Source: an uncultured Candidatus Saccharibacteria bacterium
Lineage (GTDB): Bacteria > Patescibacteriota > Saccharimonadia > Saccharimonadales > Saccharimonadaceae
Reading direction: 5' to 3'
Assembly (NCBI GenBank): GCA_964469535.1
Contig: CAYXZG010000001.1
Span: forward strand, 1-58,009
DNA: 58,009 bases
In this document: positions 1-58,009 of the stretch, in pieces
How positions within the stretch are numbered: the stretch's first letter is position 1
Layout: every line of letters starts with the position of its first letter
The notes under the pieces: generated by a model
The model's input: the letters and a program-made list of their open reading frames with translations, nothing else
The model's database searches: none
What the model was told of the DNA's origin: nothing
Made by a program: the position numbers and the translations under genes

Positions 1-53
1 TGTAAATCTCTCGGCTTCGGCCTTCGTAGGTTCGAGTCCTACTTCCAGCACCA
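1..53 (+). tRNA. tRNA-Tyr(GTA), 3' portion (5' end outside window)
   Basis: Anticodon loop TGTAAAT, long variable arm, T-arm GTAGG-TTCGAGT-CCTAC and encoded CCA end at 51-53. Confidence 0.85.
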
Positions 54-91
54 ATAAAATAAGTTAGACAAAAAGTCTAACTTATTTTATT
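54..91 (+). terminator. Inverted-repeat terminator after tRNA
   Basis: ATAAAATAAGTTAGAC-AAAAA-GTCTAACTTATTTTAT perfect stem. Confidence 0.7.
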
Positions 92-197
92 GTATGAGGA
101 GTAGTGGGACGGATTTAGTATGTTCGGGTACGTTCGGTTTTGTTCGGTAGGATATGGGATACGAGATTGGGCGTTCGGCGAAAAAAGCTGTATTTCT

Positions 198-611
198 TGT
201 CCTAAGCACTGGCAACTACCAAGCGGTAAAGCTGAACTAAAGGTCAATCCTGATACAAATGACGAGTACTATGATCCAATTATGGTTGATAACGGGCTAT
301 GGAACCTGCTACAAAATTACGGTTGGCCTGGACCTGAAACAGAACAACATTATGGGCCACTAAACTGGACGAATGCCGATAAAGTTTACCATGGTGGGTT
401 GAGCCCATTTTACTTTCTACCGAGTGGAAGAGTAACCGATGGGTCAGATGGTCTTTCGCGTATCGTTAAAACTGGGCAATCGTGGACGAACGCAGCTTTT
501 AAGGGATCACTCGCGCTATATTACAGCGTTACTCATGATCTAGATAGTGTAGGCGTTAGTCGCGGCTATGAACGATATCATGGCCTCTCCCTTCGCTGCC
601 TCACTCAGTAG
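198..611 (+). other. Variable cassette A: C-terminal half of FISUMP (Fib_succ_major)-like domain, probably silent
   Basis: CPKHWQLPS...YGW...PFY...GLSLRCLTQ*; 19-bp 5' box at 204-222; 3' box 590-650; N-terminal extension from ATG 120 is not homologous to other copies. Confidence 0.75.
204..222 (+). repeat. 19-bp cassette 5' box AAGCACTGGCAACTACCAA (copy 1 of 6)
   Basis: Identical copies at 1295-1313(-), 8524-8542(-), 8560-8578(+), 37206-37224(-), 37251-37269(+). Confidence 0.95.
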
Positions 612-650
612 TAGTATCCTCTAGTGGGTAGATATACTATGATAGATATT
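590..650 (+). repeat. ~60-bp cassette 3' box (CTTCGCTGCCTCACTCAGTAGTAGTATCCTCTAGTRGGTAGATATAMTATGATAGATATT)
   Basis: Near-identical copies at ~8093-8152(-), ~8902-8946(+, shorter), ~36772-36831(-), ~37650-37709(+); only the coding part at ~871-893(-). Confidence 0.95.
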
Positions 651-662
651 TTACTCACTTTC

Positions 663-784
663 CTAGTTTACCTTTACGGAAGTTTGATGAACCCACTCCG
701 ACGCCCGTCTTTACGGGGTCGTCGTTCTTCGCATTGAGCTTCAATGCTCTTTTAGTCCATCAAACTTCCGTAAAGGTAAACTAG
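663..784. repeat. Palindromic element with perfect 27-bp terminal inverted repeats and internal hairpins
   Basis: CTAGTTTACCTTTACGGAAGTTTGATG (663-689) vs CATCAAACTTCCGTAAAGGTAAACTAG (758-784); inner GCATTGA-GCT-TCAATGC. Confidence 0.9.
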
Positions 785-872
785 TAGTGTAATATATGCA
801 CCATATATATTGGTAGATACACACATAATATATACAATACTACATATACATTATTATGTGTGTATCTGTATA

Positions 873-1322
873 CTACTGAGTGAGGCAGCGAAGAGAGTAA
901 GCACGCTTGGAATTATGATGAGAGAATTCCGTTACAAATATACCTGTTCCTGTAGAAGTTTCCCCTTCTCCATACATATAGGCACCGTGACCGAGTCCTA
1001 GATCTTGACGAGTTCCAGTCCAATAGTAGCCTCTGGTTGCAGGTAATATTAAAGCGTCTAGGATGCTATCAGATCCATAAACAGAGCCGCTGGAATTAAG
1101 GTAAAAAGGATTCAGAACAGTATCATATTCATGGCCTTCATACGTCCAGCTACTGGGAGCATGATAGCTATTGTTTGGGATTGTCCAGCCATAATGATCG
1201 TGCAGCAACCCATAGAGACTTTTCTGGACTGGAATAACATTTCCCCAATGTCCACCAGTCTCAGAATCGTCAGCGATCCATTCTCTCTTTCCGCTTGGTA
1301 GTTGCCAGTGCTTAGGGCAGAT
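873..1322 (-). other. Variable cassette B: C-terminal half of FISUMP-like domain, probably silent
   Basis: ICPKHWQLPSGKREW...YGW...PFY...AYSLRCLTQ*; 19-bp box at 1295-1313; only a TTG start with an unrelated short leader. Confidence 0.75.
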
Positions 1323-1369
1323 GAGACGGAGGCGAAGATACGTCAAAATGCTATGTTGTGGCGAGCGGG

Positions 1370-2200
1370 CTAGATACGCTTTTTGCTGCGAGGACTTGGG
1401 GTAGGGCGAGGAGCGCTCGTGGAACTCGTGGCGGCGGAAGTGCTCGGTCCAAGAGAGAGACGTGCGGCAGAGCGGGAGGAAGTTTGGGGTCTCGGGACGG
1501 ATTTGGTGACAGTGGATCTGGCGGTGGTAGACTTAGTACGAGTGCTTTGATGGCTGTTTTGCAAGGATCGGCGGGTTGGTTTTTGCTCGGAGGCGAGCTG
1601 TTGCTCGATGCGGGCGGTAATATCGGCAAGGGCGGCGACGTCGCCGGTTAATTCGTGAATAGCGAGGATGAGACGGAGAGTGCTGGCGCTGTGGTCGAGT
1701 TCGTAGGCGCGTTCGAGCGAATCGACGGCGGCTTTGGTCTGGCCGAGCTTTTCTTGGGCTTTGGCGAGGGCGATGTAGCGAGAAGGGACGGTATTCTCGA
1801 GGGCGATGGCCTGTTCGAAGGCCATGACGGCTTTTTCGAAGGCGCCAGTTTCGAGATAAATAAGACCAACGTTATGGAGCGAGGATGGATTATTATCAAG
1901 AGATTGGGCGATTTCGAAACATTCGATGGCTTCGTTGAATTTTTGCTCTTTAGCATAGAGAATGCCGAGGCGATTATAAGCGGCAGCGTTCTTTTCGTCG
2001 AATTTGAGAATGGTAAGGAGGGCTTTCTCGGCGCGGAGCGGTTTGTGGTCGCGCATAGAAGTTTGAGCCGCATTCCAGAGTTTTTTCATCTGGAGATCAT
2101 AGCGAGCGTTATGCTCGACCGCGGGCTTTCTGCGATGTAAGATCGGCACCACAAAAGCAATCAAGAACGCTAAGGCGACAATGAACGCAATACTGATCAT
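1370..2200 (-). CDS. Membrane-anchored TPR-repeat protein with basic Ser/Thr-rich tail
   Basis: N-terminal hydrophobic helix; TPR motifs AYNRLGILY, SLHNVGLIY. Confidence 0.85.
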   Translation of the reverse strand: MISIAFIVALAFLIAFVVPILHRRKPAVEHNARYDLQMKKLWNAAQTSMRDHKPLRAEKALLTILKFDEKNAAAYNRLGILYAKEQKFNEAIECFEIAQSLDNNPSSLHNVGLIYLETGAFEKAVMAFEQAIALENTVPSRYIALAKAQEKLGQTKAAVDSLERAYELDHSASTLRLILAIHELTGDVAALADITARIEQQLASEQKPTRRSLQNSHQSTRTKSTTARSTVTKSVPRPQTSSRSAARLSLGPSTSAATSSTSAPRPTPSPRSKKRI

Positions 2201-2209
2201 ACCTTTATT

Positions 2210-2881
2210 TTAGCATAAATCGGCGACGATATGCAGCTTGATATGACCATTTTGAGAAAGCGCGTCGTAGAGGGTGAGAAAATTGGGGAGTTTGCTGAGA
2301 AACTTTGGGTTTTTGGTCTTAAAATAGGACTTATAAAGGAGCTCGATGGCGGTGGCGACGACGTTCAGAGCTTGTTCGCGGGGTTGGGTTTTATTTTTGG
2401 TCAATTCGAGTGCGAGGGTGGGGAGGTCGTGTGGGGCAGCGGAGACGAGGCGCTTCGCGAGGGCAAGTTCTTTGTCTTTGGCGCGTGGGGCAGAATCGAG
2501 AACGTTGGCACGGCGCAAAAAGAAGATTTGGGCACGCGAGAGAATGGTCGGTAAAAGCGAGTTGGGCGATTCGGTGAGAAGAAGAAAATGACAATGAGCT
2601 TTTGGCTCCTCGAAAGTCTTGAGAAAGGCGTTTTGAGCAGCTTCGTTCATGGCGTCGGCGGGAGTGATGACGAAATAGCGGTCGGAAGTCTGAAGGTTAT
2701 TAGTTAGCGCGATAAAGCCGCGCAGTTGCTCAACGGTAATAATGTTAGTCTTTTTTGACTCGTCGGGGCGAAGGTAGAGCGGATGAGGCAGGTTGAGTTT
2801 AGTGTCGGGAGACACGACGAAAACGGCACAACTGGTGCGAGTGGCGATTGAGGAAACGTCAGAGGGGTTTTCGAAGAACAT
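2210..2881 (-). CDS. holB: DNA polymerase III delta' subunit-like protein (N-terminally reduced)
   Basis: ADAMNEAAQNAFLKTFEEP and LLPTILSRAQ motifs; no Walker A or Zn module. Confidence 0.75.
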   Translation of the reverse strand: MFFENPSDVSSIATRTSCAVFVVSPDTKLNLPHPLYLRPDESKKTNIITVEQLRGFIALTNNLQTSDRYFVITPADAMNEAAQNAFLKTFEEPKAHCHFLLLTESPNSLLPTILSRAQIFFLRRANVLDSAPRAKDKELALAKRLVSAAPHDLPTLALELTKNKTQPREQALNVVATAIELLYKSYFKTKNPKFLSKLPNFLTLYDALSQNGHIKLHIVADLC

Positions 2882-3780
2882 TAGTTTGAAGTGGCCATGA
2901 CTTGGTTAAATTCGGCGGGGGTGGGGGATGTGAAAGTGCGGCGCTGATTCCCTTCGGGGGTAGGAATGGTGATCTCGAGAGACTTAGCATGGAGAAAGAG
3001 ACGGGAAGCTGGTTCGCCAGAGCCATAGACGGGGTCGCCGAGGATGGGAGTACCGAGGTATTTGAGGTGGACGCGGAGCTGATGGGTGCGGCCAGTCGTA
3101 GGGTGGAGCTCAAGAAGCGAATACTTATCGTTCGTGGCGAGGATTTTGTAGTGAGTTTGGGAAGGTTTGCCGTTTTGGTCGACTTGAAAAGTGGTTGGGC
3201 GTTTCAAATTGCGGGCAATCGGGAGGTCGATGAGGGCTTCGGGGAGTTTCGGATGTCCGACGACGATGGCGAGATAAGTTTTATGGGCTTTGCGATTTTG
3301 AAATTGGCGACGGAGCATTTTTTGGGTGTCGGGATCTTTGGCGAGGATGACGGTGCCGCTAGTGTCGCGATCGAGACGATGGACAAGCAAGCCGTAGTTT
3401 TCGAGGGTTGGCTCTGGGCAATATTCTCCTTTCGCCATGCTGAGGAGCCCGGCGGGTTTGTCGAGGACGAGGACGTGCGCATCTTCGTAAACCACAGGTG
3501 GGCGCGGCGGAACGGCGGCACTAGCGGGAACGCTGAGTCGAAGGTCGACTGTATCGAGGAATTTGGCGTTAGGCTTTGTGATAATTTGACCATCGGCAGT
3601 AACGTAACCGTTTCTAATGAAAGTCTGGAGAGTGGAGCGATTATACTCGGGATGCTGCTTGACGAGAAGATGATCAAGGCGAAATTTCTCGGGTGCACTT
3701 TGATCAGTCGCGAGGATGGTGTCGCCGTTGATAACGCGAGAGAGATCGGGCTTACTGAATTTCTTGCCGGTGATAATCAT
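2881..3780 (-). CDS. RluA/RluD family pseudouridine synthase with S4 domain
   Basis: RLDHLL S4 start, LDKPAGL, HRLDRDTSG, TGRTHQLRVH, PILGDPVYG. Confidence 0.92.
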   Translation of the reverse strand: MIITGKKFSKPDLSRVINGDTILATDQSAPEKFRLDHLLVKQHPEYNRSTLQTFIRNGYVTADGQIITKPNAKFLDTVDLRLSVPASAAVPPRPPVVYEDAHVLVLDKPAGLLSMAKGEYCPEPTLENYGLLVHRLDRDTSGTVILAKDPDTQKMLRRQFQNRKAHKTYLAIVVGHPKLPEALIDLPIARNLKRPTTFQVDQNGKPSQTHYKILATNDKYSLLELHPTTGRTHQLRVHLKYLGTPILGDPVYGSGEPASRLFLHAKSLEITIPTPEGNQRRTFTSPTPAEFNQVMATSN

Positions 3781-3788
3781 AGAATGGC

Positions 3789-4814
3789 TTACCTCAAATG
3801 AAAGGCTTTTTGGACGGCGAGGAGCTTAGCATTGGCGATATTGTTGGCGTAAGCTTCGCTAATCTTGAGGTGCTCGAGGACGGTGGCGTCGTCGATGGTC
3901 GCAAGGCGATTTTGGATATTTTCGAGGAAAGTAGCGACGCTCTCGGCGACTTTTTGCTTCAGATCGCCATAATGAGTTTCGCCAGCCCAAGTCGAAATGA
4001 CATCTTGGAGCGGGAGATTGTTGACGATGGCTTCGATTTGGAGAAGATTACTGATACCGGGCTGATTAAACATGTCGAATTGGATTTTGCCGATGGAATC
4101 GGTCGTAGCGGACATGATCTTTTTCTTGACGGAAGCTGGATCGTCAGACATCATAATGCGACTATTTTCGGAGGCGGAGGATTTACTCATTTTCTTTTCG
4201 GGGTTTTGGAGGTCGCGAATCCGTAAGCCGTCGCTTAAGTTCATGAATTTGACTTGTTCTTTCGGCTCGGCGGGGAGGACGAAAGTTTCGCCGAAACGGT
4301 TGTTGAAGCGCTCGGCGAGGCGGCGCGTCAGCTCGATGTGCTGGAACTGATCTTCGCCGACCGGAATGTAAGTTGCGTCGTAGAGTAGAATGTCAGCAGC
4401 CATGAGGACGGGATAGTCGAAAATCCCGACGTTGACGCTATCTTTGCCGTCGCTTTTGTCTTTGTACTGGGTCATACGGTTCAGCTCGCCCATGGAAGCG
4501 ACGCAATTCAAAATCCAGCAGAGTTCGGAGTGCGCGGGGATGCGAGATTGGCGGTAGATGTGGACATTCGCATTCATCTCGAGTCCGGCAGCGAAATAAT
4601 ATTTGAGGGAGTGAAGAATGTTAGCTTGTAATTCCCCATTGATCTCGGCGATAATCGAGTGGAGATCGGGCGCGAAGATGTTGATCTGAGAAGTGGCGCT
4701 GTGCGCATTGGCGAGGCGAACCATCGGGAGCAGAGCGCCGAGAAAGTTGCCGAGCGTGAAATCATTGTTGACGCGCAGGCCAGTAAGAATAGTGGGTGAT
4801 TTTGGTGTATTCAT
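3789..4814 (-). CDS. trpS: Tryptophan--tRNA ligase (start re-called at ATG 4814)
   Basis: TLGNFLG (HIGH-like), YPVLMAADIL, VGEDQ, KMSKS; TGCTATAAT 6 nt upstream of ATG 4814. Confidence 0.95.
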   Translation of the reverse strand: MNTPKSPTILTGLRVNNDFTLGNFLGALLPMVRLANAHSATSQINIFAPDLHSIIAEINGELQANILHSLKYYFAAGLEMNANVHIYRQSRIPAHSELCWILNCVASMGELNRMTQYKDKSDGKDSVNVGIFDYPVLMAADILLYDATYIPVGEDQFQHIELTRRLAERFNNRFGETFVLPAEPKEQVKFMNLSDGLRIRDLQNPEKKMSKSSASENSRIMMSDDPASVKKKIMSATTDSIGKIQFDMFNQPGISNLLQIEAIVNNLPLQDVISTWAGETHYGDLKQKVAESVATFLENIQNRLATIDDATVLEHLKISEAYANNIANAKLLAVQKAFHLR

Positions 4815-4859
4815 GAGATAATTATAGCACAGGACGAGGCGGGCCAGCAAAAAATGTTC

Positions 4860-4888
4860 TTGACAAAATTGAGAGTTCGTGCCAAAAT
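4860..4888 (+). promoter_or_regulatory. Sigma70-type promoter for the Ubl operon
   Basis: TTGACA-N17-CAAAAT with TG extension; downstream hairpin AGAAGTACTA/TAGTACTTCT at ~4924-4951. Confidence 0.55.
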
Positions 4889-5014
4889 GAGAAAGGGACG
4901 GGAGTTTTTCTAGTCCCTAGAAAAGAAGTACTATTTTACGCTAGTACTTCTCTATCGTTTAAAAGGTTCGTAAAAATCTTTGGCAAATTAAAATTTTTGG
5001 AAAGAAGGGTTCGT

Positions 5015-6385
5015 ATGAGGGTGATGCGTCAGCGTGGGGATTCTGATTTTGAGGTGGAGCCGAAAGACGTTGTGACTGTGGTAATCATAGTGGCAGTCTG
5101 TTTAGTGCTGCTATTGGCGATTTTGACTGGTGTGGCTGCGCTCGTTGCGGTGGCCAACAATAGCCACATACCGGAATACAACGCATCGGCGGCGGAGTTC
5201 AATGCTTTTCCGCTGGACGTAAGGATGGCGATCACGCAGTGGACGGAACGAGATGATGTCGATCCGGAGACTTTCCTGATCACTGAGAAGACGCCAGAGC
5301 CGCTGTTTTTCTTGGCGGAAGAGTTTGAAAACGGGCAGGGTGGCAAAATATGCTGGATAGTTTTGGGCATATTCTTGCTCGCTTGTTCGTGCGCAACGTT
5401 TGCGCTCTACTTAGCAGAGCGATATAAACGTTTTTATCTGTGTTCTTTGCCTTACGACACGGTTTTTGGATGGGTGCTGTTTTTCATGATGTTCGTGAGC
5501 TGGCCGTTCATGCTGATTAGCTACATTTGTATGCGGATTCAGCGGACGGAAGAATTCCGGCGACGGCGAGAAAAACGCAAAGAGCTGCGCGAACAACGCC
5601 GGATGGCGGAGGAACGCGAAAAAGCCGAAGTGCGGCGGCTCGCAGAAAGCGAGCTAACGGCGGTCGCAAAGAAGATGACGCGACCGGCTTTCCCGGAGCG
5701 AGCGCACCGAGCGTTTGTCGAATACATCTTCAACGGTCAAGTGGACGCGCGCAAGGCGCGACGCGAAGAAGCGCGTAAGATGGTGGAAGACGCGAAGACG
5801 CAGCTGCAAGAAGCTGGTCAGGTAGTGAGTGATGCGCAACGGGCGCTGGGTGAAGCCAAGGCAAACTTAGAGCGTGTCGAGTCAGTCTATTCTGAGACGC
5901 GGAGCCTGATAGAGGCGGAAGCGGATTGGGAAGCGATCAAGGACGCTCGAGGTGTGTCGGGGATCACTTACGATCGGCGGCGCAAAAACCTTGCGATTAT
6001 CTTTAAAGTGCGGGTGCCGTATGAGGGGGAGTTGTACGATTTTGGCGACTATCGGCTCGTACTCGATGGTAGCGCGAGGTGCAGATGCAAAGAGATCCGT
6101 TCAGGTGTGAAACTTAACCATACGAGTGTTAGGCCGCTGTATCATATTGATGATAAGCTTTTTTGCTTTGGCCATAGCTTGGGGACGATCGAAGATTATC
6201 TGAGACACAGTCGCTACGTTGAAGCGATTACGCTGATCGTGAATTGTCTACATTCTGTGAACGGCGAGGACGCTGCGCGCGAAATTCCAAATTGCTTTCG
6301 CAAGGTCGAGGTGGTCGAGAAGGCCAAACGTCGGATCTTGCGTCGCAATAAATTGAAATTTTGGCAAAGGAGCGTGGGCGGATGA
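5015..6385 (+). CDS. Multi-TM and coiled-coil protein with C-terminal prokaryotic E2 (UBC)-like domain
   Basis: Three hydrophobic segments, long charged helix, then YDFGDYRLVL...PLYHIDDKLFCFG...YVEAITLIVNCLHSVN resembling the prokaryotic E2 H..C.G pattern; first gene of JAB-E1-Ubl operon; start uncertain (4997/5015/5024). Confidence 0.6.
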   Translation: MRVMRQRGDSDFEVEPKDVVTVVIIVAVCLVLLLAILTGVAALVAVANNSHIPEYNASAAEFNAFPLDVRMAITQWTERDDVDPETFLITEKTPEPLFFLAEEFENGQGGKICWIVLGIFLLACSCATFALYLAERYKRFYLCSLPYDTVFGWVLFFMMFVSWPFMLISYICMRIQRTEEFRRRREKRKELREQRRMAEEREKAEVRRLAESELTAVAKKMTRPAFPERAHRAFVEYIFNGQVDARKARREEARKMVEDAKTQLQEAGQVVSDAQRALGEAKANLERVESVYSETRSLIEAEADWEAIKDARGVSGITYDRRRKNLAIIFKVRVPYEGELYDFGDYRLVLDGSARCRCKEIRSGVKLNHTSVRPLYHIDDKLFCFGHSLGTIEDYLRHSRYVEAITLIVNCLHSVNGEDAAREIPNCFRKVEVVEKAKRRILRRNKLKFWQRSVGG

Positions 6386-6969
6386 ATTTGCGTGTACCCG
6401 GAGCACATCTGTGTATTCCCTTAGCGATCTGGCAGCGTTTGCGCATGTACGTGGAGCTGAGTGCGCCGCACGAGGTGACCGGCATTGGGACATTGATGCT
6501 GCTTGATGCGGAAAATTTCTATGTGAAAGAGGTGTTTTTGCCGCGACAAACTGCGTCGCAAGTTGACTGCGAGTTCCAGGAAGGAGAGTTGAACGAGATC
6601 ATCTATGAGCTCATGCAGGGCAATCCGAGTCGTGTCGAACAGCTGCGATTCCGGTGGCATTCGCATGGGTATAGCCAAGTTTTCTGGTCGCAGAAAGATG
6701 AACAAGATATTGCGGCCTGGGAAAGCCCGTGGGTCGTGAATTTAGTGATGAACGCACAAAACGAACGCCTGGCGCGGCTGGATCTATTTTCTCCGCTCAG
6801 GATTCGGAACTATCCGTTGAAGGTGGAGATCGTGATACCGGAAGATGCCAAGTTGCACAATGAATGCGCGGAAGAGTTAGAGCGCAAAGTGGCGTTTCAA
6901 GAAGCTGCGATGCGGTCGCTTGGAAAGGAGCCTGGAAATGGATTATTCGGATCAGCAAAAAATTTTTAA
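6382..6969 (+). CDS. JAB/MPN (JAMM) metallo-isopeptidase
   Basis: N-terminal Glu (HEVTG) and HSH-x7-S-x2-D (WHSHGYSQVFWSQKD); ATGA overlap with upstream stop. Confidence 0.85.
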   Translation: MNLRVPGAHLCIPLAIWQRLRMYVELSAPHEVTGIGTLMLLDAENFYVKEVFLPRQTASQVDCEFQEGELNEIIYELMQGNPSRVEQLRFRWHSHGYSQVFWSQKDEQDIAAWESPWVVNLVMNAQNERLARLDLFSPLRIRNYPLKVEIVIPEDAKLHNECAEELERKVAFQEAAMRSLGKEPGNGLFGSAKNF

Positions 6970-7612
6970 CGCGGACACGTGGGGTTGGCCGGTGCATTTG
7001 ATCGGCGCTGGCGGGATCAATAATCTCGTCGGTCCGACACTGGCGAAGATGGGCGTGCGCAAAATTCACGTCTGGGATGACGATATTTTGGAAACACGCA
7101 ATTGCCCGACGGAGGTCGCCTACGCTTATCTGATGGCTGGCCGGCCGAAAACCGATGCGATGGCGAACGTGATTGACTATCTGATGGACGGTAAAGTCCA
7201 AGTCGTTCAACACCGCGAGCGCGTAACGGCGGCAACGGTGCTGGAGAGTGGCGTGGTCGTCTGCGGGGTCGATTCGATGAAAAGTCGCCAAGCAATTTGG
7301 CAAAACGTGAAGACAAATTTTTTGAACGTTCCGTTGTTCATTGATGGACGCAGCGCAGGCGAAGAAACGGTAATTTTTGCTTTTGAACCGTCGGATTTCG
7401 GAGCGGCGGAAGACTATGAGTCGTGGTTGTTTGATGACGACGAAGCTTTGCAGCTGGAATGCGGTGCCCGCAATATCGGGTACATCGCGGCCTATATGGC
7501 GGCGGAGATCAGCCGCATTATGACAAGATTCCATCGGGGACTCCCGGTTGAATTTTATACTGCGCGCGATTTTTCCCAAAATAAGGAGGTAGTGAAATGG
7601 AGACTAATCTGA
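6938..7612 (+). CDS. ThiF/E1-like ubiquitin-activating adenylyltransferase
   Basis: LIGAGGI, WDDDILETRN, GRPKT, VCGVDS..SR, FIDGR; candidate catalytic Cys in LECGA; SD AAGGAG. Confidence 0.88.
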   Translation: MDYSDQQKIFNADTWGWPVHLIGAGGINNLVGPTLAKMGVRKIHVWDDDILETRNCPTEVAYAYLMAGRPKTDAMANVIDYLMDGKVQVVQHRERVTAATVLESGVVVCGVDSMKSRQAIWQNVKTNFLNVPLFIDGRSAGEETVIFAFEPSDFGAAEDYESWLFDDDEALQLECGARNIGYIAAYMAAEISRIMTRFHRGLPVEFYTARDFSQNKEVVKWRLI

Positions 7613-7854
7613 AGAAACCTGAGCAGGCAGCTCCTGAGTCGATCGTGAAGATCGCGAACGGCGCCGGCAACGAACCGATCGAGATCGTTTGGCGCGAGGG
7701 CGACACGGTCGCCAGTGTACTGAAGCGGGCCAACATCACCATCGAGCCTGGACGGACGGCGACGATCGGCCGGCAGCGGATCAGCAAACCGAAGAAGACG
7801 GAGGTGCGCCCGGGCGAGGTCATCGTGATTGCCGGCAAGCCCAGCAACGGCTAA
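7597..7854 (+). CDS. Ubiquitin-like (beta-grasp, ThiS/MoaD-like) protein ending in Gly
   Basis: 85 aa; GDTVASVL...VRPGEVIVIAGKPSNG*; strong SD TAAGGAGGT; follows E1. Confidence 0.72.
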   Translation: METNLKKPEQAAPESIVKIANGAGNEPIEIVWREGDTVASVLKRANITIEPGRTATIGRQRISKPKKTEVRPGEVIVIAGKPSNG

Positions 7855-7871
7855 TCTTTCCAAAAATGCGG

Positions 7872-7900
7872 AGCCCTCGACCTTCGGGTCGGGGGCTTTT
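7872..7900 (+). terminator. Rho-independent terminator of Ubl operon
   Basis: AGCCCTCGACC-TTCG-GGTCGGGGGCT then TTT. Confidence 0.75.
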
Positions 7901-7913
7901 CCATTGCACCAGA

Positions 7914-8074
7914 GAAGTTTATGAATCCACTCCGACGCCCTGTCTTTGTCGTTTAGTGAATCCCTTAGTCTCCTTTTATCATCCGGTGGCGCTCTCCGGA
8001 GCGAATCGCTTTCGCTCCCGTGCTCCGGACCCGCGCCAGCCGGGAAACGATGCTAAAAGGAGACTAAGGGATTC
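7914..8074. repeat. Nested-palindrome element (MITE/REP-like) abutting the 3' end of cassette C
   Basis: 26-bp IR GAATCCCTTAGTCTCCTTTTATCATC (7958-7983) / GATGCTAAAAGGAGACTAAGGGATTC (8049-8074), one mismatch; inner stems; second copy at 57893-58009. Confidence 0.88.
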
Positions 8075-8131
8075 TATATACAGCAAAGGCTGAATATCTA
8101 TCATATTATATCTACCTACTAGAGGATACTA

Positions 8132-8542
8132 CTACTGAGTGAGGCAGCGAAGAGCGTAACCATCCGAGTAATAGGCCCCACTCGATAAACGCACATTATC
8201 GGAGCTAAGGCCCGTGCGCATGCTGAGTGCGTTTACGGCCGTAGAAGTATGTAGCCAACTTGAGAAACGAGTACCCTTCAGATTTAGGCCTTGTGGTATA
8301 AGCGTTTGAATCATGCCGGAAGGCATTGCGTAAAATGGTAATAATTGCACGTTGTAAAACATACCGTTATCTTCCCAAACACCCTTACCATCTCGGAAAC
8401 TGTCTTGATTAAGCTTCCAACCATAGTTATTCAGCATCATCCAAAAACTATTTTCTGCCATGATTGGATTATAGTATCCACCACTCTCATAATCCTCATC
8501 AACAATCCATTCACCTTTTGCATTTGGTAGTTGCCAGTGCTT
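8132..8542 (-). other. Variable cassette C: C-terminal half of FISUMP-like domain, probably silent
   Basis: KHWQLPNAKGEW...YGW...PFY...YALRCLTQ*; ORF-track start lies inside the antisense of cassette D. Confidence 0.75.
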
Positions 8543-8550
8543 TTCGGCCC

Positions 8551-8922
8551 ATCTGTCCCAAGCACTGGCAACTACCAAGAGCAAAATCAGACGGTACAAC
8601 CGCTGTATTGGTCGAGGAAAGTCTCTGGGGCATGCTCAAAGAATATGGCTGGACAGTTAATCACAATTGGTATCACGGACCGAACCAGTGGACGCAAAAT
8701 GGAACACAATATAACGGAGCTTCCGCCCCGTTTTATCTCATGCGGGCTGGCAATATAGCAAACACCTCAAAACTAACACGACCTATTGACGAATCTGGCC
8801 AAGGTGGTCTTATGCACGGCGCCACCAGTGCAGATATTTTCGGGCTAGAAGCAAATGTGATTAATGTTGGAGTTGGATATAGCCAAAGGCGTGGCACTTC
8901 CCTTCGCTGCCTCACCCAGTAG
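8551..8922 (+). other. Variable cassette D: C-terminal half of FISUMP-like domain, probably silent
   Basis: ICPKHWQLPR...YGW...PFY...GTSLRCLTQ*; back-to-back with C with only 17 bp between the 19-bp boxes. Confidence 0.75.
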
Positions 8923-8982
8923 TAGTATCCTCTAGTAGGTAGATATGTATGTGATAGTGATGTTCTATGCTATAATGTTAGC

Positions 8983-9696
8983 ATGAGGAAAGTCCAGGGT
9001 GAGGCGACCGAAAAAACGGAATTGTCGAGAGCGAAGTTTGCGGAAGGGCTGTGTTTTAAGAAATTGTTTATGATTTTTTTGATCGGGTCGGTATTCGGCA
9101 CGGTTTATGAGGATTTGTTGATCTATTGGCAGACTTTCCAGGCGACGGGTACGGGTGTGTGGATGCTGCATCGCGGCGTGATTTACGGGCCATTTAATGT
9201 GGTTTATGGGTTTGGAGCAGCGGTGATGTGCTGGGTGCTGCTGCGAAAGGCTTACAACAACTGGCAGATTTTTGGTTTGGCAGCGGTGCTTGGTGGTGTA
9301 GTAGAGTACGCAGTGAGTTTTTTGCAGGAGTTTTTTACGCACACAACTTCGTGGGACTATACCGGTTCGTTTTTGAGTATAAATGGGCGGACGACGGTGC
9401 CGATTATGATTTTTTGGGGATTCTTAGGGATTTTGTTGGTGAAAGTGGTTTATCCGTTTTGCTCGAATTTGATTGAAAAAATTCCACCGCAGGTTGGAAA
9501 TCCATTGTTTAATGTCCTATTGGTGCTGATGATCTTTGATATGCTGATTTCTTGGTCGGCGATCATTCGTCAGACTTTGCGGCATAATCAAATTCCTCCG
9601 TACACGCCAGTGGGTGAATTTTTGGACAGACATTATGATGACCAGTTTTTGCGCAAGTATTTTCCAAACATGGTGCATGAGGATTTAGAAAAATGA
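8983..9696 (+). CDS. CmpB/TMEM229-family (putative ABC transporter permease) membrane protein
   Basis: HRGVIYGPFNVVYGFG, VEYAVS, WDY, INGR motifs; paralog at 51378-52127. Confidence 0.8.
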   Translation: MRKVQGEATEKTELSRAKFAEGLCFKKLFMIFLIGSVFGTVYEDLLIYWQTFQATGTGVWMLHRGVIYGPFNVVYGFGAAVMCWVLLRKAYNNWQIFGLAAVLGGVVEYAVSFLQEFFTHTTSWDYTGSFLSINGRTTVPIMIFWGFLGILLVKVVYPFCSNLIEKIPPQVGNPLFNVLLVLMIFDMLISWSAIIRQTLRHNQIPPYTPVGEFLDRHYDDQFLRKYFPNMVHEDLEK

Positions 9697-10919
9697 TCGG
9701 GTTAGGATTGGTCTGCTTATTGGTATCGTTGAGCCTGTTTGTACGTGGGCGGAGGGTTCTGAAATTTAATACAGTGAGGCTAATGGTGCAGGGCCCGAAT
9801 CCGCGGCCAGCGATTTTGATACCAGCGCGTGACGAGAGTAAGGTGATTGAAGGGCTCTTGGATAGCATTGAAAAACAATCAGTAACCATGCATCCGGATG
9901 ATGTATACGTGATCGTTGAGGATGCGCTGGATCCAACCGTGGAGATTTGTCGAAAGCGGGGAGTGAGTGTGATTGTGCGCGAAAAGTTAAACGGGCGGCG
10001 GCGCAAGGGTTTTGCGCTCGACGATGCGGTGAAAGAAATCTTAAAGCACAAGCATTACGATGTATATTTTATTTTTGATGCGGATAATCGTCTTGCCAAA
10101 AATTATCTTGAGAAGATGCTAATGACTTATGCACGAGGATATCAGATGGCGACGGGATATCGTCACTCGAAAAACGCGAATACAAATGTGATTGCGGCGG
10201 TTTCGAGTTTGACATTTTCGATGATAAACGTTTTGGGTAATACGGGGAGGTTAAAACATGGCGCAAATATGATTTTTTCTGGTACGGGGTGTTATGTGGA
10301 TGGGAAGTTAGTCGAAAAGTGGAAGGGTTGGCCTTTTCGGAGTTTGACGGAAGATTACGAAATGTCGCTTTACGCAACACTGCATGGGATTTCGACTTTT
10401 TATAATGACCAGGCGGTGTTTTATGATGAGCAGCCAGTGCGTTTTGGTCAGACGGTTGACCAGAGAGTGCGGTGGATCAAGGGATATTTTGGGGCTCGAA
10501 AAAAATATGTCCCCTTGATCAAGCGACGAATCGCCTCAATGAAAAAAAGTGGGACGGAGGGCTGCGGAAACTACGGGAGTTTAGTGCGGGAAGTTTTGGG
10601 TGTGAAGGCGGTGATTTGGTTGATCGTAGGCTTGATTTTGTTGACTCTGGGTGGAGTGTTTTGGGCGATATGGCTGAGTCAAGCTCTAGTTGCGGTTGGA
10701 ATGATTGTGGGTGTGGTGGCAGTCGTATATTTAGTTTTAGTGGTGGTGACGATCTTGATGGTGAAACGCGAAAAAATGCGACTAAGGTCAGGAGTGAAGT
10801 GGCGAGCAGTTTTGTTTAACCCGATTTATCTGGTGACGTATATTTGGTGTGCGCTGAAGGCTCTGCTTAGTAAAGATGTAGCCTGGAAAAAGATTGAGCA
10901 CGGAGCGAAGATAAGATGA
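9693..10919 (+). CDS. Family 2 glycosyltransferase (processive-type)
   Basis: LIPARDE, KGFAL, FDAD, LTED, QRVRW motifs; C-terminal TMs. Confidence 0.9.
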   Translation: MIGLGLVCLLVSLSLFVRGRRVLKFNTVRLMVQGPNPRPAILIPARDESKVIEGLLDSIEKQSVTMHPDDVYVIVEDALDPTVEICRKRGVSVIVREKLNGRRRKGFALDDAVKEILKHKHYDVYFIFDADNRLAKNYLEKMLMTYARGYQMATGYRHSKNANTNVIAAVSSLTFSMINVLGNTGRLKHGANMIFSGTGCYVDGKLVEKWKGWPFRSLTEDYEMSLYATLHGISTFYNDQAVFYDEQPVRFGQTVDQRVRWIKGYFGARKKYVPLIKRRIASMKKSGTEGCGNYGSLVREVLGVKAVIWLIVGLILLTLGGVFWAIWLSQALVAVGMIVGVVAVVYLVLVVVTILMVKREKMRLRSGVKWRAVLFNPIYLVTYIWCALKALLSKDVAWKKIEHGAKIR

Positions 10920-11644
10920 GCATGACTTATCGAAAACGGCGGATTATGGCGGTTTGCTCGGCCGTGGTGGCGTTGATCGGGGTCGTGATCGCGAATCCGA
11001 GTAGCTATGAGGCGGCGACGGAGACGCAAGAAGCGAGCGAAACACGAACGAATGTAGTGGATCCGGAAGCGCCGTTAGCGGCGGAAGTTCTAGGGCGGAT
11101 CGAGACGAAAGGGCGTGCACCGAAGACAGGCTATGAGCGGACGGAGTTTTATAGCGCTTGGCCGAAGATAGACGGATGTAGCTTGCGTCAGATTATTATT
11201 AAACGCGAGATGGGAGATTCGGCGCAGTTAGCGGATGACCGGTGCACGGTGGTTGCGGGTGAATTTGTCGAACCCTATACTGGAAAAAGTGCGAAGTTCG
11301 CAGCGAAAACGGAGCTTTCTCAGGAAATTCAGGTTGATCATGTAGTGGCGCTGTCGGATGCGTGGCAAAAGGGGGCGCAGTATTTATCAGCGGAAACGCG
11401 TTACGAGATAGCGACGGACCCGCTGAATTTATTGGCGGTGGATGCGGACGCAAATCAGCAAAAATCGGATGGCGATGCAGCGACATGGTTGCCGTCGAAT
11501 AAGTCGTTTCGGTGTCAATACGTAGCGCGGCAAATTTCGGTGAAATATAAATATGGGCTTTGGGTGACACAAGCGGAGCGTGAAGCGATGGAACGGGTTC
11601 TAGAGCCATGTCCGAATGAGCGGGCAGTGGGCGTAAAATTATGA
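10916..11644 (+). CDS. Secreted HNH endonuclease (DUF1524-like)
   Basis: N-terminal signal/TM; VDHVVALSDAW, DPLNLLAV, NQQKSD, WLP motifs. Confidence 0.82.
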   Translation: MSMTYRKRRIMAVCSAVVALIGVVIANPSSYEAATETQEASETRTNVVDPEAPLAAEVLGRIETKGRAPKTGYERTEFYSAWPKIDGCSLRQIIIKREMGDSAQLADDRCTVVAGEFVEPYTGKSAKFAAKTELSQEIQVDHVVALSDAWQKGAQYLSAETRYEIATDPLNLLAVDADANQQKSDGDAATWLPSNKSFRCQYVARQISVKYKYGLWVTQAEREAMERVLEPCPNERAVGVKL

Positions 11645-12328
11645 TTATTTTTTAAGAAGATTATAGATGTCTTTGTGGATCGAGTCGATGCTGCGGACGC
11701 GAGTGCCGGAGTTGGTGGCGCAGTCGATCATGTGCCAGTGGCAATATTCGGCAACGAACATGGCGTTTTCTTGGATTTTGCGCATGAATTCGAGGTTTCT
11801 TTCATACACATCATTTTTGATTCCCTCATTGGTACTGCGCCCGTAGCGAAGTTTTGTGACGAGTTCAAAAGGCATATAGAGGAAGAAAACATGGTCAGGA
11901 CAACGAATGTCAAGTTTGTTGTATTCAAAATCTTCGACATAATCGATGAAAGCGCGTTTTTCGCGGAGCGTATCAAAGGTGGCGGATTGATAAATGAGGC
12001 TTGAAGTAGTATATCGATCAAGTAAAATGGTGTGACCACGGCGATAAGCGACGGAGAGCTTAGTGCGCCAGGTGATCGCGCGATCGGTAGCATAGAGAGT
12101 GTTGATAAAATAAGGCGAGAGCGTGTTCGGCTCACCGTAGGCGCCGCTAAGATACATTTCGACAGCTTTGCCTTGATAGGAGTAATAAGTTGGGAAATGG
12201 TGCTTAGTAATGCGTTGGCCGTCGGATTTGAGCCGTTCGGCGAGACGTTCGATTTGGGTGGTTTTGCCGATGCCGTCAGAAGCACCTTCAATGACGATGA
12301 GCTGCCCAACTTTTGGTTCTTTATTCAT
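11645..12328 (-). CDS. tmk: Thymidylate kinase
   Basis: IEGASDGIGKTTQ P-loop; LLDRYTTSS. Confidence 0.88.
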   Translation of the reverse strand: MNKEPKVGQLIVIEGASDGIGKTTQIERLAERLKSDGQRITKHHFPTYYSYQGKAVEMYLSGAYGEPNTLSPYFINTLYATDRAITWRTKLSVAYRRGHTILLDRYTTSSLIYQSATFDTLREKRAFIDYVEDFEYNKLDIRCPDHVFFLYMPFELVTKLRYGRSTNEGIKNDVYERNLEFMRKIQENAMFVAEYCHWHMIDCATNSGTRVRSIDSIHKDIYNLLKK

Positions 12329-12357
12329 AAATCATCCTTGGAGTTATTATAACATGA

Positions 12358-13344
12358 TTATTCTGGTGATGGCGTTACAAAATACTCGAGAAGTTGGGTG
12401 CGGAGGATGTCAAGTGGAGTTTGGCTGCTGAGTGGGGTGGCTTGTTCGTAGGCGAAGTGCGGCGTAATCGTGATGGCATGGCGGACGGAGTCGGGATAAA
12501 GTGTAGGGCTCAAGCCGAGAGTTTGGAGAGCGTTAAGAATGACATCGGGAGCATAGGAATAAGTAACTTGCGTGCCATTAGCGTAGCCGGCGGTCTCGTC
12601 GCCGTTGGGTAGCCAAGAAATGAGGCTGAATGCGCCTGTGGCGGAGATGAGAATATAGTCACGGATTGATTGGACATCGTCGAGCGAATCAGTATAGAAA
12701 ATGCGAAGTTTTAGACGATCATGAGTCAAGAGAAGCTGTCGAATGGGTTCGAGATAATGATCGATGAGATCCTCTGGCGAGGTAGCAGGAAGCAGAATGG
12801 CGAGTTCGTCGGGAAGATTGGCTTGGTCGAGTTCGCGATATAGGTAATAAGAAGCAGGAAAGAGGTTGTTAATTGTAGAGTTAGCGGTTTGTCCGAGATA
12901 GGTAGCGTTGCTGCGAATAATTTTAGCGTCAGCGTTCGCGGGATTAAAGACGGAGTAGACTTCGTGAGTATTTTGACATTCAAAAAGCCCGGAAGTTCCA
13001 TCGGCTAGGAAAACCAAATTGTACGATGATTGACAGAGAGTAAACACTTGGTCGGAAAGATCCTGGGGCACGCTCTCGAGCTTAGCGGCGGTTTGAGCGG
13101 CTGCAACGGCGTCAAGATCGATTTTCTGGCGAGCCGGATCGGAAGATTGAGCAAAGATATAGATACTGATACAGACGATACCAATAATGATCCCGATTAC
13201 TATAACGGCGATTGACAGGCGAGTAAAAAGACGAGATTGCACTCTAGCGCGGGTTTTTGAGGCTCTTTTGACGGCGAGTGGACGCGTTGGCCACAAGAGC
13301 TCTTGGGTGGTCGTGGTAGCGGAGCGAGATTTTTTACCTTCCAT
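12358..13344 (-). CDS. Hypothetical single-pass membrane protein
   Basis: 328-aa ORF with one N-terminal TM; TATAAT 5 nt upstream of ATG. Confidence 0.7.
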   Translation of the reverse strand: MEGKKSRSATTTTQELLWPTRPLAVKRASKTRARVQSRLFTRLSIAVIVIGIIIGIVCISIYIFAQSSDPARQKIDLDAVAAAQTAAKLESVPQDLSDQVFTLCQSSYNLVFLADGTSGLFECQNTHEVYSVFNPANADAKIIRSNATYLGQTANSTINNLFPASYYLYRELDQANLPDELAILLPATSPEDLIDHYLEPIRQLLLTHDRLKLRIFYTDSLDDVQSIRDYILISATGAFSLISWLPNGDETAGYANGTQVTYSYAPDVILNALQTLGLSPTLYPDSVRHAITITPHFAYEQATPLSSQTPLDILRTQLLEYFVTPSPE

Positions 13345-13428
13345 GTTTAATTATAGTTTAGCACAAGTTTTAAAGTTGTAAAGAATGGCCGTTGGTTCTT
13401 AGGTAAAGAATGTGATATAATTTAGGTT

Positions 13429-14415
13429 ATGAATTTGAAAGTAGGAATCGTAGGTTTACCGAACGTTGGGAAATCGACATTGTTTAATGCTCTGACGAAT
13501 GCGGGAGCTTTGGCCGCGAACTATCCGTTTGCGACGATTGAGCCGAACGTGGGAATTGTGCCAGTTCCTGATTCGCGGTTGGATGTCTTGGCAAAAATGT
13601 ACGAAACAGAAAAGAAGGTGCCGGCGACCGTGGAGTTTGTTGATATTGCGGGGTTGGTCGAGGGCGCATCAAAAGGTGAAGGGTTGGGTAATAAATTCTT
13701 AGCGCATATTCGGGAATGTCAGGTGATTTGCCACGTAGTACGCGTGTTTGAGGATGCGGACGTAATTCGTGCGGAAGGTTCAAAAGATCCGAAGCACGAT
13801 ATTGATGTGATCAATACGGAGCTGGAACTAGCGGATCTTGAAACGCGTGAGAAAGTGGATGCAAAGCGGAAGAAAAGTGCGAAGAATGATTCAGAAACGG
13901 TGATTCCCTATTTGATGGATAAACCTGTGATCTACATGTTTAATGTGGACGAAAAAGAGCTGGGGGATACGGAGCTACGCGACCGTTTGACGAAGATGGT
14001 GGCGCCGAGCCAGGCGGTATTCGTAAACGCGAAATTAGAGTCGGAAATGTCGGGTATGTCGGCGGAAGAGCGAAAAGAGTTTCTGGCGGAATATGGAGTC
14101 GAGGAGGATGCACTCAGTGAGTTGATTCGAGCAGCCTACAAGACCTTAGGGTTACAAAGTTTTTTGACGGCGGGTAAGAAAGAAGTGCGAGCTTGGACGA
14201 TTCGGACTGGCGCAACGGCTCCAGAAGCGGCGGGGACGATCCATTCGGATTTTGAGCGAGGGTTTATTGCGGCGGAAGTGATGAAGTTTGATGATCTGGC
14301 AGAATTAGGGTCGGAGCAGGCTGTAAAAGCCGCGGGAAAGCTACGGACGGAGGGAAAAACTTACGTGATGGAAGACGGAGACGTCGTAGAGTTCCGGTTT
14401 AATGTTTCAAAGTAG
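13429..14415 (+). CDS. ychF: Redox-regulated ATPase YchF
   Basis: GIVGLPNVGKST, ANYPFATIEPN, DIAGLV, C-terminal TGS domain. Confidence 0.96.
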   Translation: MNLKVGIVGLPNVGKSTLFNALTNAGALAANYPFATIEPNVGIVPVPDSRLDVLAKMYETEKKVPATVEFVDIAGLVEGASKGEGLGNKFLAHIRECQVICHVVRVFEDADVIRAEGSKDPKHDIDVINTELELADLETREKVDAKRKKSAKNDSETVIPYLMDKPVIYMFNVDEKELGDTELRDRLTKMVAPSQAVFVNAKLESEMSGMSAEERKEFLAEYGVEEDALSELIRAAYKTLGLQSFLTAGKKEVRAWTIRTGATAPEAAGTIHSDFERGFIAAEVMKFDDLAELGSEQAVKAAGKLRTEGKTYVMEDGDVVEFRFNVSK

Positions 14416-16168
14416 ACGCTTTGTAAAATCGTTTTTGTTCGGAATTTATGCGAGCGAAAAGCGGTCCGAGAACGTTTTCGGTGTATTCAAGGGGTGAGAG
14501 TTTGCCGTTGATATAAACATCCTGCGCAGTGGTTTGGACGTCGGAGATTTGGGCGGATTGCGCCGAATTTGCAACAAAGACGGATTCTTGATGAGAAATG
14601 TCTGGGCGAAGCGATTTACGATTTAGGGAAATTTCACAGAAGAGAGGGCCAAGCTTCCAATTGTGGCTAGTAGCTTCAGGGAGAACTGCGCCAAAATCAA
14701 GACTGAGGATTTCGTTGGCAACGCCATGAAGTTTGGCAAAAATCGTAAATAATTCTGCAAGCTCGTTGTGAGCGGAGGTGGTGGTGAGATGATAAATTTT
14801 TTCGTCGCGCGGTAAAAGAGCGGCAAGATTGGCGTAAGTTATGCGCATATGGTCGGTGTATCTCGGATCGGCACCTAAAAGGTCATCGACGAAACTTTGA
14901 AGGAATTCGTCTTCGTTTCGCAGATTGACAATTTCAGGGCTATAAACATAGTCACGAGAAAAACAAAGACCGTAGAGAAGTTGGCGCAAGTTCGTATTTT
15001 TCGGGGAGTAAGTTTCGAGTAAGCGGAGGATAATATGACGATTTTGGGCGCTATCATGACGATTAACTAGCGTCCAGATATTGGCACAGAGGAGGTTCTG
15101 AAGGGTGAGCTGGTCGGTACTGAGAATGTGATGATCAGCTAAATCGATTTGACATTTTTTTGCGAGGTCAATGAACTCTGTATTGCGAGCGTCGCAGAGG
15201 ATAAATTGACGATCAGTGAATTGCGAAGCGAGAAAAACGAGATGATGGAGAAAAGCTAGATCGATATTCGTTCTGACAAGACCGAAATTTTGCCAGAAAT
15301 CTTTGGGCGCTTGATCATCGCTTTGATGAGACAATCGGCGAAATTCTTCTTCGGTGTGGAGAGTAGCAGCATTGAGCAGGTTGGCGATACGGTTTTGGCC
15401 AAACCATGTGCGGAAGCCGCGTAAGCGTATTGGACGATAATGAAAGGCGTTACTCCCGGCATGTCGGGCGGCAGTATAGTCGGTCTGATGCTGATCGCCG
15501 ATGTGGAGATTAAAGGCTAGGTCGAAATCGGGAGCTAGAGTTTTATTGTCATGAAGATTCTCTAATACCTTTTGTAGCGAGTCGGCGTCGGGATTGACTT
15601 CGATAAAAGATGTACCGTCGTCGAAAATACTAATACCGAAGGCGTTAAGATAGGATTGGATTTGGGATTTTGTGTAATGTTCGGTGGCAAGGTAGAAGAT
15701 TTTTAGGTTGGGGAAAGATTGTTTGAGGGTGGCTAAGGTTTTGATTAGTTTATGATTAGGTATGAGGTTGTTGAATTTAGCCTCGAGGTCGCGTTGAAGC
15801 ATGGTGCGGATAAGGCCAGCGCGAGTTTCGAGATCGAGCGTGCGATGATATTTTTGGCAGAGATAATCAATGACGGCGGTGAACCATAGATCAAAAGTGA
15901 GCGATTCATGGCCGTAATGCTCTAATTGCTGAAAAACGTAGCGTCGAACCGAGTAAAGTTCGTAGGCACTGATATTTTGAGAAATGGTGGTCTGAAAAGT
16001 GTCGACCCATTTTGTAACCGAATCGAGCTCTTGAAGGCCTTCGGGCCAGGTCTTGTTGAGAAGAATTGTATCAAAAACGTCGACCGTGAGACTACGGATT
16101 TGATGCTTTCTAATAATTTGGGCGATTTGGGGAGTTAAAAAATCCATGATTTCCTTTTCCGCCCACAC
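14399..16168 (-). CDS. HAD-superfamily-like protein with unknown C-terminal domain
   Basis: VDVFDT (motif I) and LHIGDQHQTDY (motif IV); start may be ATG 16147. Confidence 0.6.
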   Translation of the reverse strand: MWAEKEIMDFLTPQIAQIIRKHQIRSLTVDVFDTILLNKTWPEGLQELDSVTKWVDTFQTTISQNISAYELYSVRRYVFQQLEHYGHESLTFDLWFTAVIDYLCQKYHRTLDLETRAGLIRTMLQRDLEAKFNNLIPNHKLIKTLATLKQSFPNLKIFYLATEHYTKSQIQSYLNAFGISIFDDGTSFIEVNPDADSLQKVLENLHDNKTLAPDFDLAFNLHIGDQHQTDYTAARHAGSNAFHYRPIRLRGFRTWFGQNRIANLLNAATLHTEEEFRRLSHQSDDQAPKDFWQNFGLVRTNIDLAFLHHLVFLASQFTDRQFILCDARNTEFIDLAKKCQIDLADHHILSTDQLTLQNLLCANIWTLVNRHDSAQNRHIILRLLETYSPKNTNLRQLLYGLCFSRDYVYSPEIVNLRNEDEFLQSFVDDLLGADPRYTDHMRITYANLAALLPRDEKIYHLTTTSAHNELAELFTIFAKLHGVANEILSLDFGAVLPEATSHNWKLGPLFCEISLNRKSLRPDISHQESVFVANSAQSAQISDVQTTAQDVYINGKLSPLEYTENVLGPLFARINSEQKRFYKASTLKH

Positions 16169-16225
16169 TTTTATTGTATTATACTATATTGTTTGATTTG
16201 CGTCTAGTAGTAATTGATAAGGAAG

Positions 16226-17356
16226 TTATTCTTCTAAAATAAGCCACTCATTAACCGTATAATTTTTGCCGCTAACTGACGCGACGGCTAGAAGAGGCTG
16301 TAGACTCGAAAATTGATAGTTCTCGGAGAGAAACTTGTTGGCGGCATAAGACATTTGGGTGTACTTGGTTTTTGTAATTTGCGCAAGACCGTCACCATGT
16401 GAACTCGTTTCGCGGTACTTTACTTCAGTGAAATAAATGTTTTGATTTTTTTGCGAAATGATGTCGATTTCATACGTGGCGGTACGAAAATTATGCGCGA
16501 TGATTTGGTGGTTCTTAGCGATGAGGTATTGAATGATGGCACGTTCGGCATGTTGGCCACGTGCGGTGGTGCTCTGGAGAGAAGGCGTGTCGGGTGCTTG
16601 ATTTGAAGAGTGATTGTGTTCAAGTATTTCGTTCTGTCGGGGGTGGATAACGCAAACGGGATCGAAATTTTGGGCGATGTTTTGAATTGGGTGGAAAGAG
16701 AAGCGATGTTCTGGGCAAGGGCCAAGATGGAGCAGGGCGGTTTTGTGGGCAGCGGTGCCATAGCCGACATGCTTTTCAAAACCGTAGTTCGGATATTGAC
16801 GCGATAACGCAATCATGTAGTTGTCACGAGCGACTTTGGCGATAATGGAAGCTGCGGAGACTTCCTTAACTAATAAATCAGCTTTTTTGAGGAGCGTAAC
16901 CTTTTGTTCGAGTGGCGTGTTCTCGAGCAGGTTGATCGTGCCGTCGATAATAACCGTATCGAAAGGAATTTTCTGCTTGAGAACTATTTTGGTGGCACGA
17001 CGAGCGGCGAGCTTGAGGGCGGCGCCTAAGCCGTAACGATCGATTTCTTGGCTGCTGGCCCAGCCTAGCCCGGTTGCGGCGGCGTTTTTAAGTACGAAAT
17101 CAGACAGGACGGTGCGTCTTTTGGCGCTAAGCTTTTTGGAGTCGGTAAGAGCTTGCCAGGATTGATACAATTCGGACATGGGAGGGTCGAGCGAGGTCGC
17201 CTGGGTGGTCAGATCGGATGAATCTGTTGGGTGTTGTGGGTTGAAATTTTTAAAATTGAGAAAGCTTGGCCCGAGAATGGCGGCACCGACGACAAGCGGT
17301 CCCGCCCAGGGACCGCGTCCAACTTCATCAAGTCCAAGAATGATTTTGGAAGCCAC
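16226..17356 (-). CDS. rnhB: Ribonuclease HII fused to YraN/UPF0102 endonuclease
   Basis: GLDEVGRG, DSKKL, AASIIAKV.RD, GYGT; C-terminal GQHAE...NFR...EIDII...FTEVKYR. Confidence 0.88.
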   Translation of the reverse strand: MASKIILGLDEVGRGPWAGPLVVGAAILGPSFLNFKNFNPQHPTDSSDLTTQATSLDPPMSELYQSWQALTDSKKLSAKRRTVLSDFVLKNAAATGLGWASSQEIDRYGLGAALKLAARRATKIVLKQKIPFDTVIIDGTINLLENTPLEQKVTLLKKADLLVKEVSAASIIAKVARDNYMIALSRQYPNYGFEKHVGYGTAAHKTALLHLGPCPEHRFSFHPIQNIAQNFDPVCVIHPRQNEILEHNHSSNQAPDTPSLQSTTARGQHAERAIIQYLIAKNHQIIAHNFRTATYEIDIISQKNQNIYFTEVKYRETSSHGDGLAQITKTKYTQMSYAANKFLSENYQFSSLQPLLAVASVSGKNYTVNEWLILEE

Positions 17357-17362
17357 AAAGAT

Positions 17363-17851
17363 TTATTCGGCCGGTTCGGCTGGACCTTTGGGGTTTTCCT
17401 TTTCTGCTTGAGTCTCAGGGTCTTTAGCTTCGGCGTCTAGCACTTCCGTAGCGGCAGCATCGCGCGCAGTCATTTTTGGATTGTTGACGGCAATACGATC
17501 AAAAGCTTTATTAACGAGGCGAGCGGATTTGCCAGAACGTTTGCGCAAGAAGGAGAGATTTTTGCGGCGAACTTTAGCGCGGTGAACAATTTCGATTTTT
17601 TCGACGAGCGGGTTATGGATCAAGAAAGATTTTTCGACACCAACTCCAGATGCAACTTTGCGAACAGTAATGCGGGCGGTGTGAGAGTTTTTGCGATCGG
17701 TGCGGATGACAACTCCTTCAAAAACCTGGGAGCGGAACTTATCGCCTTCTTTAATTTTCTGGGTGACGCGTACGGTATCGCCGGAACGAACGTCGACAAT
17801 AGCGGCCTTTTTCTGGGCATCGCCAATTTTTTTCAAATCTATCGAACTCAT
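17363..17851 (-). CDS. rplS: 50S ribosomal protein L19
   Basis: GDTVRV, QVFEGVVI, GVGVEK, KVRR, GKSAR. Confidence 0.96.
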   Translation of the reverse strand: MSSIDLKKIGDAQKKAAIVDVRSGDTVRVTQKIKEGDKFRSQVFEGVVIRTDRKNSHTARITVRKVASGVGVEKSFLIHNPLVEKIEIVHRAKVRRKNLSFLRKRSGKSARLVNKAFDRIAVNNPKMTARDAAATEVLDAEAKDPETQAEKENPKGPAEPAE

Positions 17852-17943
17852 AATTAAACCTTTATATTACAACTTGTTTTATTTTAGCATACTTTCCTGC
17901 ATTTGAGAAGGGGGAAAATGGCAATTGCTTGAATGATGCGCGA

Positions 17944-18525
17944 CTATTGCTTGAGGGCTTGGCGGATACGGTCTTCTACGGGAAGATTGGGGTCGATTTC
18001 GGCAAGAGCAGCGGTAGCTTCTTTGAGCGGGAAGCCTAGCGCGATAAGAGCGTCGAGCGCTTCATCATTGGGAGGTTGAATGGCATTAATGCTGAATTTG
18101 GTAGTGGTCGCACCATAGTGGCTAGGCGCGCCGACTTTGTCTCGTAAGTCGACGATGATGCGTTCGGCGGATTTTTTGCCGACACCACTAGCTTTTGAAA
18201 TAAAAGATGCGTCAGTATTTGCAATAGCATTGCGAACTTCTTCGGCGGTACCGAGACTCAGAATCGCCATGGCGGCTTTGGGGCCGACGCCATTGACGGA
18301 AATAAGCATTTCAAAGAGTTTTTTGGCAGCTAAAGTCGAAAAACCATACAAATCTTCTGAGTTTTCGCGAATAGCGTGATAGGTATAGAATTTTTTTTCG
18401 TCATCAAGATGAGTGTTCTCGGCGTCGGGTGCCGAGATTGATAGTTCATAGCCAACACCGTGAACGTCAATAATGAGTGAGTTTTGGAATTTTTCGGTGA
18501 CACGACCGACGATGTGGGCAATCAC
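17944..18525 (-). CDS. ruvA: Holliday junction branch migration protein RuvA (GTG start 18525)
   Basis: IAHIVG, GVGYE, LYGF, SVNGVGPK, GVGKKSAERI, ALIALGF. Confidence 0.94.
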   Translation of the reverse strand: MIAHIVGRVTEKFQNSLIIDVHGVGYELSISAPDAENTHLDDEKKFYTYHAIRENSEDLYGFSTLAAKKLFEMLISVNGVGPKAAMAILSLGTAEEVRNAIANTDASFISKASGVGKKSAERIIVDLRDKVGAPSHYGATTTKFSINAIQPPNDEALDALIALGFPLKEATAALAEIDPNLPVEDRIRQALKQ

Positions 18526-18971
18526 GATTTTTTGCGCCCTAAGAGGTTGATGACGATAAATAATAAAACAGTCGCAGCTAGTACACAACCGGAAAGGACC
18601 ATTGGCCAATAAACTGACTTGGGGACACAATTTTGATCGTGGTTGCCGAGACAATTTTGCTCTGCCGGGGTTTGGTTGGTGGATTCTGGAGTGGTTTCAG
18701 ATTGCTTCGTCGGTACGGACTCTGCTCCAGCGTAATCTGTCGGTTCCGGGATGGGTTCAGCGCTAGTTTCGGATGTGGTGACGGGGCGTGATGCGTCTGG
18801 CTCGGTCCGGCTGAGGAGGGGATAGATTTCTTGAGGATTAGAATCATAGTCCGAATTGTATTGTTCAAATCCAGGATCATCATATTCGAGTGCGGCTGCT
18901 GGATGCGCCACGGCAAGTGTTGATACGCTAAGTATGGCAGCGCTGACAAAAATTTTAACTTGTACGGTCAT
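18522..18971 (-). CDS. Hypothetical exported protein with acidic/Pro-Thr linker and C-terminal TM anchor
   Basis: Signal peptide (AVAHPAAA), low-complexity middle, hydrophobic C-terminal helix plus RKKS; SD GAGGA. Confidence 0.7.
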   Translation of the reverse strand: MTVQVKIFVSAAILSVSTLAVAHPAAALEYDDPGFEQYNSDYDSNPQEIYPLLSRTEPDASRPVTTSETSAEPIPEPTDYAGAESVPTKQSETTPESTNQTPAEQNCLGNHDQNCVPKSVYWPMVLSGCVLAATVLLFIVINLLGRKKS

Positions 18972-19032
18972 TTTCCTCCTTGATTGATTTTATTCTAGCA
19001 CAGACATAAGGGTAAGGCAAGCGGTCGTGAGG

Positions 19033-19509
19033 TCAATGGTTTTTGGCGGCAAAAGAATGGACGATGGCAGCGGCGAGGGCATCAGCAGCGTCGTCAGGTT
19101 TAGGGACGTTCTGAAGGCCGAGATGGACGCGTACCATTTCTTGGATCTGGGGCTTGTGGGCTTGTCCATAGCCGCAAATCGCTTTTTTGATCTGGTTAGG
19201 ACTGTACTCGTAAATGGGCAGCCCTTTTTGTTTGGCGACAAGTAAACAGACGCCGCGCGCTTCGGCGACGGAGATGCCAGTAGTGATATTTTGTTTGAAA
19301 AACAGCTTCTCGATCGCCATGACGTCGGGTCGATCCTCGGCAATGATTGCGCTGAGAGAGTTATAAATGTCCTCAAGGCGATCAGCGAGTGGTGTATGTG
19401 CGGGGGTTGAAATGACGCCATAGTCGATCGCGGTGGTACCTTCGATGACACCAAAACCGCAGATGCCAGTGCCGGGATCAATACCGAGAATGCGTATTTG
19501 CTTATTCAT
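19033..19509 (-). CDS. ruvC: Crossover junction endodeoxyribonuclease RuvC
   Basis: ILGIDPG, AIEKLFF, EARGV, DDAADALA. Confidence 0.95.
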   Translation of the reverse strand: MNKQIRILGIDPGTGICGFGVIEGTTAIDYGVISTPAHTPLADRLEDIYNSLSAIIAEDRPDVMAIEKLFFKQNITTGISVAEARGVCLLVAKQKGLPIYEYSPNQIKKAICGYGQAHKPQIQEMVRVHLGLQNVPKPDDAADALAAAIVHSFAAKNH

Positions 19510-20857
19510 TGACATAATCAATCAGAGTACTACGAAGGTCTCGGACGGGAATAACGAAGGGGTCTTTGACGGTGGCAGGGGCGATGGCGTGAGCGAAGCC
19601 AAGTTTTTTGGCTTCGGAAATGCGTTGGTCAGGGCGAAAAGCGGAGCGAATTTCGCCGCCAAGTCCGACTTCGCCGAAAACAACAAATTCCTCGGATAAT
19701 TTACGGTTTGCGACGGCGGAAGCAATAGCGAGACAAATTGCCAAATCAGCCGCGGAATCTTGGACTTTGAGACCGCCAACAACGTTAATGAAGATGTCTT
19801 TGTCGCTGAGCTTGAGCTTAGTGCGACGTTCGACAACGGCGATGAGAAGATTGAGGCGGTTGATGTCGAATCCGGAGCTAGTACGTTTAGGGTAGCCAAA
19901 ATTTGTAGGAGTGACAAGTGCCTGAATCTCGACAAGAATAGGTCGAGTGCCTTCAAGTGTGGCAAGAATGATAGAACCGTCGGTGTTCTGGCGTTCGGAA
20001 AGCAGCGCGGCTGATGGATTCTCGACTTCGGCGAGTCCAGATGGTCCCATTTCAAAAATGGCGGCCTCGGTGGTCGAGCCGAAACGGTTTTTGATGGCGC
20101 GAACAATTTTGAATCCGCCATAACGATCACCTTCAAAATTTAGGACCACATCGACGAGATGCTCGAGGACTTTCGGGCCGGCTAGAGTACCTTCTTTTGT
20201 CACATGCCCTACAATGATAACGGCGGTTCCAGACATTTTGGCAGCGCGAATGATTAGATTGCCGCAGTTGGTGACTTGAGAGATGCCGCCGGGCGCGGAA
20301 GCGATCTCGGCGAGGGTAAGGGTTTGAATCGAGTCAACAATGACGACGTCGAATTCGCCGGCTTCGATGGTTTTGGCGATGTCGTTTGCGGAAGTGCTAC
20401 TAGCAAATTTGAGATTGTCGGTTTCGGCTCCTAGACGTACTGCTCGAAGTTTAACTTGACCAGCAGATTCCTCGCCCGAAACGTAGAGAACGGGGCGCGA
20501 TTCGGCGATTTTCGCGCAGACTTGCATAAGCAGAGTAGATTTACCAATACCTGGCTGCCCTGCTAGCAGCGTGACTGATCCGAGCAGAATGCCGCCGCCA
20601 AGCACGAGATCGAGATCGCGGAAGCCGGTTTTAATGCGTTCATGCTCATCGGAGATTTCGAGCTCATTAATAGAGACGTATGATAAAGTTTTCCCAGAAG
20701 CTTGACCGCGCGAGACGGCCGATCTTTCATCGCGAGAGCTGTCGTCGAATTGTTCAATTAAGGAGCTCCAGGCGCCGCATTTGGTGCAACGGCCAGTCCA
20801 ATTTTTATAGATGGCGCCACACTGTTGGCAGGTGAATTGTAGATGGGATTTTGCCAT
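19502..20857 (-). CDS. radA: DNA repair protein RadA/Sms
   Basis: CQQC...CTKC Zn finger, GQPGIGKST, KNRFG, Lon-like C-terminus. Confidence 0.96.
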   Translation of the reverse strand: MAKSHLQFTCQQCGAIYKNWTGRCTKCGAWSSLIEQFDDSSRDERSAVSRGQASGKTLSYVSINELEISDEHERIKTGFRDLDLVLGGGILLGSVTLLAGQPGIGKSTLLMQVCAKIAESRPVLYVSGEESAGQVKLRAVRLGAETDNLKFASSTSANDIAKTIEAGEFDVVIVDSIQTLTLAEIASAPGGISQVTNCGNLIIRAAKMSGTAVIIVGHVTKEGTLAGPKVLEHLVDVVLNFEGDRYGGFKIVRAIKNRFGSTTEAAIFEMGPSGLAEVENPSAALLSERQNTDGSIILATLEGTRPILVEIQALVTPTNFGYPKRTSSGFDINRLNLLIAVVERRTKLKLSDKDIFINVVGGLKVQDSAADLAICLAIASAVANRKLSEEFVVFGEVGLGGEIRSAFRPDQRISEAKKLGFAHAIAPATVKDPFVIPVRDLRSTLIDYVNE

Positions 20858-21001
20858 GGTTTTATTGTATCACACTTAGACCGTAGGTATAACTTATGCT
20901 TGATGTTTGAAGGATGGTTTGATATGATAGGGAAGTCGTCTGAATTAGGTCGATAGCCTTTTACTGCTATTTTGGACGACAGAACTTAAACAGGAGAATG
21001 G

Positions 21002-21097
21002 ATGCGTAGAAAACAAAAGCACCCGGGCATGCGACGCGAACGTCAGTTTCCGCCGGCACCTTGGCAGGATTTTATTGAAATAGATCCTAAATTTTAG
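21002..21097 (+). CDS. Candidate 31-aa small protein MRRKQKHPGMRRERQFPPAPWQDFIEIDPKF
   Basis: SD AGGAG at 20992-20996, upstream TATGAT -10, downstream terminator; below ORF-track cutoff. Confidence 0.4.
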   Translation: MRRKQKHPGMRRERQFPPAPWQDFIEIDPKF

Positions 21098-21113
21098 TTT
21101 AATACGCTAAAAC

Positions 21114-21150
21114 AAAGTCCCTGGGAAGTTTGTTTCCGAGGGACTTTTTT
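21114..21150 (+). terminator. Rho-independent terminator
   Basis: AAAGTCCCT...AGGGACTTT followed by T-run. Confidence 0.65.
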
Positions 21151-21167
21151 GAAGCTTGGTAAAATTT

Positions 21168-21872
21168 TTATTTCTTAATTCCCTGTGCGGCAAGGTTTTC
21201 GTCGATTTTAGTGCGGAGTTTATCGAGAAACTCGGCGGTGGTCATGTCATGCTGGTCGACCAGCTCACCATCAACGAAGAAACTAGGAGTCCATTCGATG
21301 TTGGCTTGGCGAGAGAGATTCGAGTCAAAGCTAATTTTCTTGGCAGTTGCGTCACTACCCATGTCTTCGCGAAATTGCTCGAGATTACCTTTGCCTTTTG
21401 TGACTTCTGCAAAATATTGTTCAAATTGGGCTTGACGCTGAGTGGGGCTAGAATCATACCAATCGTTTTGATGCGTGAAGAGGGCGTCCTTATATTCTTG
21501 CCAGTGGCCTTGTTTGGAGGCGGCGAGGGCAGCAGAGGCGGCGGCAGTGCCGTTTTGGTGATAGGACATAATATAAGTGCGAAAGACAACGGCGACTTTA
21601 CCGTCATATTCTTCGACGATTTCGTTGATGTGCGGATTCATAGGGGCGCAGGCGGTGCACTGATAATCTCCATATTCGTAAATTTTCACTGGAGCATCTG
21701 GATCTCCTGCAATCATTTCGCCATATCCGCCCGAGGCGTCGTTAGCTTCGATGACGGTAGCAAGGTTATATTCGGTTTGGTCACGGTTGGTGCTTTGAAG
21801 GATGCTAACACCAATTAGGCCGCAAAAAACGACTGCAAGAATGCCAAGAATAATCCACGTTTTTTTATCCAT
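21168..21872 (-). CDS. DsbA/thioredoxin-like membrane-anchored protein
   Basis: EYGDYQCTAC (CxxC), WTPSFFVDG cis-Pro loop, N-terminal TM. Confidence 0.88.
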   Translation of the reverse strand: MDKKTWIILGILAVVFCGLIGVSILQSTNRDQTEYNLATVIEANDASGGYGEMIAGDPDAPVKIYEYGDYQCTACAPMNPHINEIVEEYDGKVAVVFRTYIMSYHQNGTAAASAALAASKQGHWQEYKDALFTHQNDWYDSSPTQRQAQFEQYFAEVTKGKGNLEQFREDMGSDATAKKISFDSNLSRQANIEWTPSFFVDGELVDQHDMTTAEFLDKLRTKIDENLAAQGIKK

Positions 21873-21921
21873 TTTAGCCTCCAGGATGATTATAAAGTTT
21901 AGACTATGCTATAATTATAGC

Positions 21922-22827
21922 ATGAATGAGATAATAAAAAAGTTTAAAATTATCTTAAGAAAGTTTCTTGTGGCGGTGCGTAAGGGCGTAGTAGGTTTTG
22001 TAACGACAGTTGGGCGGGTTTTGAAGATGGCGGGAAGAGCCGTTGTCAAAGGGTGGAGAGCGTTGTGCGCATTCATGAAAAGAACACGAAAGAAGTTATT
22101 GAAAAGCTTTGCAAAATGGGTCGATCCAAAATTAGAACCGTATCGTGCGAAAAAGCTTTTGAGCGCCGATCGAGAAGGTGGTGTCTCTAAGGATGTCAAG
22201 ATCGAAAAAATGACTGATGCTGATAAGTTGCAAAAGAAGACAACTGAAGCAAAGGCTTTTCAGCACGGAGTTGTTCAGGCGCCACAGTCTAAGGAAGGCT
22301 TCTTAAAGCTGCTACAGCAGACTTCGCGCGAAGTGCTCGACTACCGAGCGCGTCAGATTATTACGATGGCTTTGAAATTACCGGAGACTACGGCGGAAGA
22401 TTTGATGGTGCCGAAATCTAAAATCGTGTACGTTCGTGACGATGAGACGCTCGGTCCGTTGACGCTAGACAGGCTCTATAAATCGGGTTTTGAACATTTC
22501 CCAGTCATTAACAAAATGGAAGAGATTATCGGTTCAGTACATACGACGAGTTTTAATAACCTGGAAATTCGCGAAACAAGCGTGGTGAGCGAAATTGTTG
22601 ATCCGGGAGTATATTATATACGCGCGGATTATAGCCTAGAGCAAGTGCTTGCGGCGTTTTTGCGGGTGAATTGTTATTATTTTTTGGTGGTGGATCGTTA
22701 TGGTCGTACAGTAGGAATGCTGACTTTCGCAAGATTAGTGAGTTTTTTGTTTGGCGATACGGTAACAGATGAGTTTGGTCGGGATAACGATCGTCTGGCT
22801 GTGGCGAAACGCGCATTGTCTGCGTAG
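21922..22827 (+). CDS. CBS-domain protein (CorC-like CBS pair)
   Basis: AEDLMVPKS, SGFEHFPV, FLVVDRYGRTVG; TATAAT 6 nt before ATG 21922. Confidence 0.75.
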   Translation: MNEIIKKFKIILRKFLVAVRKGVVGFVTTVGRVLKMAGRAVVKGWRALCAFMKRTRKKLLKSFAKWVDPKLEPYRAKKLLSADREGGVSKDVKIEKMTDADKLQKKTTEAKAFQHGVVQAPQSKEGFLKLLQQTSREVLDYRARQIITMALKLPETTAEDLMVPKSKIVYVRDDETLGPLTLDRLYKSGFEHFPVINKMEEIIGSVHTTSFNNLEIRETSVVSEIVDPGVYYIRADYSLEQVLAAFLRVNCYYFLVVDRYGRTVGMLTFARLVSFLFGDTVTDEFGRDNDRLAVAKRALSA

Positions 22828-22870
22828 ATGCAATTACGATTGTCAGCTCTATAATTATGACTACGCTTAT

Positions 22871-23677
22871 CTACATTAAGATCAAGAGCGTACCGATAAC
22901 GAGAAACGCAAGAATAATACGGTACTTGCCGAATGTCTGGAGCGATTTAGGTTTTTTGAGATAATCAAGAAGAAAGCGAAGAGCAATCAGTCCAACGACG
23001 AAAGCAACAAGGTTGCCCAAGATGAGTACGTCGGCGTTAGCTGCGAAGTAAGCGCGGTTAGATTCACTCAAAAACATTTTGAGACATACGCCGACCATGA
23101 TCGGAATGGAGGCAAGAAAAGAATACTCGGCAGACGATTCGGAGTCTAGACCGACGAGTCGACCAGCAATAATAGTAGTGCCCGAGCGCGAGGTGCCTGG
23201 GATGAGAGCGAAGGTTTGAAGCAGACCGATGACAAGAGCGCGAATGGGCGTGAGACTGTTTTCGTTTTTGAGATTGGATAGATGTGGCAAGAAATCGATG
23301 CAAATCATAATGAGGCCGACGACACCCATAGCGATGCTGACAGTAAAAAGCGAACTGAAAAAGTCGTTATTTTCAATAAAATCAGAAAGAAGGAGCCCGA
23401 TTATTCCAGCTGGGATGCTAGTGATCAAGATATTGAGAGCGAGTTTGTAGTTTTTCTCGGTAAAAACATCGTGCAGGATTTTCCAAATACGTTTGCGGAA
23501 GAAAATTAGAAGGGCGAGGAGAGTGCCAAGGTTAATGAACTCAAGAAAGAGATGGAAATTTTGCGAAGGAATGCAGAAAATGTGTTGCGCAAGTTCGAGA
23601 TGGCCCGATGAAGAAACTGGGATGAATTCCGTGAGCCCTTGAATGAGACCAAGTATGAGTGCCTGCCAAATTTCCAT
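22871..23677 (-). CDS. uppP: Undecaprenyl-diphosphate phosphatase
   Basis: QGLTEFIPVSSSGH, PGTSRSG. Confidence 0.95.
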   Translation of the reverse strand: MEIWQALILGLIQGLTEFIPVSSSGHLELAQHIFCIPSQNFHLFLEFINLGTLLALLIFFRKRIWKILHDVFTEKNYKLALNILITSIPAGIIGLLLSDFIENNDFFSSLFTVSIAMGVVGLIMICIDFLPHLSNLKNENSLTPIRALVIGLLQTFALIPGTSRSGTTIIAGRLVGLDSESSAEYSFLASIPIMVGVCLKMFLSESNRAYFAANADVLILGNLVAFVVGLIALRFLLDYLKKPKSLQTFGKYRIILAFLVIGTLLILM

Positions 23678-23698
23678 GGTTTTATTATAGCATAAGTT

Positions 23699-25354
23699 TT
23701 ATTCGACGTTGCGGAAAAGTATTTTGCGAATAGCTTGGATGATTGGCTTGACTTGTTCAAGACCAAGGAAATATCCGGCGATAATGTAAACTATGAGTGA
23801 GGTGAGTGTAATAATACAGAATTTTGGAAAGGTGATAAAAAAGGAATCGTCGGTTGCCATGAGCGGTAAGAACTTAGTCATGGAATAAGCAACGCAGCCA
23901 GTGATAGCGGTAGCGAAGCCCATCTTGAGGAAGCTATGCCAGAAATCATGATTGAGAAGTTTATGGGAGGAACGTTTTTGGAGAATAGAGAGAAGAAGTG
24001 CAACTTCGAGTAAGGCGCCGATTGATTGTGCCCAACCAAGACCTTCTGGACCGCAGCCGAGCAGTGAAAAGACAATCGCCAGGAGAATGGAAAAACCAAT
24101 GGCAACGATTGAAATAATGAAAGGCGCCTTAGTGTCTTGGTGAGCATAAAAGCCACGGACGGCAATATGAAAAATCGAATTGGCAAAAATTGAAATAATT
24201 AAGGTGGCAAGGACGGATGCGATGAGCTGATCGCCGCCATTTTTGATGAAGCTGACGACATAACCGCGCGCGAAGAAAGCGATTGCGGCGATTGGAAGCG
24301 TAATCCAGATGATAGTACTGAGTGCCGTACGAAAAGTTTCGCGGAATTTTTCTTCTTTCCCTTCCCCGACCTCTTCGGTGAGCTGTGGAAAGAAGGCTGT
24401 CGAAATTGCGACACCAATGAGACTAACGGGCATTTGTGAGAGACTGCAAGCTTGTTGATAGGAACGTAAAGCACCGGCTCCCATACGCGAGGAGAGATTA
24501 GTGGTAACTATCGTATTGATGTAGTCAATACCTTGGTCAAGTGAACGGGCTGGTAAAAGTTTGAGGACGGATCGAAAGCCTTGGTTGCGCCAGCGGATTT
24601 TAAAGTCATAGTCAAAGCCGAGACCGATGAGGCCGACGAGACTAACAAAAAGTTGTAGAATGGCGCCAAAGACTACGCCGAGCGCTACGCCCATGATGCC
24701 GCCTTCAAAAATTTGCCAACCGAAAAGATTAATGCCGCCCGTGAACCAGACGATTCCGACCAAAATTCCGACGTTATAAAGGGCAGGGGCTAGTGCATAA
24801 AAAACGAAACGACCGAGTGCCTGCTGGATACTGGATAAAATGGTTGAGATTGAGAAAAGAAATGGATTGACGGCGATGACGCGCATCATGTTGGTCGCAA
24901 GAATCATACCCGATTCATCAAGACCAGGGCCAACAACGTAGCGAACAAGTGGCTCCGCAAAAATCATAATACAGATTGAGGCAATGAGCGTAATGAATGC
25001 CATGAGGTTGAGCAAGCTTGAGCTAAGCTCCCAGGCAGATTTTTTGTTGCCGGAAGTGAGCCGCTGGTTGAAAACGGGTATAAAGCTAACGGCGAGGGCG
25101 CCAGAAGTAAGGATTAAGAAGAGGAAATCCGGAATGGTAAAAGCCGCTGTGTAGGCATCAATACCGGTCGGGTAGGTGTCAAGGTAATATGAATTGAGGA
25201 GACGGTCGCGAAAGATGCCTAGGAGCGCTGAGATTAATGTCGAACTAGCAAGCACAACAGCGGCAACCTTGACGGAAAGTTTGGAGTTCGCCATGGCGAC
25301 TACTGAGCCAAAGCGGAGGCGACGTTTTTTGACTGGCTGGTCTGACTCAGACAT
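23699..25354 (-). CDS. murJ: Lipid II flippase MurJ/MviN
   Basis: LLGIFRD, AAFTIPD, SFIPVF, multi-TM MOP fold. Confidence 0.9.
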   Translation of the reverse strand: MSESDQPVKKRRLRFGSVVAMANSKLSVKVAAVVLASSTLISALLGIFRDRLLNSYYLDTYPTGIDAYTAAFTIPDFLFLILTSGALAVSFIPVFNQRLTSGNKKSAWELSSSLLNLMAFITLIASICIMIFAEPLVRYVVGPGLDESGMILATNMMRVIAVNPFLFSISTILSSIQQALGRFVFYALAPALYNVGILVGIVWFTGGINLFGWQIFEGGIMGVALGVVFGAILQLFVSLVGLIGLGFDYDFKIRWRNQGFRSVLKLLPARSLDQGIDYINTIVTTNLSSRMGAGALRSYQQACSLSQMPVSLIGVAISTAFFPQLTEEVGEGKEEKFRETFRTALSTIIWITLPIAAIAFFARGYVVSFIKNGGDQLIASVLATLIISIFANSIFHIAVRGFYAHQDTKAPFIISIVAIGFSILLAIVFSLLGCGPEGLGWAQSIGALLEVALLLSILQKRSSHKLLNHDFWHSFLKMGFATAITGCVAYSMTKFLPLMATDDSFFITFPKFCIITLTSLIVYIIAGYFLGLEQVKPIIQAIRKILFRNVE

Positions 25355-25357
25355 GAT

Positions 25358-26602
25358 TTACAATTCGGTTGCTCCATCAAAATACGGGCGCAGAGTCTGC
25401 GGGATGGTCAGTTTACCATCTTTTTGGGCGTAGTTTTCTAAAACTGCCACCATCGTGCGAGCAAGAGAAATAGCGGTGCCATTCAATGTGTGTAGGACTT
25501 CAACGCGGCCATCTTTGCGACGTACACGGATATTGAGACTGCGAGCCTGAAAGTCGGTACAGTTTGAACAGCTGGTTAATTCGCGATACTTTTGGTCAAC
25601 AGGAGACCAGTACTCAATATCGTATTTTTTGGCGGCAGGGGCGCCGAGGTCGCCAGCGGCAATGTTAATCACTCGATATGGAATTCCTAGCTCTTGCCAA
25701 ATTTCCTCTTCGATCTGACGAATTTGCTCATGAATCTCGCGAGATTGTTCTGGGAGACAAAAAACATACATTTCGAGTTTATTGAATTGGTGAACACGGA
25801 AGAGACCACGAGTATGTTTGCCGTAAGTACCGGCTTCTTTGCGAAAACAAGCCGAATATCCAGCGTAGTAGAGTGGCAAGTTGGCTTCGTCGATGATCTC
25901 GTCCATATGATAACCGGTCAATGGCATTTCGGCGGTTGCAATCATTGCGAGGTCTTCACCTTCAATATAATACTCATCGCTTTGTTCGCTGGTGCGAGGA
26001 TTAAAGCCGCAGCCTTCGAGCACTTTGCTAGAAACCATGTCGGGGACAGTCATAAAACTAAAACCATGCTCAATAACCTTTTTTAGGCCGAATTGCAAGA
26101 GTGCGTTTTCGAGGAGCGCCAGCCCGTTTTTTAGGTAGTAGAATTTCGCGCCGGCAACTTTTGCGCCACGTTCAAAATCAACCCAGTCGCGGTTGATTGC
26201 GTAATCAAGATGATCTACGCCGTCGGTACGATGCTCGCCCCAAGCGGCAACTTCGACGCTACATTCTTCGCCGCCAAGGGGTACGTCGTCGAAGATGATG
26301 TTGGGGATTAGTTTGATCTGTTCGTCAATGGACTTTTCAAGTTGGTCGAATTCGGGCTCGATAACGGCAAGTTGATCTTTGATGGTCTTAGCGGCGGCAA
26401 TAAGCTCGGGGTTAGGTTTGCCTCCTTTCATTTGGTCAGTGAGCTCGTTACGTTTTTGACGAAGAGACTCAACTTTTTGGAGGATTTCCTTGCGCTGATC
26501 GTCGAGTGTAAGAAGTGCGGGGATGTTAACCGAGTACCCTTTTTCTTTGGCAGATTTTTCGACTAGTGTTTGATTTTTCCGAATAAAATTAATGTCTAAC
26601 AT
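25358..26602 (-). CDS. serS: Serine--tRNA ligase
   Basis: MLDINFIR, TAEMPL, FRKEAG, RVHQF.K.E, ELTSCSNCTDFQAR, HTLNGT. Confidence 0.97.
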   Translation of the reverse strand: MLDINFIRKNQTLVEKSAKEKGYSVNIPALLTLDDQRKEILQKVESLRQKRNELTDQMKGGKPNPELIAAAKTIKDQLAVIEPEFDQLEKSIDEQIKLIPNIIFDDVPLGGEECSVEVAAWGEHRTDGVDHLDYAINRDWVDFERGAKVAGAKFYYLKNGLALLENALLQFGLKKVIEHGFSFMTVPDMVSSKVLEGCGFNPRTSEQSDEYYIEGEDLAMIATAEMPLTGYHMDEIIDEANLPLYYAGYSACFRKEAGTYGKHTRGLFRVHQFNKLEMYVFCLPEQSREIHEQIRQIEEEIWQELGIPYRVINIAAGDLGAPAAKKYDIEYWSPVDQKYRELTSCSNCTDFQARSLNIRVRRKDGRVEVLHTLNGTAISLARTMVAVLENYAQKDGKLTIPQTLRPYFDGATEL

Positions 26603-26654
26603 GATCTTATTTTAACATGGTTTAGAGATTTTGATAGGGATTAGAAAAAATCGC

Positions 26655-28601
26655 TTACCAAGTGCCACCCCCGCCGCCGCCTCCACCGCCACCGGCAAAT
26701 CCTCCACCTCCGCCGCTGCTAGACGAGCTAGAGCTAGATGACGAGACAATAGCGCTAGACGCGGAGCTGCTAACTTGGGCGATGGCGGAAGTGAAATCTT
26801 GAGCGGAGAAAGCACCGACGCCAATATACCAAGTTGGCGTAGCAACATCGTCCATTTCGTAGTAACGGCTAAGCTCATCAAGCCAACTTTTTTCAAGGTT
26901 AAAAATGAGGGCGTAAGGCAGCAGTTTTTCATAGAGCTTGACGATTCCAGCGTGCGTAGTGTCAGCGCCTTTGACGCTTTGGAGCATTTGCAGACGTTCT
27001 GTTTCGGCCATTTTCATGTATTCTTTAAGGCCGTCAAGATAGCGAGAGTATTCGAGGCCTTTCAGGGTGCGTTTTTCGTAACGCGAGACGTTGATCTGAA
27101 CGACGAGGAGAAAAATAGCAACACCAAGAGTAATGAGTATTAGCAGTGGGATCATGATTTCGGCATGCGGTAAGACGACGTAGCTCGGGAGGGTACTTTC
27201 ATCGAGGGCAATGAGTGCGGCTACGATCCACCCGATTACCCAAATGACCATGAGAAGGAGTATAAAGACGGACAAGTGTCGAGGGGCGGAATGCGAGATT
27301 GGGGCAAAGTTGGCAGAGTCGGCAGTCTTGAGCGTTTTCTTAGTCGGTTCAAAAAGTCCCTGCAATTCGAGTTGCTGCTTGATGTTTGTTTCAAATTCTT
27401 CACCAAGTTTGACGAGAGCTGAGTTCGAGGTGTGCGAACACAGGACGATTTCCTGGTTGATGCGAATCGGCGCATTGCTGCCAGCGAGAATTTGTAGAAC
27501 GATAAGCTGCTGCCTAGTTAGGGCTTCGGATTTAACGCGAATCGTCCAAGCGTTACTTTTCTTTCCGAAAAGCCCTGACTGCTCAGTTTTGACGAGTTCA
27601 ACTTTGTGGTTGACGGCGAGATCAATGAGGGTGGCAACTTGTTTACTGCCATAAGTTTGGCCGATATAGTTTTCGGCCATTTCGGCGACTGAAAAACCGA
27701 GCGGCGGAGTATACTCTGGCTTAATAAAGAGTCCTTTGTAGTATTTGCGCTTTGAGTCGACGCTATACCAAGCATAGATTGCGAAGATAGATATTATAAT
27801 TCCGAGGCCGGCGGCGACGATTGTCATGGTCATCAAGCGATTGTCAACATAGAGTTTTGTATCAAGAGTATAACCGTTGTCGTTAGTTTTGAAAGTGTTA
27901 GGAGCGAAGGCGATATCGAAAGTTAAACTTTCATGGGCGCGCAAAGATTCTGTGGTAAACTCCAAACCATCATCGATTTTAGTAATAGTGCATTTTTCTC
28001 GCGCCACGCTGCCATATGCACCAGTGTAGCACCAGCTTTTATTCGTATAGGCATGGTTGAGATCTTTGCCAAAGTGTACGCGCGCAGTGAGGCGCGAAAA
28101 GCCTTTTGACCAATCGCTGCCGTTGGCATTCCAGTATAGGGTCTGAAAATTTTGGTCGGATTCGGTAATGACGTTGCGGTAGGTGTATTCAAGTTTGTAG
28201 ACTTGGGTGCCGGAAACGGTGCGATTGGCGTTGCCGATGCGAATGTCGAAATAGTCTGCTTCCGTTTGAATCAGGGCAATATCTTCGGGCTTACCATTGC
28301 GAGTTGCTGTAAGATCGAGTGTTTTTTGGTGGGAAAGATCTTCGATTCCGGTGAATGGCAAGGTGCGCGTGAGGCCATGCTCTGCGCTGTCATCCGGAAA
28401 AACGGCAGTAATTTCTTCAACAACGCGGAGGCTAGACGAGCCATCGTTTTCTTTGTTTAGATAATAATCGGCAACAAAGCTGCGAAAGTAAGATTGTTGA
28501 GCGACCGCTGAAGCTGGAACCTGAGCGATTAAGCTGACAACGACACAAACAGCCGCTAGGTTTATGTTAAAAAGTGTTCTGAAACAATAGTTTTTATTCA
28601 T
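26655..28601 (-). CDS. DUF2207-family membrane protein
   Basis: YWNANG..W, CYTG, ATLIDLA, YEKLLPYA, Ser/Gly tail GGGFAGGGGGGGGGGTW. Confidence 0.88.
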   Translation of the reverse strand: MNKNYCFRTLFNINLAAVCVVVSLIAQVPASAVAQQSYFRSFVADYYLNKENDGSSSLRVVEEITAVFPDDSAEHGLTRTLPFTGIEDLSHQKTLDLTATRNGKPEDIALIQTEADYFDIRIGNANRTVSGTQVYKLEYTYRNVITESDQNFQTLYWNANGSDWSKGFSRLTARVHFGKDLNHAYTNKSWCYTGAYGSVAREKCTITKIDDGLEFTTESLRAHESLTFDIAFAPNTFKTNDNGYTLDTKLYVDNRLMTMTIVAAGLGIIISIFAIYAWYSVDSKRKYYKGLFIKPEYTPPLGFSVAEMAENYIGQTYGSKQVATLIDLAVNHKVELVKTEQSGLFGKKSNAWTIRVKSEALTRQQLIVLQILAGSNAPIRINQEIVLCSHTSNSALVKLGEEFETNIKQQLELQGLFEPTKKTLKTADSANFAPISHSAPRHLSVFILLLMVIWVIGWIVAALIALDESTLPSYVVLPHAEIMIPLLILITLGVAIFLLVVQINVSRYEKRTLKGLEYSRYLDGLKEYMKMAETERLQMLQSVKGADTTHAGIVKLYEKLLPYALIFNLEKSWLDELSRYYEMDDVATPTWYIGVGAFSAQDFTSAIAQVSSSASSAIVSSSSSSSSSSGGGGGFAGGGGGGGGGGTW

Positions 28602-28628
28602 AGGATTTTCAATTCCGCTACTGCTGTA

Positions 28629-29543
28629 CTAGAGATCGTGGATCTGTTTAATAGTATTAGAGATGGCATTGACGGATTTTTGGAATGCGATTCCCTCCTG
28701 CTCGGTCATCTTGATGTTTAGGCGGCGGATGACTCCTTGGCGTCCGATGACGGCTGGAAAACCATTAAAAACTCCGGTGTTGTCATCCAACGATGAGACA
28801 GGAAGGACGCGCCGTTCGTCATTTAAAATACAGTTCAAAAGTTGAACAACACAGGCGCCGATACCGTAGTGGGTGGCGCCCTTTTTCTGGATGATGTCGT
28901 AAGCCTTGTTGCGGACGGATTTTTCAATGGTTTTGCGCTCGGCGGCAGGGAGGAGGTTGGTGATTTTTTCACCACCGATGGTCGCCGTCGACCAGAGCGT
29001 AAATTCGCTATCGCCATGCTCGCCGATTTGATAGGCGTGGACGGATTTTGGATGAACGGCGAGGCGCTCGGCAAGACGAAAACGCAAGCGTGCCGAATCA
29101 AGAATGGTGCCACTGCCAATAATGCGTTCGGCGGGTAAATGCGAGTAGTTCCAGGTGAGGAAGCTGAGCGTGTCGACTGGATTGGAGACGACGAGAAAAA
29201 TCCCGTCAAAGCCATTATCCATCACAGAAGTGACGACGCTTTGGAGGATATTGGCGTTGGTCTGGACGAGATCGGTACGGGTTTCGCCAGGTTTTTGGCT
29301 AGCGCCAGCGGTGATGACGCAGATATCGCAGCTAGAGACTTCCTCGTAGCCGCCGGCACGTACGCGCACAAAACTAGGCGCGACGGCAATAGCGTCGGAA
29401 AGGTCCATGGCTTCGCCTTCGGCATCGGCCATATTAATGTCGGTTAGTATTATTTCGGTGACGGGTGTGCGTTGGTTAAGGATGGCGTAAGCAATACTCG
29501 CACCAACGTTCCCCGTTCCGACGATCATTATTTTTCCACTCAT
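28629..29543 (-). CDS. ldh: L-lactate dehydrogenase
   Basis: GTGNVG, GASQKPGETR (Gln specificity residue), NPVD, LDSARLR, GEHGDS. Confidence 0.9.
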   Translation of the reverse strand: MSGKIMIVGTGNVGASIAYAILNQRTPVTEIILTDINMADAEGEAMDLSDAIAVAPSFVRVRAGGYEEVSSCDICVITAGASQKPGETRTDLVQTNANILQSVVTSVMDNGFDGIFLVVSNPVDTLSFLTWNYSHLPAERIIGSGTILDSARLRFRLAERLAVHPKSVHAYQIGEHGDSEFTLWSTATIGGEKITNLLPAAERKTIEKSVRNKAYDIIQKKGATHYGIGACVVQLLNCILNDERRVLPVSSLDDNTGVFNGFPAVIGRQGVIRRLNIKMTEQEGIAFQKSVNAISNTIKQIHDL

Positions 29544-29604
29544 GTTAATTTTTATTTTAGCATACTTCAGCAACTGCGACATGGTCTTATGCTATAATGG
29601 CGGT

Positions 29605-30198
29605 ATGGCAAAACTTTATTTCAAATACGGCGCGATGGGGTGCGGAAAGACTATGAACTTAATACAAACAGCTTTTAATTATGTGGAGCGTGGTCATAAG
29701 GTGTGCGTTGCAAAGCCCTTAACGGATACAAAAAACGGCACGAAGCTGATGACTCGAATCGGCATGGAGCGCGATACGGATTTTGTGTTTGATAAAAAGG
29801 AAGATCTGTTCAAATTAATTCGCGACAAGTTTGCAGATGTGAGTTGTGTTTTGATAGACGAGGCACAATTTTTGACGTCGGCGCAGGTTGATCAGTTGAT
29901 GATGGTCGTGATCGATCTGAATATTCCCGTGATGTGCTATGGTCTGCGGCTCAATTTCCGGCAAACGGATGGCGGTTTCGAAGGTGCGACGCGTCTACTA
30001 CAAGTTGCGCATATTATTGACGAAATTAAGACGATTTGCGACTGTGGAAGAAAAGCCATGCTTAACACGCGTTTTTTGGACGGAAAAATCGTGACAGACG
30101 GGCCAGACGTTCTGATTGATGACGGAAAGACCAAAATAGAATACCGAGCGCTTTGCCCGGTATGCTATCAACGTTTTTTGAGAGAAAACCGTCGTTAG
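29605..30198 (+). CDS. tdk: Thymidine kinase
   Basis: YGAMGCGKT, IDEAQF, YGL, CDCG...CPVC. Confidence 0.93.
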   Translation: MAKLYFKYGAMGCGKTMNLIQTAFNYVERGHKVCVAKPLTDTKNGTKLMTRIGMERDTDFVFDKKEDLFKLIRDKFADVSCVLIDEAQFLTSAQVDQLMMVVIDLNIPVMCYGLRLNFRQTDGGFEGATRLLQVAHIIDEIKTICDCGRKAMLNTRFLDGKIVTDGPDVLIDDGKTKIEYRALCPVCYQRFLRENRR

Positions 30199-31652
30199 GA
30201 TTTTTTGCTCTTGATAATTGGGAACGGTACAGCCTCGCGGCCACTGACGCCTTCGAGTAGCCAGAAATTGCGTTCGCTGTTGCCCCAACCGCAAGCTGGC
30301 GGCATACCGTATTCAAGCATTTCAACGAAGTCCATGTCGAGCATTTGAGCCTCGTTGTCGCCGGCGTCGCGCATGGCCTGTTGCTCGAGAAAACGATTAA
30401 GCTGGTCAATCGGATCATTAAGCTCGCTGAAGCCGTTGCCCATTTCGGTGCCAGCGATGATGGGGTGGAAGCGCTGCGTGACGAGCGGATTTTCGGGAAG
30501 CTTCTTAGCGAGAGGGCTCAGACTGAGCGGTTCTTCGATCAGCCAGTAAGGCCCGGCTGAAGTGCGACGGATAATCTTCCAGAGATTGTCGAGGACGCGC
30601 GAATCAGCGACGGAAGGATCGAGCTGAATATCGTGCTCTCGGAGAATTTTGAAGGCTTTTTCACGATCAAGCTTGAAGACATCAATGTCAAATTCTTTGC
30701 GGAGCAGATCAGCATATTTAATGCGTGGCCAAGTTTGATCGAGGTCGACCTCGAAGCCGCCGACATTGAATTTGAGCGTGCCCCAGGTTTCGCGGGCGAC
30801 ATACTTGATCATTTCTTCGTAAAAGGCCATGCCATCTTCGTAATTTTCGTAGGCCGCATAGGATTCCATGGCAACATGCTCGGGCAGATGCTCGTCGTCG
30901 ACGCCTTCGTTGCGAAAGCGAGGCCCAATATCAAAGACTTTGTCAAAGCCGCCGCCAAGAAGGCGTTTCAATGGCAATTCATGAGAAATGCGTAGATAAT
31001 AATCCTCATCAAGTGCGTTCATGTGCGTGACGAACGGTGTCGCATCGGCGCCCCCAGTGGTTTTTTCGAGGATAGGGATATTGATTTCGACGAAGCCGGC
31101 ACGAGTCAGATATTCGCGAGTGGCTTGCCAAAATTTCGAGCGGCGCACGAGACGTTCGCGAACCTCGGGGTTAACGTTCATGTCAACATAGCGACGGCGA
31201 TAGCGCTCTTCTTTGTTTGTGAAGCCGTCATAGCCCGGAAGTGGACGTAAGGATTTGGTCAATAGGCGCACTTCGTCGGCAAAAACCGAAATTTCACCTG
31301 TGCTAGAGCGTCCGACTTTGCCTTCAGCTTCAATAAAATCGCCCGTATCAAGTAAGCGCAGCTTATCAAGTCCAAAATGCCCTTCGCGGACGGTATCGGT
31401 TTTTTTCATAAAGACTTGAATTTCACCAAAATAGTCGCGAACTTTGAGAAAAGCAATTTTACCAAAGGAACGGATAGCAGTAATACGGCCAGCGATGCAA
31501 ACGACTTGGCCATCTTTTTCTTCAAAATGATTCAGGATGGTTGAAATTTTTGTGTTACGATAGGACTTGGCAGGATAGGGATCGATGCCGAGGGCGCGAA
31601 TCTCTTCAAGTTTTTTGATGCGTTCGTTGCGATAATCGTTTAGTGTCGTCAT
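30195..31652 (-). CDS. lysS: Lysine--tRNA ligase (class II)
   Basis: OB fold, RYRRRYVD, GGADATPF, FRNEG, NGFSELNDP, EYGMPP. Confidence 0.96.
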   Translation of the reverse strand: MTTLNDYRNERIKKLEEIRALGIDPYPAKSYRNTKISTILNHFEEKDGQVVCIAGRITAIRSFGKIAFLKVRDYFGEIQVFMKKTDTVREGHFGLDKLRLLDTGDFIEAEGKVGRSSTGEISVFADEVRLLTKSLRPLPGYDGFTNKEERYRRRYVDMNVNPEVRERLVRRSKFWQATREYLTRAGFVEINIPILEKTTGGADATPFVTHMNALDEDYYLRISHELPLKRLLGGGFDKVFDIGPRFRNEGVDDEHLPEHVAMESYAAYENYEDGMAFYEEMIKYVARETWGTLKFNVGGFEVDLDQTWPRIKYADLLRKEFDIDVFKLDREKAFKILREHDIQLDPSVADSRVLDNLWKIIRRTSAGPYWLIEEPLSLSPLAKKLPENPLVTQRFHPIIAGTEMGNGFSELNDPIDQLNRFLEQQAMRDAGDNEAQMLDMDFVEMLEYGMPPACGWGNSERNFWLLEGVSGREAVPFPIIKSKKS

Positions 31653-31696
31653 GTACTATATTATAGCATGTTTTCGGCGACTAGAATAGGAAGTTC

Positions 31697-32140
31697 TTAG
31701 CTAATGGCGTTAATCGTGACTTTCTTGCCATTAAATTCGAACGTGTCATCGGTTTTGCGGCCGAGAAGCTGCTTACCTAGTGGCGACTCATGAGAAATTT
31801 TACCTTCAAGAGGATTCGCTTCGACGGGCCCGACGACGGTATAAGTGAACTTTTTGCCAGACATAGTGATTTCAACGGTTGAGCCGATATTGACTTTGTC
31901 AGATTTGCGCGATTTGATCAAGACGGCGTTTTTGAGAGTTTCCTGGATTTCCAGAATGCGATTCTCGACGTTCTTCTGTTCGGCACGAGCATCCGTATAC
32001 TCTTGGTTCTCAGAGAGGTCACCAAAAGCGCGGGCGGTTGCTAAACGCTCAGCAATAGCGGGCCTTTGGGCAATGAGATCGGCTAATTCTTGTTCTAATT
32101 CGGCGTAGCCTGCCGGAGTAAGGTTAATTGTCTTTTTCAT
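31697..32140 (-). CDS. greA: Transcription elongation factor GreA
   Basis: ARAFGDLSENQEY, ISHESPLG. Confidence 0.94.
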   Translation of the reverse strand: MKKTINLTPAGYAELEQELADLIAQRPAIAERLATARAFGDLSENQEYTDARAEQKNVENRILEIQETLKNAVLIKSRKSDKVNIGSTVEITMSGKKFTYTVVGPVEANPLEGKISHESPLGKQLLGRKTDDTFEFNGKKVTINAIS

Positions 32141-32244
32141 AACTATGAAGAGTTTATCATTCTTATGAAAAAAAGTAAAGTTTTTCAACTACCTCCTGAT
32201 CGCGATACTTTTTATTGCCAAAACAGTGGTTTAATACAAAACTA

Positions 32245-32273
32245 TTGACTTTTCTCATGATCTGTGATACAAT
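32245..32273 (+). promoter_or_regulatory. Sigma70-type promoter
   Basis: TTGACT-N17-TACAAT upstream of the orphan gene at 32372. Confidence 0.65.
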
Positions 32274-32371
32274 GGAGAGATAAGGCTACTGCCTGGTTCT
32301 TTTTGATTTCTAGATAGCTTTAAGGATCTTGGACTTCAAGAGAAGTGGCGGGGCGATTTCAAGGAGGTAAG

Positions 32372-33124
32372 ATGATGAGCAAAAAGACAAAAGAGACGAA
32401 GCCGAATGTTGGTGAGATGGTAAAAACATGGGTGTACCGTCACCGCTTCGGGCTCGGTCTGACGGTATGCTGGCTGATTCTGCTGGTGGCGGTGCTGGAA
32501 TTCTACCAGGCGCGCCAACTTTCTCTAGTGGCGGATGAAAAGCTGGCGCAGGCCGAAGAGATGCGCGCAGGAGCGACAGGCGTGCTGAATGCTTTTCAAA
32601 TGACGGGAGATGTGATGCTCTGGGTCGATGAGGACGGCGAGGAGACCTATTTCTATTGTGCGGACCTCACGCTGAGCCCCGAGCATGATCCGGACACAAA
32701 TGGCTATTGGTCTCCTGGCGGCGTGCATGATGGCATAGTGACAATTCCGCCCTATAATGCGTCTGAGCCGGACAGAAAATGGTTCTTTAAAGGATCCTCC
32801 TCGCCCTACTCAGGTGGTTATGGCCAAAGGATTGAGACCTACGAGCGCGTCGTATTGGACGATCAAGTCTATGCGCTGGAGCGGACTTATTACGAAATTA
32901 ACGTGAATAATTCCAGCCGCCTGATCGCGCCGAGCTTGGAGGACTATCTTGCGGACGAGGTGAATACGCGCATCGCTTATTGTGCGAACTCAATTCCGCT
33001 GCCGAGCACGGCGTACGCGGAGGCGAGAACGGTTCGAGCGGATGAAGTTGAGATTGTCAACAAGAAAGACAAGACCTGCAACTGCTGCGCGGATTGCGAC
33101 TGCGAGACATGCCGGTGTGGCTGA
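32372..33124 (+). CDS. Orphan membrane-anchored protein with Cys-rich C-terminal tail
   Basis: SD AAGGAGGT; single TM; ends TCNCCADCDCETCRCG. Confidence 0.75.
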   Translation: MMSKKTKETKPNVGEMVKTWVYRHRFGLGLTVCWLILLVAVLEFYQARQLSLVADEKLAQAEEMRAGATGVLNAFQMTGDVMLWVDEDGEETYFYCADLTLSPEHDPDTNGYWSPGGVHDGIVTIPPYNASEPDRKWFFKGSSSPYSGGYGQRIETYERVVLDDQVYALERTYYEINVNNSSRLIAPSLEDYLADEVNTRIAYCANSIPLPSTAYAEARTVRADEVEIVNKKDKTCNCCADCDCETCRCG

Positions 33125-33205
33125 TTTAGGAATCGAGCAATTGCGCGAGGGGGTCAGGTATGCATATCGCAAAATGTTGTCTATTTGGCGCTGAAAGGTT
33201 GCGTT

Positions 33206-33236
33206 CGGGGCCGGCTAAAGCCGGCCCCGCATTTTA
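33206..33236. terminator. Terminator hairpin between convergent genes
   Basis: CGGGGCCGGCT-AA-AGCCGGCCCCG then ATTTT. Confidence 0.7.
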
Positions 33237-33298
33237 TTCTAGAGCTTTGCTTGCTTGAGAATTTTATTGAACCTGAGGACAGACGCTCTTTCTACGGC

Positions 33299-34516
33299 TT
33301 ACAATTCGGCAAGCGGCAGAAGCCGGCTTTCGCCAGTGTGGCGATCGATGACTTCGGCGACATTCTCGGAGAGAGTTTTGTCGCTGATCACTACGCGTTG
33401 AGGGATACCAAGCAATTCGGCGTCGACAAATTTTTCGCCCGGACGCAAATCACGATCATCGAAAAGCGTAACGTCTTGATGCTTTTGATAAAAGGCTTCG
33501 GCTTGCTTCGTGCCAGCGTCACCGATGCCGATAAGATAGTATTGATATGGAGCGATGCTCTCCGGCCAGATGAGACCTTTGTCGTCGGCGAATTTCTCGG
33601 CAATGACGCCCATGAGACGTGAAACACCAATGCCATAACAGCCCATAAGGACAGGTCTACGCCCACCATCTCTGTCATTAAAGTCGAGACCGAGCGGAGC
33701 AGTGTATTTCGTTTTGAGCGTAAAGATGTTACCGACTTCGGCAGCTCGAATCGACTGTAAGTCTTCACGTTTGACGCCGAGTTCGCCCAAGACTTCGTCG
33801 TTTAGGACCTCTTCATTCAAAACTACACTTTTGTCTTGATTATAATAAATCGTATCTTCGCCAACTTCGACGACGGTTTGAAACTCATGGCTATATTTCG
33901 AGAAAACGCCACCGCTCGCGAAGGTCTGATAGGTACAATCGCCGATGCCGAGACGTTCATAAATACGCTTATAGGACTGTTCGACTTGGTGATAAAATGC
34001 GTCGTGCGTAGCTTCGTCGGCACTGTAGCTATAAAGATCCTTCATGATGAACTCGCGCGTACGCATGATACCAGATTTAGCGCGCAGCTCATTGCGGAAT
34101 TTAGTTTGGAATTGATAGACATAAATCGGGAGATCCTTATAGCTGGAAACATAAGATTTGAGCAGGTTCGTCATCGGTTCTTCGTGGGTCGGAGCGAGAC
34201 CGAGCTCGCCACCGGCTGCTAGTTGCGTGCGAAACCAAATATCCATCTTCTCAATATCCCAGCGATCGGTTTTTTGCCAAGGTTCAGGATTTTGGAGAGT
34301 TGACATCAGAACTTCTTGACAGCCGATACGATTCAGCTCTTCACGAATGATGGCTTTAATTTTGTCAAGCACAAGCAAACCAAGCGGTAGATAATCGTAA
34401 ACTCCGGCAAGTTCTTTATGGACGTAACCGGCACGACAAAGATATTGCGCACCACGTGCAGACTCCTCTTTTGGGGCGGAGCGGAGAGTTTTGATGAATG
34501 ATTGACTTAGACGCAT
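33299..34516 (-). CDS. proS: Proline--tRNA ligase (short form lacking editing domain)
   Basis: MRLSQ, LAPTHEE, KFRNELR, REFIMKD.YS, EVGNIF, MGCYGIGVSR. Confidence 0.95.
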   Translation of the reverse strand: MRLSQSFIKTLRSAPKEESARGAQYLCRAGYVHKELAGVYDYLPLGLLVLDKIKAIIREELNRIGCQEVLMSTLQNPEPWQKTDRWDIEKMDIWFRTQLAAGGELGLAPTHEEPMTNLLKSYVSSYKDLPIYVYQFQTKFRNELRAKSGIMRTREFIMKDLYSYSADEATHDAFYHQVEQSYKRIYERLGIGDCTYQTFASGGVFSKYSHEFQTVVEVGEDTIYYNQDKSVVLNEEVLNDEVLGELGVKREDLQSIRAAEVGNIFTLKTKYTAPLGLDFNDRDGGRRPVLMGCYGIGVSRLMGVIAEKFADDKGLIWPESIAPYQYYLIGIGDAGTKQAEAFYQKHQDVTLFDDRDLRPGEKFVDAELLGIPQRVVISDKTLSENVAEVIDRHTGESRLLPLAEL

Positions 34517-34556
34517 AATGGGTTAATTATAACACGAAAGACCTAGAATGTTGAAA

Positions 34557-35438
34557 TTAAAAGCCGCCGATGTAGATGCTATAAAATGCGATACCGTTGG
34601 TGAGAATATGGAGGAGAATACCAGCCCAGATCGAGCCAGTGGTTTCACGAAGAAAGCAGAGGATGAAACTGAGCACGAAGACCCTGACAGAAACATTCCA
34701 TTGACCATGGAGAAAAGCGAAGAGTAGCGAAGTGATCAAGATAGCAGGCAAGATCTTTAGATGGTCGCGTAGTTTGCCATAAAGCCAACCCCGCATCAGG
34801 ATTTCTTCGGCGATAGGCGCAAGAAAGACAATGGCGAGCATGGCGTAGATCCGATCAAAACCGGCAATGTAGCCAGAAAAGCCTACGTCTTGGGTTTGAT
34901 CGGGGTTGAACCACGGGAAAACGCTCATCAAGTTGACGATTAGCCCTGCGATAACTCCGTAAACAACGTAGCCAATCGGGGCGAGGCCGATATCGACGAA
35001 CGTAATCGGTTGCGAAACGCCAAGCTCCTCGGGATTGGTTGCGATAGTGTAGGTTTGCAGGCTGAGAGGTTTGCTAGATTCTTCTAGGTTGGCAGTTTTC
35101 TCGGAGGGACTATTTTTCCTGAGCTTCCTAGAGTTGGATTTTCTGACGGCATGGCGTTTTTGAGCTCTAGCGCAGACGCTTTGGATGATACGATATAGGT
35201 AAGGCGGAGCGACAATGATCAAAACGAGCATAAGCGCGTATGACAAAAGGTAATAAACCAGCATCCAGAACGGTAAAGTAATGCGTTCACCAAGAATGAG
35301 AATCATCGGCTGAAGAACGACGAATTGGCTCAAAGTGAGCGATAGACCGGCCCAGAGTGTAACAAGGCAAACGTACTCGATCTTGCGCCAATCGAGGCGA
35401 AAACGACGGAGTTTGGCGAAGTGTCTTCCTGTGGTCAT
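34557..35438 (-). CDS. CPBP (CAAX/Abi) family intramembrane metalloprotease
   Basis: APIAEEILMRG, FAFLH, ILLHILTN. Confidence 0.88.
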   Translation of the reverse strand: MTTGRHFAKLRRFRLDWRKIEYVCLVTLWAGLSLTLSQFVVLQPMILILGERITLPFWMLVYYLLSYALMLVLIIVAPPYLYRIIQSVCARAQKRHAVRKSNSRKLRKNSPSEKTANLEESSKPLSLQTYTIATNPEELGVSQPITFVDIGLAPIGYVVYGVIAGLIVNLMSVFPWFNPDQTQDVGFSGYIAGFDRIYAMLAIVFLAPIAEEILMRGWLYGKLRDHLKILPAILITSLLFAFLHGQWNVSVRVFVLSFILCFLRETTGSIWAGILLHILTNGIAFYSIYIGGF

Positions 35439-35440
35439 AG

Positions 35441-36679
35441 CTAGAAAAGTTTCATGACGTCTAAGACGGTAATAATCACGATCAGCCCAAGTAGTACGGC
35501 GAAGGCGCGGGAAACGATTTTTTCCTCGGTTTCTTTGGTGAGTTTTTTGTGACGAAGTTTATAAATGGCAATGAGTAGCCACCGACCACCGTCAAGCGCT
35601 GGGATTGGCAAAACGTTCATGCAGGCAAGGGAGACGGAGATCAGAGCGGCGAGAAAAGCTAGGTTCGTTGCACCGGCACTGACGAACTGCGGAAAAATAA
35701 CGCCAACGATCCCTACCGGGCCAGAGACGGAGTCACCAGCATCGGCCAGCTCGTTACGACCAACCTCGCGAACTTCTTCGTTAAAGCTGAACTGCCGTAC
35801 TACTCCGGAAACGACATTCCAAACGAGATCGCCTAGGCTACGGAAAGTTTCGCCAGTGAGCTGAAGTGTAGTGCCAATTCCGACGATTGGTGCAGACCAG
35901 GTTGAACGGACGAGAGTCTGTCCGTAGCTCTCAATCGAAACGCCGAGGACATAAGGCGCATCGTGGTCGTTCAGTTTTACGGATAACTCCTGCTCGGCGT
36001 CGTCACGACGGATTTTGTAAGTAACAGTTTCGCCGGCGTGAGCGTCGCCAATCGAGATAACCTCAGGAGCGGAGGCAACACTTTCGCCATTGACGGCGAT
36101 AATTTCGTCACTAGGCTGAAAGCCGGCTTGGGCGGCAGGGGAACCCTCCATAACTTCGGCAACTCGCGCGAAGCGTGCAACATCGACGGCAGTAGCATCG
36201 CTATCAATCTTAAATTGGTTGGGCAAAAATTGCGGCATACCCGTCAGGGCGAGAACCGTAAGAAGGATGGCGGCGATCAACCAATTCATCAAAACGCCGC
36301 CGAAGAGGATTTTAGTTTTATTCCAGAAGCTAGTTGCTCCGAAGGTACCTTTTCGCGTGTCGGCGTCGGATTCGCCGTCCATTGCACAGAAGCCACCAAT
36401 CGGAAGATAATTAAGGCTAAAAACCAGTGAATCCTGGGGCTTTTCCCAGTCGGATTTAGGGATGCGTACCCATTTTTGTTTTTCGATTGTATCACCATTT
36501 TTATCTTTAACTTGTACGGGCCGTTTTACCCAGGCGGCAGCGCGTGGAGGAAATCCAATGCCAAATTCATTAACTTTGACCCCGCTACGTCTAGCCATGA
36601 TAAAATGTCCGAATTCGTGCGCAATCACAAGTAACATCAAAATAATTAGACCAATAATAATCCCAAAAACAATATTCAT
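35441..36679 (-). CDS. rseP: RIP metalloprotease RseP (M50, PDZ)
   Basis: HEFGH, FGIGF, PIGGFC, PDZ domain, NVLPIPALDGG. Confidence 0.92.
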   Translation of the reverse strand: MNIVFGIIIGLIILMLLVIAHEFGHFIMARRSGVKVNEFGIGFPPRAAAWVKRPVQVKDKNGDTIEKQKWVRIPKSDWEKPQDSLVFSLNYLPIGGFCAMDGESDADTRKGTFGATSFWNKTKILFGGVLMNWLIAAILLTVLALTGMPQFLPNQFKIDSDATAVDVARFARVAEVMEGSPAAQAGFQPSDEIIAVNGESVASAPEVISIGDAHAGETVTYKIRRDDAEQELSVKLNDHDAPYVLGVSIESYGQTLVRSTWSAPIVGIGTTLQLTGETFRSLGDLVWNVVSGVVRQFSFNEEVREVGRNELADAGDSVSGPVGIVGVIFPQFVSAGATNLAFLAALISVSLACMNVLPIPALDGGRWLLIAIYKLRHKKLTKETEEKIVSRAFAVLLGLIVIITVLDVMKLF

Positions 36680-36810
36680 AATCTTTATTATACTATGGTT
36701 TTCGATTTTAGGAGCTAAAAGTATGGTGTGTGTGGAAAAATCCCAAGGGACTCTATATACAACAAAGGCAGAATATCTATCATAGTATATCTACCTACTA
36801 GAGGATACTA

Positions 36811-37233
36811 CTACTGAGTGAGGCAGCGAAGGGAGTAAGCACGCTTGGGGTTGTGGCTAGAGAATTCCGTGTACCCTACAGTACGTCCGTACACATACGT
36901 GTAAATCTTTTCTTTTGCTCGACGATTAGACCAGTAAAAACCTACATCTGCTGGATCTTGCAACGAGTCAAAATTTGTATCTCTCCCATAGACCATTCCA
37001 CTAGCGTTAAGATAAAACGGCGTAATATAGGTATTATACGTTGTCCCCTCATAGGCCCAGTTGCTAGACCTATAGAAGCTATTGTCGGGAAGGATCCAGC
37101 CATAATAATTGTATAACAGACCATAGAGACTTTTCTGGACTGGAATAACATTTCCCCAATGACCACCAGTCTCAGAATCGTCAGCGATCCATTCTCTCTT
37201 TCCGCTTGGTAGTTGCCAGTGCTTAGGACAGAT
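36811..37233 (-). other. Variable cassette E: C-terminal half of FISUMP-like domain, no start codon
   Basis: ICPKHWQLPSGKREWIADDSETGGHWGNVIPVQKSLYGLLYNYYGW...AYSLRCLTQ*; in-frame TAG two codons upstream of ICP. Confidence 0.78.
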
Positions 37234-37250
37234 AAGCTAAAAAGCTAATC

Positions 37251-37670
37251 AAGCACTGGCAACTACCAAATGCCAAAGTAGAATTAGCTGAAGACGGATA
37301 TGGCGACAATATCGGCATAATGGTTGAAGACAGCTATTGGAACTTACTAAATAGCTACGGATGGGAAGTTACTAAGATGATCAATGGCGGATACGGTCCT
37401 GCTAATTGGACGAATGGCGAAATAGATTACGATATAAATTCTGCACCCTTCTACTTTAATCGAACTGGAGATTATCTAAAGGAAAGCGGTAGCGATAGGA
37501 GCGGTAGGATGGCTAATCTGTGGAGCAAAGTGCCAGTACTTGTCCAATACTCAGATCGTCCCGCAATACCCAGTGTAATATATTTAGGTATTTTTGAAGA
37601 CACTGCTCCTTCTCGTGTCGACATCAATCGGCTTTCAGGTGCCACCCCCCTTCGCTGCCTCACTCAGTAG
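37251..37670 (+). other. Variable cassette F: C-terminal half of FISUMP-like domain, no start codon
   Basis: KHWQLPNAKVELAEDGYGDNIGIMVEDSYW...PLRCLTQ*; in-frame TAA at 37233-37235 just upstream. Confidence 0.78.
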
Positions 37671-37749
37671 TAGTATCCTCTAGTAGGTAGATATAATATG
37701 ATAGATATTTGCGAGCCAAGCTAGGCACTCAAAGTTGGTTTCCAAAAAC

Positions 37750-38430
37750 CTATTTTCCAAAACGACGCTGACGGCTATGGAACTCGTCGAGGACAAGCTG
37801 GACGTCGACCGGCTCGAGCGCGGGAAAATGTTTTTCGATGAAGAAAAATTCAGAATAAGCAGCACGCCAGAGCTGAAACCCAGAGATGCGTTCTTCACCG
37901 CTCGTGCGCACAATCATATCGCAATCGGGGACCTCGGGATGATAGAGGTATTTGCGGAAGCTATCGGGCGTGAAGTTAGTCTCGCCAGCAGCGAACATTT
38001 TAGCGGCGGCGTCGGCGATCTCCCATTTTCCGCCGTAATTAAAACAGTAGCAGACCGTGAGGCGGGTATTGTCTTTGGTGTCTTCTTGGACCTTCATAAT
38101 ACGTTGCCAGAGCGCGGGATCGACTGGGTCTGGACGTCCCATGATGACGATGCGGACATTCTGTTTTTGGGCTTTTTTGCCCATGCGCTCAATTGAATCG
38201 TCGAGCAGCTTCATAAGATAGGAAACCTCTTCTTCCGAACGGTCCCAATTTTCAGTACTGAAAACGAAGAAGGAAACAAACTTTACCTCAGTGTCGAGAA
38301 GGTTGTCGATGATCATCTCGACATTATCGAAACCCTTTTTGTGACCCTGAAGCGTTGGAAGCCCGCGTTCGCGCGCCCAACGACGATTGCCATCGGCAAT
38401 GAAGCCGAGATGTACAAGCTCTCCTGCCAT
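37750..38430 (-). CDS. uppS: Polyprenyl (undecaprenyl) diphosphate synthase
   Basis: HLGFIADGNRRWA, FSTENW, NYGG, RTSGEERISGF. Confidence 0.95.
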   Translation of the reverse strand: MAGELVHLGFIADGNRRWARERGLPTLQGHKKGFDNVEMIIDNLLDTEVKFVSFFVFSTENWDRSEEEVSYLMKLLDDSIERMGKKAQKQNVRIVIMGRPDPVDPALWQRIMKVQEDTKDNTRLTVCYCFNYGGKWEIADAAAKMFAAGETNFTPDSFRKYLYHPEVPDCDMIVRTSGEERISGFQLWRAAYSEFFFIEKHFPALEPVDVQLVLDEFHSRQRRFGK

Positions 38431-38972
38431 TAGAGCGCCATGATCTCCGCGCTTTTAGCCTTGAAAGCCTCGTCGATTTTGTCAGTGAAGGTTTTCGTGA
38501 GGTCGTCGACGGTCTTCTCGGCGCGTTTTTTAATATCTTCGGGCAACTCGGCGGCCTTAAGCTCCTTGCGCGCGTCTTCGCGGATATTGCGAATAGCGAT
38601 TTTGGCGTCTTCGACTTTGGCGGAGGTAGTTTTGACAATTTCTTTGCGGCGCTCTTCGGTCAGAGCAGGGATTGGTACGCGGACGACGTGACCATCATCG
38701 GAAGGATTCAGACCGAGCGAAGCATCATTACGAATCGCGGCGGCAATTGCCTGAATCGTGCTGGGGTCGAACGGAGTAATTTGGAGCATAGTGCCGCCGG
38801 AAGCAGTAACGTTGCCAACTTGATTGAGTGGCATGAACTGCCCATAAGCCTCGACTTTAATGCTAGCTAACATGTCGGGATGAGCGCGGCCAGTGCGCAC
38901 TTTTTTCATTTCTTCGTTAAAGCGCGCGACCGCCACCTCCATCGCTTTGCGATATTCTGTTTCGTCGAACAT
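38430..38972 (-). CDS. frr: Ribosome recycling factor
   Basis: VRTGRAHP, LGLNP, PALTEERRKE, RNIR. Confidence 0.95.
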   Translation of the reverse strand: MFDETEYRKAMEVAVARFNEEMKKVRTGRAHPDMLASIKVEAYGQFMPLNQVGNVTASGGTMLQITPFDPSTIQAIAAAIRNDASLGLNPSDDGHVVRVPIPALTEERRKEIVKTTSAKVEDAKIAIRNIREDARKELKAAELPEDIKKRAEKTVDDLTKTFTDKIDEAFKAKSAEIMAL

Positions 38973-39045
38973 AGTTGTTCACCTCCTTCGGGGCTTAGTT
39001 ATAAAAAGCGTCACAAGACTTCCTCTCGCAACGCTTAGATAGTAT

Positions 39046-39669
39046 CTACTCCGTGACGCCAAGCTCAAGACGTTTGAATTGACGGACCGTGATATTCTCA
39101 CCAGTTTTAGCGATGGCTTCTTTGATAAACTGCGCGACAGTAAGATTATCATCGAGAATGTAGGGCTGTTCCATGAGAACCTTATCAGAGAAGGCTTTTT
39201 TCACTTGGCCACCGATGATTTGGTCTTTCATGTTTTCAGGACCATGAAAATTGGCTTCAAATTCTTTTTTCTTTTCATTCAAAACATCTTCGGGAATGTC
39301 GTCAATAGAGACGTAGACTGGGTTCATAGAGGCAATTTGCATGGCGAGCTTGTGTGCTAGATCCTTGAACTCATCAGTTTTGGCAACGAAACTGGTCTCG
39401 CAGTTGACCTCTACGATGGCGCCTAGGCGGCCGTCGTGCACGTAGCTTTCGATAATTCCTTCTCTAGTCTCACGGTCGCCGCGTTTTTCCGCCTTCGTCA
39501 TACCTTTTTTGCGCATGGCGTCGAGGGCTTTGTCGAAATCTCCCTTCGCTTCGACGAGGGCCTGTTTTGCGTCTGTCAGGCCAACTCCGGAGAGCTCCTT
39601 GAGTTTTTTGATCAATTCAATGGAGATAGCTTTCACTTCTCCGGCTTTTGCTTTGAGTTCTTCGCTCAT
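39046..39669 (-). CDS. tsf: Elongation factor Ts (short form)
   Basis: SGVGLTDAKQAL, EVNCETSFVA, GENITVRQF. Confidence 0.95.
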   Translation of the reverse strand: MSEELKAKAGEVKAISIELIKKLKELSGVGLTDAKQALVEAKGDFDKALDAMRKKGMTKAEKRGDRETREGIIESYVHDGRLGAIVEVNCETSFVAKTDEFKDLAHKLAMQIASMNPVYVSIDDIPEDVLNEKKKEFEANFHGPENMKDQIIGGQVKKAFSDKVLMEQPYILDDNLTVAQFIKEAIAKTGENITVRQFKRLELGVTE

Positions 39670-39708
39670 GTTCCTCCTTAGATTGTTAGTATGAAGTCTA
39701 GAATTAAA

Positions 39709-40410
39709 TTATTTCTTGATTTCGCCAGCTTTGATTGCGGCAACAAAATAGTCTAGCAAAAGCTGGACGGATTTAATCGCATCGTCGTTCGCAGGAATGA
39801 CGTAATCAATATTTGTTGGGTCAACGTTAGTGTCGGTGATGGCAAAGACTGGGATATGCAGAGCATTTGCTTCTTTAACGGCGTTCTTGTCCTGGCAGGC
39901 GTCAACAACAATCAAAGCCGCCGGCTGTTCGTTCATGTCTTTGATACCGCCGTAACGTTCGTTCAAGAGGTCAATTTCTTCTTGATAGCGCTGTACTTCT
40001 AGCTTAGAATAGCGGGCTTCCAGTTCGCCGGAAGCCATGCGACGCTCGAGGTCTTTAAGCTTCTTAATTTGACGGTTCACGGTTTCGACATTAGTCAAGA
40101 TACCACCAACCCAACGAACCGTTACATACGGCATGTCGACCGATTCTGCAGCGGCTTTCGTAATATCTTTAAGCTGCTTTTTGGTACCGACAAAGAGAAT
40201 CTTTTTGCCGCTTGCGGTGATCTTGGTCAGCTCAGGAAGAGCAGCTTCGAGAGCCTCGACGGTTTTCTCAAGGTTGATAATATGGCCACCTTGGCGTTTG
40301 CTATGAATGTACGGCGCCATCTTCGGGTGCCAGCGGCTGGTTTTGTGGCCAAAATGGGCGCCCGCATCGAGGAGGGCTTTGATATCGATATTTTTTGGAT
40401 CGACGGTCAT
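39709..40410 (-). CDS. rpsB: 30S ribosomal protein S2
   Basis: AGAHFGH, WHPKM, RWVGGILTN, DTN.DP, IPANDDAI. Confidence 0.97.
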   Translation of the reverse strand: MTVDPKNIDIKALLDAGAHFGHKTSRWHPKMAPYIHSKRQGGHIINLEKTVEALEAALPELTKITASGKKILFVGTKKQLKDITKAAAESVDMPYVTVRWVGGILTNVETVNRQIKKLKDLERRMASGELEARYSKLEVQRYQEEIDLLNERYGGIKDMNEQPAALIVVDACQDKNAVKEANALHIPVFAITDTNVDPTNIDYVIPANDDAIKSVQLLLDYFVAAIKAGEIKK

Positions 40411-40429
40411 TTGGTTATCCTTTCGCTTT

Positions 40430-40472
40430 GCTATGGGACAGATCTAGAAAAGATCAGGAAACCTCCCATAGC
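40430..40472 (-). promoter_or_regulatory. Structured 5' leader of rpsB (possible autoregulatory element)
   Basis: GCTATGGGA...TCCCATAGC stem with inner GATCT/AGATC, just upstream of the rpsB SD. Confidence 0.4.
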
Positions 40473-40610
40473 TGTTTCGTTTAATAATTTACTTTTTCAT
40501 TATAGCGAAACTATTAAGTTATGTCAAATATTTTTCTACTACTGGGCGATTCGAAAGTTGTTTTAATTCCCTTTACTTTAGAGAGTAAGTGTGGTAAACT
40601 AGGGTGAATT

Positions 40611-40946
40611 ATGAGTAATAAAGTTGTACAACCTAAAGAATATCGCTCTGTCGTGTTCATGGATGAGGCGGCGAATTATTCGTTCTTGACTCGTTCGACT
40701 GCACAAAGCGAAGAGACCATCAAATGGGAAGATGGTAAAGAATATCCACTAATCAAGGTGCAGATTTCTTCGGCTTCACACCCGTTCTATACTGGCGAAG
40801 AAAAGATTATCGATACCGAAGGTCGCGTTGACCGCTTCAAGGCTCGTGCAGAGCGCGCTGCAAAATTGCGGGCTACGCTTGGGAATAAGGCAAAAAAGGC
40901 CGAAAAAGAGGCTGCGAAGAAAGCCGAAAAGGCCAAAGCTGAGTAG
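40611..40946 (+). CDS. rpmE: 50S ribosomal protein L31 type B
   Basis: [31 protein letters not shown]; no Zn cysteines. Confidence 0.93.
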
Positions 40947-41008
40947 GATTAGTCGCGCTCAGGAGCCAGGTGGAGTTTCTTCGGGTAGTAGAAGACTAGA
41001 AGACAGAG

Positions 41009-41041
41009 AAAATCCCCGCTTCTTTCGAAGCAGGGATTTTT
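41009..41041. terminator. Bidirectional terminator
   Basis: AAAATCCCCGCTTC-TTTC-GAAGCAGGGATTTT. Confidence 0.75.
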
Positions 41042-41118
41042 GGTAGAAATTGTAAGAGATCGAGGTTTAGTTTAGGAACGTTTTAGAAGAAGTTGCTTAA
41101 GGTCGTGCTAGCGGGCGT

Positions 41119-41292
41119 TTAGCCCCACGGGTGCATCTGCTTCCACTCATACTCGCGCTTGGCGAGTTCGGTCTCGTGGACCGTACCATCGGTCGCGGTA
41201 TGAACGGTGCTGGTGCTGGTGCTAGCCCCAGCCATGAACGCGTCCTTTTCCGACGTATACGGACGTCCGTCCTGGCCATAATAGATCCCCAC
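41119..41292 (-). CDS. Candidate 57-aa small protein MGIYYGQDGRPYTSEKDAFMAGASTSTSTVHTATDGTVHETELAKREYEWKQMHPWG
   Basis: GTG start after AAAGGGGG SD; TTGACA-N16-TATAAT promoter upstream; internal duplicated DG..Y/H..E motif. Confidence 0.55.
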   Translation of the reverse strand: MGIYYGQDGRPYTSEKDAFMAGASTSTSTVHTATDGTVHETELAKREYEWKQMHPWG

Positions 41293-41393
41293 GCATAGTC
41301 CCCCTTTCTATGAGCTACCTTCTCTACCACAAAGGTGCGAAAAATAGGACGAAATTGCCCTATCTCTTTATTATATCAAAGATTTCTATTTTG

Positions 41394-44300
41394 TCAATAC
41401 TTTTTGGCCGAATTTGCTAATTTCTGGGTATTGTCGGAAGATTTTTGTGATTTTTCAAGTACTTTTTCGACAAAAGCGTGAATTTGCGGAAGTCGAGCGT
41501 TTTCATCTGGTGGCAGGAAAAGCTCGGGGTCATTAACAAAATCAAGCGTAGTGAGCTGGTAGTAGACAGCTTTGACTAGCTGTTTCAGCTCTCGCTCGTC
41601 ATCGTCGTTATATTCATAGACCGCATCAAAAACCTGGTTATCGTTCTTTTCGTCAGCCGAAACGAAGAGGATATGACCGCGGGAAATCTTGTAATTGTGA
41701 TAGGTCGGGGAGAGATTGAGCAGGAGCTTGTAGAACCCAAGCTGTAAGCGATATTTATAGAGCGTAGGATCGGAGTTCCACTTGCCGGAATGCGGAGAGC
41801 CGGTTTTATAGTCATAGATTTCAAGGGTTTTGGCCGCAGGGTCGAGCTCGATATGATCGATCTTGCCGGTGAGCGGAACATTATCGAGAACTGGGCGCTC
41901 AGAGGCGAGATTAACTTCAGCCTTGGCGTGCTCATGTCGAATAATCGAGCGGAATTCACGCAGGGCGATTTCGAGGCTATGCGTGCCTTTCTCGATGAGG
42001 TTTTGACGTTCTTCCGGCTCGAGGGCGACGTGAGCAGCATTACTCTGGAAAAACTCCAGAGCAGCGGCGTCGTCAAGTTTTTGATTAGTAATTTGTTCAA
42101 AAGTGGCGTGGAGGAGATTGCCGTAGTAGATCGAAAAATTAGCTGGTTCGTCGGGAGCATGCAAGACGCGGCGCTGGTAAGTTTTTTCGGGGCCAGCGAA
42201 CGTCAGATCGATAAAACTAGTCAAATCGGACGCCGAAAGACGGTATGAAGACATGCGCGCACGGAGGAGGGGCAAAATATCGTCAGGTAGATTTTGCTGA
42301 TAGGCGGAAATCCAGTTGAGGCGCTTTGTCTCGATTTTCTCGGCGGATGAAAGGTCTTGAGCGTGGATTTGGATATTCTGGGCAGATTCGGGCAAAAAGG
42401 GCGAGAGGTTCGAGGCACTTTCACGACTTTCTTCTTGGAGATAGGAGAGGCGATGGATCTCTTTGCCGCTCGCGTTGACGCGGGCATTAGTAAGATAGAG
42501 CGATTGTTTTGCTCGGGTCACGGCAACAAAGAAAACCCGGAGCTTTTCGTCGTCACTAATGCCGGTATGGCGAATTTGAACGAGATTCTTCGGGAGAGCA
42601 AGGAGGTTATTATTCCCTTTTGCCTTGCCCCACGCGGCATCGTCGACCGACGTGAGGAAGACATGCTTAAATTCGAGGCCTTTACTCTTAAAAGCGGTCA
42701 TGACTTGGATGGCTTGACCAGTGTCGCGATAGGTACTAATGCGCATAATTTCGGAGCCGGCGCTCTCATAGTCGTCAAGCGTTGCCACAAAATCGGCGAG
42801 GGTCGGCATGAGGTCGGGCTGGGACGGGTGAAGGTTCTTCGCGTGAGCGAGAACGGTCTGGCGCAGAGTCGAAAGGCCATCGTAGAATTCGAGCAATTCG
42901 GCATCGCTGGCGGTTTTTTGAAAATAGGCGAGGTAGGGCGAGGTCCAGCCGTCGAGCGGGCGTGCGCCGATGAGATAATCGAGCCAGAGCTCGAGCGGCA
43001 CCGTCGCGGACTTAGTTGCGAGGGCGGCAAAGAAATTGCCTAGAGACGCTAATTTAGGTTCACCAGCTAAATAGTCTAAGGTGGATTTTGTTGCGCTGGA
43101 TTGATCATTACGAGCAAATTCGACTGAGCGGATGACTTCGGCGGGCGGAATTTGCCAAAAATCAAAGGACAAAATTTCAAGAAGTTGGTGAAGCGGGCGA
43201 AGACCGGACGCCAGCGCAGAAATAAATCGTGCGAGCGTAAGCAAAGGTCGAATTTTGGCGTCTTGGAGGAGGTTGTCGCGCTTTTCGTAAGTAATATCGA
43301 GATGCTGCGCCTTCAGGTATGGTAAAAGTGGAATAATGTTTTTATGCTTCGGCGCGAGGATTGCGATTTCGGTCGGATCTTCGCCGCCGTCGATCAGATC
43401 ACGGATTTTTTGCGCAATCCAAAAATATTCAGCCTCGCTACTCGGAAATTCGTGACGCGAGATCTGTGGCCACTTCGGAGCACCATTCCATTCGTCTTGC
43501 ATTGAATGAAGATTTTTATCGATCTGATAGTTTTTGGCAAAACTATCGTTGATTTGGGCTGCGATCTTTTGCGAAAGAGCAAGGACTTCGCCATTACTGC
43601 GGTAATTCTTAATCAAAGTAATAATTTTAGCATCAAAATGTTTCTGAAAATCCATGAGGTTCGAGGCATTCGCACCCTGAAACTCATAAATCGCCTGATC
43701 GTCGTCGCCTACGGCCATAATGATGGGCTTTTCGTAGTCGGTAAGGAGACGAATCAGCTCAAATTGCGAGGTATTTGTGTCCTGGAATTCATCGAGCAGA
43801 ACGTACTGGAAGAGTTCGGAGAGGTTTGCGCGAAAGCCAGGATCGGTTTTAAGATAATGAATCGCATATTCAATCATATCGCTAAAGTCGAAGAGGCCGT
43901 TTGCGCGAAGATGCTGATCGTACGATTCCATCACTCCGGCGAGCGAAAGCAGTTTTCTATTCGCAATTGTGTCGGAAAGGCGGTAGGAAATTCCCGCGTC
44001 AGTTTCCCTGGTTTCGAGATATTTACGCTTCCAAGCCGAGAGGGGCTGGACACTGGGCTTTGCAGCGGACGCAGCTTCGTCAATAACAGAGTTCAGCTCA
44101 CGCGCCATCGTATTCGCAGTGCGCTCTATCGAACCAGCGATCGGATCGGGCGAGGTGTATTTGGCTAAAATTTCGAGGGTAGGTTGATAAATTTGGGTGA
44201 GCGCTACGTCAAATTTACAACGGGCCGGTGCACCTAAGAAGATCGGCGAGAGTTCGGCACTAATCGCGTTACTATCCTCGATATTGGTCTCGGCGATCTT

Positions 44301-44771
44301 GCGCAGATCGGCAGCCGTCAAGCGGGCGGATTTGGCGTTCGCGATCGTATCGACAAGATCTTTGGTCGCGGCGGATTTCAGAATATCGGTTGCAGGTAAC
44401 TTTTTTTGAAGATCGGCGACGATTTTATACTGGACGGTCTGGTCGATTGGCGCATCGAGTTTCCGATCGAGGGTTTCGGCGTAAGTTTTATAACGATCGA
44501 GCAAGTTAGCGCCGAACGCGTGATAGGTATAGGTATTCACGCTCAGCGCAGCTTCACCGATCATGGTCTGAAGACGGTCGCGCATATTTTCGGCCCCAGC
44601 ATCGGTAAAAGTCAGACAGAGGATGTTCTCTGGGTTCGCATCGGTATGCTCAAGAATGTAGGCCACCTTCGCGGAGAGAAGCTGTGTTTTGCCCGTGCCG
44701 GGACCAGCGAGGACGAGGAGTGGGCCCTCCAGATATTCGACTGCGGCTTGTTGTTCTTGATTCAGGGGCAT
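41394..44771 (-). CDS. UvrD/PcrA-like ATP-dependent helicase with C-terminal PD-(D/E)XK nuclease (AdnB/AddA-like)
   Basis: AGPGTGKT, LDEFQD, VGDDDQAIY.FQGA, NYRS, SKGLEF, VAVTRAK; GKIDHI...YDYKTG. Confidence 0.9.
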   Translation of the reverse strand: MPLNQEQQAAVEYLEGPLLVLAGPGTGKTQLLSAKVAYILEHTDANPENILCLTFTDAGAENMRDRLQTMIGEAALSVNTYTYHAFGANLLDRYKTYAETLDRKLDAPIDQTVQYKIVADLQKKLPATDILKSAATKDLVDTIANAKSARLTAADLRKIAETNIEDSNAISAELSPIFLGAPARCKFDVALTQIYQPTLEILAKYTSPDPIAGSIERTANTMARELNSVIDEAASAAKPSVQPLSAWKRKYLETRETDAGISYRLSDTIANRKLLSLAGVMESYDQHLRANGLFDFSDMIEYAIHYLKTDPGFRANLSELFQYVLLDEFQDTNTSQFELIRLLTDYEKPIIMAVGDDDQAIYEFQGANASNLMDFQKHFDAKIITLIKNYRSNGEVLALSQKIAAQINDSFAKNYQIDKNLHSMQDEWNGAPKWPQISRHEFPSSEAEYFWIAQKIRDLIDGGEDPTEIAILAPKHKNIIPLLPYLKAQHLDITYEKRDNLLQDAKIRPLLTLARFISALASGLRPLHQLLEILSFDFWQIPPAEVIRSVEFARNDQSSATKSTLDYLAGEPKLASLGNFFAALATKSATVPLELWLDYLIGARPLDGWTSPYLAYFQKTASDAELLEFYDGLSTLRQTVLAHAKNLHPSQPDLMPTLADFVATLDDYESAGSEIMRISTYRDTGQAIQVMTAFKSKGLEFKHVFLTSVDDAAWGKAKGNNNLLALPKNLVQIRHTGISDDEKLRVFFVAVTRAKQSLYLTNARVNASGKEIHRLSYLQEESRESASNLSPFLPESAQNIQIHAQDLSSAEKIETKRLNWISAYQQNLPDDILPLLRARMSSYRLSASDLTSFIDLTFAGPEKTYQRRVLHAPDEPANFSIYYGNLLHATFEQITNQKLDDAAALEFFQSNAAHVALEPEERQNLIEKGTHSLEIALREFRSIIRHEHAKAEVNLASERPVLDNVPLTGKIDHIELDPAAKTLEIYDYKTGSPHSGKWNSDPTLYKYRLQLGFYKLLLNLSPTYHNYKISRGHILFVSADEKNDNQVFDAVYEYNDDDERELKQLVKAVYYQLTTLDFVNDPELFLPPDENARLPQIHAFVEKVLEKSQKSSDNTQKLANSAKKY

Positions 44772-45965
44772 TTATTTGCGCTCCAGGATGACGAGATTCT
44801 CAAGGTGCGGCGTGCGCGGAAAAAAATTGAAAGGTATCACTTTTTTGATGGAATAGCCGGCAAGCAGAATGGCAAGATCACGCGCCTGCGTAGCAGGGTT
44901 GCAAGATAGATAGACGATCTGTATCGGTCGAACCTCTAGAAATTTTTCTAGTAACTCTGGACGACATCCGGCGCGAGGCGGATCGACAATAACGGTTTGC
45001 ATGGGCTGAATATAACCAAGCGCAGCCTCGGACTTTGCAAGAACTGGCCGTGCGGAAGTATTTTGGCAATTTTGCTCAAGTTCGCGATAGGCCGATTTGT
45101 CGCATTCGACGAGAACAAGATTACGGTCGCGCGCAACCGATAGGCCGATCGTCCCCACTCCGGCATACAGATCTAAGACTTGATCCGTCACGATATGCTG
45201 CGCAATTTCACGCAAGGCAAGTTCGTAGACTGGCAAGTTGATCTGGAAAAAACCGTTTGGCGAGTAGGAATAGATCTCGCCGAGGATTGTGTCCGTAAGT
45301 TGTGCAAATTGTGGGTGCGGACGGTGGTTTTCGAGCAAGCCGCCGCTAACTTGGCCGTTTTGGTCGCAGCGAAGCAGAAGAGATTGATACTTATGCGCTT
45401 CTTCGCCGCGAGCGTTTAAATCGGCGACGATCTCTTGCGCACGCGCAAAAATCTCGGATCGCTCGAGACTTGAAGTGTGAGCAATAACCTTTTGGTGGCT
45501 ACCACGAGCCCGAAAAGTTGGATAGATTTTGGCGCTCGCATGATCATAATAAAGCGCATACTCCATCTTATTGCGATAGAAAAACTCGCGGCGGTCGGTC
45601 TGGACTGGCAAAATTTCAGTTTCTGGATACGAAAGGTGATGTTGACGAAAAAGTTCAATGAGGAGTTCGCGCTTGGCGAAAAGCTCAAGCTCATAGGTCA
45701 TGATTTGCCAGGGTGAAGTCGAGAGGAAGCAATCGTCTCGTGGCGCAATTCGATACGCCGATGGATGGTCGATTTTAGTCGCAATCGCTTCCACAAAGGA
45801 GCTCTTCTCTTTCGTAATGCGCGCTGCGACGACTTCCTCATCTGGCAGAGCATTCCAAAGGAAGATTTTTTTGCCGCTGGCAAGAGTCCCGAGTGCTTGT
45901 CCGCCAGGAATGAGTTTATCGATCTTTATGCGTTCTGTGATATATTCTTCCGGTTTTTTCAGCAT
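44772..45965 (-). CDS. RlmD/TrmA-family RNA (uracil-5)-methyltransferase
   Basis: TRAM-like N-terminus, FFQIN, LDLYAGVG, VDPPRAG, YLSCNP.TQARD, FPRTPHLE. Confidence 0.9.
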   Translation of the reverse strand: MLKKPEEYITERIKIDKLIPGGQALGTLASGKKIFLWNALPDEEVVAARITKEKSSFVEAIATKIDHPSAYRIAPRDDCFLSTSPWQIMTYELELFAKRELLIELFRQHHLSYPETEILPVQTDRREFFYRNKMEYALYYDHASAKIYPTFRARGSHQKVIAHTSSLERSEIFARAQEIVADLNARGEEAHKYQSLLLRCDQNGQVSGGLLENHRPHPQFAQLTDTILGEIYSYSPNGFFQINLPVYELALREIAQHIVTDQVLDLYAGVGTIGLSVARDRNLVLVECDKSAYRELEQNCQNTSARPVLAKSEAALGYIQPMQTVIVDPPRAGCRPELLEKFLEVRPIQIVYLSCNPATQARDLAILLAGYSIKKVIPFNFFPRTPHLENLVILERK

Positions 45966-46016
45966 AATTGCGGGTTTCTGCGGTTTTTGCTCATTTATTA
46001 TTCGTCTGGTGATATA

Positions 46017-47306
46017 TTATTCGTAGCGCAAAGCATCAATTGGATTCTTACGGGCGGCTTTAATCGCGGGAACAGTGCCAGCGAGCAAAGCAATAATCAT
46101 GACTACGATAATGATCGGGATAATGTTACCTGGGGTAAATTCAAAGAGATTAAAGGTCGGGAATGCTTCGAGAAACCCGCCCGGGCTATGAACAGCGACA
46201 TTGGCGATGTTGCCGATAACGATCGCAACACAAACGCCAAACGCTGACCCCCAGAAGCCAAGTGCGATTGCTTCAAAAGCGAACTCAAAGAAGACTTTGA
46301 TCGAGGACATACCAAGGGCTTTGTCGAGGCCGATTTCGCGCGTGCGCTCTTCGACAGACATAAGCAAAGTATTCACGATGCCAATCGAGGCGGCAAGTAA
46401 AGCAATACCGCCGAAGACCGTAAAGACAATCATGATAACATCGAAGAAAGTGCGAATCATACCCATCATGTCGGAAACAGTCACACCATAAAAACCATTT
46501 TCCTCAAGGATAGCTTTGATCTCGGACTCGGTATATTTCGTGGTGTCAAAGCGAGTCTGGATCGCGTAGGCGAGATTCTTCATTTCGGCGGGGTAGTTTT
46601 TCGTCCCATCTGCATACATGACATCTTCGAGCGCGCGACTAATCACGGCACCGTTGACGGCGACTACGCCTGGGGCCTGGACGCCAACGACCGTAACGTC
46701 GTAATTGATCGGTTTATTTGTGACGGGGTCAAGAATGGTCAAGGTGACAATTTTGCCGATCGCATCTTCGTCGGAGGAAAAGCCAAGGGCTTTCGGGAAA
46801 CCAGATTGGAGCGTAATTTCGTAGTTCTTAGTATCAGGGGAGGGCAATGAGCCGGCGGTCGTAGCAATTTTGAAATCCCCAGGAGGCATAGCACCGACCG
46901 TGATGTTGTATTTTTTGTCGGTTTTGCCACTCGTAATGTACTCGACCGGAATATTCTTGGCGATGTAAAAATCGTCTTTGTTGAAACCGTCAATTTTAGC
47001 GAGTTTTTCGAGCTGCTCGTCGTTCATAGCGGTGAGGGTCTGGTTGGGATTATACTCGACCGGATCGTTCGAGTTCATAAGCGAGTTCATCATACCAACT
47101 GATCCGCCAGGCATAATCATGATATAGTCTTCTCCGCCAAGACTAGCGGTCTGCTCATCGATGAAGGAGTTTACGCCAGTGTTAATCGCAGCGTTCAAAA
47201 TAATGGTAAAACTACCAATAAAAATTGCCAAAATCGTCAAAAACGTGCGTGCCTTGTTACGAAAGAGGTTGTGGTTCGCAGTGCGGATTAGTTCAAAGAA
47301 GCTCAT
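46017..47306 (-). CDS. MacB/FtsX-family ABC transporter permease
   Basis: RNKARTFLTIL, GIVNTLLMSVEERTREIG, PAIKAARKNPIDALRYE. Confidence 0.92.
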   Translation of the reverse strand: MSFFELIRTANHNLFRNKARTFLTILAIFIGSFTIILNAAINTGVNSFIDEQTASLGGEDYIMIMPGGSVGMMNSLMNSNDPVEYNPNQTLTAMNDEQLEKLAKIDGFNKDDFYIAKNIPVEYITSGKTDKKYNITVGAMPPGDFKIATTAGSLPSPDTKNYEITLQSGFPKALGFSSDEDAIGKIVTLTILDPVTNKPINYDVTVVGVQAPGVVAVNGAVISRALEDVMYADGTKNYPAEMKNLAYAIQTRFDTTKYTESEIKAILEENGFYGVTVSDMMGMIRTFFDVIMIVFTVFGGIALLAASIGIVNTLLMSVEERTREIGLDKALGMSSIKVFFEFAFEAIALGFWGSAFGVCVAIVIGNIANVAVHSPGGFLEAFPTFNLFEFTPGNIIPIIIVVMIIALLAGTVPAIKAARKNPIDALRYE

Positions 47307-48094
47307 TGTTTGGTTCCTTTCTTGGCGGTCTTGCTAGCTTTAGTGGTTTTAGCGGTTTTAGCCGTCTTGGTGCTTTTGCTAGACTGAACGGACTCAGGCT
47401 CTTTAGATAGTTTAGAGCCAGTATCTTCGACGATGCGTCCATCCATAATGCGGACTTGGCGGCTGCAAAGCTTAGCGAGATCTTCGTCATGCGTCACAAT
47501 AATCAGCGTAGCGCCTTTCTTGTTGGCGTCAAAGAGCAGTTTAATAACTTTATCACCAGTTGCGGAATCGAGGTTTCCGGTCGGCTCGTCGGCGAAGATG
47601 ATTTTCGGATCGTTGACAATTGCGCGCGCGATACAGACACGTTGTTTCTGCCCGCCCGAAAGGTCGTTCGCTTTATTGCGCACTCTTTCTTCTAGTCCGA
47701 CCGTTCGAAGGGCTTTCAAGGCGAGATTCTTGCGTTTACGACGTTTGACGCCGGCGATTTTGAGCGGGAGCATAACGTTTTCAAGCACCGAATCGCTCGG
47801 ATTCATGAAAAATTGCTGAAAAACGAAACCGAAACTATGGTTGCGGAGTTGGTTTAGCTTACGGGCGCGCAATTTGGTCGATTCAATACCGTCAATCCGT
47901 AAAGTACCGGAAGTTGGTCGATCGAGCAGGGCCAGTAGGTGAATGAATGTGGATTTGCCCGAGCCAGATTTACCAACAATTGCGATTGATTCACCTTCAT
48001 AGACATCAAGGCTGACGGATTTTAAGGCCGTAAATGCGGTTGAGCGTTTGCCATAGGTTTTGGTGAGGTTTTTAACCTCAATAATTTTATTCAT
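47303..48094 (-). CDS. ABC transporter ATP-binding protein (LolD/MacB-type)
   Basis: GKSGSGKST, LSGGQKQR, FADEPTGNLD; Lys/Thr/Ala tail. Confidence 0.93.
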   Translation of the reverse strand: MNKIIEVKNLTKTYGKRSTAFTALKSVSLDVYEGESIAIVGKSGSGKSTFIHLLALLDRPTSGTLRIDGIESTKLRARKLNQLRNHSFGFVFQQFFMNPSDSVLENVMLPLKIAGVKRRKRKNLALKALRTVGLEERVRNKANDLSGGQKQRVCIARAIVNDPKIIFADEPTGNLDSATGDKVIKLLFDANKKGATLIIVTHDEDLAKLCSRQVRIMDGRIVEDTGSKLSKEPESVQSSKSTKTAKTAKTTKASKTAKKGTKQ

Positions 48095-48132
48095 AGATTT
48101 TATTTTAGCACATGAATGATGAAGATACAAAT

Positions 48133-49503
48133 TTAGCGAAGATATTGCCAAATTTGGCCATCGGGAGAGTCGAGTACGCCGATATTTTGAGCGGCGAGAG
48201 CATCGCGGATTTGATCAGAAGACGCATAATCTTTTTGGAGGCGAGCCCGTGCGCGTTGATCCAGCAAGTTTTGTTGATCTTTCGTCAAACGCGGAGAATC
48301 TTCGAGCAGTCCAAGGCCAAAAAGTTGATCGACTTCTCGCCAAAAGGCAAGGTTCTGATTGCCGGCAGCATCGACGGCAGCAAACGCGAGCGGGGAGTTC
48401 AAGTTGTCATTTAATGCGGCTAAGACCGGATCGATAGCTGCGGAATCTAATGCGGAATCTTCTTCGGCACGCTGGTAGCAATGAGCAATGCGGTTACGCC
48501 AATTCAAGCGACGAACACGGGCCGATTCGAGGCCATCGGAATTGAAATCACGTTCGGATTGATAGTGTCCCTGAAGGACCCAGGTTTTAAAATCAAGCGC
48601 CAAGTATCCATGCCGCGCAAGATCCTCAAGAGTGTAACCGTTGCCGAGCGATTTAGAGATCTTTTCGCCATCGCTAGTCAGATGATGGCAATGCAACCAA
48701 TATTTGGCTAGTTGTTTTTCAAAAGCAGCTTCGCTCTGAGCGATTTCGTTAGTATGATGAACGGGGATATGGTCAACTCCGCCAGCGTGAATATCAATAG
48801 TCTCGCCGAGCTCGGCGTGAATAATAGCCGAACATTCGAGATGCCATCCTGGATAACCTGGACGGTCTAGATAGTCCCAACGCATATCGTGCTTTTCGTT
48901 TGGCTGGATGAATTTCCAAACTGCAAAATCGGAAGGATTGCGTTTTTCGTCGGAAAATTCGATGCGTGCGCCGGCTCGCAAATGCTCGAGATCAAGCCTA
49001 GCAAAATCAGCATAACGCGGGAACTTACTCGTGTCATAGTAAATGCCATCCTTGGTCTCGTATGTATAGCCCTTCTCGGTCAAAATGTCAACGATCGCGA
49101 TTTCTTCCGGAATGTAGTCGGTCGCACGTGCGATCACTTCTGGTGGCGTGAGGTGCAAAAGACGATAATCATTGAGGTATCGTTCGATGTAATAATCCGC
49201 AACCTCCCAGACCGTTTTGCCGCTTAGGCGCGCACCTTTCTCTAATTTATCTTCGCCATCGTCGGCGTCAGAAGTCAGGTGTCCAACGTCAGTGAGATTG
49301 AGCGCGCGCTTTACACCATAACCATCCGCGCGCAAGGTGCGCACGAGTAGATCCCAATAGATGTAGGCCGCAAAATTGCCGATGTGCGGCTGACTATAAA
49401 CGGTCGGGCCGCAAGTATAAATTTTGACTTCATTAGCGTCAGCAGGAACGAAGGTCTCGATTTTGCGACTAAGGGTGTTATATAGTTTTAGCTTGTTTGG
49501 CAT
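48133..49503 (-). CDS. cysS: Cysteine--tRNA ligase
   Basis: YTCGPTVY, HIGN, PGWHLECS, HHTNE.AQ, KISKS. Confidence 0.96.
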   Translation of the reverse strand: MPNKLKLYNTLSRKIETFVPADANEVKIYTCGPTVYSQPHIGNFAAYIYWDLLVRTLRADGYGVKRALNLTDVGHLTSDADDGEDKLEKGARLSGKTVWEVADYYIERYLNDYRLLHLTPPEVIARATDYIPEEIAIVDILTEKGYTYETKDGIYYDTSKFPRYADFARLDLEHLRAGARIEFSDEKRNPSDFAVWKFIQPNEKHDMRWDYLDRPGYPGWHLECSAIIHAELGETIDIHAGGVDHIPVHHTNEIAQSEAAFEKQLAKYWLHCHHLTSDGEKISKSLGNGYTLEDLARHGYLALDFKTWVLQGHYQSERDFNSDGLESARVRRLNWRNRIAHCYQRAEEDSALDSAAIDPVLAALNDNLNSPLAFAAVDAAGNQNLAFWREVDQLFGLGLLEDSPRLTKDQQNLLDQRARARLQKDYASSDQIRDALAAQNIGVLDSPDGQIWQYLR

Positions 49504-50326
49504 GGTGTAAATACTCTTTTAACTCTGCTATTATTTTAGCACGCTTTCCCGCGGAAATGTCGTGCTGACCGATCACGCTGGCGTAGCGAAGATAACGCGG
49601 ATTTTGCTTGGCGGCACGTTTTAAATTTGAGCGCACGACGAGCGGATCAAAATGGCCATGGACAATTAAGGAAGGGAGACGAATCTTAGTAAAGGTCTGG
49701 TAGTTATGGTGATTCAAAATAACGTTTTCCATGGAGTTCGCGAAAGCGGTAGTTTTAATGTAAGAACTGCGAAAACTTGTAAAACGTTGAGCGATCCGCG
49801 CAATAACTTCGGCGGCCGGGATTGTCGTGGCGATTTTGTGCAGCGAGGAGTAGGATTTTGTATAGACACGATCGGGCAGTTTTGCCAATTCTTCAGCCAT
49901 TAAAACGGGCGGAGAGACGAGAATCAGTCCGGCAAGATCAGGAGAATAGGTATAATTCGTGGCATAATCTGCAGCGATGAGTGAGCCCATTGAATGACCG
50001 ACGAGGACGACGGGGCATTTCAGGTGTAGACGTCTAAGAGCAAGCTCGAGCGCGTGATCATATTCGGCGTAATTATACTTGAGCCAATCTGCATGGAGCG
50101 ATTTGCCGAAGCCGAGCAAATCCAAAGCAATCACGCGTACAGAGTTTAGTTCTGGATCGTTCGCAAGCAAGCGGAATGTGGTGCGCCAAGTATCCGAATT
50201 TGCCGAAATGCCATGAAGAAAAACAACCGCAAGATCAGGATGCTTAACCTTATTATCATAGGCGACGCGCAGTCGAACAGGAATACGCAATATACGATGG
50301 ATAAAATATGTCAGTATATTATACAT
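49478..50326 (-). CDS. Alpha/beta hydrolase
   Basis: FLHGI, DLLGFGKS, GHSMG nucleophile; start re-called at ATG 50326. Confidence 0.88.
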   Translation of the reverse strand: MYNILTYFIHRILRIPVRLRVAYDNKVKHPDLAVVFLHGISANSDTWRTTFRLLANDPELNSVRVIALDLLGFGKSLHADWLKYNYAEYDHALELALRRLHLKCPVVLVGHSMGSLIAADYATNYTYSPDLAGLILVSPPVLMAEELAKLPDRVYTKSYSSLHKIATTIPAAEVIARIAQRFTSFRSSYIKTTAFANSMENVILNHHNYQTFTKIRLPSLIVHGHFDPLVVRSNLKRAAKQNPRYLRYASVIGQHDISAGKRAKIIAELKEYLHHAKQAKTI

Positions 50327-51335
50327 AGTCGGTTGCTTCTGCGACGGCAGTTCGCTCAGTTTCGCAAGCGGCGAGAAGGTCAGGCAGGATCGAGACAATA
50401 TCCGCGACCACATCTTCGTACGACAAGTCATAAGTGCGAAAACCGGCAGCATAAGGGTGGCCGCCGCCGCCAAAATAGCCCGCAATTTGCTCAGCGACGG
50501 GCGCGCTTGCGCGAACTTTGCCAGTCACTTTGCCGTCAGGATATGTTTTGATGGCGACTGAGACGACAACGCCCTCAACTAGGCGCAGTTCTTCCAAAAT
50601 TAAAACATTCGGGTTGTATTCGTCCGAATATTTTTGAATTTCCTCAAACGGAATATGAACCGTAGCGAGTTGACCACCAAGCGAATATTCGACACGTTTG
50701 ATAAGGTCAGCCTTATAGTCCAAAATGCGTGGGGTTTTTTTCATAAAATCGCGTCGGCGCTCGTCGATTTCAGCTGGGTTGGCACCAAGATCGATCAGCT
50801 CAGCCATCGTGCGCATTGTGTCGGCCGACACGGAAGCGCTCACGAGGCCTAATGTATCAGAAGAGATCGCCGCATAAAGCGCCGCGGCAGCCTCTGGCGG
50901 AATCTGATAGTCATTTGATTTAGCAATTTGGTAAATTAAATCGGCACAAGCCGGGCGCGGCTCGATGATGGAAGTATGTGGAAAATCTAGATCGTCGGCG
51001 GTTTCATGGTGATCGATGACGAGAACGGGTTTACTATACAGACAATTCTTGATTGCTACATCGTCAAGTAGTTTAGAAAGCAAAATGCTTGATGCGGTAT
51101 CGACGATAATATAACCGTCAGCACGATAGTCAAAATCAATTTCTATGCGCGACCAATCCGAAAAATAACGTAGGTATTTCGGGATCTCGACTGGACAATA
51201 GAGATAATTTTCCGTGCCGCCCAAAATGTAATCCAGTGCTATCGCCGAGCCAAGCGAATCGCCATCGGGATTTTCGGCCTGAATGATGCAAAGGCGTTTT
51301 TTGTCTTTAAGAAATTCGGAAAATTGATTATACAT
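50319..51335 (-). CDS. DHH/DHHA1 phosphoesterase (NrnA-like)
   Basis: NPDGDSLGS, IDHH, SDT, GGGGHPYAAG. Confidence 0.9.
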   Translation of the reverse strand: MYNQFSEFLKDKKRLCIIQAENPDGDSLGSAIALDYILGGTENYLYCPVEIPKYLRYFSDWSRIEIDFDYRADGYIIVDTASSILLSKLLDDVAIKNCLYSKPVLVIDHHETADDLDFPHTSIIEPRPACADLIYQIAKSNDYQIPPEAAAALYAAISSDTLGLVSASVSADTMRTMAELIDLGANPAEIDERRRDFMKKTPRILDYKADLIKRVEYSLGGQLATVHIPFEEIQKYSDEYNPNVLILEELRLVEGVVVSVAIKTYPDGKVTGKVRASAPVAEQIAGYFGGGGHPYAAGFRTYDLSYEDVVADIVSILPDLLAACETERTAVAEATDYV

Positions 51336-51377
51336 ACAATTATATTAACTTATTTCACTGGAAAGACAAGCAGGAGA

Positions 51378-52127
51378 TTACCGCGTACGAGAAGGTTTGC
51401 GAGCTTTTGATGTTTTCGCGGAGGCCTTAGCAGCCTTCTTGGCAGATTTTTTAGAAGTTTTTTTAACGACACGTTTAGGCTGGTAGTCCGGAAAGGCTTT
51501 CGCGATACGACGCTCGAGCGGACCCTTGCCCCAGATGATTTCATGCACGCGTTCGGAAATTTCTTCTGTACCGTCTCGAGAGACTAAGCCGACCGTCAAG
51601 CGGAAATTAATCATTAGCCATAACGACACCAAATAGTCAGCAATCATAAACCCGAGCAGTAGGGCGGCAAGCGCGACGCGTACAACTGGATCGATACATT
51701 CAATCGAGTGAGTCAAAAGAGGATTCGCAATACAAACGACAAAAGTACCGAGGAGGCCAAACATGAGCGAAGCCTTAAGGCAGACGCGACCGTTAAGATT
51801 GCAAAATTCATGACTATAATCCCACCATCGCGCGCGAAAGGTTTTCTCCATGAAGTAGCTCGTGGTGTACTCGAGAATCGTAGCGCCAATCACAGCGACG
51901 CAGAAAATCACAGCGATGTTCTGGATATGGCCGAGCAATAGTGAGATAATCAGCGCGCCAAAACCATAAATCGGACAGAACGGACCGATCATGAAGCCAC
52001 GGTTAGTGATTTTGTGCCGTAAAACAATTCCGACAACCACTTCAAAAAGCCAGCCAACAAAAGAATAGATAAGAAAAATGAGGATCCAGGTAGCGCAAGT
52101 AGAAAGAAAAGCGTCGTCGGGATTCAT
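51378..52127 (-). CDS. CmpB/TMEM229-family membrane protein with basic tail
   Basis: YSFVGWLFE, NRGFMIGPFCPIYGFG, RWWDYS, NLNGRVC. Confidence 0.85.
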   Translation of the reverse strand: MNPDDAFLSTCATWILIFLIYSFVGWLFEVVVGIVLRHKITNRGFMIGPFCPIYGFGALIISLLLGHIQNIAVIFCVAVIGATILEYTTSYFMEKTFRARWWDYSHEFCNLNGRVCLKASLMFGLLGTFVVCIANPLLTHSIECIDPVVRVALAALLLGFMIADYLVSLWLMINFRLTVGLVSRDGTEEISERVHEIIWGKGPLERRIAKAFPDYQPKRVVKKTSKKSAKKAAKASAKTSKARKPSRTR

Positions 52128-52128
52128 G

Positions 52129-53280
52129 TCAAACCTCCAAATTTCCAATTAGTTTTTGGCTTTCGGATTCGGGCAGAGTTTCAACAGACTTGAGCTTGCG
52201 CTCGATTTGGCGCGAAGTAGTGGCAGCGGAGTCAATCTTATTGACGGTCTCTTGAAGTTTCTTTTTTGTAACATCGAGCAGATCACCGAACTTAGAGAAT
52301 TGCGCCTTGACTGCACCGAGGGTTTGCCAGACTTCGGCAGAGCGCTGTTCGATCGCGACGCTACGGAAGCCCATAGTGAGTCCAGAAAGAATGACCGGCA
52401 GTGTAGAAGGCGAAGAGATGACGATATTGTGCTTTTGGCGGATATGGTCGGAAAGTCCAGGAATACGCAAGATTTCGGCATAGAGACTTTCAGTCGGAAC
52501 AAACATGACACCAAAATCGGTCGTACTCGGTGGGTCGAGATATTTGGTCGAGATCTTTTTGGCTTGTTCCTTCACATCGAGAGCGAGAGCTTTGCGGGTC
52601 TGTTCGATCGACTCACGATCCCCAGCGTCATAGGCGGCGACGAGACGCGAGTAGTTCTCGATCGGAAATTTTGAGTCGATCGGGAGATAGACGGTCTCGG
52701 AGTGTTTGCCGGGCATCTTAATAGCAAATTCGACCCGGTCGCTTGTCCCTTTTTTGGTGATAATGTTCTCGGAATATTGATCCGGAGAAAGACAATCGGA
52801 AACAAGGTTGCCCAATTGAACTTCACCATAGATACCGCGAGTTTTGACGCCTTCCATCACTTTGCGCAAATCACCAACGCCGTTTGCGAGGGTTTTCATT
52901 TCGCCCAAACCACGATAGACTTGTGAAAGCTGTTCTGAAATAGCCTTAAAGCTCGTATTAAAACGTTGTTCGACAGATTTTTGCAGTTTTTCGTCGACCG
53001 TTAAGCGCATTTCGTCGAGTTTTTTGGAATTCTCGTCCTGGAGGTCTTTGACACGAACGTCGACGGTCTTTTGCACTAATTGAAGATTGTCGGAGATTTC
53101 TTTACGATTCGCGCGAAATGCTTCCTCGATTTTTGGGACTAGCCGATCGAGTTCGCCCTCGACGCGGATCAACCTTTCTTCAAGTTTAGAAGTGTCAATC
53201 CGCGCGACGGGTTTGCGAACAACAAGGACAAGTAAAAGAACAATGGTGACGAGCAGTAGACCAATAATGAGTAGTTCCAT
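52129..53280 (-). CDS. rmuC: DNA recombination protein RmuC
   Basis: N-terminal TM and coiled coil, KTRGIYGE, PIDSKFP, MFVPTESLY. Confidence 0.92.
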   Translation of the reverse strand: MELLIIGLLLVTIVLLLVLVVRKPVARIDTSKLEERLIRVEGELDRLVPKIEEAFRANRKEISDNLQLVQKTVDVRVKDLQDENSKKLDEMRLTVDEKLQKSVEQRFNTSFKAISEQLSQVYRGLGEMKTLANGVGDLRKVMEGVKTRGIYGEVQLGNLVSDCLSPDQYSENIITKKGTSDRVEFAIKMPGKHSETVYLPIDSKFPIENYSRLVAAYDAGDRESIEQTRKALALDVKEQAKKISTKYLDPPSTTDFGVMFVPTESLYAEILRIPGLSDHIRQKHNIVISSPSTLPVILSGLTMGFRSVAIEQRSAEVWQTLGAVKAQFSKFGDLLDVTKKKLQETVNKIDSAATTSRQIERKLKSVETLPESESQKLIGNLEV

Positions 53281-53300
53281 GCTCTTTATTATAACATAGA

Positions 53301-55334
53301 CTAGTTGCGTTGTCCGTTGATAATGCTTTTGCTACAAAGATAAGTGATGAGAAAATAGCCGCCATAGATGATGAGTAGAATCGCCATGACGCCCGGCAAA
53401 GATTCAGCAATGTTGATACCGCCCAAGCTTGAGAGGATAAGATTACAGAATCGAAGACCAAAGATTGAGTGGATAATTGCAATCAACAGTGGAAAAAGGA
53501 AGAAAATGAAGATTTGCCAAAACAAAGCATGGTGAAGCATTTTTTCGCTGACGCCAATTTTGCGCAAGATGGTGTATTTCTGGCGGTTGTCGGTGCTTTC
53601 GGAAAGTTCTTTGAGTGCGAGGATCGCAGCGCTGGAAATCAGAAAGATAACGCCCAGATAGAGACCAACGAAAGTGACAAGCGCAGAAGTGCCGACGCTG
53701 TTATCAATAATGCTTTGTCGACTAGTTACACCATAGAAATAGATGGCGGAATCTTCGTTTTCGCGAAAGAGGCGGTTTGAAAGAGACATCAAGACAGCTT
53801 CGGATTCTTCAGCGCGATCGGGGTTGGCGAAATTTGCGATCATGACTTCGCGTTTTGTACTATTCTCAGGATCGATTTTTAAATTATCCGGAATGATAAT
53901 GATACCGCCGTTCGTGTTGTCCATTTCAAGATCAAAAGTACCGTCGATGCAGCGATCAAATTTAGGTTTGAGAATGCGGTCTTGAAGATTTACCGTTACG
54001 CCAGCGGCCAAAGCACGATCGCGCAATTCGATGATCTGACGATAGTTGCCAATAATAGCATATTCGTCATCGGCAAGTTCAATTTCGGGCAGGTCGAAGA
54101 GCTTGCCAATGCGATTGTAATCACTAACATGGATAAAACGTTCGATGGTATGTGAAGCGCTCACGGTATCGTTTTCATCGAGCTCGGCGACAGTGCTGCC
54201 CAAATTATCAAGTATGCTTGTGGTTGATAAATCATAGGTAGCGTACTGCATGACGTCTTTGAGGTAGTCGTCGATAGCGACGCCATCTTCCAGATAAGCA
54301 TCTTTAATGCTAACGGAGGTTTCGCCATGGCTTTCGATCTGAATATCAGCCGGCAAAGATTTCTCGATAGCGGCGTGGAGAGTTTGATTGATTGATAAAG
54401 CCGAACCAAGCACACAGATCGTCACAAAAAGCATTAGGCAGATAAAGCCCATCGAGATCACGGTCGTGTTGATTTTGCTGCTGAACTGGCGCAGGATAAA
54501 TGAATTTAAGCCCTTATAGTAAACACCTTTAAAACTCATGAAGATACGCAGAAGCAATCCAGACAATGACCAGAAGAGAAGAAAGGTCGCTACGACGCCG
54601 ATCCCGATCGGGATGAGCAGAGCCTCGACTGTTTCGAGATTCTCAACAAAGCCAATACCGTCTGTAACTAGATAATAGGCTATCCCGAGCATGACGGAGG
54701 CGATAATAAAAACGGCGGTACAGAGCCACGGATTTTTGAGTTTGATTTTTTCACTACGACGGCTAGATGAAAGCAGATTAATAAGCTTCTGACGACTGAC
54801 AATAACTGCGTTAAAGATCATGACGATGAGATAAATAATCCCGAAGTAGAGGAGCGTTTTGAGAAAAGCGGACGCAGAAAAGACGAAATGGAAATTTGTC
54901 ATGTTAGCGTCGAACATATTAGCAACGAGCACGCTAGTCAGCTGCGAAACGATGACACCGAACAGAAGGCCGACAGCCAGTGAAAATAGACCGATGAAAA
55001 ATGTTTCAATGAGAAGGATTAAAGAAATTTTGCGTTTCCCCATGCCGAGAGTAAGATAGATGCCGAATTCTTTGCTGCGTCGTTTGATCAGAAAACGCGA
55101 AGCGTAGATGATAAGGGCGCCGAGGATCAAAGAAACGAAAACACTGACCGTACCGAGGACGACGTTCATGAGTTCAAGCATGTTTTTGACGCGTTCGTTG
55201 ACATCAAGCATGACGGTCTGACTATCGAGAGCATTAAAGACGTAAAAGATCGCAACGCCAAGCACAAGGGTGAAGAAATAGATAGCGTAATCTTTGAGAC
55301 TACGACGAATGTTTTTAAGAGCAAGTCGAAACAT
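53301..55334 (-). CDS. BceB-like peptide-resistance ABC permease
   Basis: LALKNIRRSLKDYAIYF, RRSKEFGIYLTLGM, large extracellular loop, YTILRKIG, FLFPL. Confidence 0.88.
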   Translation of the reverse strand: MFRLALKNIRRSLKDYAIYFFTLVLGVAIFYVFNALDSQTVMLDVNERVKNMLELMNVVLGTVSVFVSLILGALIIYASRFLIKRRSKEFGIYLTLGMGKRKISLILLIETFFIGLFSLAVGLLFGVIVSQLTSVLVANMFDANMTNFHFVFSASAFLKTLLYFGIIYLIVMIFNAVIVSRQKLINLLSSSRRSEKIKLKNPWLCTAVFIIASVMLGIAYYLVTDGIGFVENLETVEALLIPIGIGVVATFLLFWSLSGLLLRIFMSFKGVYYKGLNSFILRQFSSKINTTVISMGFICLMLFVTICVLGSALSINQTLHAAIEKSLPADIQIESHGETSVSIKDAYLEDGVAIDDYLKDVMQYATYDLSTTSILDNLGSTVAELDENDTVSASHTIERFIHVSDYNRIGKLFDLPEIELADDEYAIIGNYRQIIELRDRALAAGVTVNLQDRILKPKFDRCIDGTFDLEMDNTNGGIIIIPDNLKIDPENSTKREVMIANFANPDRAEESEAVLMSLSNRLFRENEDSAIYFYGVTSRQSIIDNSVGTSALVTFVGLYLGVIFLISSAAILALKELSESTDNRQKYTILRKIGVSEKMLHHALFWQIFIFFLFPLLIAIIHSIFGLRFCNLILSSLGGINIAESLPGVMAILLIIYGGYFLITYLCSKSIINGQRN

Positions 55335-55342
55335 ACAAACTC

Positions 55343-56110
55343 CTATAAAACATCGTTGGCGTCGCCGCCAAGTAGGGTGATAACATTGATGATTGCGTCG
55401 AAGAATTCTTTGCGGGAATCGTCGCCTTTGACTAATTCGTTGAAGATCTTACCGTCTTTGATGAAAATGACACGTGAAGCGTAGGAGGCGGCAAACGCAT
55501 CGTGCGTAACCATGAGGATCGTGGTTTGGAACTTGTCGTTCAAGCGGTCAAACTGTTCGAGTAACATTTTGGACGATTTTGAGTCAAGCGCACCAGTCGG
55601 CTCGTCAGCAAGTACGAGTTTTGGATCTGTAATAATGGCGCGCGCCGAAGCAACACGTTGTTTCTGGCCACCAGACATTTGGTAAGGGTATTTTTTCAGG
55701 ACATCAGAAATGTTTAGCTCTTTCGCAACGCGCTGGATTCGATCGTCGATTTCGTAGGGATCGATATTTTGGATCGACAAGGCGAGGGCGATGTTTTCAT
55801 AGGCGGTTAATGAGTCAAGCAGGTTGAAATCCTGAAAGATAAAGCCCAATTTCTCGCGACGAAAGCGATTCAATTCTTCGCCGCGTAGCTCAGTGATATC
55901 TTCGCCAGAAACATAAATGTGTCCAGACGTAACGCGGTCAATCGTCGAGATGACGTTGAGTAGGGTAGTCTTGCCGGAACCGCTAGCACCCATAATGGCG
56001 ACGAACTCGCCTTCGTTGACTTGGAAAGAAATATTATTAACAGCCTTCGTCAAAGAAGTTTTGCTGCCGTAATATTTCTCAACTTTTTCTAGTTCTAGAA
56101 TGGTTGTCAT
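55343..56110 (-). CDS. BceA-like ABC ATP-binding protein
   Basis: GASGSGKTT, FIFQDFNLLD, SGGQKQR, ADEPTGALDSKSS; SD AAGGAG. Confidence 0.92.
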   Translation of the reverse strand: MTTILELEKVEKYYGSKTSLTKAVNNISFQVNEGEFVAIMGASGSGKTTLLNVISTIDRVTSGHIYVSGEDITELRGEELNRFRREKLGFIFQDFNLLDSLTAYENIALALSIQNIDPYEIDDRIQRVAKELNISDVLKKYPYQMSGGQKQRVASARAIITDPKLVLADEPTGALDSKSSKMLLEQFDRLNDKFQTTILMVTHDAFAASYASRVIFIKDGKIFNELVKGDDSRKEFFDAIINVITLLGGDANDVL

Positions 56111-56163
56111 ATTTTCTCCTTTGCTCAATTATAGGGTGGGCGTAAAGTTTTGTCGTTGGCGCA

Positions 56164-56182
56164 ACCTTGCAGAAACCTTACT
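56164..56182 (-). promoter_or_regulatory. Possible response-regulator binding direct repeat upstream of the bceA-like promoter
   Basis: On minus strand GTAAGGTT-TCT-GCAAGGTT (11-bp period) upstream of TATAAT at ~56128-56133. Confidence 0.35.
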
Positions 56183-57212
56183 TTTTTGTAACTTTGTAAT
56201 AGTCATTAGTTGCGAAAGCGATTTCAATGGTAGTTCCCTGGCCAGGGTGTGAGCGGGCGGAGATTTTATGCCCTAATTTTTCGCAAAGCGCTCGCGCAAT
56301 ATAAAGTCCCATGCCGGTCGATTTTTGATTATAAAGGCGGCCGTTTGAACCGGTAAAGGATTTATCAAAAATTCTCGGCAAATCTTTTGCAGTGATCCCG
56401 ACACCATCGTCAGTAATCTCAAACATTAGTACATCGTCAACCCGATGTGCAGAAAAAGTTAGTGATTTTGCACGATATTTGAGACTGTTCGTAATGAGCT
56501 GGTTGATGATAAAATCGAGCCATTTTTGGTCCGTATTAACTTCATATTCTAGATTTTTAACTTGGACGGTGACATTTCGCGCGAGTAAAAGATCCTGGTT
56601 GCGCGAAAGCGCTGTATGGACCACATCGGCAAGACAAACTGGTTTCACCAGGCAATCACGTTCGACATTCTCCGCGCGAACAAGATAGAGAACTTGTTCA
56701 ATATAGTCGTCTAGCTGCTTGAGCTGGGCAGAAATTTTGCGATCGTGCACCATAAGGTTCAAGGTTGCGAGCGGAGTCTTCGCTTCGTGAATCCACATTT
56801 CGATATATTCGCGAAATTCACGACTTTCGGTCGCATATTTCTGGACATTCTCGGACATTGATTTATCAACCCGATACAATACTTCCGCCAGAATACGCCC
56901 ATCGTAAAAATGCGGCTCGGTGAGCGTTTCGAGAATGAGGTAAGCCCGATCGAGTTCCCGAAGATTAGTAAAGAGCGACTGATAGAAGCGGCGGCGGCGC
57001 AAATACTCGTAAGCCAAATTCATACTCACAAACATAGCAAAAAGGAAGGTAAAAACAACAATAAATTCAAAACTGATATGGAGAGCAAAACAAAAAAGCA
57101 ACAAAATCGAATAGATAACGCTAGCCGAGAGCCAGAACACCCAATGATCACTTAGAAAAGCCAAAAAGCTAGGTGAGTCTGTTGCTTGACTCTTGGATAT
57201 ATGGTGCGTCAT
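56178..57212 (-). CDS. BceS-like intramembrane-sensing histidine kinase
   Basis: Two close TMs, WIHEAKTP H-box, NSLKY, DDGVGI, STGMGLY. Confidence 0.9.
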   Translation of the reverse strand: MTHHISKSQATDSPSFLAFLSDHWVFWLSASVIYSILLLFCFALHISFEFIVVFTFLFAMFVSMNLAYEYLRRRRFYQSLFTNLRELDRAYLILETLTEPHFYDGRILAEVLYRVDKSMSENVQKYATESREFREYIEMWIHEAKTPLATLNLMVHDRKISAQLKQLDDYIEQVLYLVRAENVERDCLVKPVCLADVVHTALSRNQDLLLARNVTVQVKNLEYEVNTDQKWLDFIINQLITNSLKYRAKSLTFSAHRVDDVLMFEITDDGVGITAKDLPRIFDKSFTGSNGRLYNQKSTGMGLYIARALCEKLGHKISARSHPGQGTTIEIAFATNDYYKVTKK

Positions 57213-57865
57213 TGCAGAACGTATCCTAAGCCTTTGCGCGTGTCGATCGCGTTGTCGGCGCCAAGAGATTTGAGTTTGGCGCGCAGGCGACTAATCGTTA
57301 CCGTCAAAGCATTGTCGTTAATATATTCGTGATTATTCCAGAGATCCGTCATAAGCGCATCGCGCGTAACAATTTTTCCATCTGAATCGAGCAAATGGCG
57401 TAAGACAATCATTTCGTTTTTCGTCAACAGGATACGGCTGTTCCCATCTTCAATCACGCCACGATCGAGATCGATACGCAGCTGGCGAAACTGACGCGAG
57501 GCGGGTGCGTGATAACTGCGCTTAAGGACGGCCGAAATCCTCAAAAGAAGAATGTGCGGGTTGTAAGGCTTGAGAATGTAGTCATCCGCACCGTAGCTCA
57601 TTGAAATCAACTCGTCCGCCTCGGAGGCGCTACTGGTCACCATGATTACTGGCGTTTCGCTAGTGGCACGGAGCTCTTTCAACAACTGTTCGCCATTCTG
57701 GTTCGGCAAGTGAATATCGAGTAGGACAAGATCTGGGTTCAACGCCAGAATATTTTGCGTTGAGATGTAGTCCAGAGTAAATGAGTCATAGCCAGCGCCT
57801 CGCAGCAGCTCCGCCAATTCGGAACGCATAACCTGGTCATCTTCGATAATGACGATACGCTTCAT
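57209..57865 (-). CDS. BceR-like OmpR-family response regulator
   Basis: IIEDD, LLDIHLP, GADDYILKP, winged helix LTVTISRLR...TRKGLGY. Confidence 0.92.
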   Translation of the reverse strand: MKRIVIIEDDQVMRSELAELLRGAGYDSFTLDYISTQNILALNPDLVLLDIHLPNQNGEQLLKELRATSETPVIMVTSSASEADELISMSYGADDYILKPYNPHILLLRISAVLKRSYHAPASRQFRQLRIDLDRGVIEDGNSRILLTKNEMIVLRHLLDSDGKIVTRDALMTDLWNNHEYINDNALTVTISRLRAKLKSLGADNAIDTRKGLGYVLQ

Positions 57866-57892
57866 GGAGATATTATAACATTTTTTCTCACG

Positions 57893-58009
57893 GAAGTTTA
57901 TGAACCCATTCGGACGCCCTGTCTTTGTCGTTTAGTGAATCCCTTAGTCTCCTTTTAGCATCCGGTGGCGCTCTCCGGAGCGAATCGCTTTCGCTCCCGT
58001 GCTCCGGAC
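57893..58009. repeat. Second copy of the nested-palindrome element (truncated by window end)
   Basis: Matches 7914-8030 with 4 mismatches over 117 bp. Confidence 0.92.

Follow-up and report, generated by a model that had tools for sequence, protein, structure and literature searches.

The window analysed here, 58,009 nt from an uncultured Candidatus Saccharibacteria bacterium, contains six start-less cassettes, each opening at a conserved 19-bp box that encodes KHWQLP (Table 1). All six were described in the initial annotation, and all are present with open reading frames. The spacings it gave for the two head-to-head pairs, 17 bp between the boxes of C and D and 26 bp between those of E and F, are correct, and the in-frame stops that it placed just before E and F lie 4 and 5 codons upstream. 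The 3' limit of the cassettes was also placed at the stop codon, but most copies remain homologous for another ~31-58 nt. Among 66 copies in the genome, nine (window cassette B included) have tails that diverge 2 nt past the stop.

Table 1. Features of the window. Cassette frames are counted in codons, one per amino acid, from KHWQLP to LRCLTQ-stop.
Feature	Position	Strand	Remarks
Cassette A	204..611	+	box at 204; 135 codons; 5' box 204-222, 3' box and stop 591-611
Conserved tail of cassette A	to ~652	+	
Palindromic spacer	663..784	.	between tail-to-tail cassettes A and B
Cassette B	873..1313	-	box at 1313; 146 codons; alternative tail class
Palindromic repeat element	7914..8092	.	within tail of cassette C
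Cassette C	8132..8542	-	box at 8542; 136 codons; head-to-head with D (17 bp); tail to ~8093
Cassette D	8560..8922	+	box at 8560; 120 codons; tail to ~8946
Cassette E	36811..37224	-	box at 37224; 137 codons; head-to-head with F (26 bp); tail to ~36766
Cassette F	37251..37670	+	box at 37251; 139 codons; tail to ~37710
F-end segment	37630..37684	+	55 nt, identical to first 55 nt of contig C42

The cassettes are related by patchwork blocks of identity, with exchange points inside them. The first 280 nt of cassette B are identical to those of the cassette at C14:19272, the initial 62 nt of E are identical to B and diverge beyond, and the 10 nt upstream of the B box are those of the expression gene described below. 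The spacer between A and B (647-902) has a second copy on contig C14, 256 nt long and 100% identical, beside different cassettes. The palindromic repeat in the tail of cassette C recurs after several other cassettes, with a partial copy at the window end (57893-58009). An Rfam scan of window positions 1-10000 returned nothing.

The family described as six cassettes is real, but its actual membership is 67, on 32 of the 75 contigs of this 866-kb assembly (98% complete). This is the number of matches to the 19-bp box with at most two mismatches; the reversed box pattern, used as a control, gave none in the same genome, and the same box search in 368 congeners never gave more than two in any one. 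A search of metagenome contigs for the exact box gave nine matches, all in short unrelated frames, and a cassette profile matched none of nine genomes of another family. All but one of the 67 copies lack a start and correspond to the variable tip of a single predicted surface-protein gene. Judged by their lack of start and promoter, these 66 are presumably silent donor copies. They are dispersed singly or as pairs among housekeeping genes and take up 23.5 kb, or 2.7% of the genome. There are 57 intact cassettes, of 120-150 codons, with a median amino acid identity of 31%. In 2950 trials with shuffled cassette middles the frame stayed open just 5 times, and neither alternative frame was open in any of 59 cassettes. 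As to possible targeting of tRNA genes, six of the 67 boxes have a detected tRNA no more than 400 nt away, in an assembly where just 23 tRNAs were detected.

A full-length gene elsewhere in the genome had been predicted, and one was found on contig C39, outside the window. Of the 67 boxes, a count bounded by the fragmentation of the assembly, only the one in this gene follows a long reading frame for an N-terminus that includes a hydrophobic leader. The gene has a frame of 529 codons, follows infB, and carries a promoter, TTGACA-17-GATAAT, that matches the consensus at 11 of 12 positions. Contig C39 breaks off inside the gene's box. Synteny suggests that contig C42 is its downstream continuation: the order infB-gene-C42 is kept in congener G010, and infB directly adjoins the C42 gene in G296 and G281. 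The two sides of the slot also fall on different contigs in G297 and G367. Contig C42 opens with a 55-mer unique to cassette F, which besides the C42 start and the F site occurs nowhere else in the assembly, and 50 of the 150 contig ends have exactly 55 nt in common with another. The stretch shared at the C39 end is just 37 nt long, and the C39 sequence departs from F at box position 20. Since the C42 edge is that of cassette F and the C39 edge differs from it, the slot looks mixed or mosaic. Cassette F itself persists at its own silent site. The front segment of C42 is partly repeated on contigs C29, C27 and C64. We found no second allele of the C39 gene in the study species and no long proteins containing cassette F. 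The genome encodes recA and ruvB.

The initial annotation likened the cassettes to the FISUMP domain. None of the six window cassettes matched Fib_succ_major (PF09603, TIGR02145) at the curated cut-off, so the likeness, which we retain, rests on profile comparison and sub-threshold hits. The cassette profile aligned with the C-terminus of 125 full-length relatives (probability 99.3, E 4.8e-20), many of which carry PF09603. The C39 gene scored 24.5 bits against a cut-off of 41.65, a paralogue on contig C10 scored 28.7 and 20.7 bits against cut-offs of 41.65 and 33.9, and the best single cassette reached E=0.015. The first Atlas match for the C-terminal part of the paralogue scored 0.95. Rows for TDH, SidJ and YopE in the Pfam and NCBIfam scans of the cassettes, which gave no relevant family, were below cut-off and were taken as chance. 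A model of the paralogue (pLDDT 76) had no Foldseek match at E <=0.001, only weak pilin-like matches, and a sequence search found no solved structure of a relative; a lectin-type fold thus received no confirmation from the fold search. Adhesin function, surface location and a binding tip are predicted.

Congeners hold similar archives with boxes of their own, which differ in sequence and encode conserved protein motifs. The proposal that cassettes are swapped into one gene is borne out among the alleles of two congeneric species, and such swapping is likely in the study genome. In the G298 species, 12 full-length alleles have N-termini identical at 537-553 of 553 residues, while 10 of the 12 share just 17-22 of 64 C-terminal residues with the reference. 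Eleven of the 12 allele tails correspond to six different silent G298 cassettes at 89-100%. In the G283 species, one allele tail is identical to a silent cassette (57/57), and 10 of 12 alleles resemble the template; for 123 of 160 changes, adenine changes alone would suffice. In this one G283 gene, adenine mutations of the type made by diversity-generating retroelements (DGRs) occur alongside exchanges of entire cassettes. The remaining G298 allele (one of 12) and one G283 allele (one of 12) had no match among the cassettes fetched. A control paralogue cluster showed no switching.

The congeners also tie the archive to DGRs, a connection that the initial annotation had missed. Six silent G283 copies read as the DGR template altered chiefly at adenines, differing from it at 114 of 234 A positions vs 39 of 972 non-A positions. 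Adenine-specific differences from a template are seen in G283 and G353 and not in G010, which carries both cassettes and a DGR. The G010 cassettes gave no close match to the G010 template; non-A mismatch was at least 41% in full-length alignments, in a comparison where 8 of 22 rows were mis-aligned.

A reverse transcriptase (RT) was found in 213 of the 369 genomes of the genus. In the study genome none was detected by family search, tblastn, phmmer or genome search; because the RVT_1 family search missed RTs in two of five congeners where a protein search found them, the protein searches carry the weight of this absence. At the syntenic DGR site the RT is absent within contiguous sequence, and the genome has no template-like sequence. 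With RT and template repeat (TR) both missing, we rejected an active DGR in the study genome. An accessory gene adjoins the RT in 31 of 31 congener loci, and the study genome keeps an intact orthologue (305 aa, 52% identical) with the next gene 3 nt away. This gene belongs to no Pfam family; Atlas gives a weak lead to bAvd (0.82). In the accessory-RT-TR loci of congeners the template spans their cassettes, and the study cassettes begin ~75 codons upstream of that template boundary. Differences between close cassette pairs (126 of 248 at third positions; 161 transitions) carry no adenine signature. Given this and the earlier cassette start, the evidence for DGR ancestry of the study cassettes is indirect. 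Looked at as a possible DGR codon footprint, third-position pyrimidines make up 62-65% in these cassettes vs 58% in long frames. Where DGRs are concerned, a GC-rich hairpin with a GRNA loop is expected 4-34 bp past the variable repeat, according to the part of PMC3240598 consulted. The hairpin at C42 is GC-rich with a 4-nt loop, but it lies 57 nt past the stop and its loop is of pyrimidines on the sense strand; it may be a terminator.

Taken together, these data make it probable that the archive is a set of silent donors for gene-conversion variation of one FISUMP-like surface-protein gene. For the study genome we infer the switching, the enzymes and the DGR ancestry of the cassettes. Silent cassettes would be copied by homologous recombination into the single full-length C39-C42 gene, each incoming cassette changing the predicted binding tip of the predicted surface adhesin. 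Two near-identical arms could anchor the exchange, one formed by the 19-nt 5' box with as many as 17 further nt, the other by the 21-nt 3' box and the ~31-58 nt of its tail. Partial exchange between donors would give rise to mosaic cassettes. As in congeners, the archive probably began when a DGR-mutated tip of the expression gene was copied to new sites, and the study lineage, in which RT and TR are missing at the syntenic site, may now diversify by recombination alone. We lean somewhat towards a wider reading, a two-tier system with memory in gut Saccharibacteria, in which a DGR would hypermutate the tip, the variants would be stored in dozens of silent sites, and recombination would recall them. 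The study genome would be its end state, with the retroelement lost and an archive of longer cassettes driving the switching; a classical antigenic-variation system would then have arisen from a DGR target.

The archive could instead be a fossil, left over from the time of an active DGR, whose donors are no longer used here. The missing RT and TR fit such decay, as do the damaged cassettes, one with a frameshift, one with a stop in the box and two running into an IS3-type element, and no switching was seen in this species. Against it, 57 of 61 silent copies are intact when those merely cut by a contig end are left out, despite 31% identity and many in-frame indels, and the boxes are near-invariant and species-specific. 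The edges of the slot disagree, the 3' edge being that of silent cassette F, and some cassettes occur as identical or near-identical duplicates, which points to recent copying. We regard a disused archive as unlikely.

Slightly less probable still is that a dedicated site-specific recombinase swaps cassettes at the boxes, as in a shufflon or an integron. In its favour, the boxes are sharp and invariant, there are 12 head-to-head pairs genome-wide, and three tyrosine and two serine recombinases are encoded. These five matches are on contigs C36, C3, C61, C67 and C56, and none is on C39 or C42. Fourteen tails stop at one and the same nucleotide, which lies at a hairpin's foot, but they have the following sequence in common and so may descend from one event. 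The spread of the cassettes over 32 contigs in both orientations, the persistence of donors as duplicates and the exchange points within cassettes all argue against such an enzyme, as does the variation among species of box sequences that nevertheless encode conserved protein motifs.

It is very improbable that the cassettes are small stand-alone genes for half-domain proteins. Their frames stay open and an in-frame ATG lies upstream of 13 of 57, yet the open stretch upstream has a median of 15 codons. Hexamers resembling a -10 site stand before 8 of 62 cassettes, which is the background level (9.8% at random sites), vs 162 of 304 for long genes. A lone cassette models poorly (pLDDT 58, which is weak evidence), and in congeneric alleles the cassettes are fused to the full gene. 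We give least credence to the swaps and mosaics being short-read assembly chimeras formed via shared boxes. The assembly is fragmented at these repeats, the identical A-B spacer flanks different cassettes and short reads could generate some mosaics. Yet the 5' stretch in common here (<=37 nt) falls short of the assembly's 55-nt overlap, in G298 just a few codons ahead of the variable part are common to the cassettes, mis-joining cannot yield adenine-biased alleles, and chimeras would leave the existence of 66 different cassettes untouched.

Most known cases of silent-cassette switching come from pathogens that evade antibodies. Here an 866-kb genome gives 2.7% of its DNA to an archive for one predicted surface protein, a candidate way for uncultured episymbionts to recognise or track changing host bacteria or to escape phage or antibody. 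This role is testable from existing metagenomes. The archive would tie DGR hypermutation to gene-conversion archives, which have so far been treated as separate, and suggests a source of donor repertoires. We found no description of such an archive in the literature, perhaps because cassettes lacking a start escape gene callers and assemblies break off where the expression gene lies.

The R64 pilV shufflon has a constant N-terminus and exchangeable C-terminal adhesin ends, carried on clustered invertible segments beside the recombinase. The study gene is similar in its constant N-terminus and putatively exchangeable C-terminus, but the shufflon analogy drawn in the initial annotation is not supported, since the copies are spread genome-wide on 32 contigs and the donors are duplicated rather than inverted. 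DGRs with Fib_succ_major/DUF1566 (CLec2) targets mutate the C-terminal region (PMC5758913, in part), which is the region the study cassette covers, and the accessory gene is kept; unlike them, the study genome lacks RT and TR. The portion of that survey consulted describes DGRs acting on full target genes, with at most seven non-adjacent targets, and does not describe start-less dispersed copies that return to the target gene.

In Neisseria pilE/pilS, Borrelia vlsE/vls and Treponema tprK, promoterless and start-less silent copies pass sequence one way to a single expressed gene at short conserved stretches (PMC4534519, in the part consulted), and the study genome likewise has partial copies, presumably silent, and one predicted expression gene. 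Their donors are in few arrays, and vls cassettes are ~90% identical (from an excerpt of PMC11499132), whereas the 66 donors here are dispersed, with ~31% protein identity. The msp2/p44 system of Anaplasma phagocytophilum and the msp2 of A. marginale combine one promoter-bearing expression site with ~100 donor pseudogenes in a small genome; the middle is hypervariable, the ends are conserved, and donors match alleles in other samples (PMC4534519, same part). The study genome resembles them in its single expression site with a promoter, its many partial donors, its variable middles and its conserved ends. It differs in that the protein is unrelated, the cassette is the whole C-terminus including the stop, and the organism is presumed to be a bacterial episymbiont, not a blood pathogen, whose congeners link the archive to a DGR.

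All six segments reported in the initial annotation are present in the window, each beginning with an identical 19-nt box (KHWQLP) and open to the LRCLTQ-stop, and the set to which they belong is much larger. The assembly to which the window belongs comprises 75 contigs (866 kb, 98% complete), and in it the box was matched with at most two mismatches at 67 sites on 32 contigs. The reversed box pattern, used as a control, had no match in this genome, and none of 368 congeners had more than two box matches. Intact cassettes of 120-150 codons follow 57 of the 67 boxes; among the other ten, five are cut by contig ends, two run into an IS3-type element, one is frameshifted, one has a stop within the box, and one belongs to a long gene. 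Pairwise protein identity between cassettes has a median of 31% and exceeds 60% in 19 of 1711 pairs, and shuffling of the cassette middles left an open frame in 5 of 2950 trials. That this is a fossil archive is unlikely.

On the 5' side, similarity with the long gene tails off about 11-13 nt before the box. On the 3' side, homology extends about 31-58 nt beyond the stop in most copies. In 14 cassettes (e.g., C8:23315) the conserved tail runs on into the 3' box in inverted form, making one long hairpin possible from box and tail; the inverted box may be what is left of a tail-to-tail partner. Long palindromic non-coding repeats of several families, which have long hairpin folds and could be MITE- or REP-like, occur in cassette tails and elsewhere, on many contigs. 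The IS3-type element (rve domain) is present in several copies, on C73 (L176) and at the ends of C4, C16, C18, C36, C29, C32, C35, C58, and C71, and its ends are entered by at least two cassettes. Cassette duplication seems to be the source of new silent sites; the 3' flank of the duplicates varies and often has palindromic repeats.

The proposal that the cassettes are donated to one full-length surface gene is supported by the single gene on contig C39 and by allele swaps in congeners, from which we infer switching in the window's own genome. Non-reciprocal homologous recombination is the likely route into the single expressed gene: two short homology arms would anchor one-way copying, and partial as well as whole cassettes would be transferred. 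Both recA and ruvB are present in the genome, and the involvement of a dedicated recombinase instead is rather improbable.

The predicted full-length gene reading into the box was found at only one of the 67 boxes, on C39 after infB. It has 529 codons upstream, counted from its start codon, a hydrophobic leader (judged from the sequence by eye), and a near-consensus sigma-70 promoter ahead of it. A -10-like hexamer lies upstream of 8 of 62 cassettes, compared with 162 of 304 long genes and a background of 9.8% at random sites, and it is very doubtful that the cassettes are stand-alone genes. C39 ends 20 nt inside the box. In the congener G010, infB is followed by a complete 717-aa orthologue and then by the counterpart of the first gene of C42; in G296 and G281, infB adjoins the C42-type gene directly, and G297 and G367 have the orthologue after infB and the C42-type gene on a separate contig. 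Judging from this synteny, the cassette slot probably corresponds to the gap separating C39 from C42. At 50 of 150 contig ends exactly 55 nt are common to another place, a recurrence that marks assembly overlap. C42 starts with such a 55-mer, found elsewhere only in window cassette F; the end of C39 matches other places over 37 nt at most and has a different base from F at box position 20. The 3' edge of the slot is thus F-like and the 5' edge is not, a disagreement that would be expected of a mixed population or a mosaic.

The silent donors also share segments with one another. Cassette B and C14:19272 are exactly alike over their first 280 nt, the last 297 nt of C14:19272 are common to C32:634, and C32:634 and C10:11484 have 319 nt in common; the exact match of E to B is limited to the first 62 nt of E. 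Differences are clustered in blocks in seven close equal-length pairs (an eighth pair is also listed), and one cassette occurs in two copies identical across 375 nt. Some of these mosaics and duplicates could be short-read chimeras; that assembly chimeras explain the system is scarcely credible.

By sequence comparison, cassettes are swapped into the full-length gene in congeners. Short frames with the species' own boxes were found in 5 of 5 congeners examined. The G010 gene and three orthologues are similar as far as FFVRSG, unrelated over the cassette, and similar again at LRCLAI, and two silent copies of the G010 gene's own tail are 97-99% identical to it. Twelve full-length alleles of the G298 species have 537-553 of 553 N-terminal residues in common, and ten of them match the reference at no more than 17-22 of 64 C-terminal residues. 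Of the 12 tails, 11 (that of G298 among them) are 89-100% matches to silent G298 cassettes, of which six different ones are represented; the remaining tail had no match among the 22 G298 cassettes compared. Twelve alleles of the G283 species agree at 538-541 of 541 positions in the N-terminal part. Among their tails, one equals a silent cassette at 57 of 57 positions, two others have matches of 96% and 93%, and a divergent one had no match among 32 loci compared. In a control cluster of ten paralogues the tails are nearly identical to each other. By eye, the G297 slot cassette (L261/L264, G297:C40) is closer to a silent G010 cassette (L061, G010:C19) than to the one G010 expresses. G298 apparently also has another cassette family, distinguished by its 5' motif (L298 group: L076, L100, L106, L121), which suggests that a genome can have two or more switching genes. 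Full-length paralogues, with open frames of 500-650 aa, are numerous in G344, G388, G339, G036, and G029, and G344 also has short cassettes.

Of 369 genomes in the genus, 213 have a reverse transcriptase (RT) of the diversity-generating retroelement (DGR) type; this search did not find one in the window's own genome. A 300-340-aa accessory gene adjoins the RT at 31 of 31 RT loci examined, and at seven of these the next gene after murG is found on the far side. The accessory gene retained in the window's genome ends 3 nt from the murG-following gene inside contiguous sequence, so that RT and template are missing at the syntenic site, and a present-day DGR was rejected for this genome. The retained gene may have a second role, e.g., making or moving cassettes. 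In G353, 50 cassettes span the template (339 kb of cassette-rich contigs), mismatch to it is higher at A than elsewhere in 47 of 49 cassettes compared, and the nearest six differ at 33-42% of A versus 7-12% of other bases. Compared with their template, the nearest 6 of 12 silent G283 cassettes have mismatches at 114 of 234 A positions and at 39 of 972 positions with another base; five of these six terminate in the gene's tail rather than the template's and were therefore copied from the gene's mutated tip. Among the 12 G283 alleles, ten resemble the template, and 123 of 160 changes are adenine-reachable, though 23 of 67 codons alone permit such changes. Against a universal DGR link, G010 cassettes have no close match to the present template, cassettes of the window's genome lack adenine bias and are about twice template length, and the hairpin after the slot departs from the DGR hairpin criteria in the available part of PMC3240598. 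The congeners and the missing RT point to DGR ancestry of the archive, and we lean slightly toward a DGR-stocked archive that outlived its retroelement.

Additional features of the window and its genome (G000)
Feature	Location	Strand	Remarks
Intact DGR accessory gene	C4:32193-33107 (L175:2194-3108)	minus	52% identical to G344's
Second full-length paralogue	C10:247-2412 (L002)		721 aa, without boxes
Copy of region after expression gene	C29:2411-2673 (L009)		264 nt, 99%; 3' box, tail, hairpin, pyrimidine tract; no cassette in front
Palindromic repeats	window 663-784, 7914-8092, 57893-58009		
Apparent 3' half of tRNA gene	window 1-54		about 150 nt ahead of cassette A; read by eye
ThiF-family gene, then 85-aa frame without Pfam match	window 6920-7854		just before cassette C tail

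In a profile comparison, the cassettes align with the C-terminal end of 125 full-length relatives (probability 99.3). PF09603 is present in many of these relatives, and every direct match to the family (FISUMP/Fib_succ_major) fell under curated cut-offs. The FISUMP identity proposed initially thus holds as profile likeness but not as a score above cut-off, and the predicted protein is best termed FISUMP-like. Fib_succ_major-type DGR targets have been grouped with C-type-lectin variable regions in surface proteins, according to the available part of PMC5758913. The model of the C10 paralogue, which is apparently outside the switching system, has a pLDDT of 76, and its matches, to chaperone-usher pilins, are all weak (best E 0.0018); they did not confirm a C-type-lectin fold. 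For a linked gene, the six closest homologues are all from Candidatus Saccharibacteria, supporting the CPR assignment.

In a literature search largely limited to freely accessible papers, we found no description of such Saccharibacteria archives or of DGR-fed silent cassettes. Neither is mentioned in the available part of PMC8144416, and a term search of PMC11659515 returned neither DGR, retroelement, nor antigenic. The shufflon was rejected as a class for the cassettes of the window's genome, and the likeness to it first suggested was abandoned. By sequence-level criteria, and known here from sequence alone, the system would work like Anaplasma msp2/p44, pilE/pilS, and vls, as described in the accessible part of PMC4534519.

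Follow-up and report, generated by a model that had tools for sequence, protein, structure and literature searches.

Organization of the Operon

Four open reading frames with overlapping ends lie on the forward (+) strand at positions 5015..7854 of the window, which is the entire 58,009-nucleotide stretch of DNA that was analysed and comes from one of the Saccharibacteria, very small bacteria with a parasitic way of life. They encode, in order, an E2-like protein (P0001), a JAB peptidase (P0002), an E1 (P0003), and a ubiquitin-like protein (Ubl, P0004). A sigma70-type promoter-like site, TTGACA-17-(TG)-CAAAAT, is found at 4860..4888 (+), where it scores 10/12 with an extended −10 element. This site is the top promoter match within positions 4000–9000, and a site scoring at least 9 precedes the first gene in 31/32 related loci scanned. 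Downstream of the last gene, at about 7870..7902 (+), a GC-rich hairpin followed by a run of T resembles an intrinsic terminator. The first-pass annotation had described four overlapping co-oriented genes with their own TTGACA promoter and terminator, and this description is borne out by the reading frames, the 4860–4888 site and the hairpin.

A pair of leader hairpins occupies 4894–4918 and 4924–4951 (+); neither matches Rfam at E ≤ 1, and a search of 4800–8200 against Rfam returned no match. A degenerate boxA-like element with the family consensus TTGTTTTTTAACAA was placed at 4980..4994 (+) using a hand-picked alignment. The element is weak in the window, where the best leave-one-out score of 7.4 falls on a neighbouring stretch and not on 4980..4994. 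It is present in 18/32 operon leaders against 4/209 and 2/62 controls when scored in-sample, and in 4/15 leaders against 5/110 controls out-of-sample. A similar element appears 67–91 nt before the 16S gene in 3/4 Saccharimonadia genomes, exceeding the shuffled 95th percentile in only one of them. NusB is encoded in the genome that contains the window, and no Rho scored over the cut-off in the five genomes searched.

Predicted Membrane Module and Stalk, and E2-like Domain of P0001

P0001 (456 aa, 5015..6385, +) is a predicted membrane-anchored E2-like protein, as judged from hydropathy, profiles and a model of the E2 domain. The membrane module (5069..5533, +) was delineated by hydropathy and by the charge bias across 132 homologues. 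TM1 (aa 19–47) is followed by an acidic loop of ~62 aa that is predicted to lie outside, and TM2 (aa 111–133) by a conserved Y..Y-L-x-D-L-P loop. A third hydrophobic segment (aa 150–173) is Pro-kinked and likely re-entrant; three true transmembrane passes would place the E2 domain outside the cell. At least two hydrophobic segments are present in 132/162 E2 homologues, a set ranked by window-seeded queries and so biased toward the membrane form. In the homologues the N-terminus is basic, loop 1 is acidic, and the flanks after TM2 and TM3 are basic. The topology predicted from these features has a cytoplasmic E2 domain with loop 1 outside. The module was found fused to E2 only, bar one marginal match; it does not occur as a short stand-alone protein among 49 candidates, has no match in 10 viral loci, and gave no usable match in a search of the ESM Atlas.

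A predicted coiled-coil stalk (aa ~189–300, 5579..5914, +) is suggested by a charged helical composition and weak profile matches to coiled-coil chains, and the linker between the last hydrophobic segment and the E2 domain spans ~130 residues. Only the last ~150 residues of P0001 are E2-like. The first-pass annotation was right about an E2-like gene, and missed that the product is predicted to cross the membrane more than once and to bear a coiled-coil stalk.

The UBC/RWD-fold domain (5897..6352, +) contains Cys384 (codon 6164–6166) within P-x-Y...F-C-F-G. This residue is the sole invariant column in the alignment of E2 sequences (140/140) and is kept in 60/60 sequences by a second alignment count. 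The domain also has a conserved H-S-V-N, with H413 in C-L-H-S-V-N; the downstream His is kept by all of 14 close homologues and falls below 90% among the 140. Membrane forms no longer have the initial His of the HPH/HPN motif. The model of the domain has a pLDDT of 95.5 and the secondary structure of a UBC fold, with a helix, a four-strand meander, a flap and further helices. All but two of the Foldseek entries listed for the domain are E2, UEV or RWD structures, none of them at E ≤ 0.001, and no Bil, Bub or PRTRC E2 is among the structural entries listed. With VIA-align, a Z of 7.0 was obtained against Mms2 (rmsd 3.9, 119 aligned), 6.4 against a bacterial CBASS E2 (rmsd 3.9, 114 aligned), and 6.2–6.4 against UFC1; all structural Z values of the domain are below 8, and non-catalytic RWD/UEV domains tie with E2s. 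In a joint E2 profile Cys384 lines up with position 88 of UBE2A and position 86 of UBE2L3, the catalytic cysteines of these enzymes, at E values that are not significant (0.75–0.94). No family in Pfam, NCBIfam, PADLOC or PHROG matches the domain, and Bil models matched none of 13 E2 domains. The ESM Atlas returned three unnamed clusters, mostly viral (0.89–0.93). From the conservation and register of Cys384, the domain is likely catalytic, and this residue would form the Ubl thioester.

JAB Peptidase, E1 and Ubl

P0002 (195 aa, 6382..6969, +) is a JAB/JAMM zinc peptidase that matches Prok-JAB with E = 5.5e-4, which is under the curated cut-off. Its conserved JAB region begins near residue 10. 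The JAMM motif noticed in the first reading is present as E31...H93-S-H95-x7-S103-x2-D106 and is intact in 42/43 bacterial homologues.

P0003 (224 aa, 6938..7612, +) is a minimal single-domain E1 (ThiF Pfam, E = 4.6e-14). It was annotated as a ThiF-type E1 without CxxC pairs, and indeed GAGG is present and no Zn CxxC is found. The Cys described as the only one in this protein is in fact one of three (C56, C109 and C175), and conservation is limited to C175. This crossover-loop residue (codon 7460–7462) is kept in 48/48 homologues and, by alignment count, in 58/58. In the E1 profile it aligns with position 184 of ThiF.

P0004 (85 aa, 7597..7854, +) was identified as a beta-grasp Ubl from its fold model and profile. 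It terminates in KPSNG, as first noted, and the model confirms the predicted beta-grasp fold with Z values of 9.3 for RnfH, 8.4 for SAMP1 and 8.0 for ThiS. The Asn-Gly is invariant in 38/38 family Ubls; it is followed by 1–2 further residues in 10/38, one of which ends NG-QI, and by none in P0004. In the JAB-less variants L038, L048, L070 and L119/L120 the Ubl terminus is directly Gly, and JAB-less L066 has a weak Ubl candidate with a Gly-Ser end (E = 4e-3). Since 10/38 family Ubls carry extra residues, the JAB of the family must be a maturase as well; its retention where the Ubl is already mature suggests a deconjugating role too. The proposal that JAB is a deconjugase rather than a maturase would hold for P0004, which needs no trimming, and is too narrow for the family. 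GC3 of the Ubl gene exceeds that of the E1 gene in 32/35 loci. A description of the Ubl gene as highly expressed was dropped; its codon bias is at the 71st percentile relative to seven motif-picked reference genes.

Distribution and Genomic Context

The membrane form, in the order E2-JAB-E1-Ubl, is complete in 28/37 family loci from species genomes, so the operon is more than a chance arrangement. Loci L062, L022 and L032 are truncated or have a short N-terminus and are not soluble forms. The cassette is rare (7/400 Saccharimonadia) and patchy; it is retained in genomes below 1 Mb and occurs in gut as well as environmental Saccharimonadia. The trees were obtained by quick searches, and the long-branch entries L050 and L066 were left out of the relabelled tree.

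The 150 neighbouring ORFs at 35 loci are mostly housekeeping genes. Clear defence-type genes flank only about three loci (L017, L025 and L041), a count made with no control set. No CD-NTase model matched among the 150 neighbours at E ≤ 1e-8, and neither a co-occurring target gene nor a fifth recurring gene was found across the family loci. A plasmid search gave three marginal matches only.

The nearest outgroup operons are located on large viral contigs. Soluble E2-JAB-E1-Ubl cassettes occur in large phages, at IMG/VR loci L052–L061 and in Xanthomonas phage PhiXhv-12. They share the E1 family (27–36% identity), JAB, Ubl and E2-like domains that align through the same Cys. Their soluble E2s, in contrast, keep the canonical H-P-H...C-x-G and often have an extended N-terminal region or are encoded by a pair of genes, their Ubls mostly end in GG(x) or KG(x), and they lack the membrane module. 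A cassette of Crassvirales (L080) has E1 and JAB in common with the family and was rejected as a member; the neighbouring gene has no E2-profile match.

Comparison with Known Systems

The operon belongs to none of the Bil, Bub and PRTRC systems, with which it had been grouped at first, because defining features of each are missing here. The Type I/II Bil operons (BilABCD), as far as they are set out by Chambers et al. (10.1101/2023.09.26.559546) and Hor et al. (10.1101/2023.09.04.556158), act against phages, with a virion protein as the conjugation target. They likewise have a stand-alone Ubl, E2, JAB and E1, catalytic cysteines in E1 and E2, and no E3; the JAB pre-processes the Ubl, and the E2-JAB-E1 order is common to both. 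The Bil E1, however, is given as multidomain (IAD-AAD-CYS; PMC11601596, 10.1101/2023.09.26.559546), whereas P0003 is a single ThiF domain of 224 aa. The Bil order is presented there as Ubl-E2-DUB-E1, whereas the Ubl is last here, as it is in each of the 28 membrane-form loci that are complete. The E2 here is also, unlike that of Bil, a 456-aa predicted membrane protein, and defence genes rarely adjoin the operon. The BilA, BilB and BilC models gave no match; only BilD did, with 18 bits and E = 2e-4 over residues 42–120, the nucleotide-binding part.

The PRTRC system of NCBIfam is presumably the same as operon type 6d. The latter was described by Iyer, Burroughs and Aravind in 2006, and section 14 of that paper (PMC1779556) gives it a JAB-N domain and an extra alpha-helical protein, neither of which is found here. 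The description in PMC1779556 shares with the present operon a stand-alone Ubl with terminal Gly, a JAB, an E1, and an E2 that has the Cys, lacks the usual His and carries a His downstream (here H413). No membrane anchor is described in section 14. PRTRC_A scored 16.7 bits against a cut-off of 101.8 and PRTRC_ThiF 20.4 against 144.75, and no PRTRC model matched the E2 or the Ubl.

The Bub system (6E/DUF6527), in the portions of Ye et al. (PMC11601596) drawn on here, resembles the operon in its ThiF/UBA5-like minimal adenylation domain, beta-grasp Ubl, JAB maturase and lack of an E3. Bub catalysis is described in the same source as proceeding through Tyr (E1) and Ser (E2) oxyesters, whereas a Cys is invariant in both enzymes here, and Bub genes are reported as Ubl-E2 and JAB-E1 (or E2-E1) fusions with DUF6527, in contrast to the four unfused genes of this operon. 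DUF6527 has no match within the operon from promoter to terminator. Type II CBASS differs in its E2-E1 fusion and CD-NTase. No description of a membrane-anchored bacterial E2 or of this operon family was found in the literature searched, which was mainly open-access.

Eukaryotic analogues are UBA5-UFC1-UFM1 and the membrane-anchored E2s Ubc6 and UBE2J. By analogy, the UFM1 system may be compared in its minimal E1 with a crossover-loop Cys, its Ubl with a single terminal Gly that is exposed by removal of a short extension, and its membrane site. The present operon differs from these systems in having no E3 and in having a JAB where they use a cysteine protease. The tail anchor of Ubc6/UBE2J is C-terminal, whereas the predicted anchor here is N-terminal and multi-pass; the likeness is one of analogy.

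Proposed Mechanism and Alternatives

We propose that the operon directs thioester-relay protein tagging at the cytoplasmic face of the membrane, with a probability of about 0.7 on the basis of sequence comparisons and models. What the analysis itself establishes for this proposal is which genes are present and in what order, the fold models for Ubl and E2 domain, that both cysteines are invariant and in register, an intact JAMM motif, and the presence of hydrophobic segments together with a bias in charge. E1 would activate the Ubl at its terminal Gly and hold it on Cys175. The Ubl would then be handed to Cys384 of the predicted membrane-anchored E2, which would attach it to nearby proteins without an E3. 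JAB would likely trim Ubl precursors and remove the tag. From the chemistry of the E1, E2 and JAB families we infer adenylation, two thioesters, and an isopeptide transfer that needs no E3, like the one put forward for Bil.

The same relay could instead use the head-group amine of a membrane lipid as acceptor, with the anchor bringing the E2 to the lipid. Atg8 lipidation is the analogue. Such an acceptor, which we consider improbable, would fit the minimal single-domain E1, the lack of an E3, the tethered E2, the one-Gly Ubl often unmasked from a 1–2 residue extension, the lack of an invariant Lys in the family Ubls and that of a co-occurring target gene. It fits poorly with the ~130-residue linker, with a catalytic core that is the same in soluble and phage forms, and with the bacterial systems characterised so far, which in the accounts used here (PMC11601596, 10.1101/2023.09.26.559546) modify proteins. 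Even less probable is that the E2 fold is a non-catalytic RWD/UEV-type adaptor that binds the Ubl on a coiled coil while E1 alone conjugates, as in SAMP/Urm1. Coiled-coil-borne RWD/UEV domains are indeed among the top structural matches (Knl1, Z 7.1; Vps23, Z 6.9), and the Ubl profile matches SAMP2-type chains (E = 1.7e-6 and 3.8e-6), but among 140 sequences no column except that of the Cys is invariant, this Cys lies where E2s have their catalytic residue, and Cys-less copies are seen only as second domains next to a Cys-bearing copy.

It is very improbable that E1 adenylates a Ubl that is then thiocarboxylated for tRNA or cofactor thiolation. The absence of thiamine and molybdopterin genes noticed near the operon extends genome-wide, with ThiG and MoaE not found in the 98% complete genome. 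No sulfur-pathway gene is named among the 150 neighbours, there is no rhodanese domain or Zn CxxC, and it would be left unexplained why an E2 with the Cys is so strictly associated with the other genes; these points outweigh the ThiF/ThiS-like folds and the cysteine-desulfurase-family genes and MnmA-family gene of the genome. We give the least credence of all to the reading that the operon derives from a phage, is decaying and no longer has a function. The viral location of the closest outgroup operons and the patchy distribution would agree with it, but reading frames are intact and catalytic residues invariant even where E1 identity is as low as about 33%, a promoter and a terminator of its own bracket the operon, and its GC and GC3 are near those of adjoining housekeeping genes. 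Moreover, no phage genes are named among the flanks (150 neighbour ORFs), the module is absent from the 10 viral loci, and two further viral scans, for which alignments of JAB and of full-length E2 were used, gave no match.

The initial reading as a protein-tagging, possibly defensive system stands in its first half, the operon being a complete E1-E2-JAB-Ubl conjugation set and not a sulfur-carrier one. Its second half gains no support from the mostly housekeeping context, and anti-phage defence is plausible. Given conjugation, and with low confidence, conflict with phages or mobile elements at the membrane falls slightly short of even odds as the purpose; the chance is about one in three that the system controls envelope or host-contact proteins of the cell itself, and about one in five that it serves other purposes. 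Sensing would be a fitting role for the predicted outer loop. A more elaborate version, which we regard as unlikely, is that P0001 would be the first bacterial receptor-like E2: the outer loop would sense phage adsorption or contact with the parasitised host cell and the cytoplasmic E2 would tag membrane-proximal proteins or lipid, a transmembrane Ubl signalling built by Saccharimonadia from a phage-shared cassette under Nus/boxA control.

Conclusions

What most distinguishes this operon is that its E2 is predicted to be anchored in the membrane. Eukaryotes localise Ubl conjugation at the ER. No membrane anchor is described for the Type II CBASS, Bil and Bub pathways as they are characterised in the parts of PMC11601596 and 10.1101/2023.09.26.559546 relied on here. 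If a membrane-embedded E2 does function with a minimal E1, bacteria would also localise Ubl conjugation to a membrane, and would do so without an E3. The soluble phage cousins provide a natural comparison for the membrane form, and the operon would offer a small, fully clonable handle on phage resistance or the management of host contact in these epibionts.

Operon Organization and Leader

Four overlapping, co-oriented open reading frames at positions 5015–6385, 6382–6969, 6938–7612, and 7597–7854 (+) encode the E2-like, JAB, E1, and Ubl proteins, respectively. A promoter-like site (4860–4888, +) is located 5' of the operon and a terminator-like hairpin near 7870–7902 (+) on its 3' side, as stated in the first-pass annotation. 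Each gene is present once in the source genome (866 kb, 98% complete), of which the window is contig C1. The genome is treated as saccharibacterial on the strength of the Candidatus Saccharibacteria names borne by E1 relatives. The E1 matches Pfam ThiF (E 4.6e-14) and JAB matches Prok-JAB under its cut-off; no credible Pfam family was obtained for the E2-like and Ubl products.

In most operon leaders, a promoter close to consensus is combined with a hairpin and a motif whose consensus is TTGTTTTTTAACAA. Motif scores of at least 10 were obtained for 18/32 leaders (leave-one-out) versus 4/209 and 2/62 control promoters; out of sample, the values are 4/15 leaders (near-duplicates included) versus 5/110. 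The copy in the window is degenerate. A similar element appears 67–91 nt 5' of the 16S gene in 3/4 Saccharimonadia genomes and is significant relative to shuffles in one. The motif resembles the boxA consensus of PMC5725501 and PMC13753749. NusB is present in the source genome, and Rho was not found above the cut-off in five genomes. The boxA-like motif may point to Nus-dependent control.

E2-like Protein

The C-terminal 152 residues of the E2-like protein are modeled as a confident fold (pLDDT 95.5). The best Foldseek E value is 0.036 and no single match is strong, with all but two of the matches listed being E2, UEV, or RWD entries. The best matches by VIA-align had Z 7.1 for Knl1 (rmsd 3.0, 89 aligned), 7.0 for Mms2 (rmsd 3.9, 119 aligned), and 6.4 for a CBASS E2 (rmsd 3.9, 114 aligned). 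The sole invariant column across 140 E2-like sequences is C384. Viral E2 cousins carry the canonical H-P-H...C-x-G motif, aligned through C384, and the membrane-form E2s read P-x-Y...F-C-F-G there. A joint profile weakly recovers human UBE2A and UBE2L3 (E 0.75–0.94), with Cys at positions 88 and 86, respectively, which we take to be the catalytic cysteines. The protein is read here as a divergent and probably active E2 from a family without a name. Ten soluble proteins contain tandem E2-like domains (P0170, P0188, P0189, P0197, P0203, P0212, P0240, P0242, P0262, and P0265), of which the first carries the F-C-F motif and the second gave no match to it; a gene for a protein of this type spans L028:2402–3727.

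Residues 1–175 constitute a predicted membrane module, which was overlooked when the gene was first described as E2-like. Hydrophobic segments were counted over 162 homologues, a sample skewed to the membrane form of the window: 132 have at least 350 aa and at least two segments, 5 shorter sequences have one or more, and the remaining 25 lack such segments. Taken together, the 132 have a basic N-terminus (K+R 0.22 per residue), an acidic loop of ∼62 residues behind TM1 (D+E 0.17 vs K+R 0.10), and a basic stretch behind the third segment, which is proline-kinked. A predicted stalk (median 132 residues) leads to the E2 core. In the simplest topology, the N-terminus would be inside, the loop outside, TM2 directed inward, and the third segment re-entrant, followed by a cytoplasmic stalk and E2. 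The module is seen fused to E2 only, save one marginal match (E 0.005), and was found in 0/10 viral loci.

E1, Ubl, and JAB

The E1 is a single adenylation domain of 224 aa. CxxC pairs are absent, as first noted, but the supposedly lone cysteine is one of three, of which C175 alone is conserved (48/48 in one count; 58/58 bacterial and viral loci by alignment). It corresponds to profile position 176 and aligns to position 184 of E. coli ThiF, presumably the crossover-loop cysteine.

The Ubl model (pLDDT 85.6) resembles the beta-grasp proteins RnfH (Z 9.3, rmsd 1.8, 63 aligned), SAMP1 (Z 8.4), and ThiS (Z 8.0), in agreement with the earlier fold assignment. The terminal Asn-Gly provides the only two invariant columns among 38 family members, and one or two residues follow it in ten (S, Q, R, C, RG, QI, QI, A, V, and L).

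The H-S-H-x7-S-x2-D motif is intact in 42/43 bacterial JABs. Since family Ubls with C-terminal extensions exist, JAB would act as a maturase, and its retention beside already mature Ubls suggests a deconjugating role too; the earlier view of a deconjugase rather than a maturase is therefore kept in its first half only. The Ubls of the JAB-less variants L038, L048, L070, and L119/L120 are all mature, with L066 as a possible exception.

Distribution and Phylogeny

The scan of species genomes gave 39 loci, of which two are unrelated ThiF genes. The complete membrane E2-JAB-E1-Ubl operon is present in 28 of the 37 family loci, one having two copies; the other nine comprise one shortened anchor, three loci cut by contig ends, and five soluble variants, three of them without JAB. 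The metagenome scan gave the same pattern. The cassette is rare (5/100 relatives, 7/400 in the class, and 3/400 in the phylum, source genome excluded). Two complete operons stand in tandem at L034:3790–11315. A mixed operon (L012:6918–10635; contig C7 of genome G039) opens with a soluble E2, and a membrane E2 follows its Ubl, which ends NG-S. At L093 a membrane-type operon precedes a soluble-type one ordered E2-Ubl-JAB-E1, and L026 has an extra E2-JAB pair downstream.

Ten viral contigs (48–395 kb) carry soluble cassettes related to these. A further one, in the cultured Xanthomonas jumbo phage PhiXhv-12 (L081:1754–5630), lacks JAB; its products are a candidate Ubl with a GG terminus, an 892-aa protein that includes an E2-like domain (HPH...CLG), and an E1 whose annotation reads "thiamine biosynthesis protein". 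Related E1s appear in many Bacteroidota phages, including Flavobacterium and Bacteroides phages. In Crassvirales phage cr85_1 a JAB gene precedes a related E1 (L080:1936–5651); this cassette was rejected as the same system, being more distant and having no match to the E2 profile among its other genes.

A quick search gave an E1 tree of 56 rows in which the 34 membrane-form rows all fall on one side of a branch (SH-aLRT 95), with 10/10 viral rows and two bacterial ones on the other. Soluble bacterial forms are scattered among the membrane forms. The E1 of the window falls within a 17-row clade (support 100). The membrane form may have a single origin. Family members in L035 (labeled Binatia) and L040 (labeled Gammaproteobacteria) group inside the Saccharimonadia clade and among the viral rows, respectively; misbinning or transfer is possible.

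Genomic Context

Operon flanks vary, and no fifth recurring gene was found across the loci compared. In the subclade of the window, L008, L013, L014, and L017, the operon adjoins the same CmpB-like and glycosyltransferase genes. The neighbor scan covered 150/162 ORFs at 35 loci with no control set; named neighbors are chiefly housekeeping genes (tRNA ligases, topA, polA, rny, dnaK, and secA), and clear defense-type genes lie beside about three loci. A JAB-less E2-E1-Ubl cassette (L038:3105–9021) lies between hrcA-grpE and dnaK and may have a heat-shock context.

Frames ending [SPA]LRCLTQ-stop occur in the window at 120–611 (+), 873–1346 (−), 8132–8599 (−), and 8464–8922 (+), with further ends near 36811 (−) and 37670 (+). 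About 63/71 pattern matches genome-wide are such frames, most of 130–200 codons. Spread across roughly 40 contigs, frequently as pairs of opposite orientation or at the end of a contig, they have the look of a dispersed library of variable surface-protein C-terminal cassettes. We take them to resemble Fib_succ_major C-termini; Pfam PF09603 gave one weak match only.

Proposed Function

By family chemistry, E1 would adenylate Gly85 of the Ubl, take it as a thioester on C175, and pass it to C384 of E2, which would attach it, with no E3 involved, to acceptors that can be reached from the membrane. JAB would mature extended Ubls and deconjugate as well. Conjugation to proteins is favored, with a probability of roughly 0.7. 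Lipidation, with a lipid as the Ubl acceptor, is unlikely, and slightly more so is an E2-fold domain serving as a non-catalytic adaptor. A sulfur relay would accord with the desulfurase-family and MnmA-family genes of the source genome; the absence of nearby thiamine and molybdopterin genes reported earlier extends to ThiG and MoaE, not found in that genome, and no sulfur-pathway gene is named among the 150 neighbors, making this reading improbable. Least probable, by a little, is that the operon is a remnant.

The operon shares its overall logic with Bil (10.1101/2023.09.26.559546; 10.1101/2023.09.04.556158) and a minimal E1 with UBA5-UFC1-UFM1. The defining tests of Bil, Bub, PRTRC/6d, and Type II CBASS place it outside each, and the membership in Bil, Bub, or PRTRC first suggested was abandoned. 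The comparison drew on PMC11601596, 10.1101/2023.09.26.559546, PMC1779556, and PMC11601603. Among the papers listed by literature searches, none describes this family. Because the cassette is rare, viral cousins exist, and Bil offers a precedent, the defense role first raised would be the likeliest single purpose of the operon, although gene neighborhoods lend it no support.
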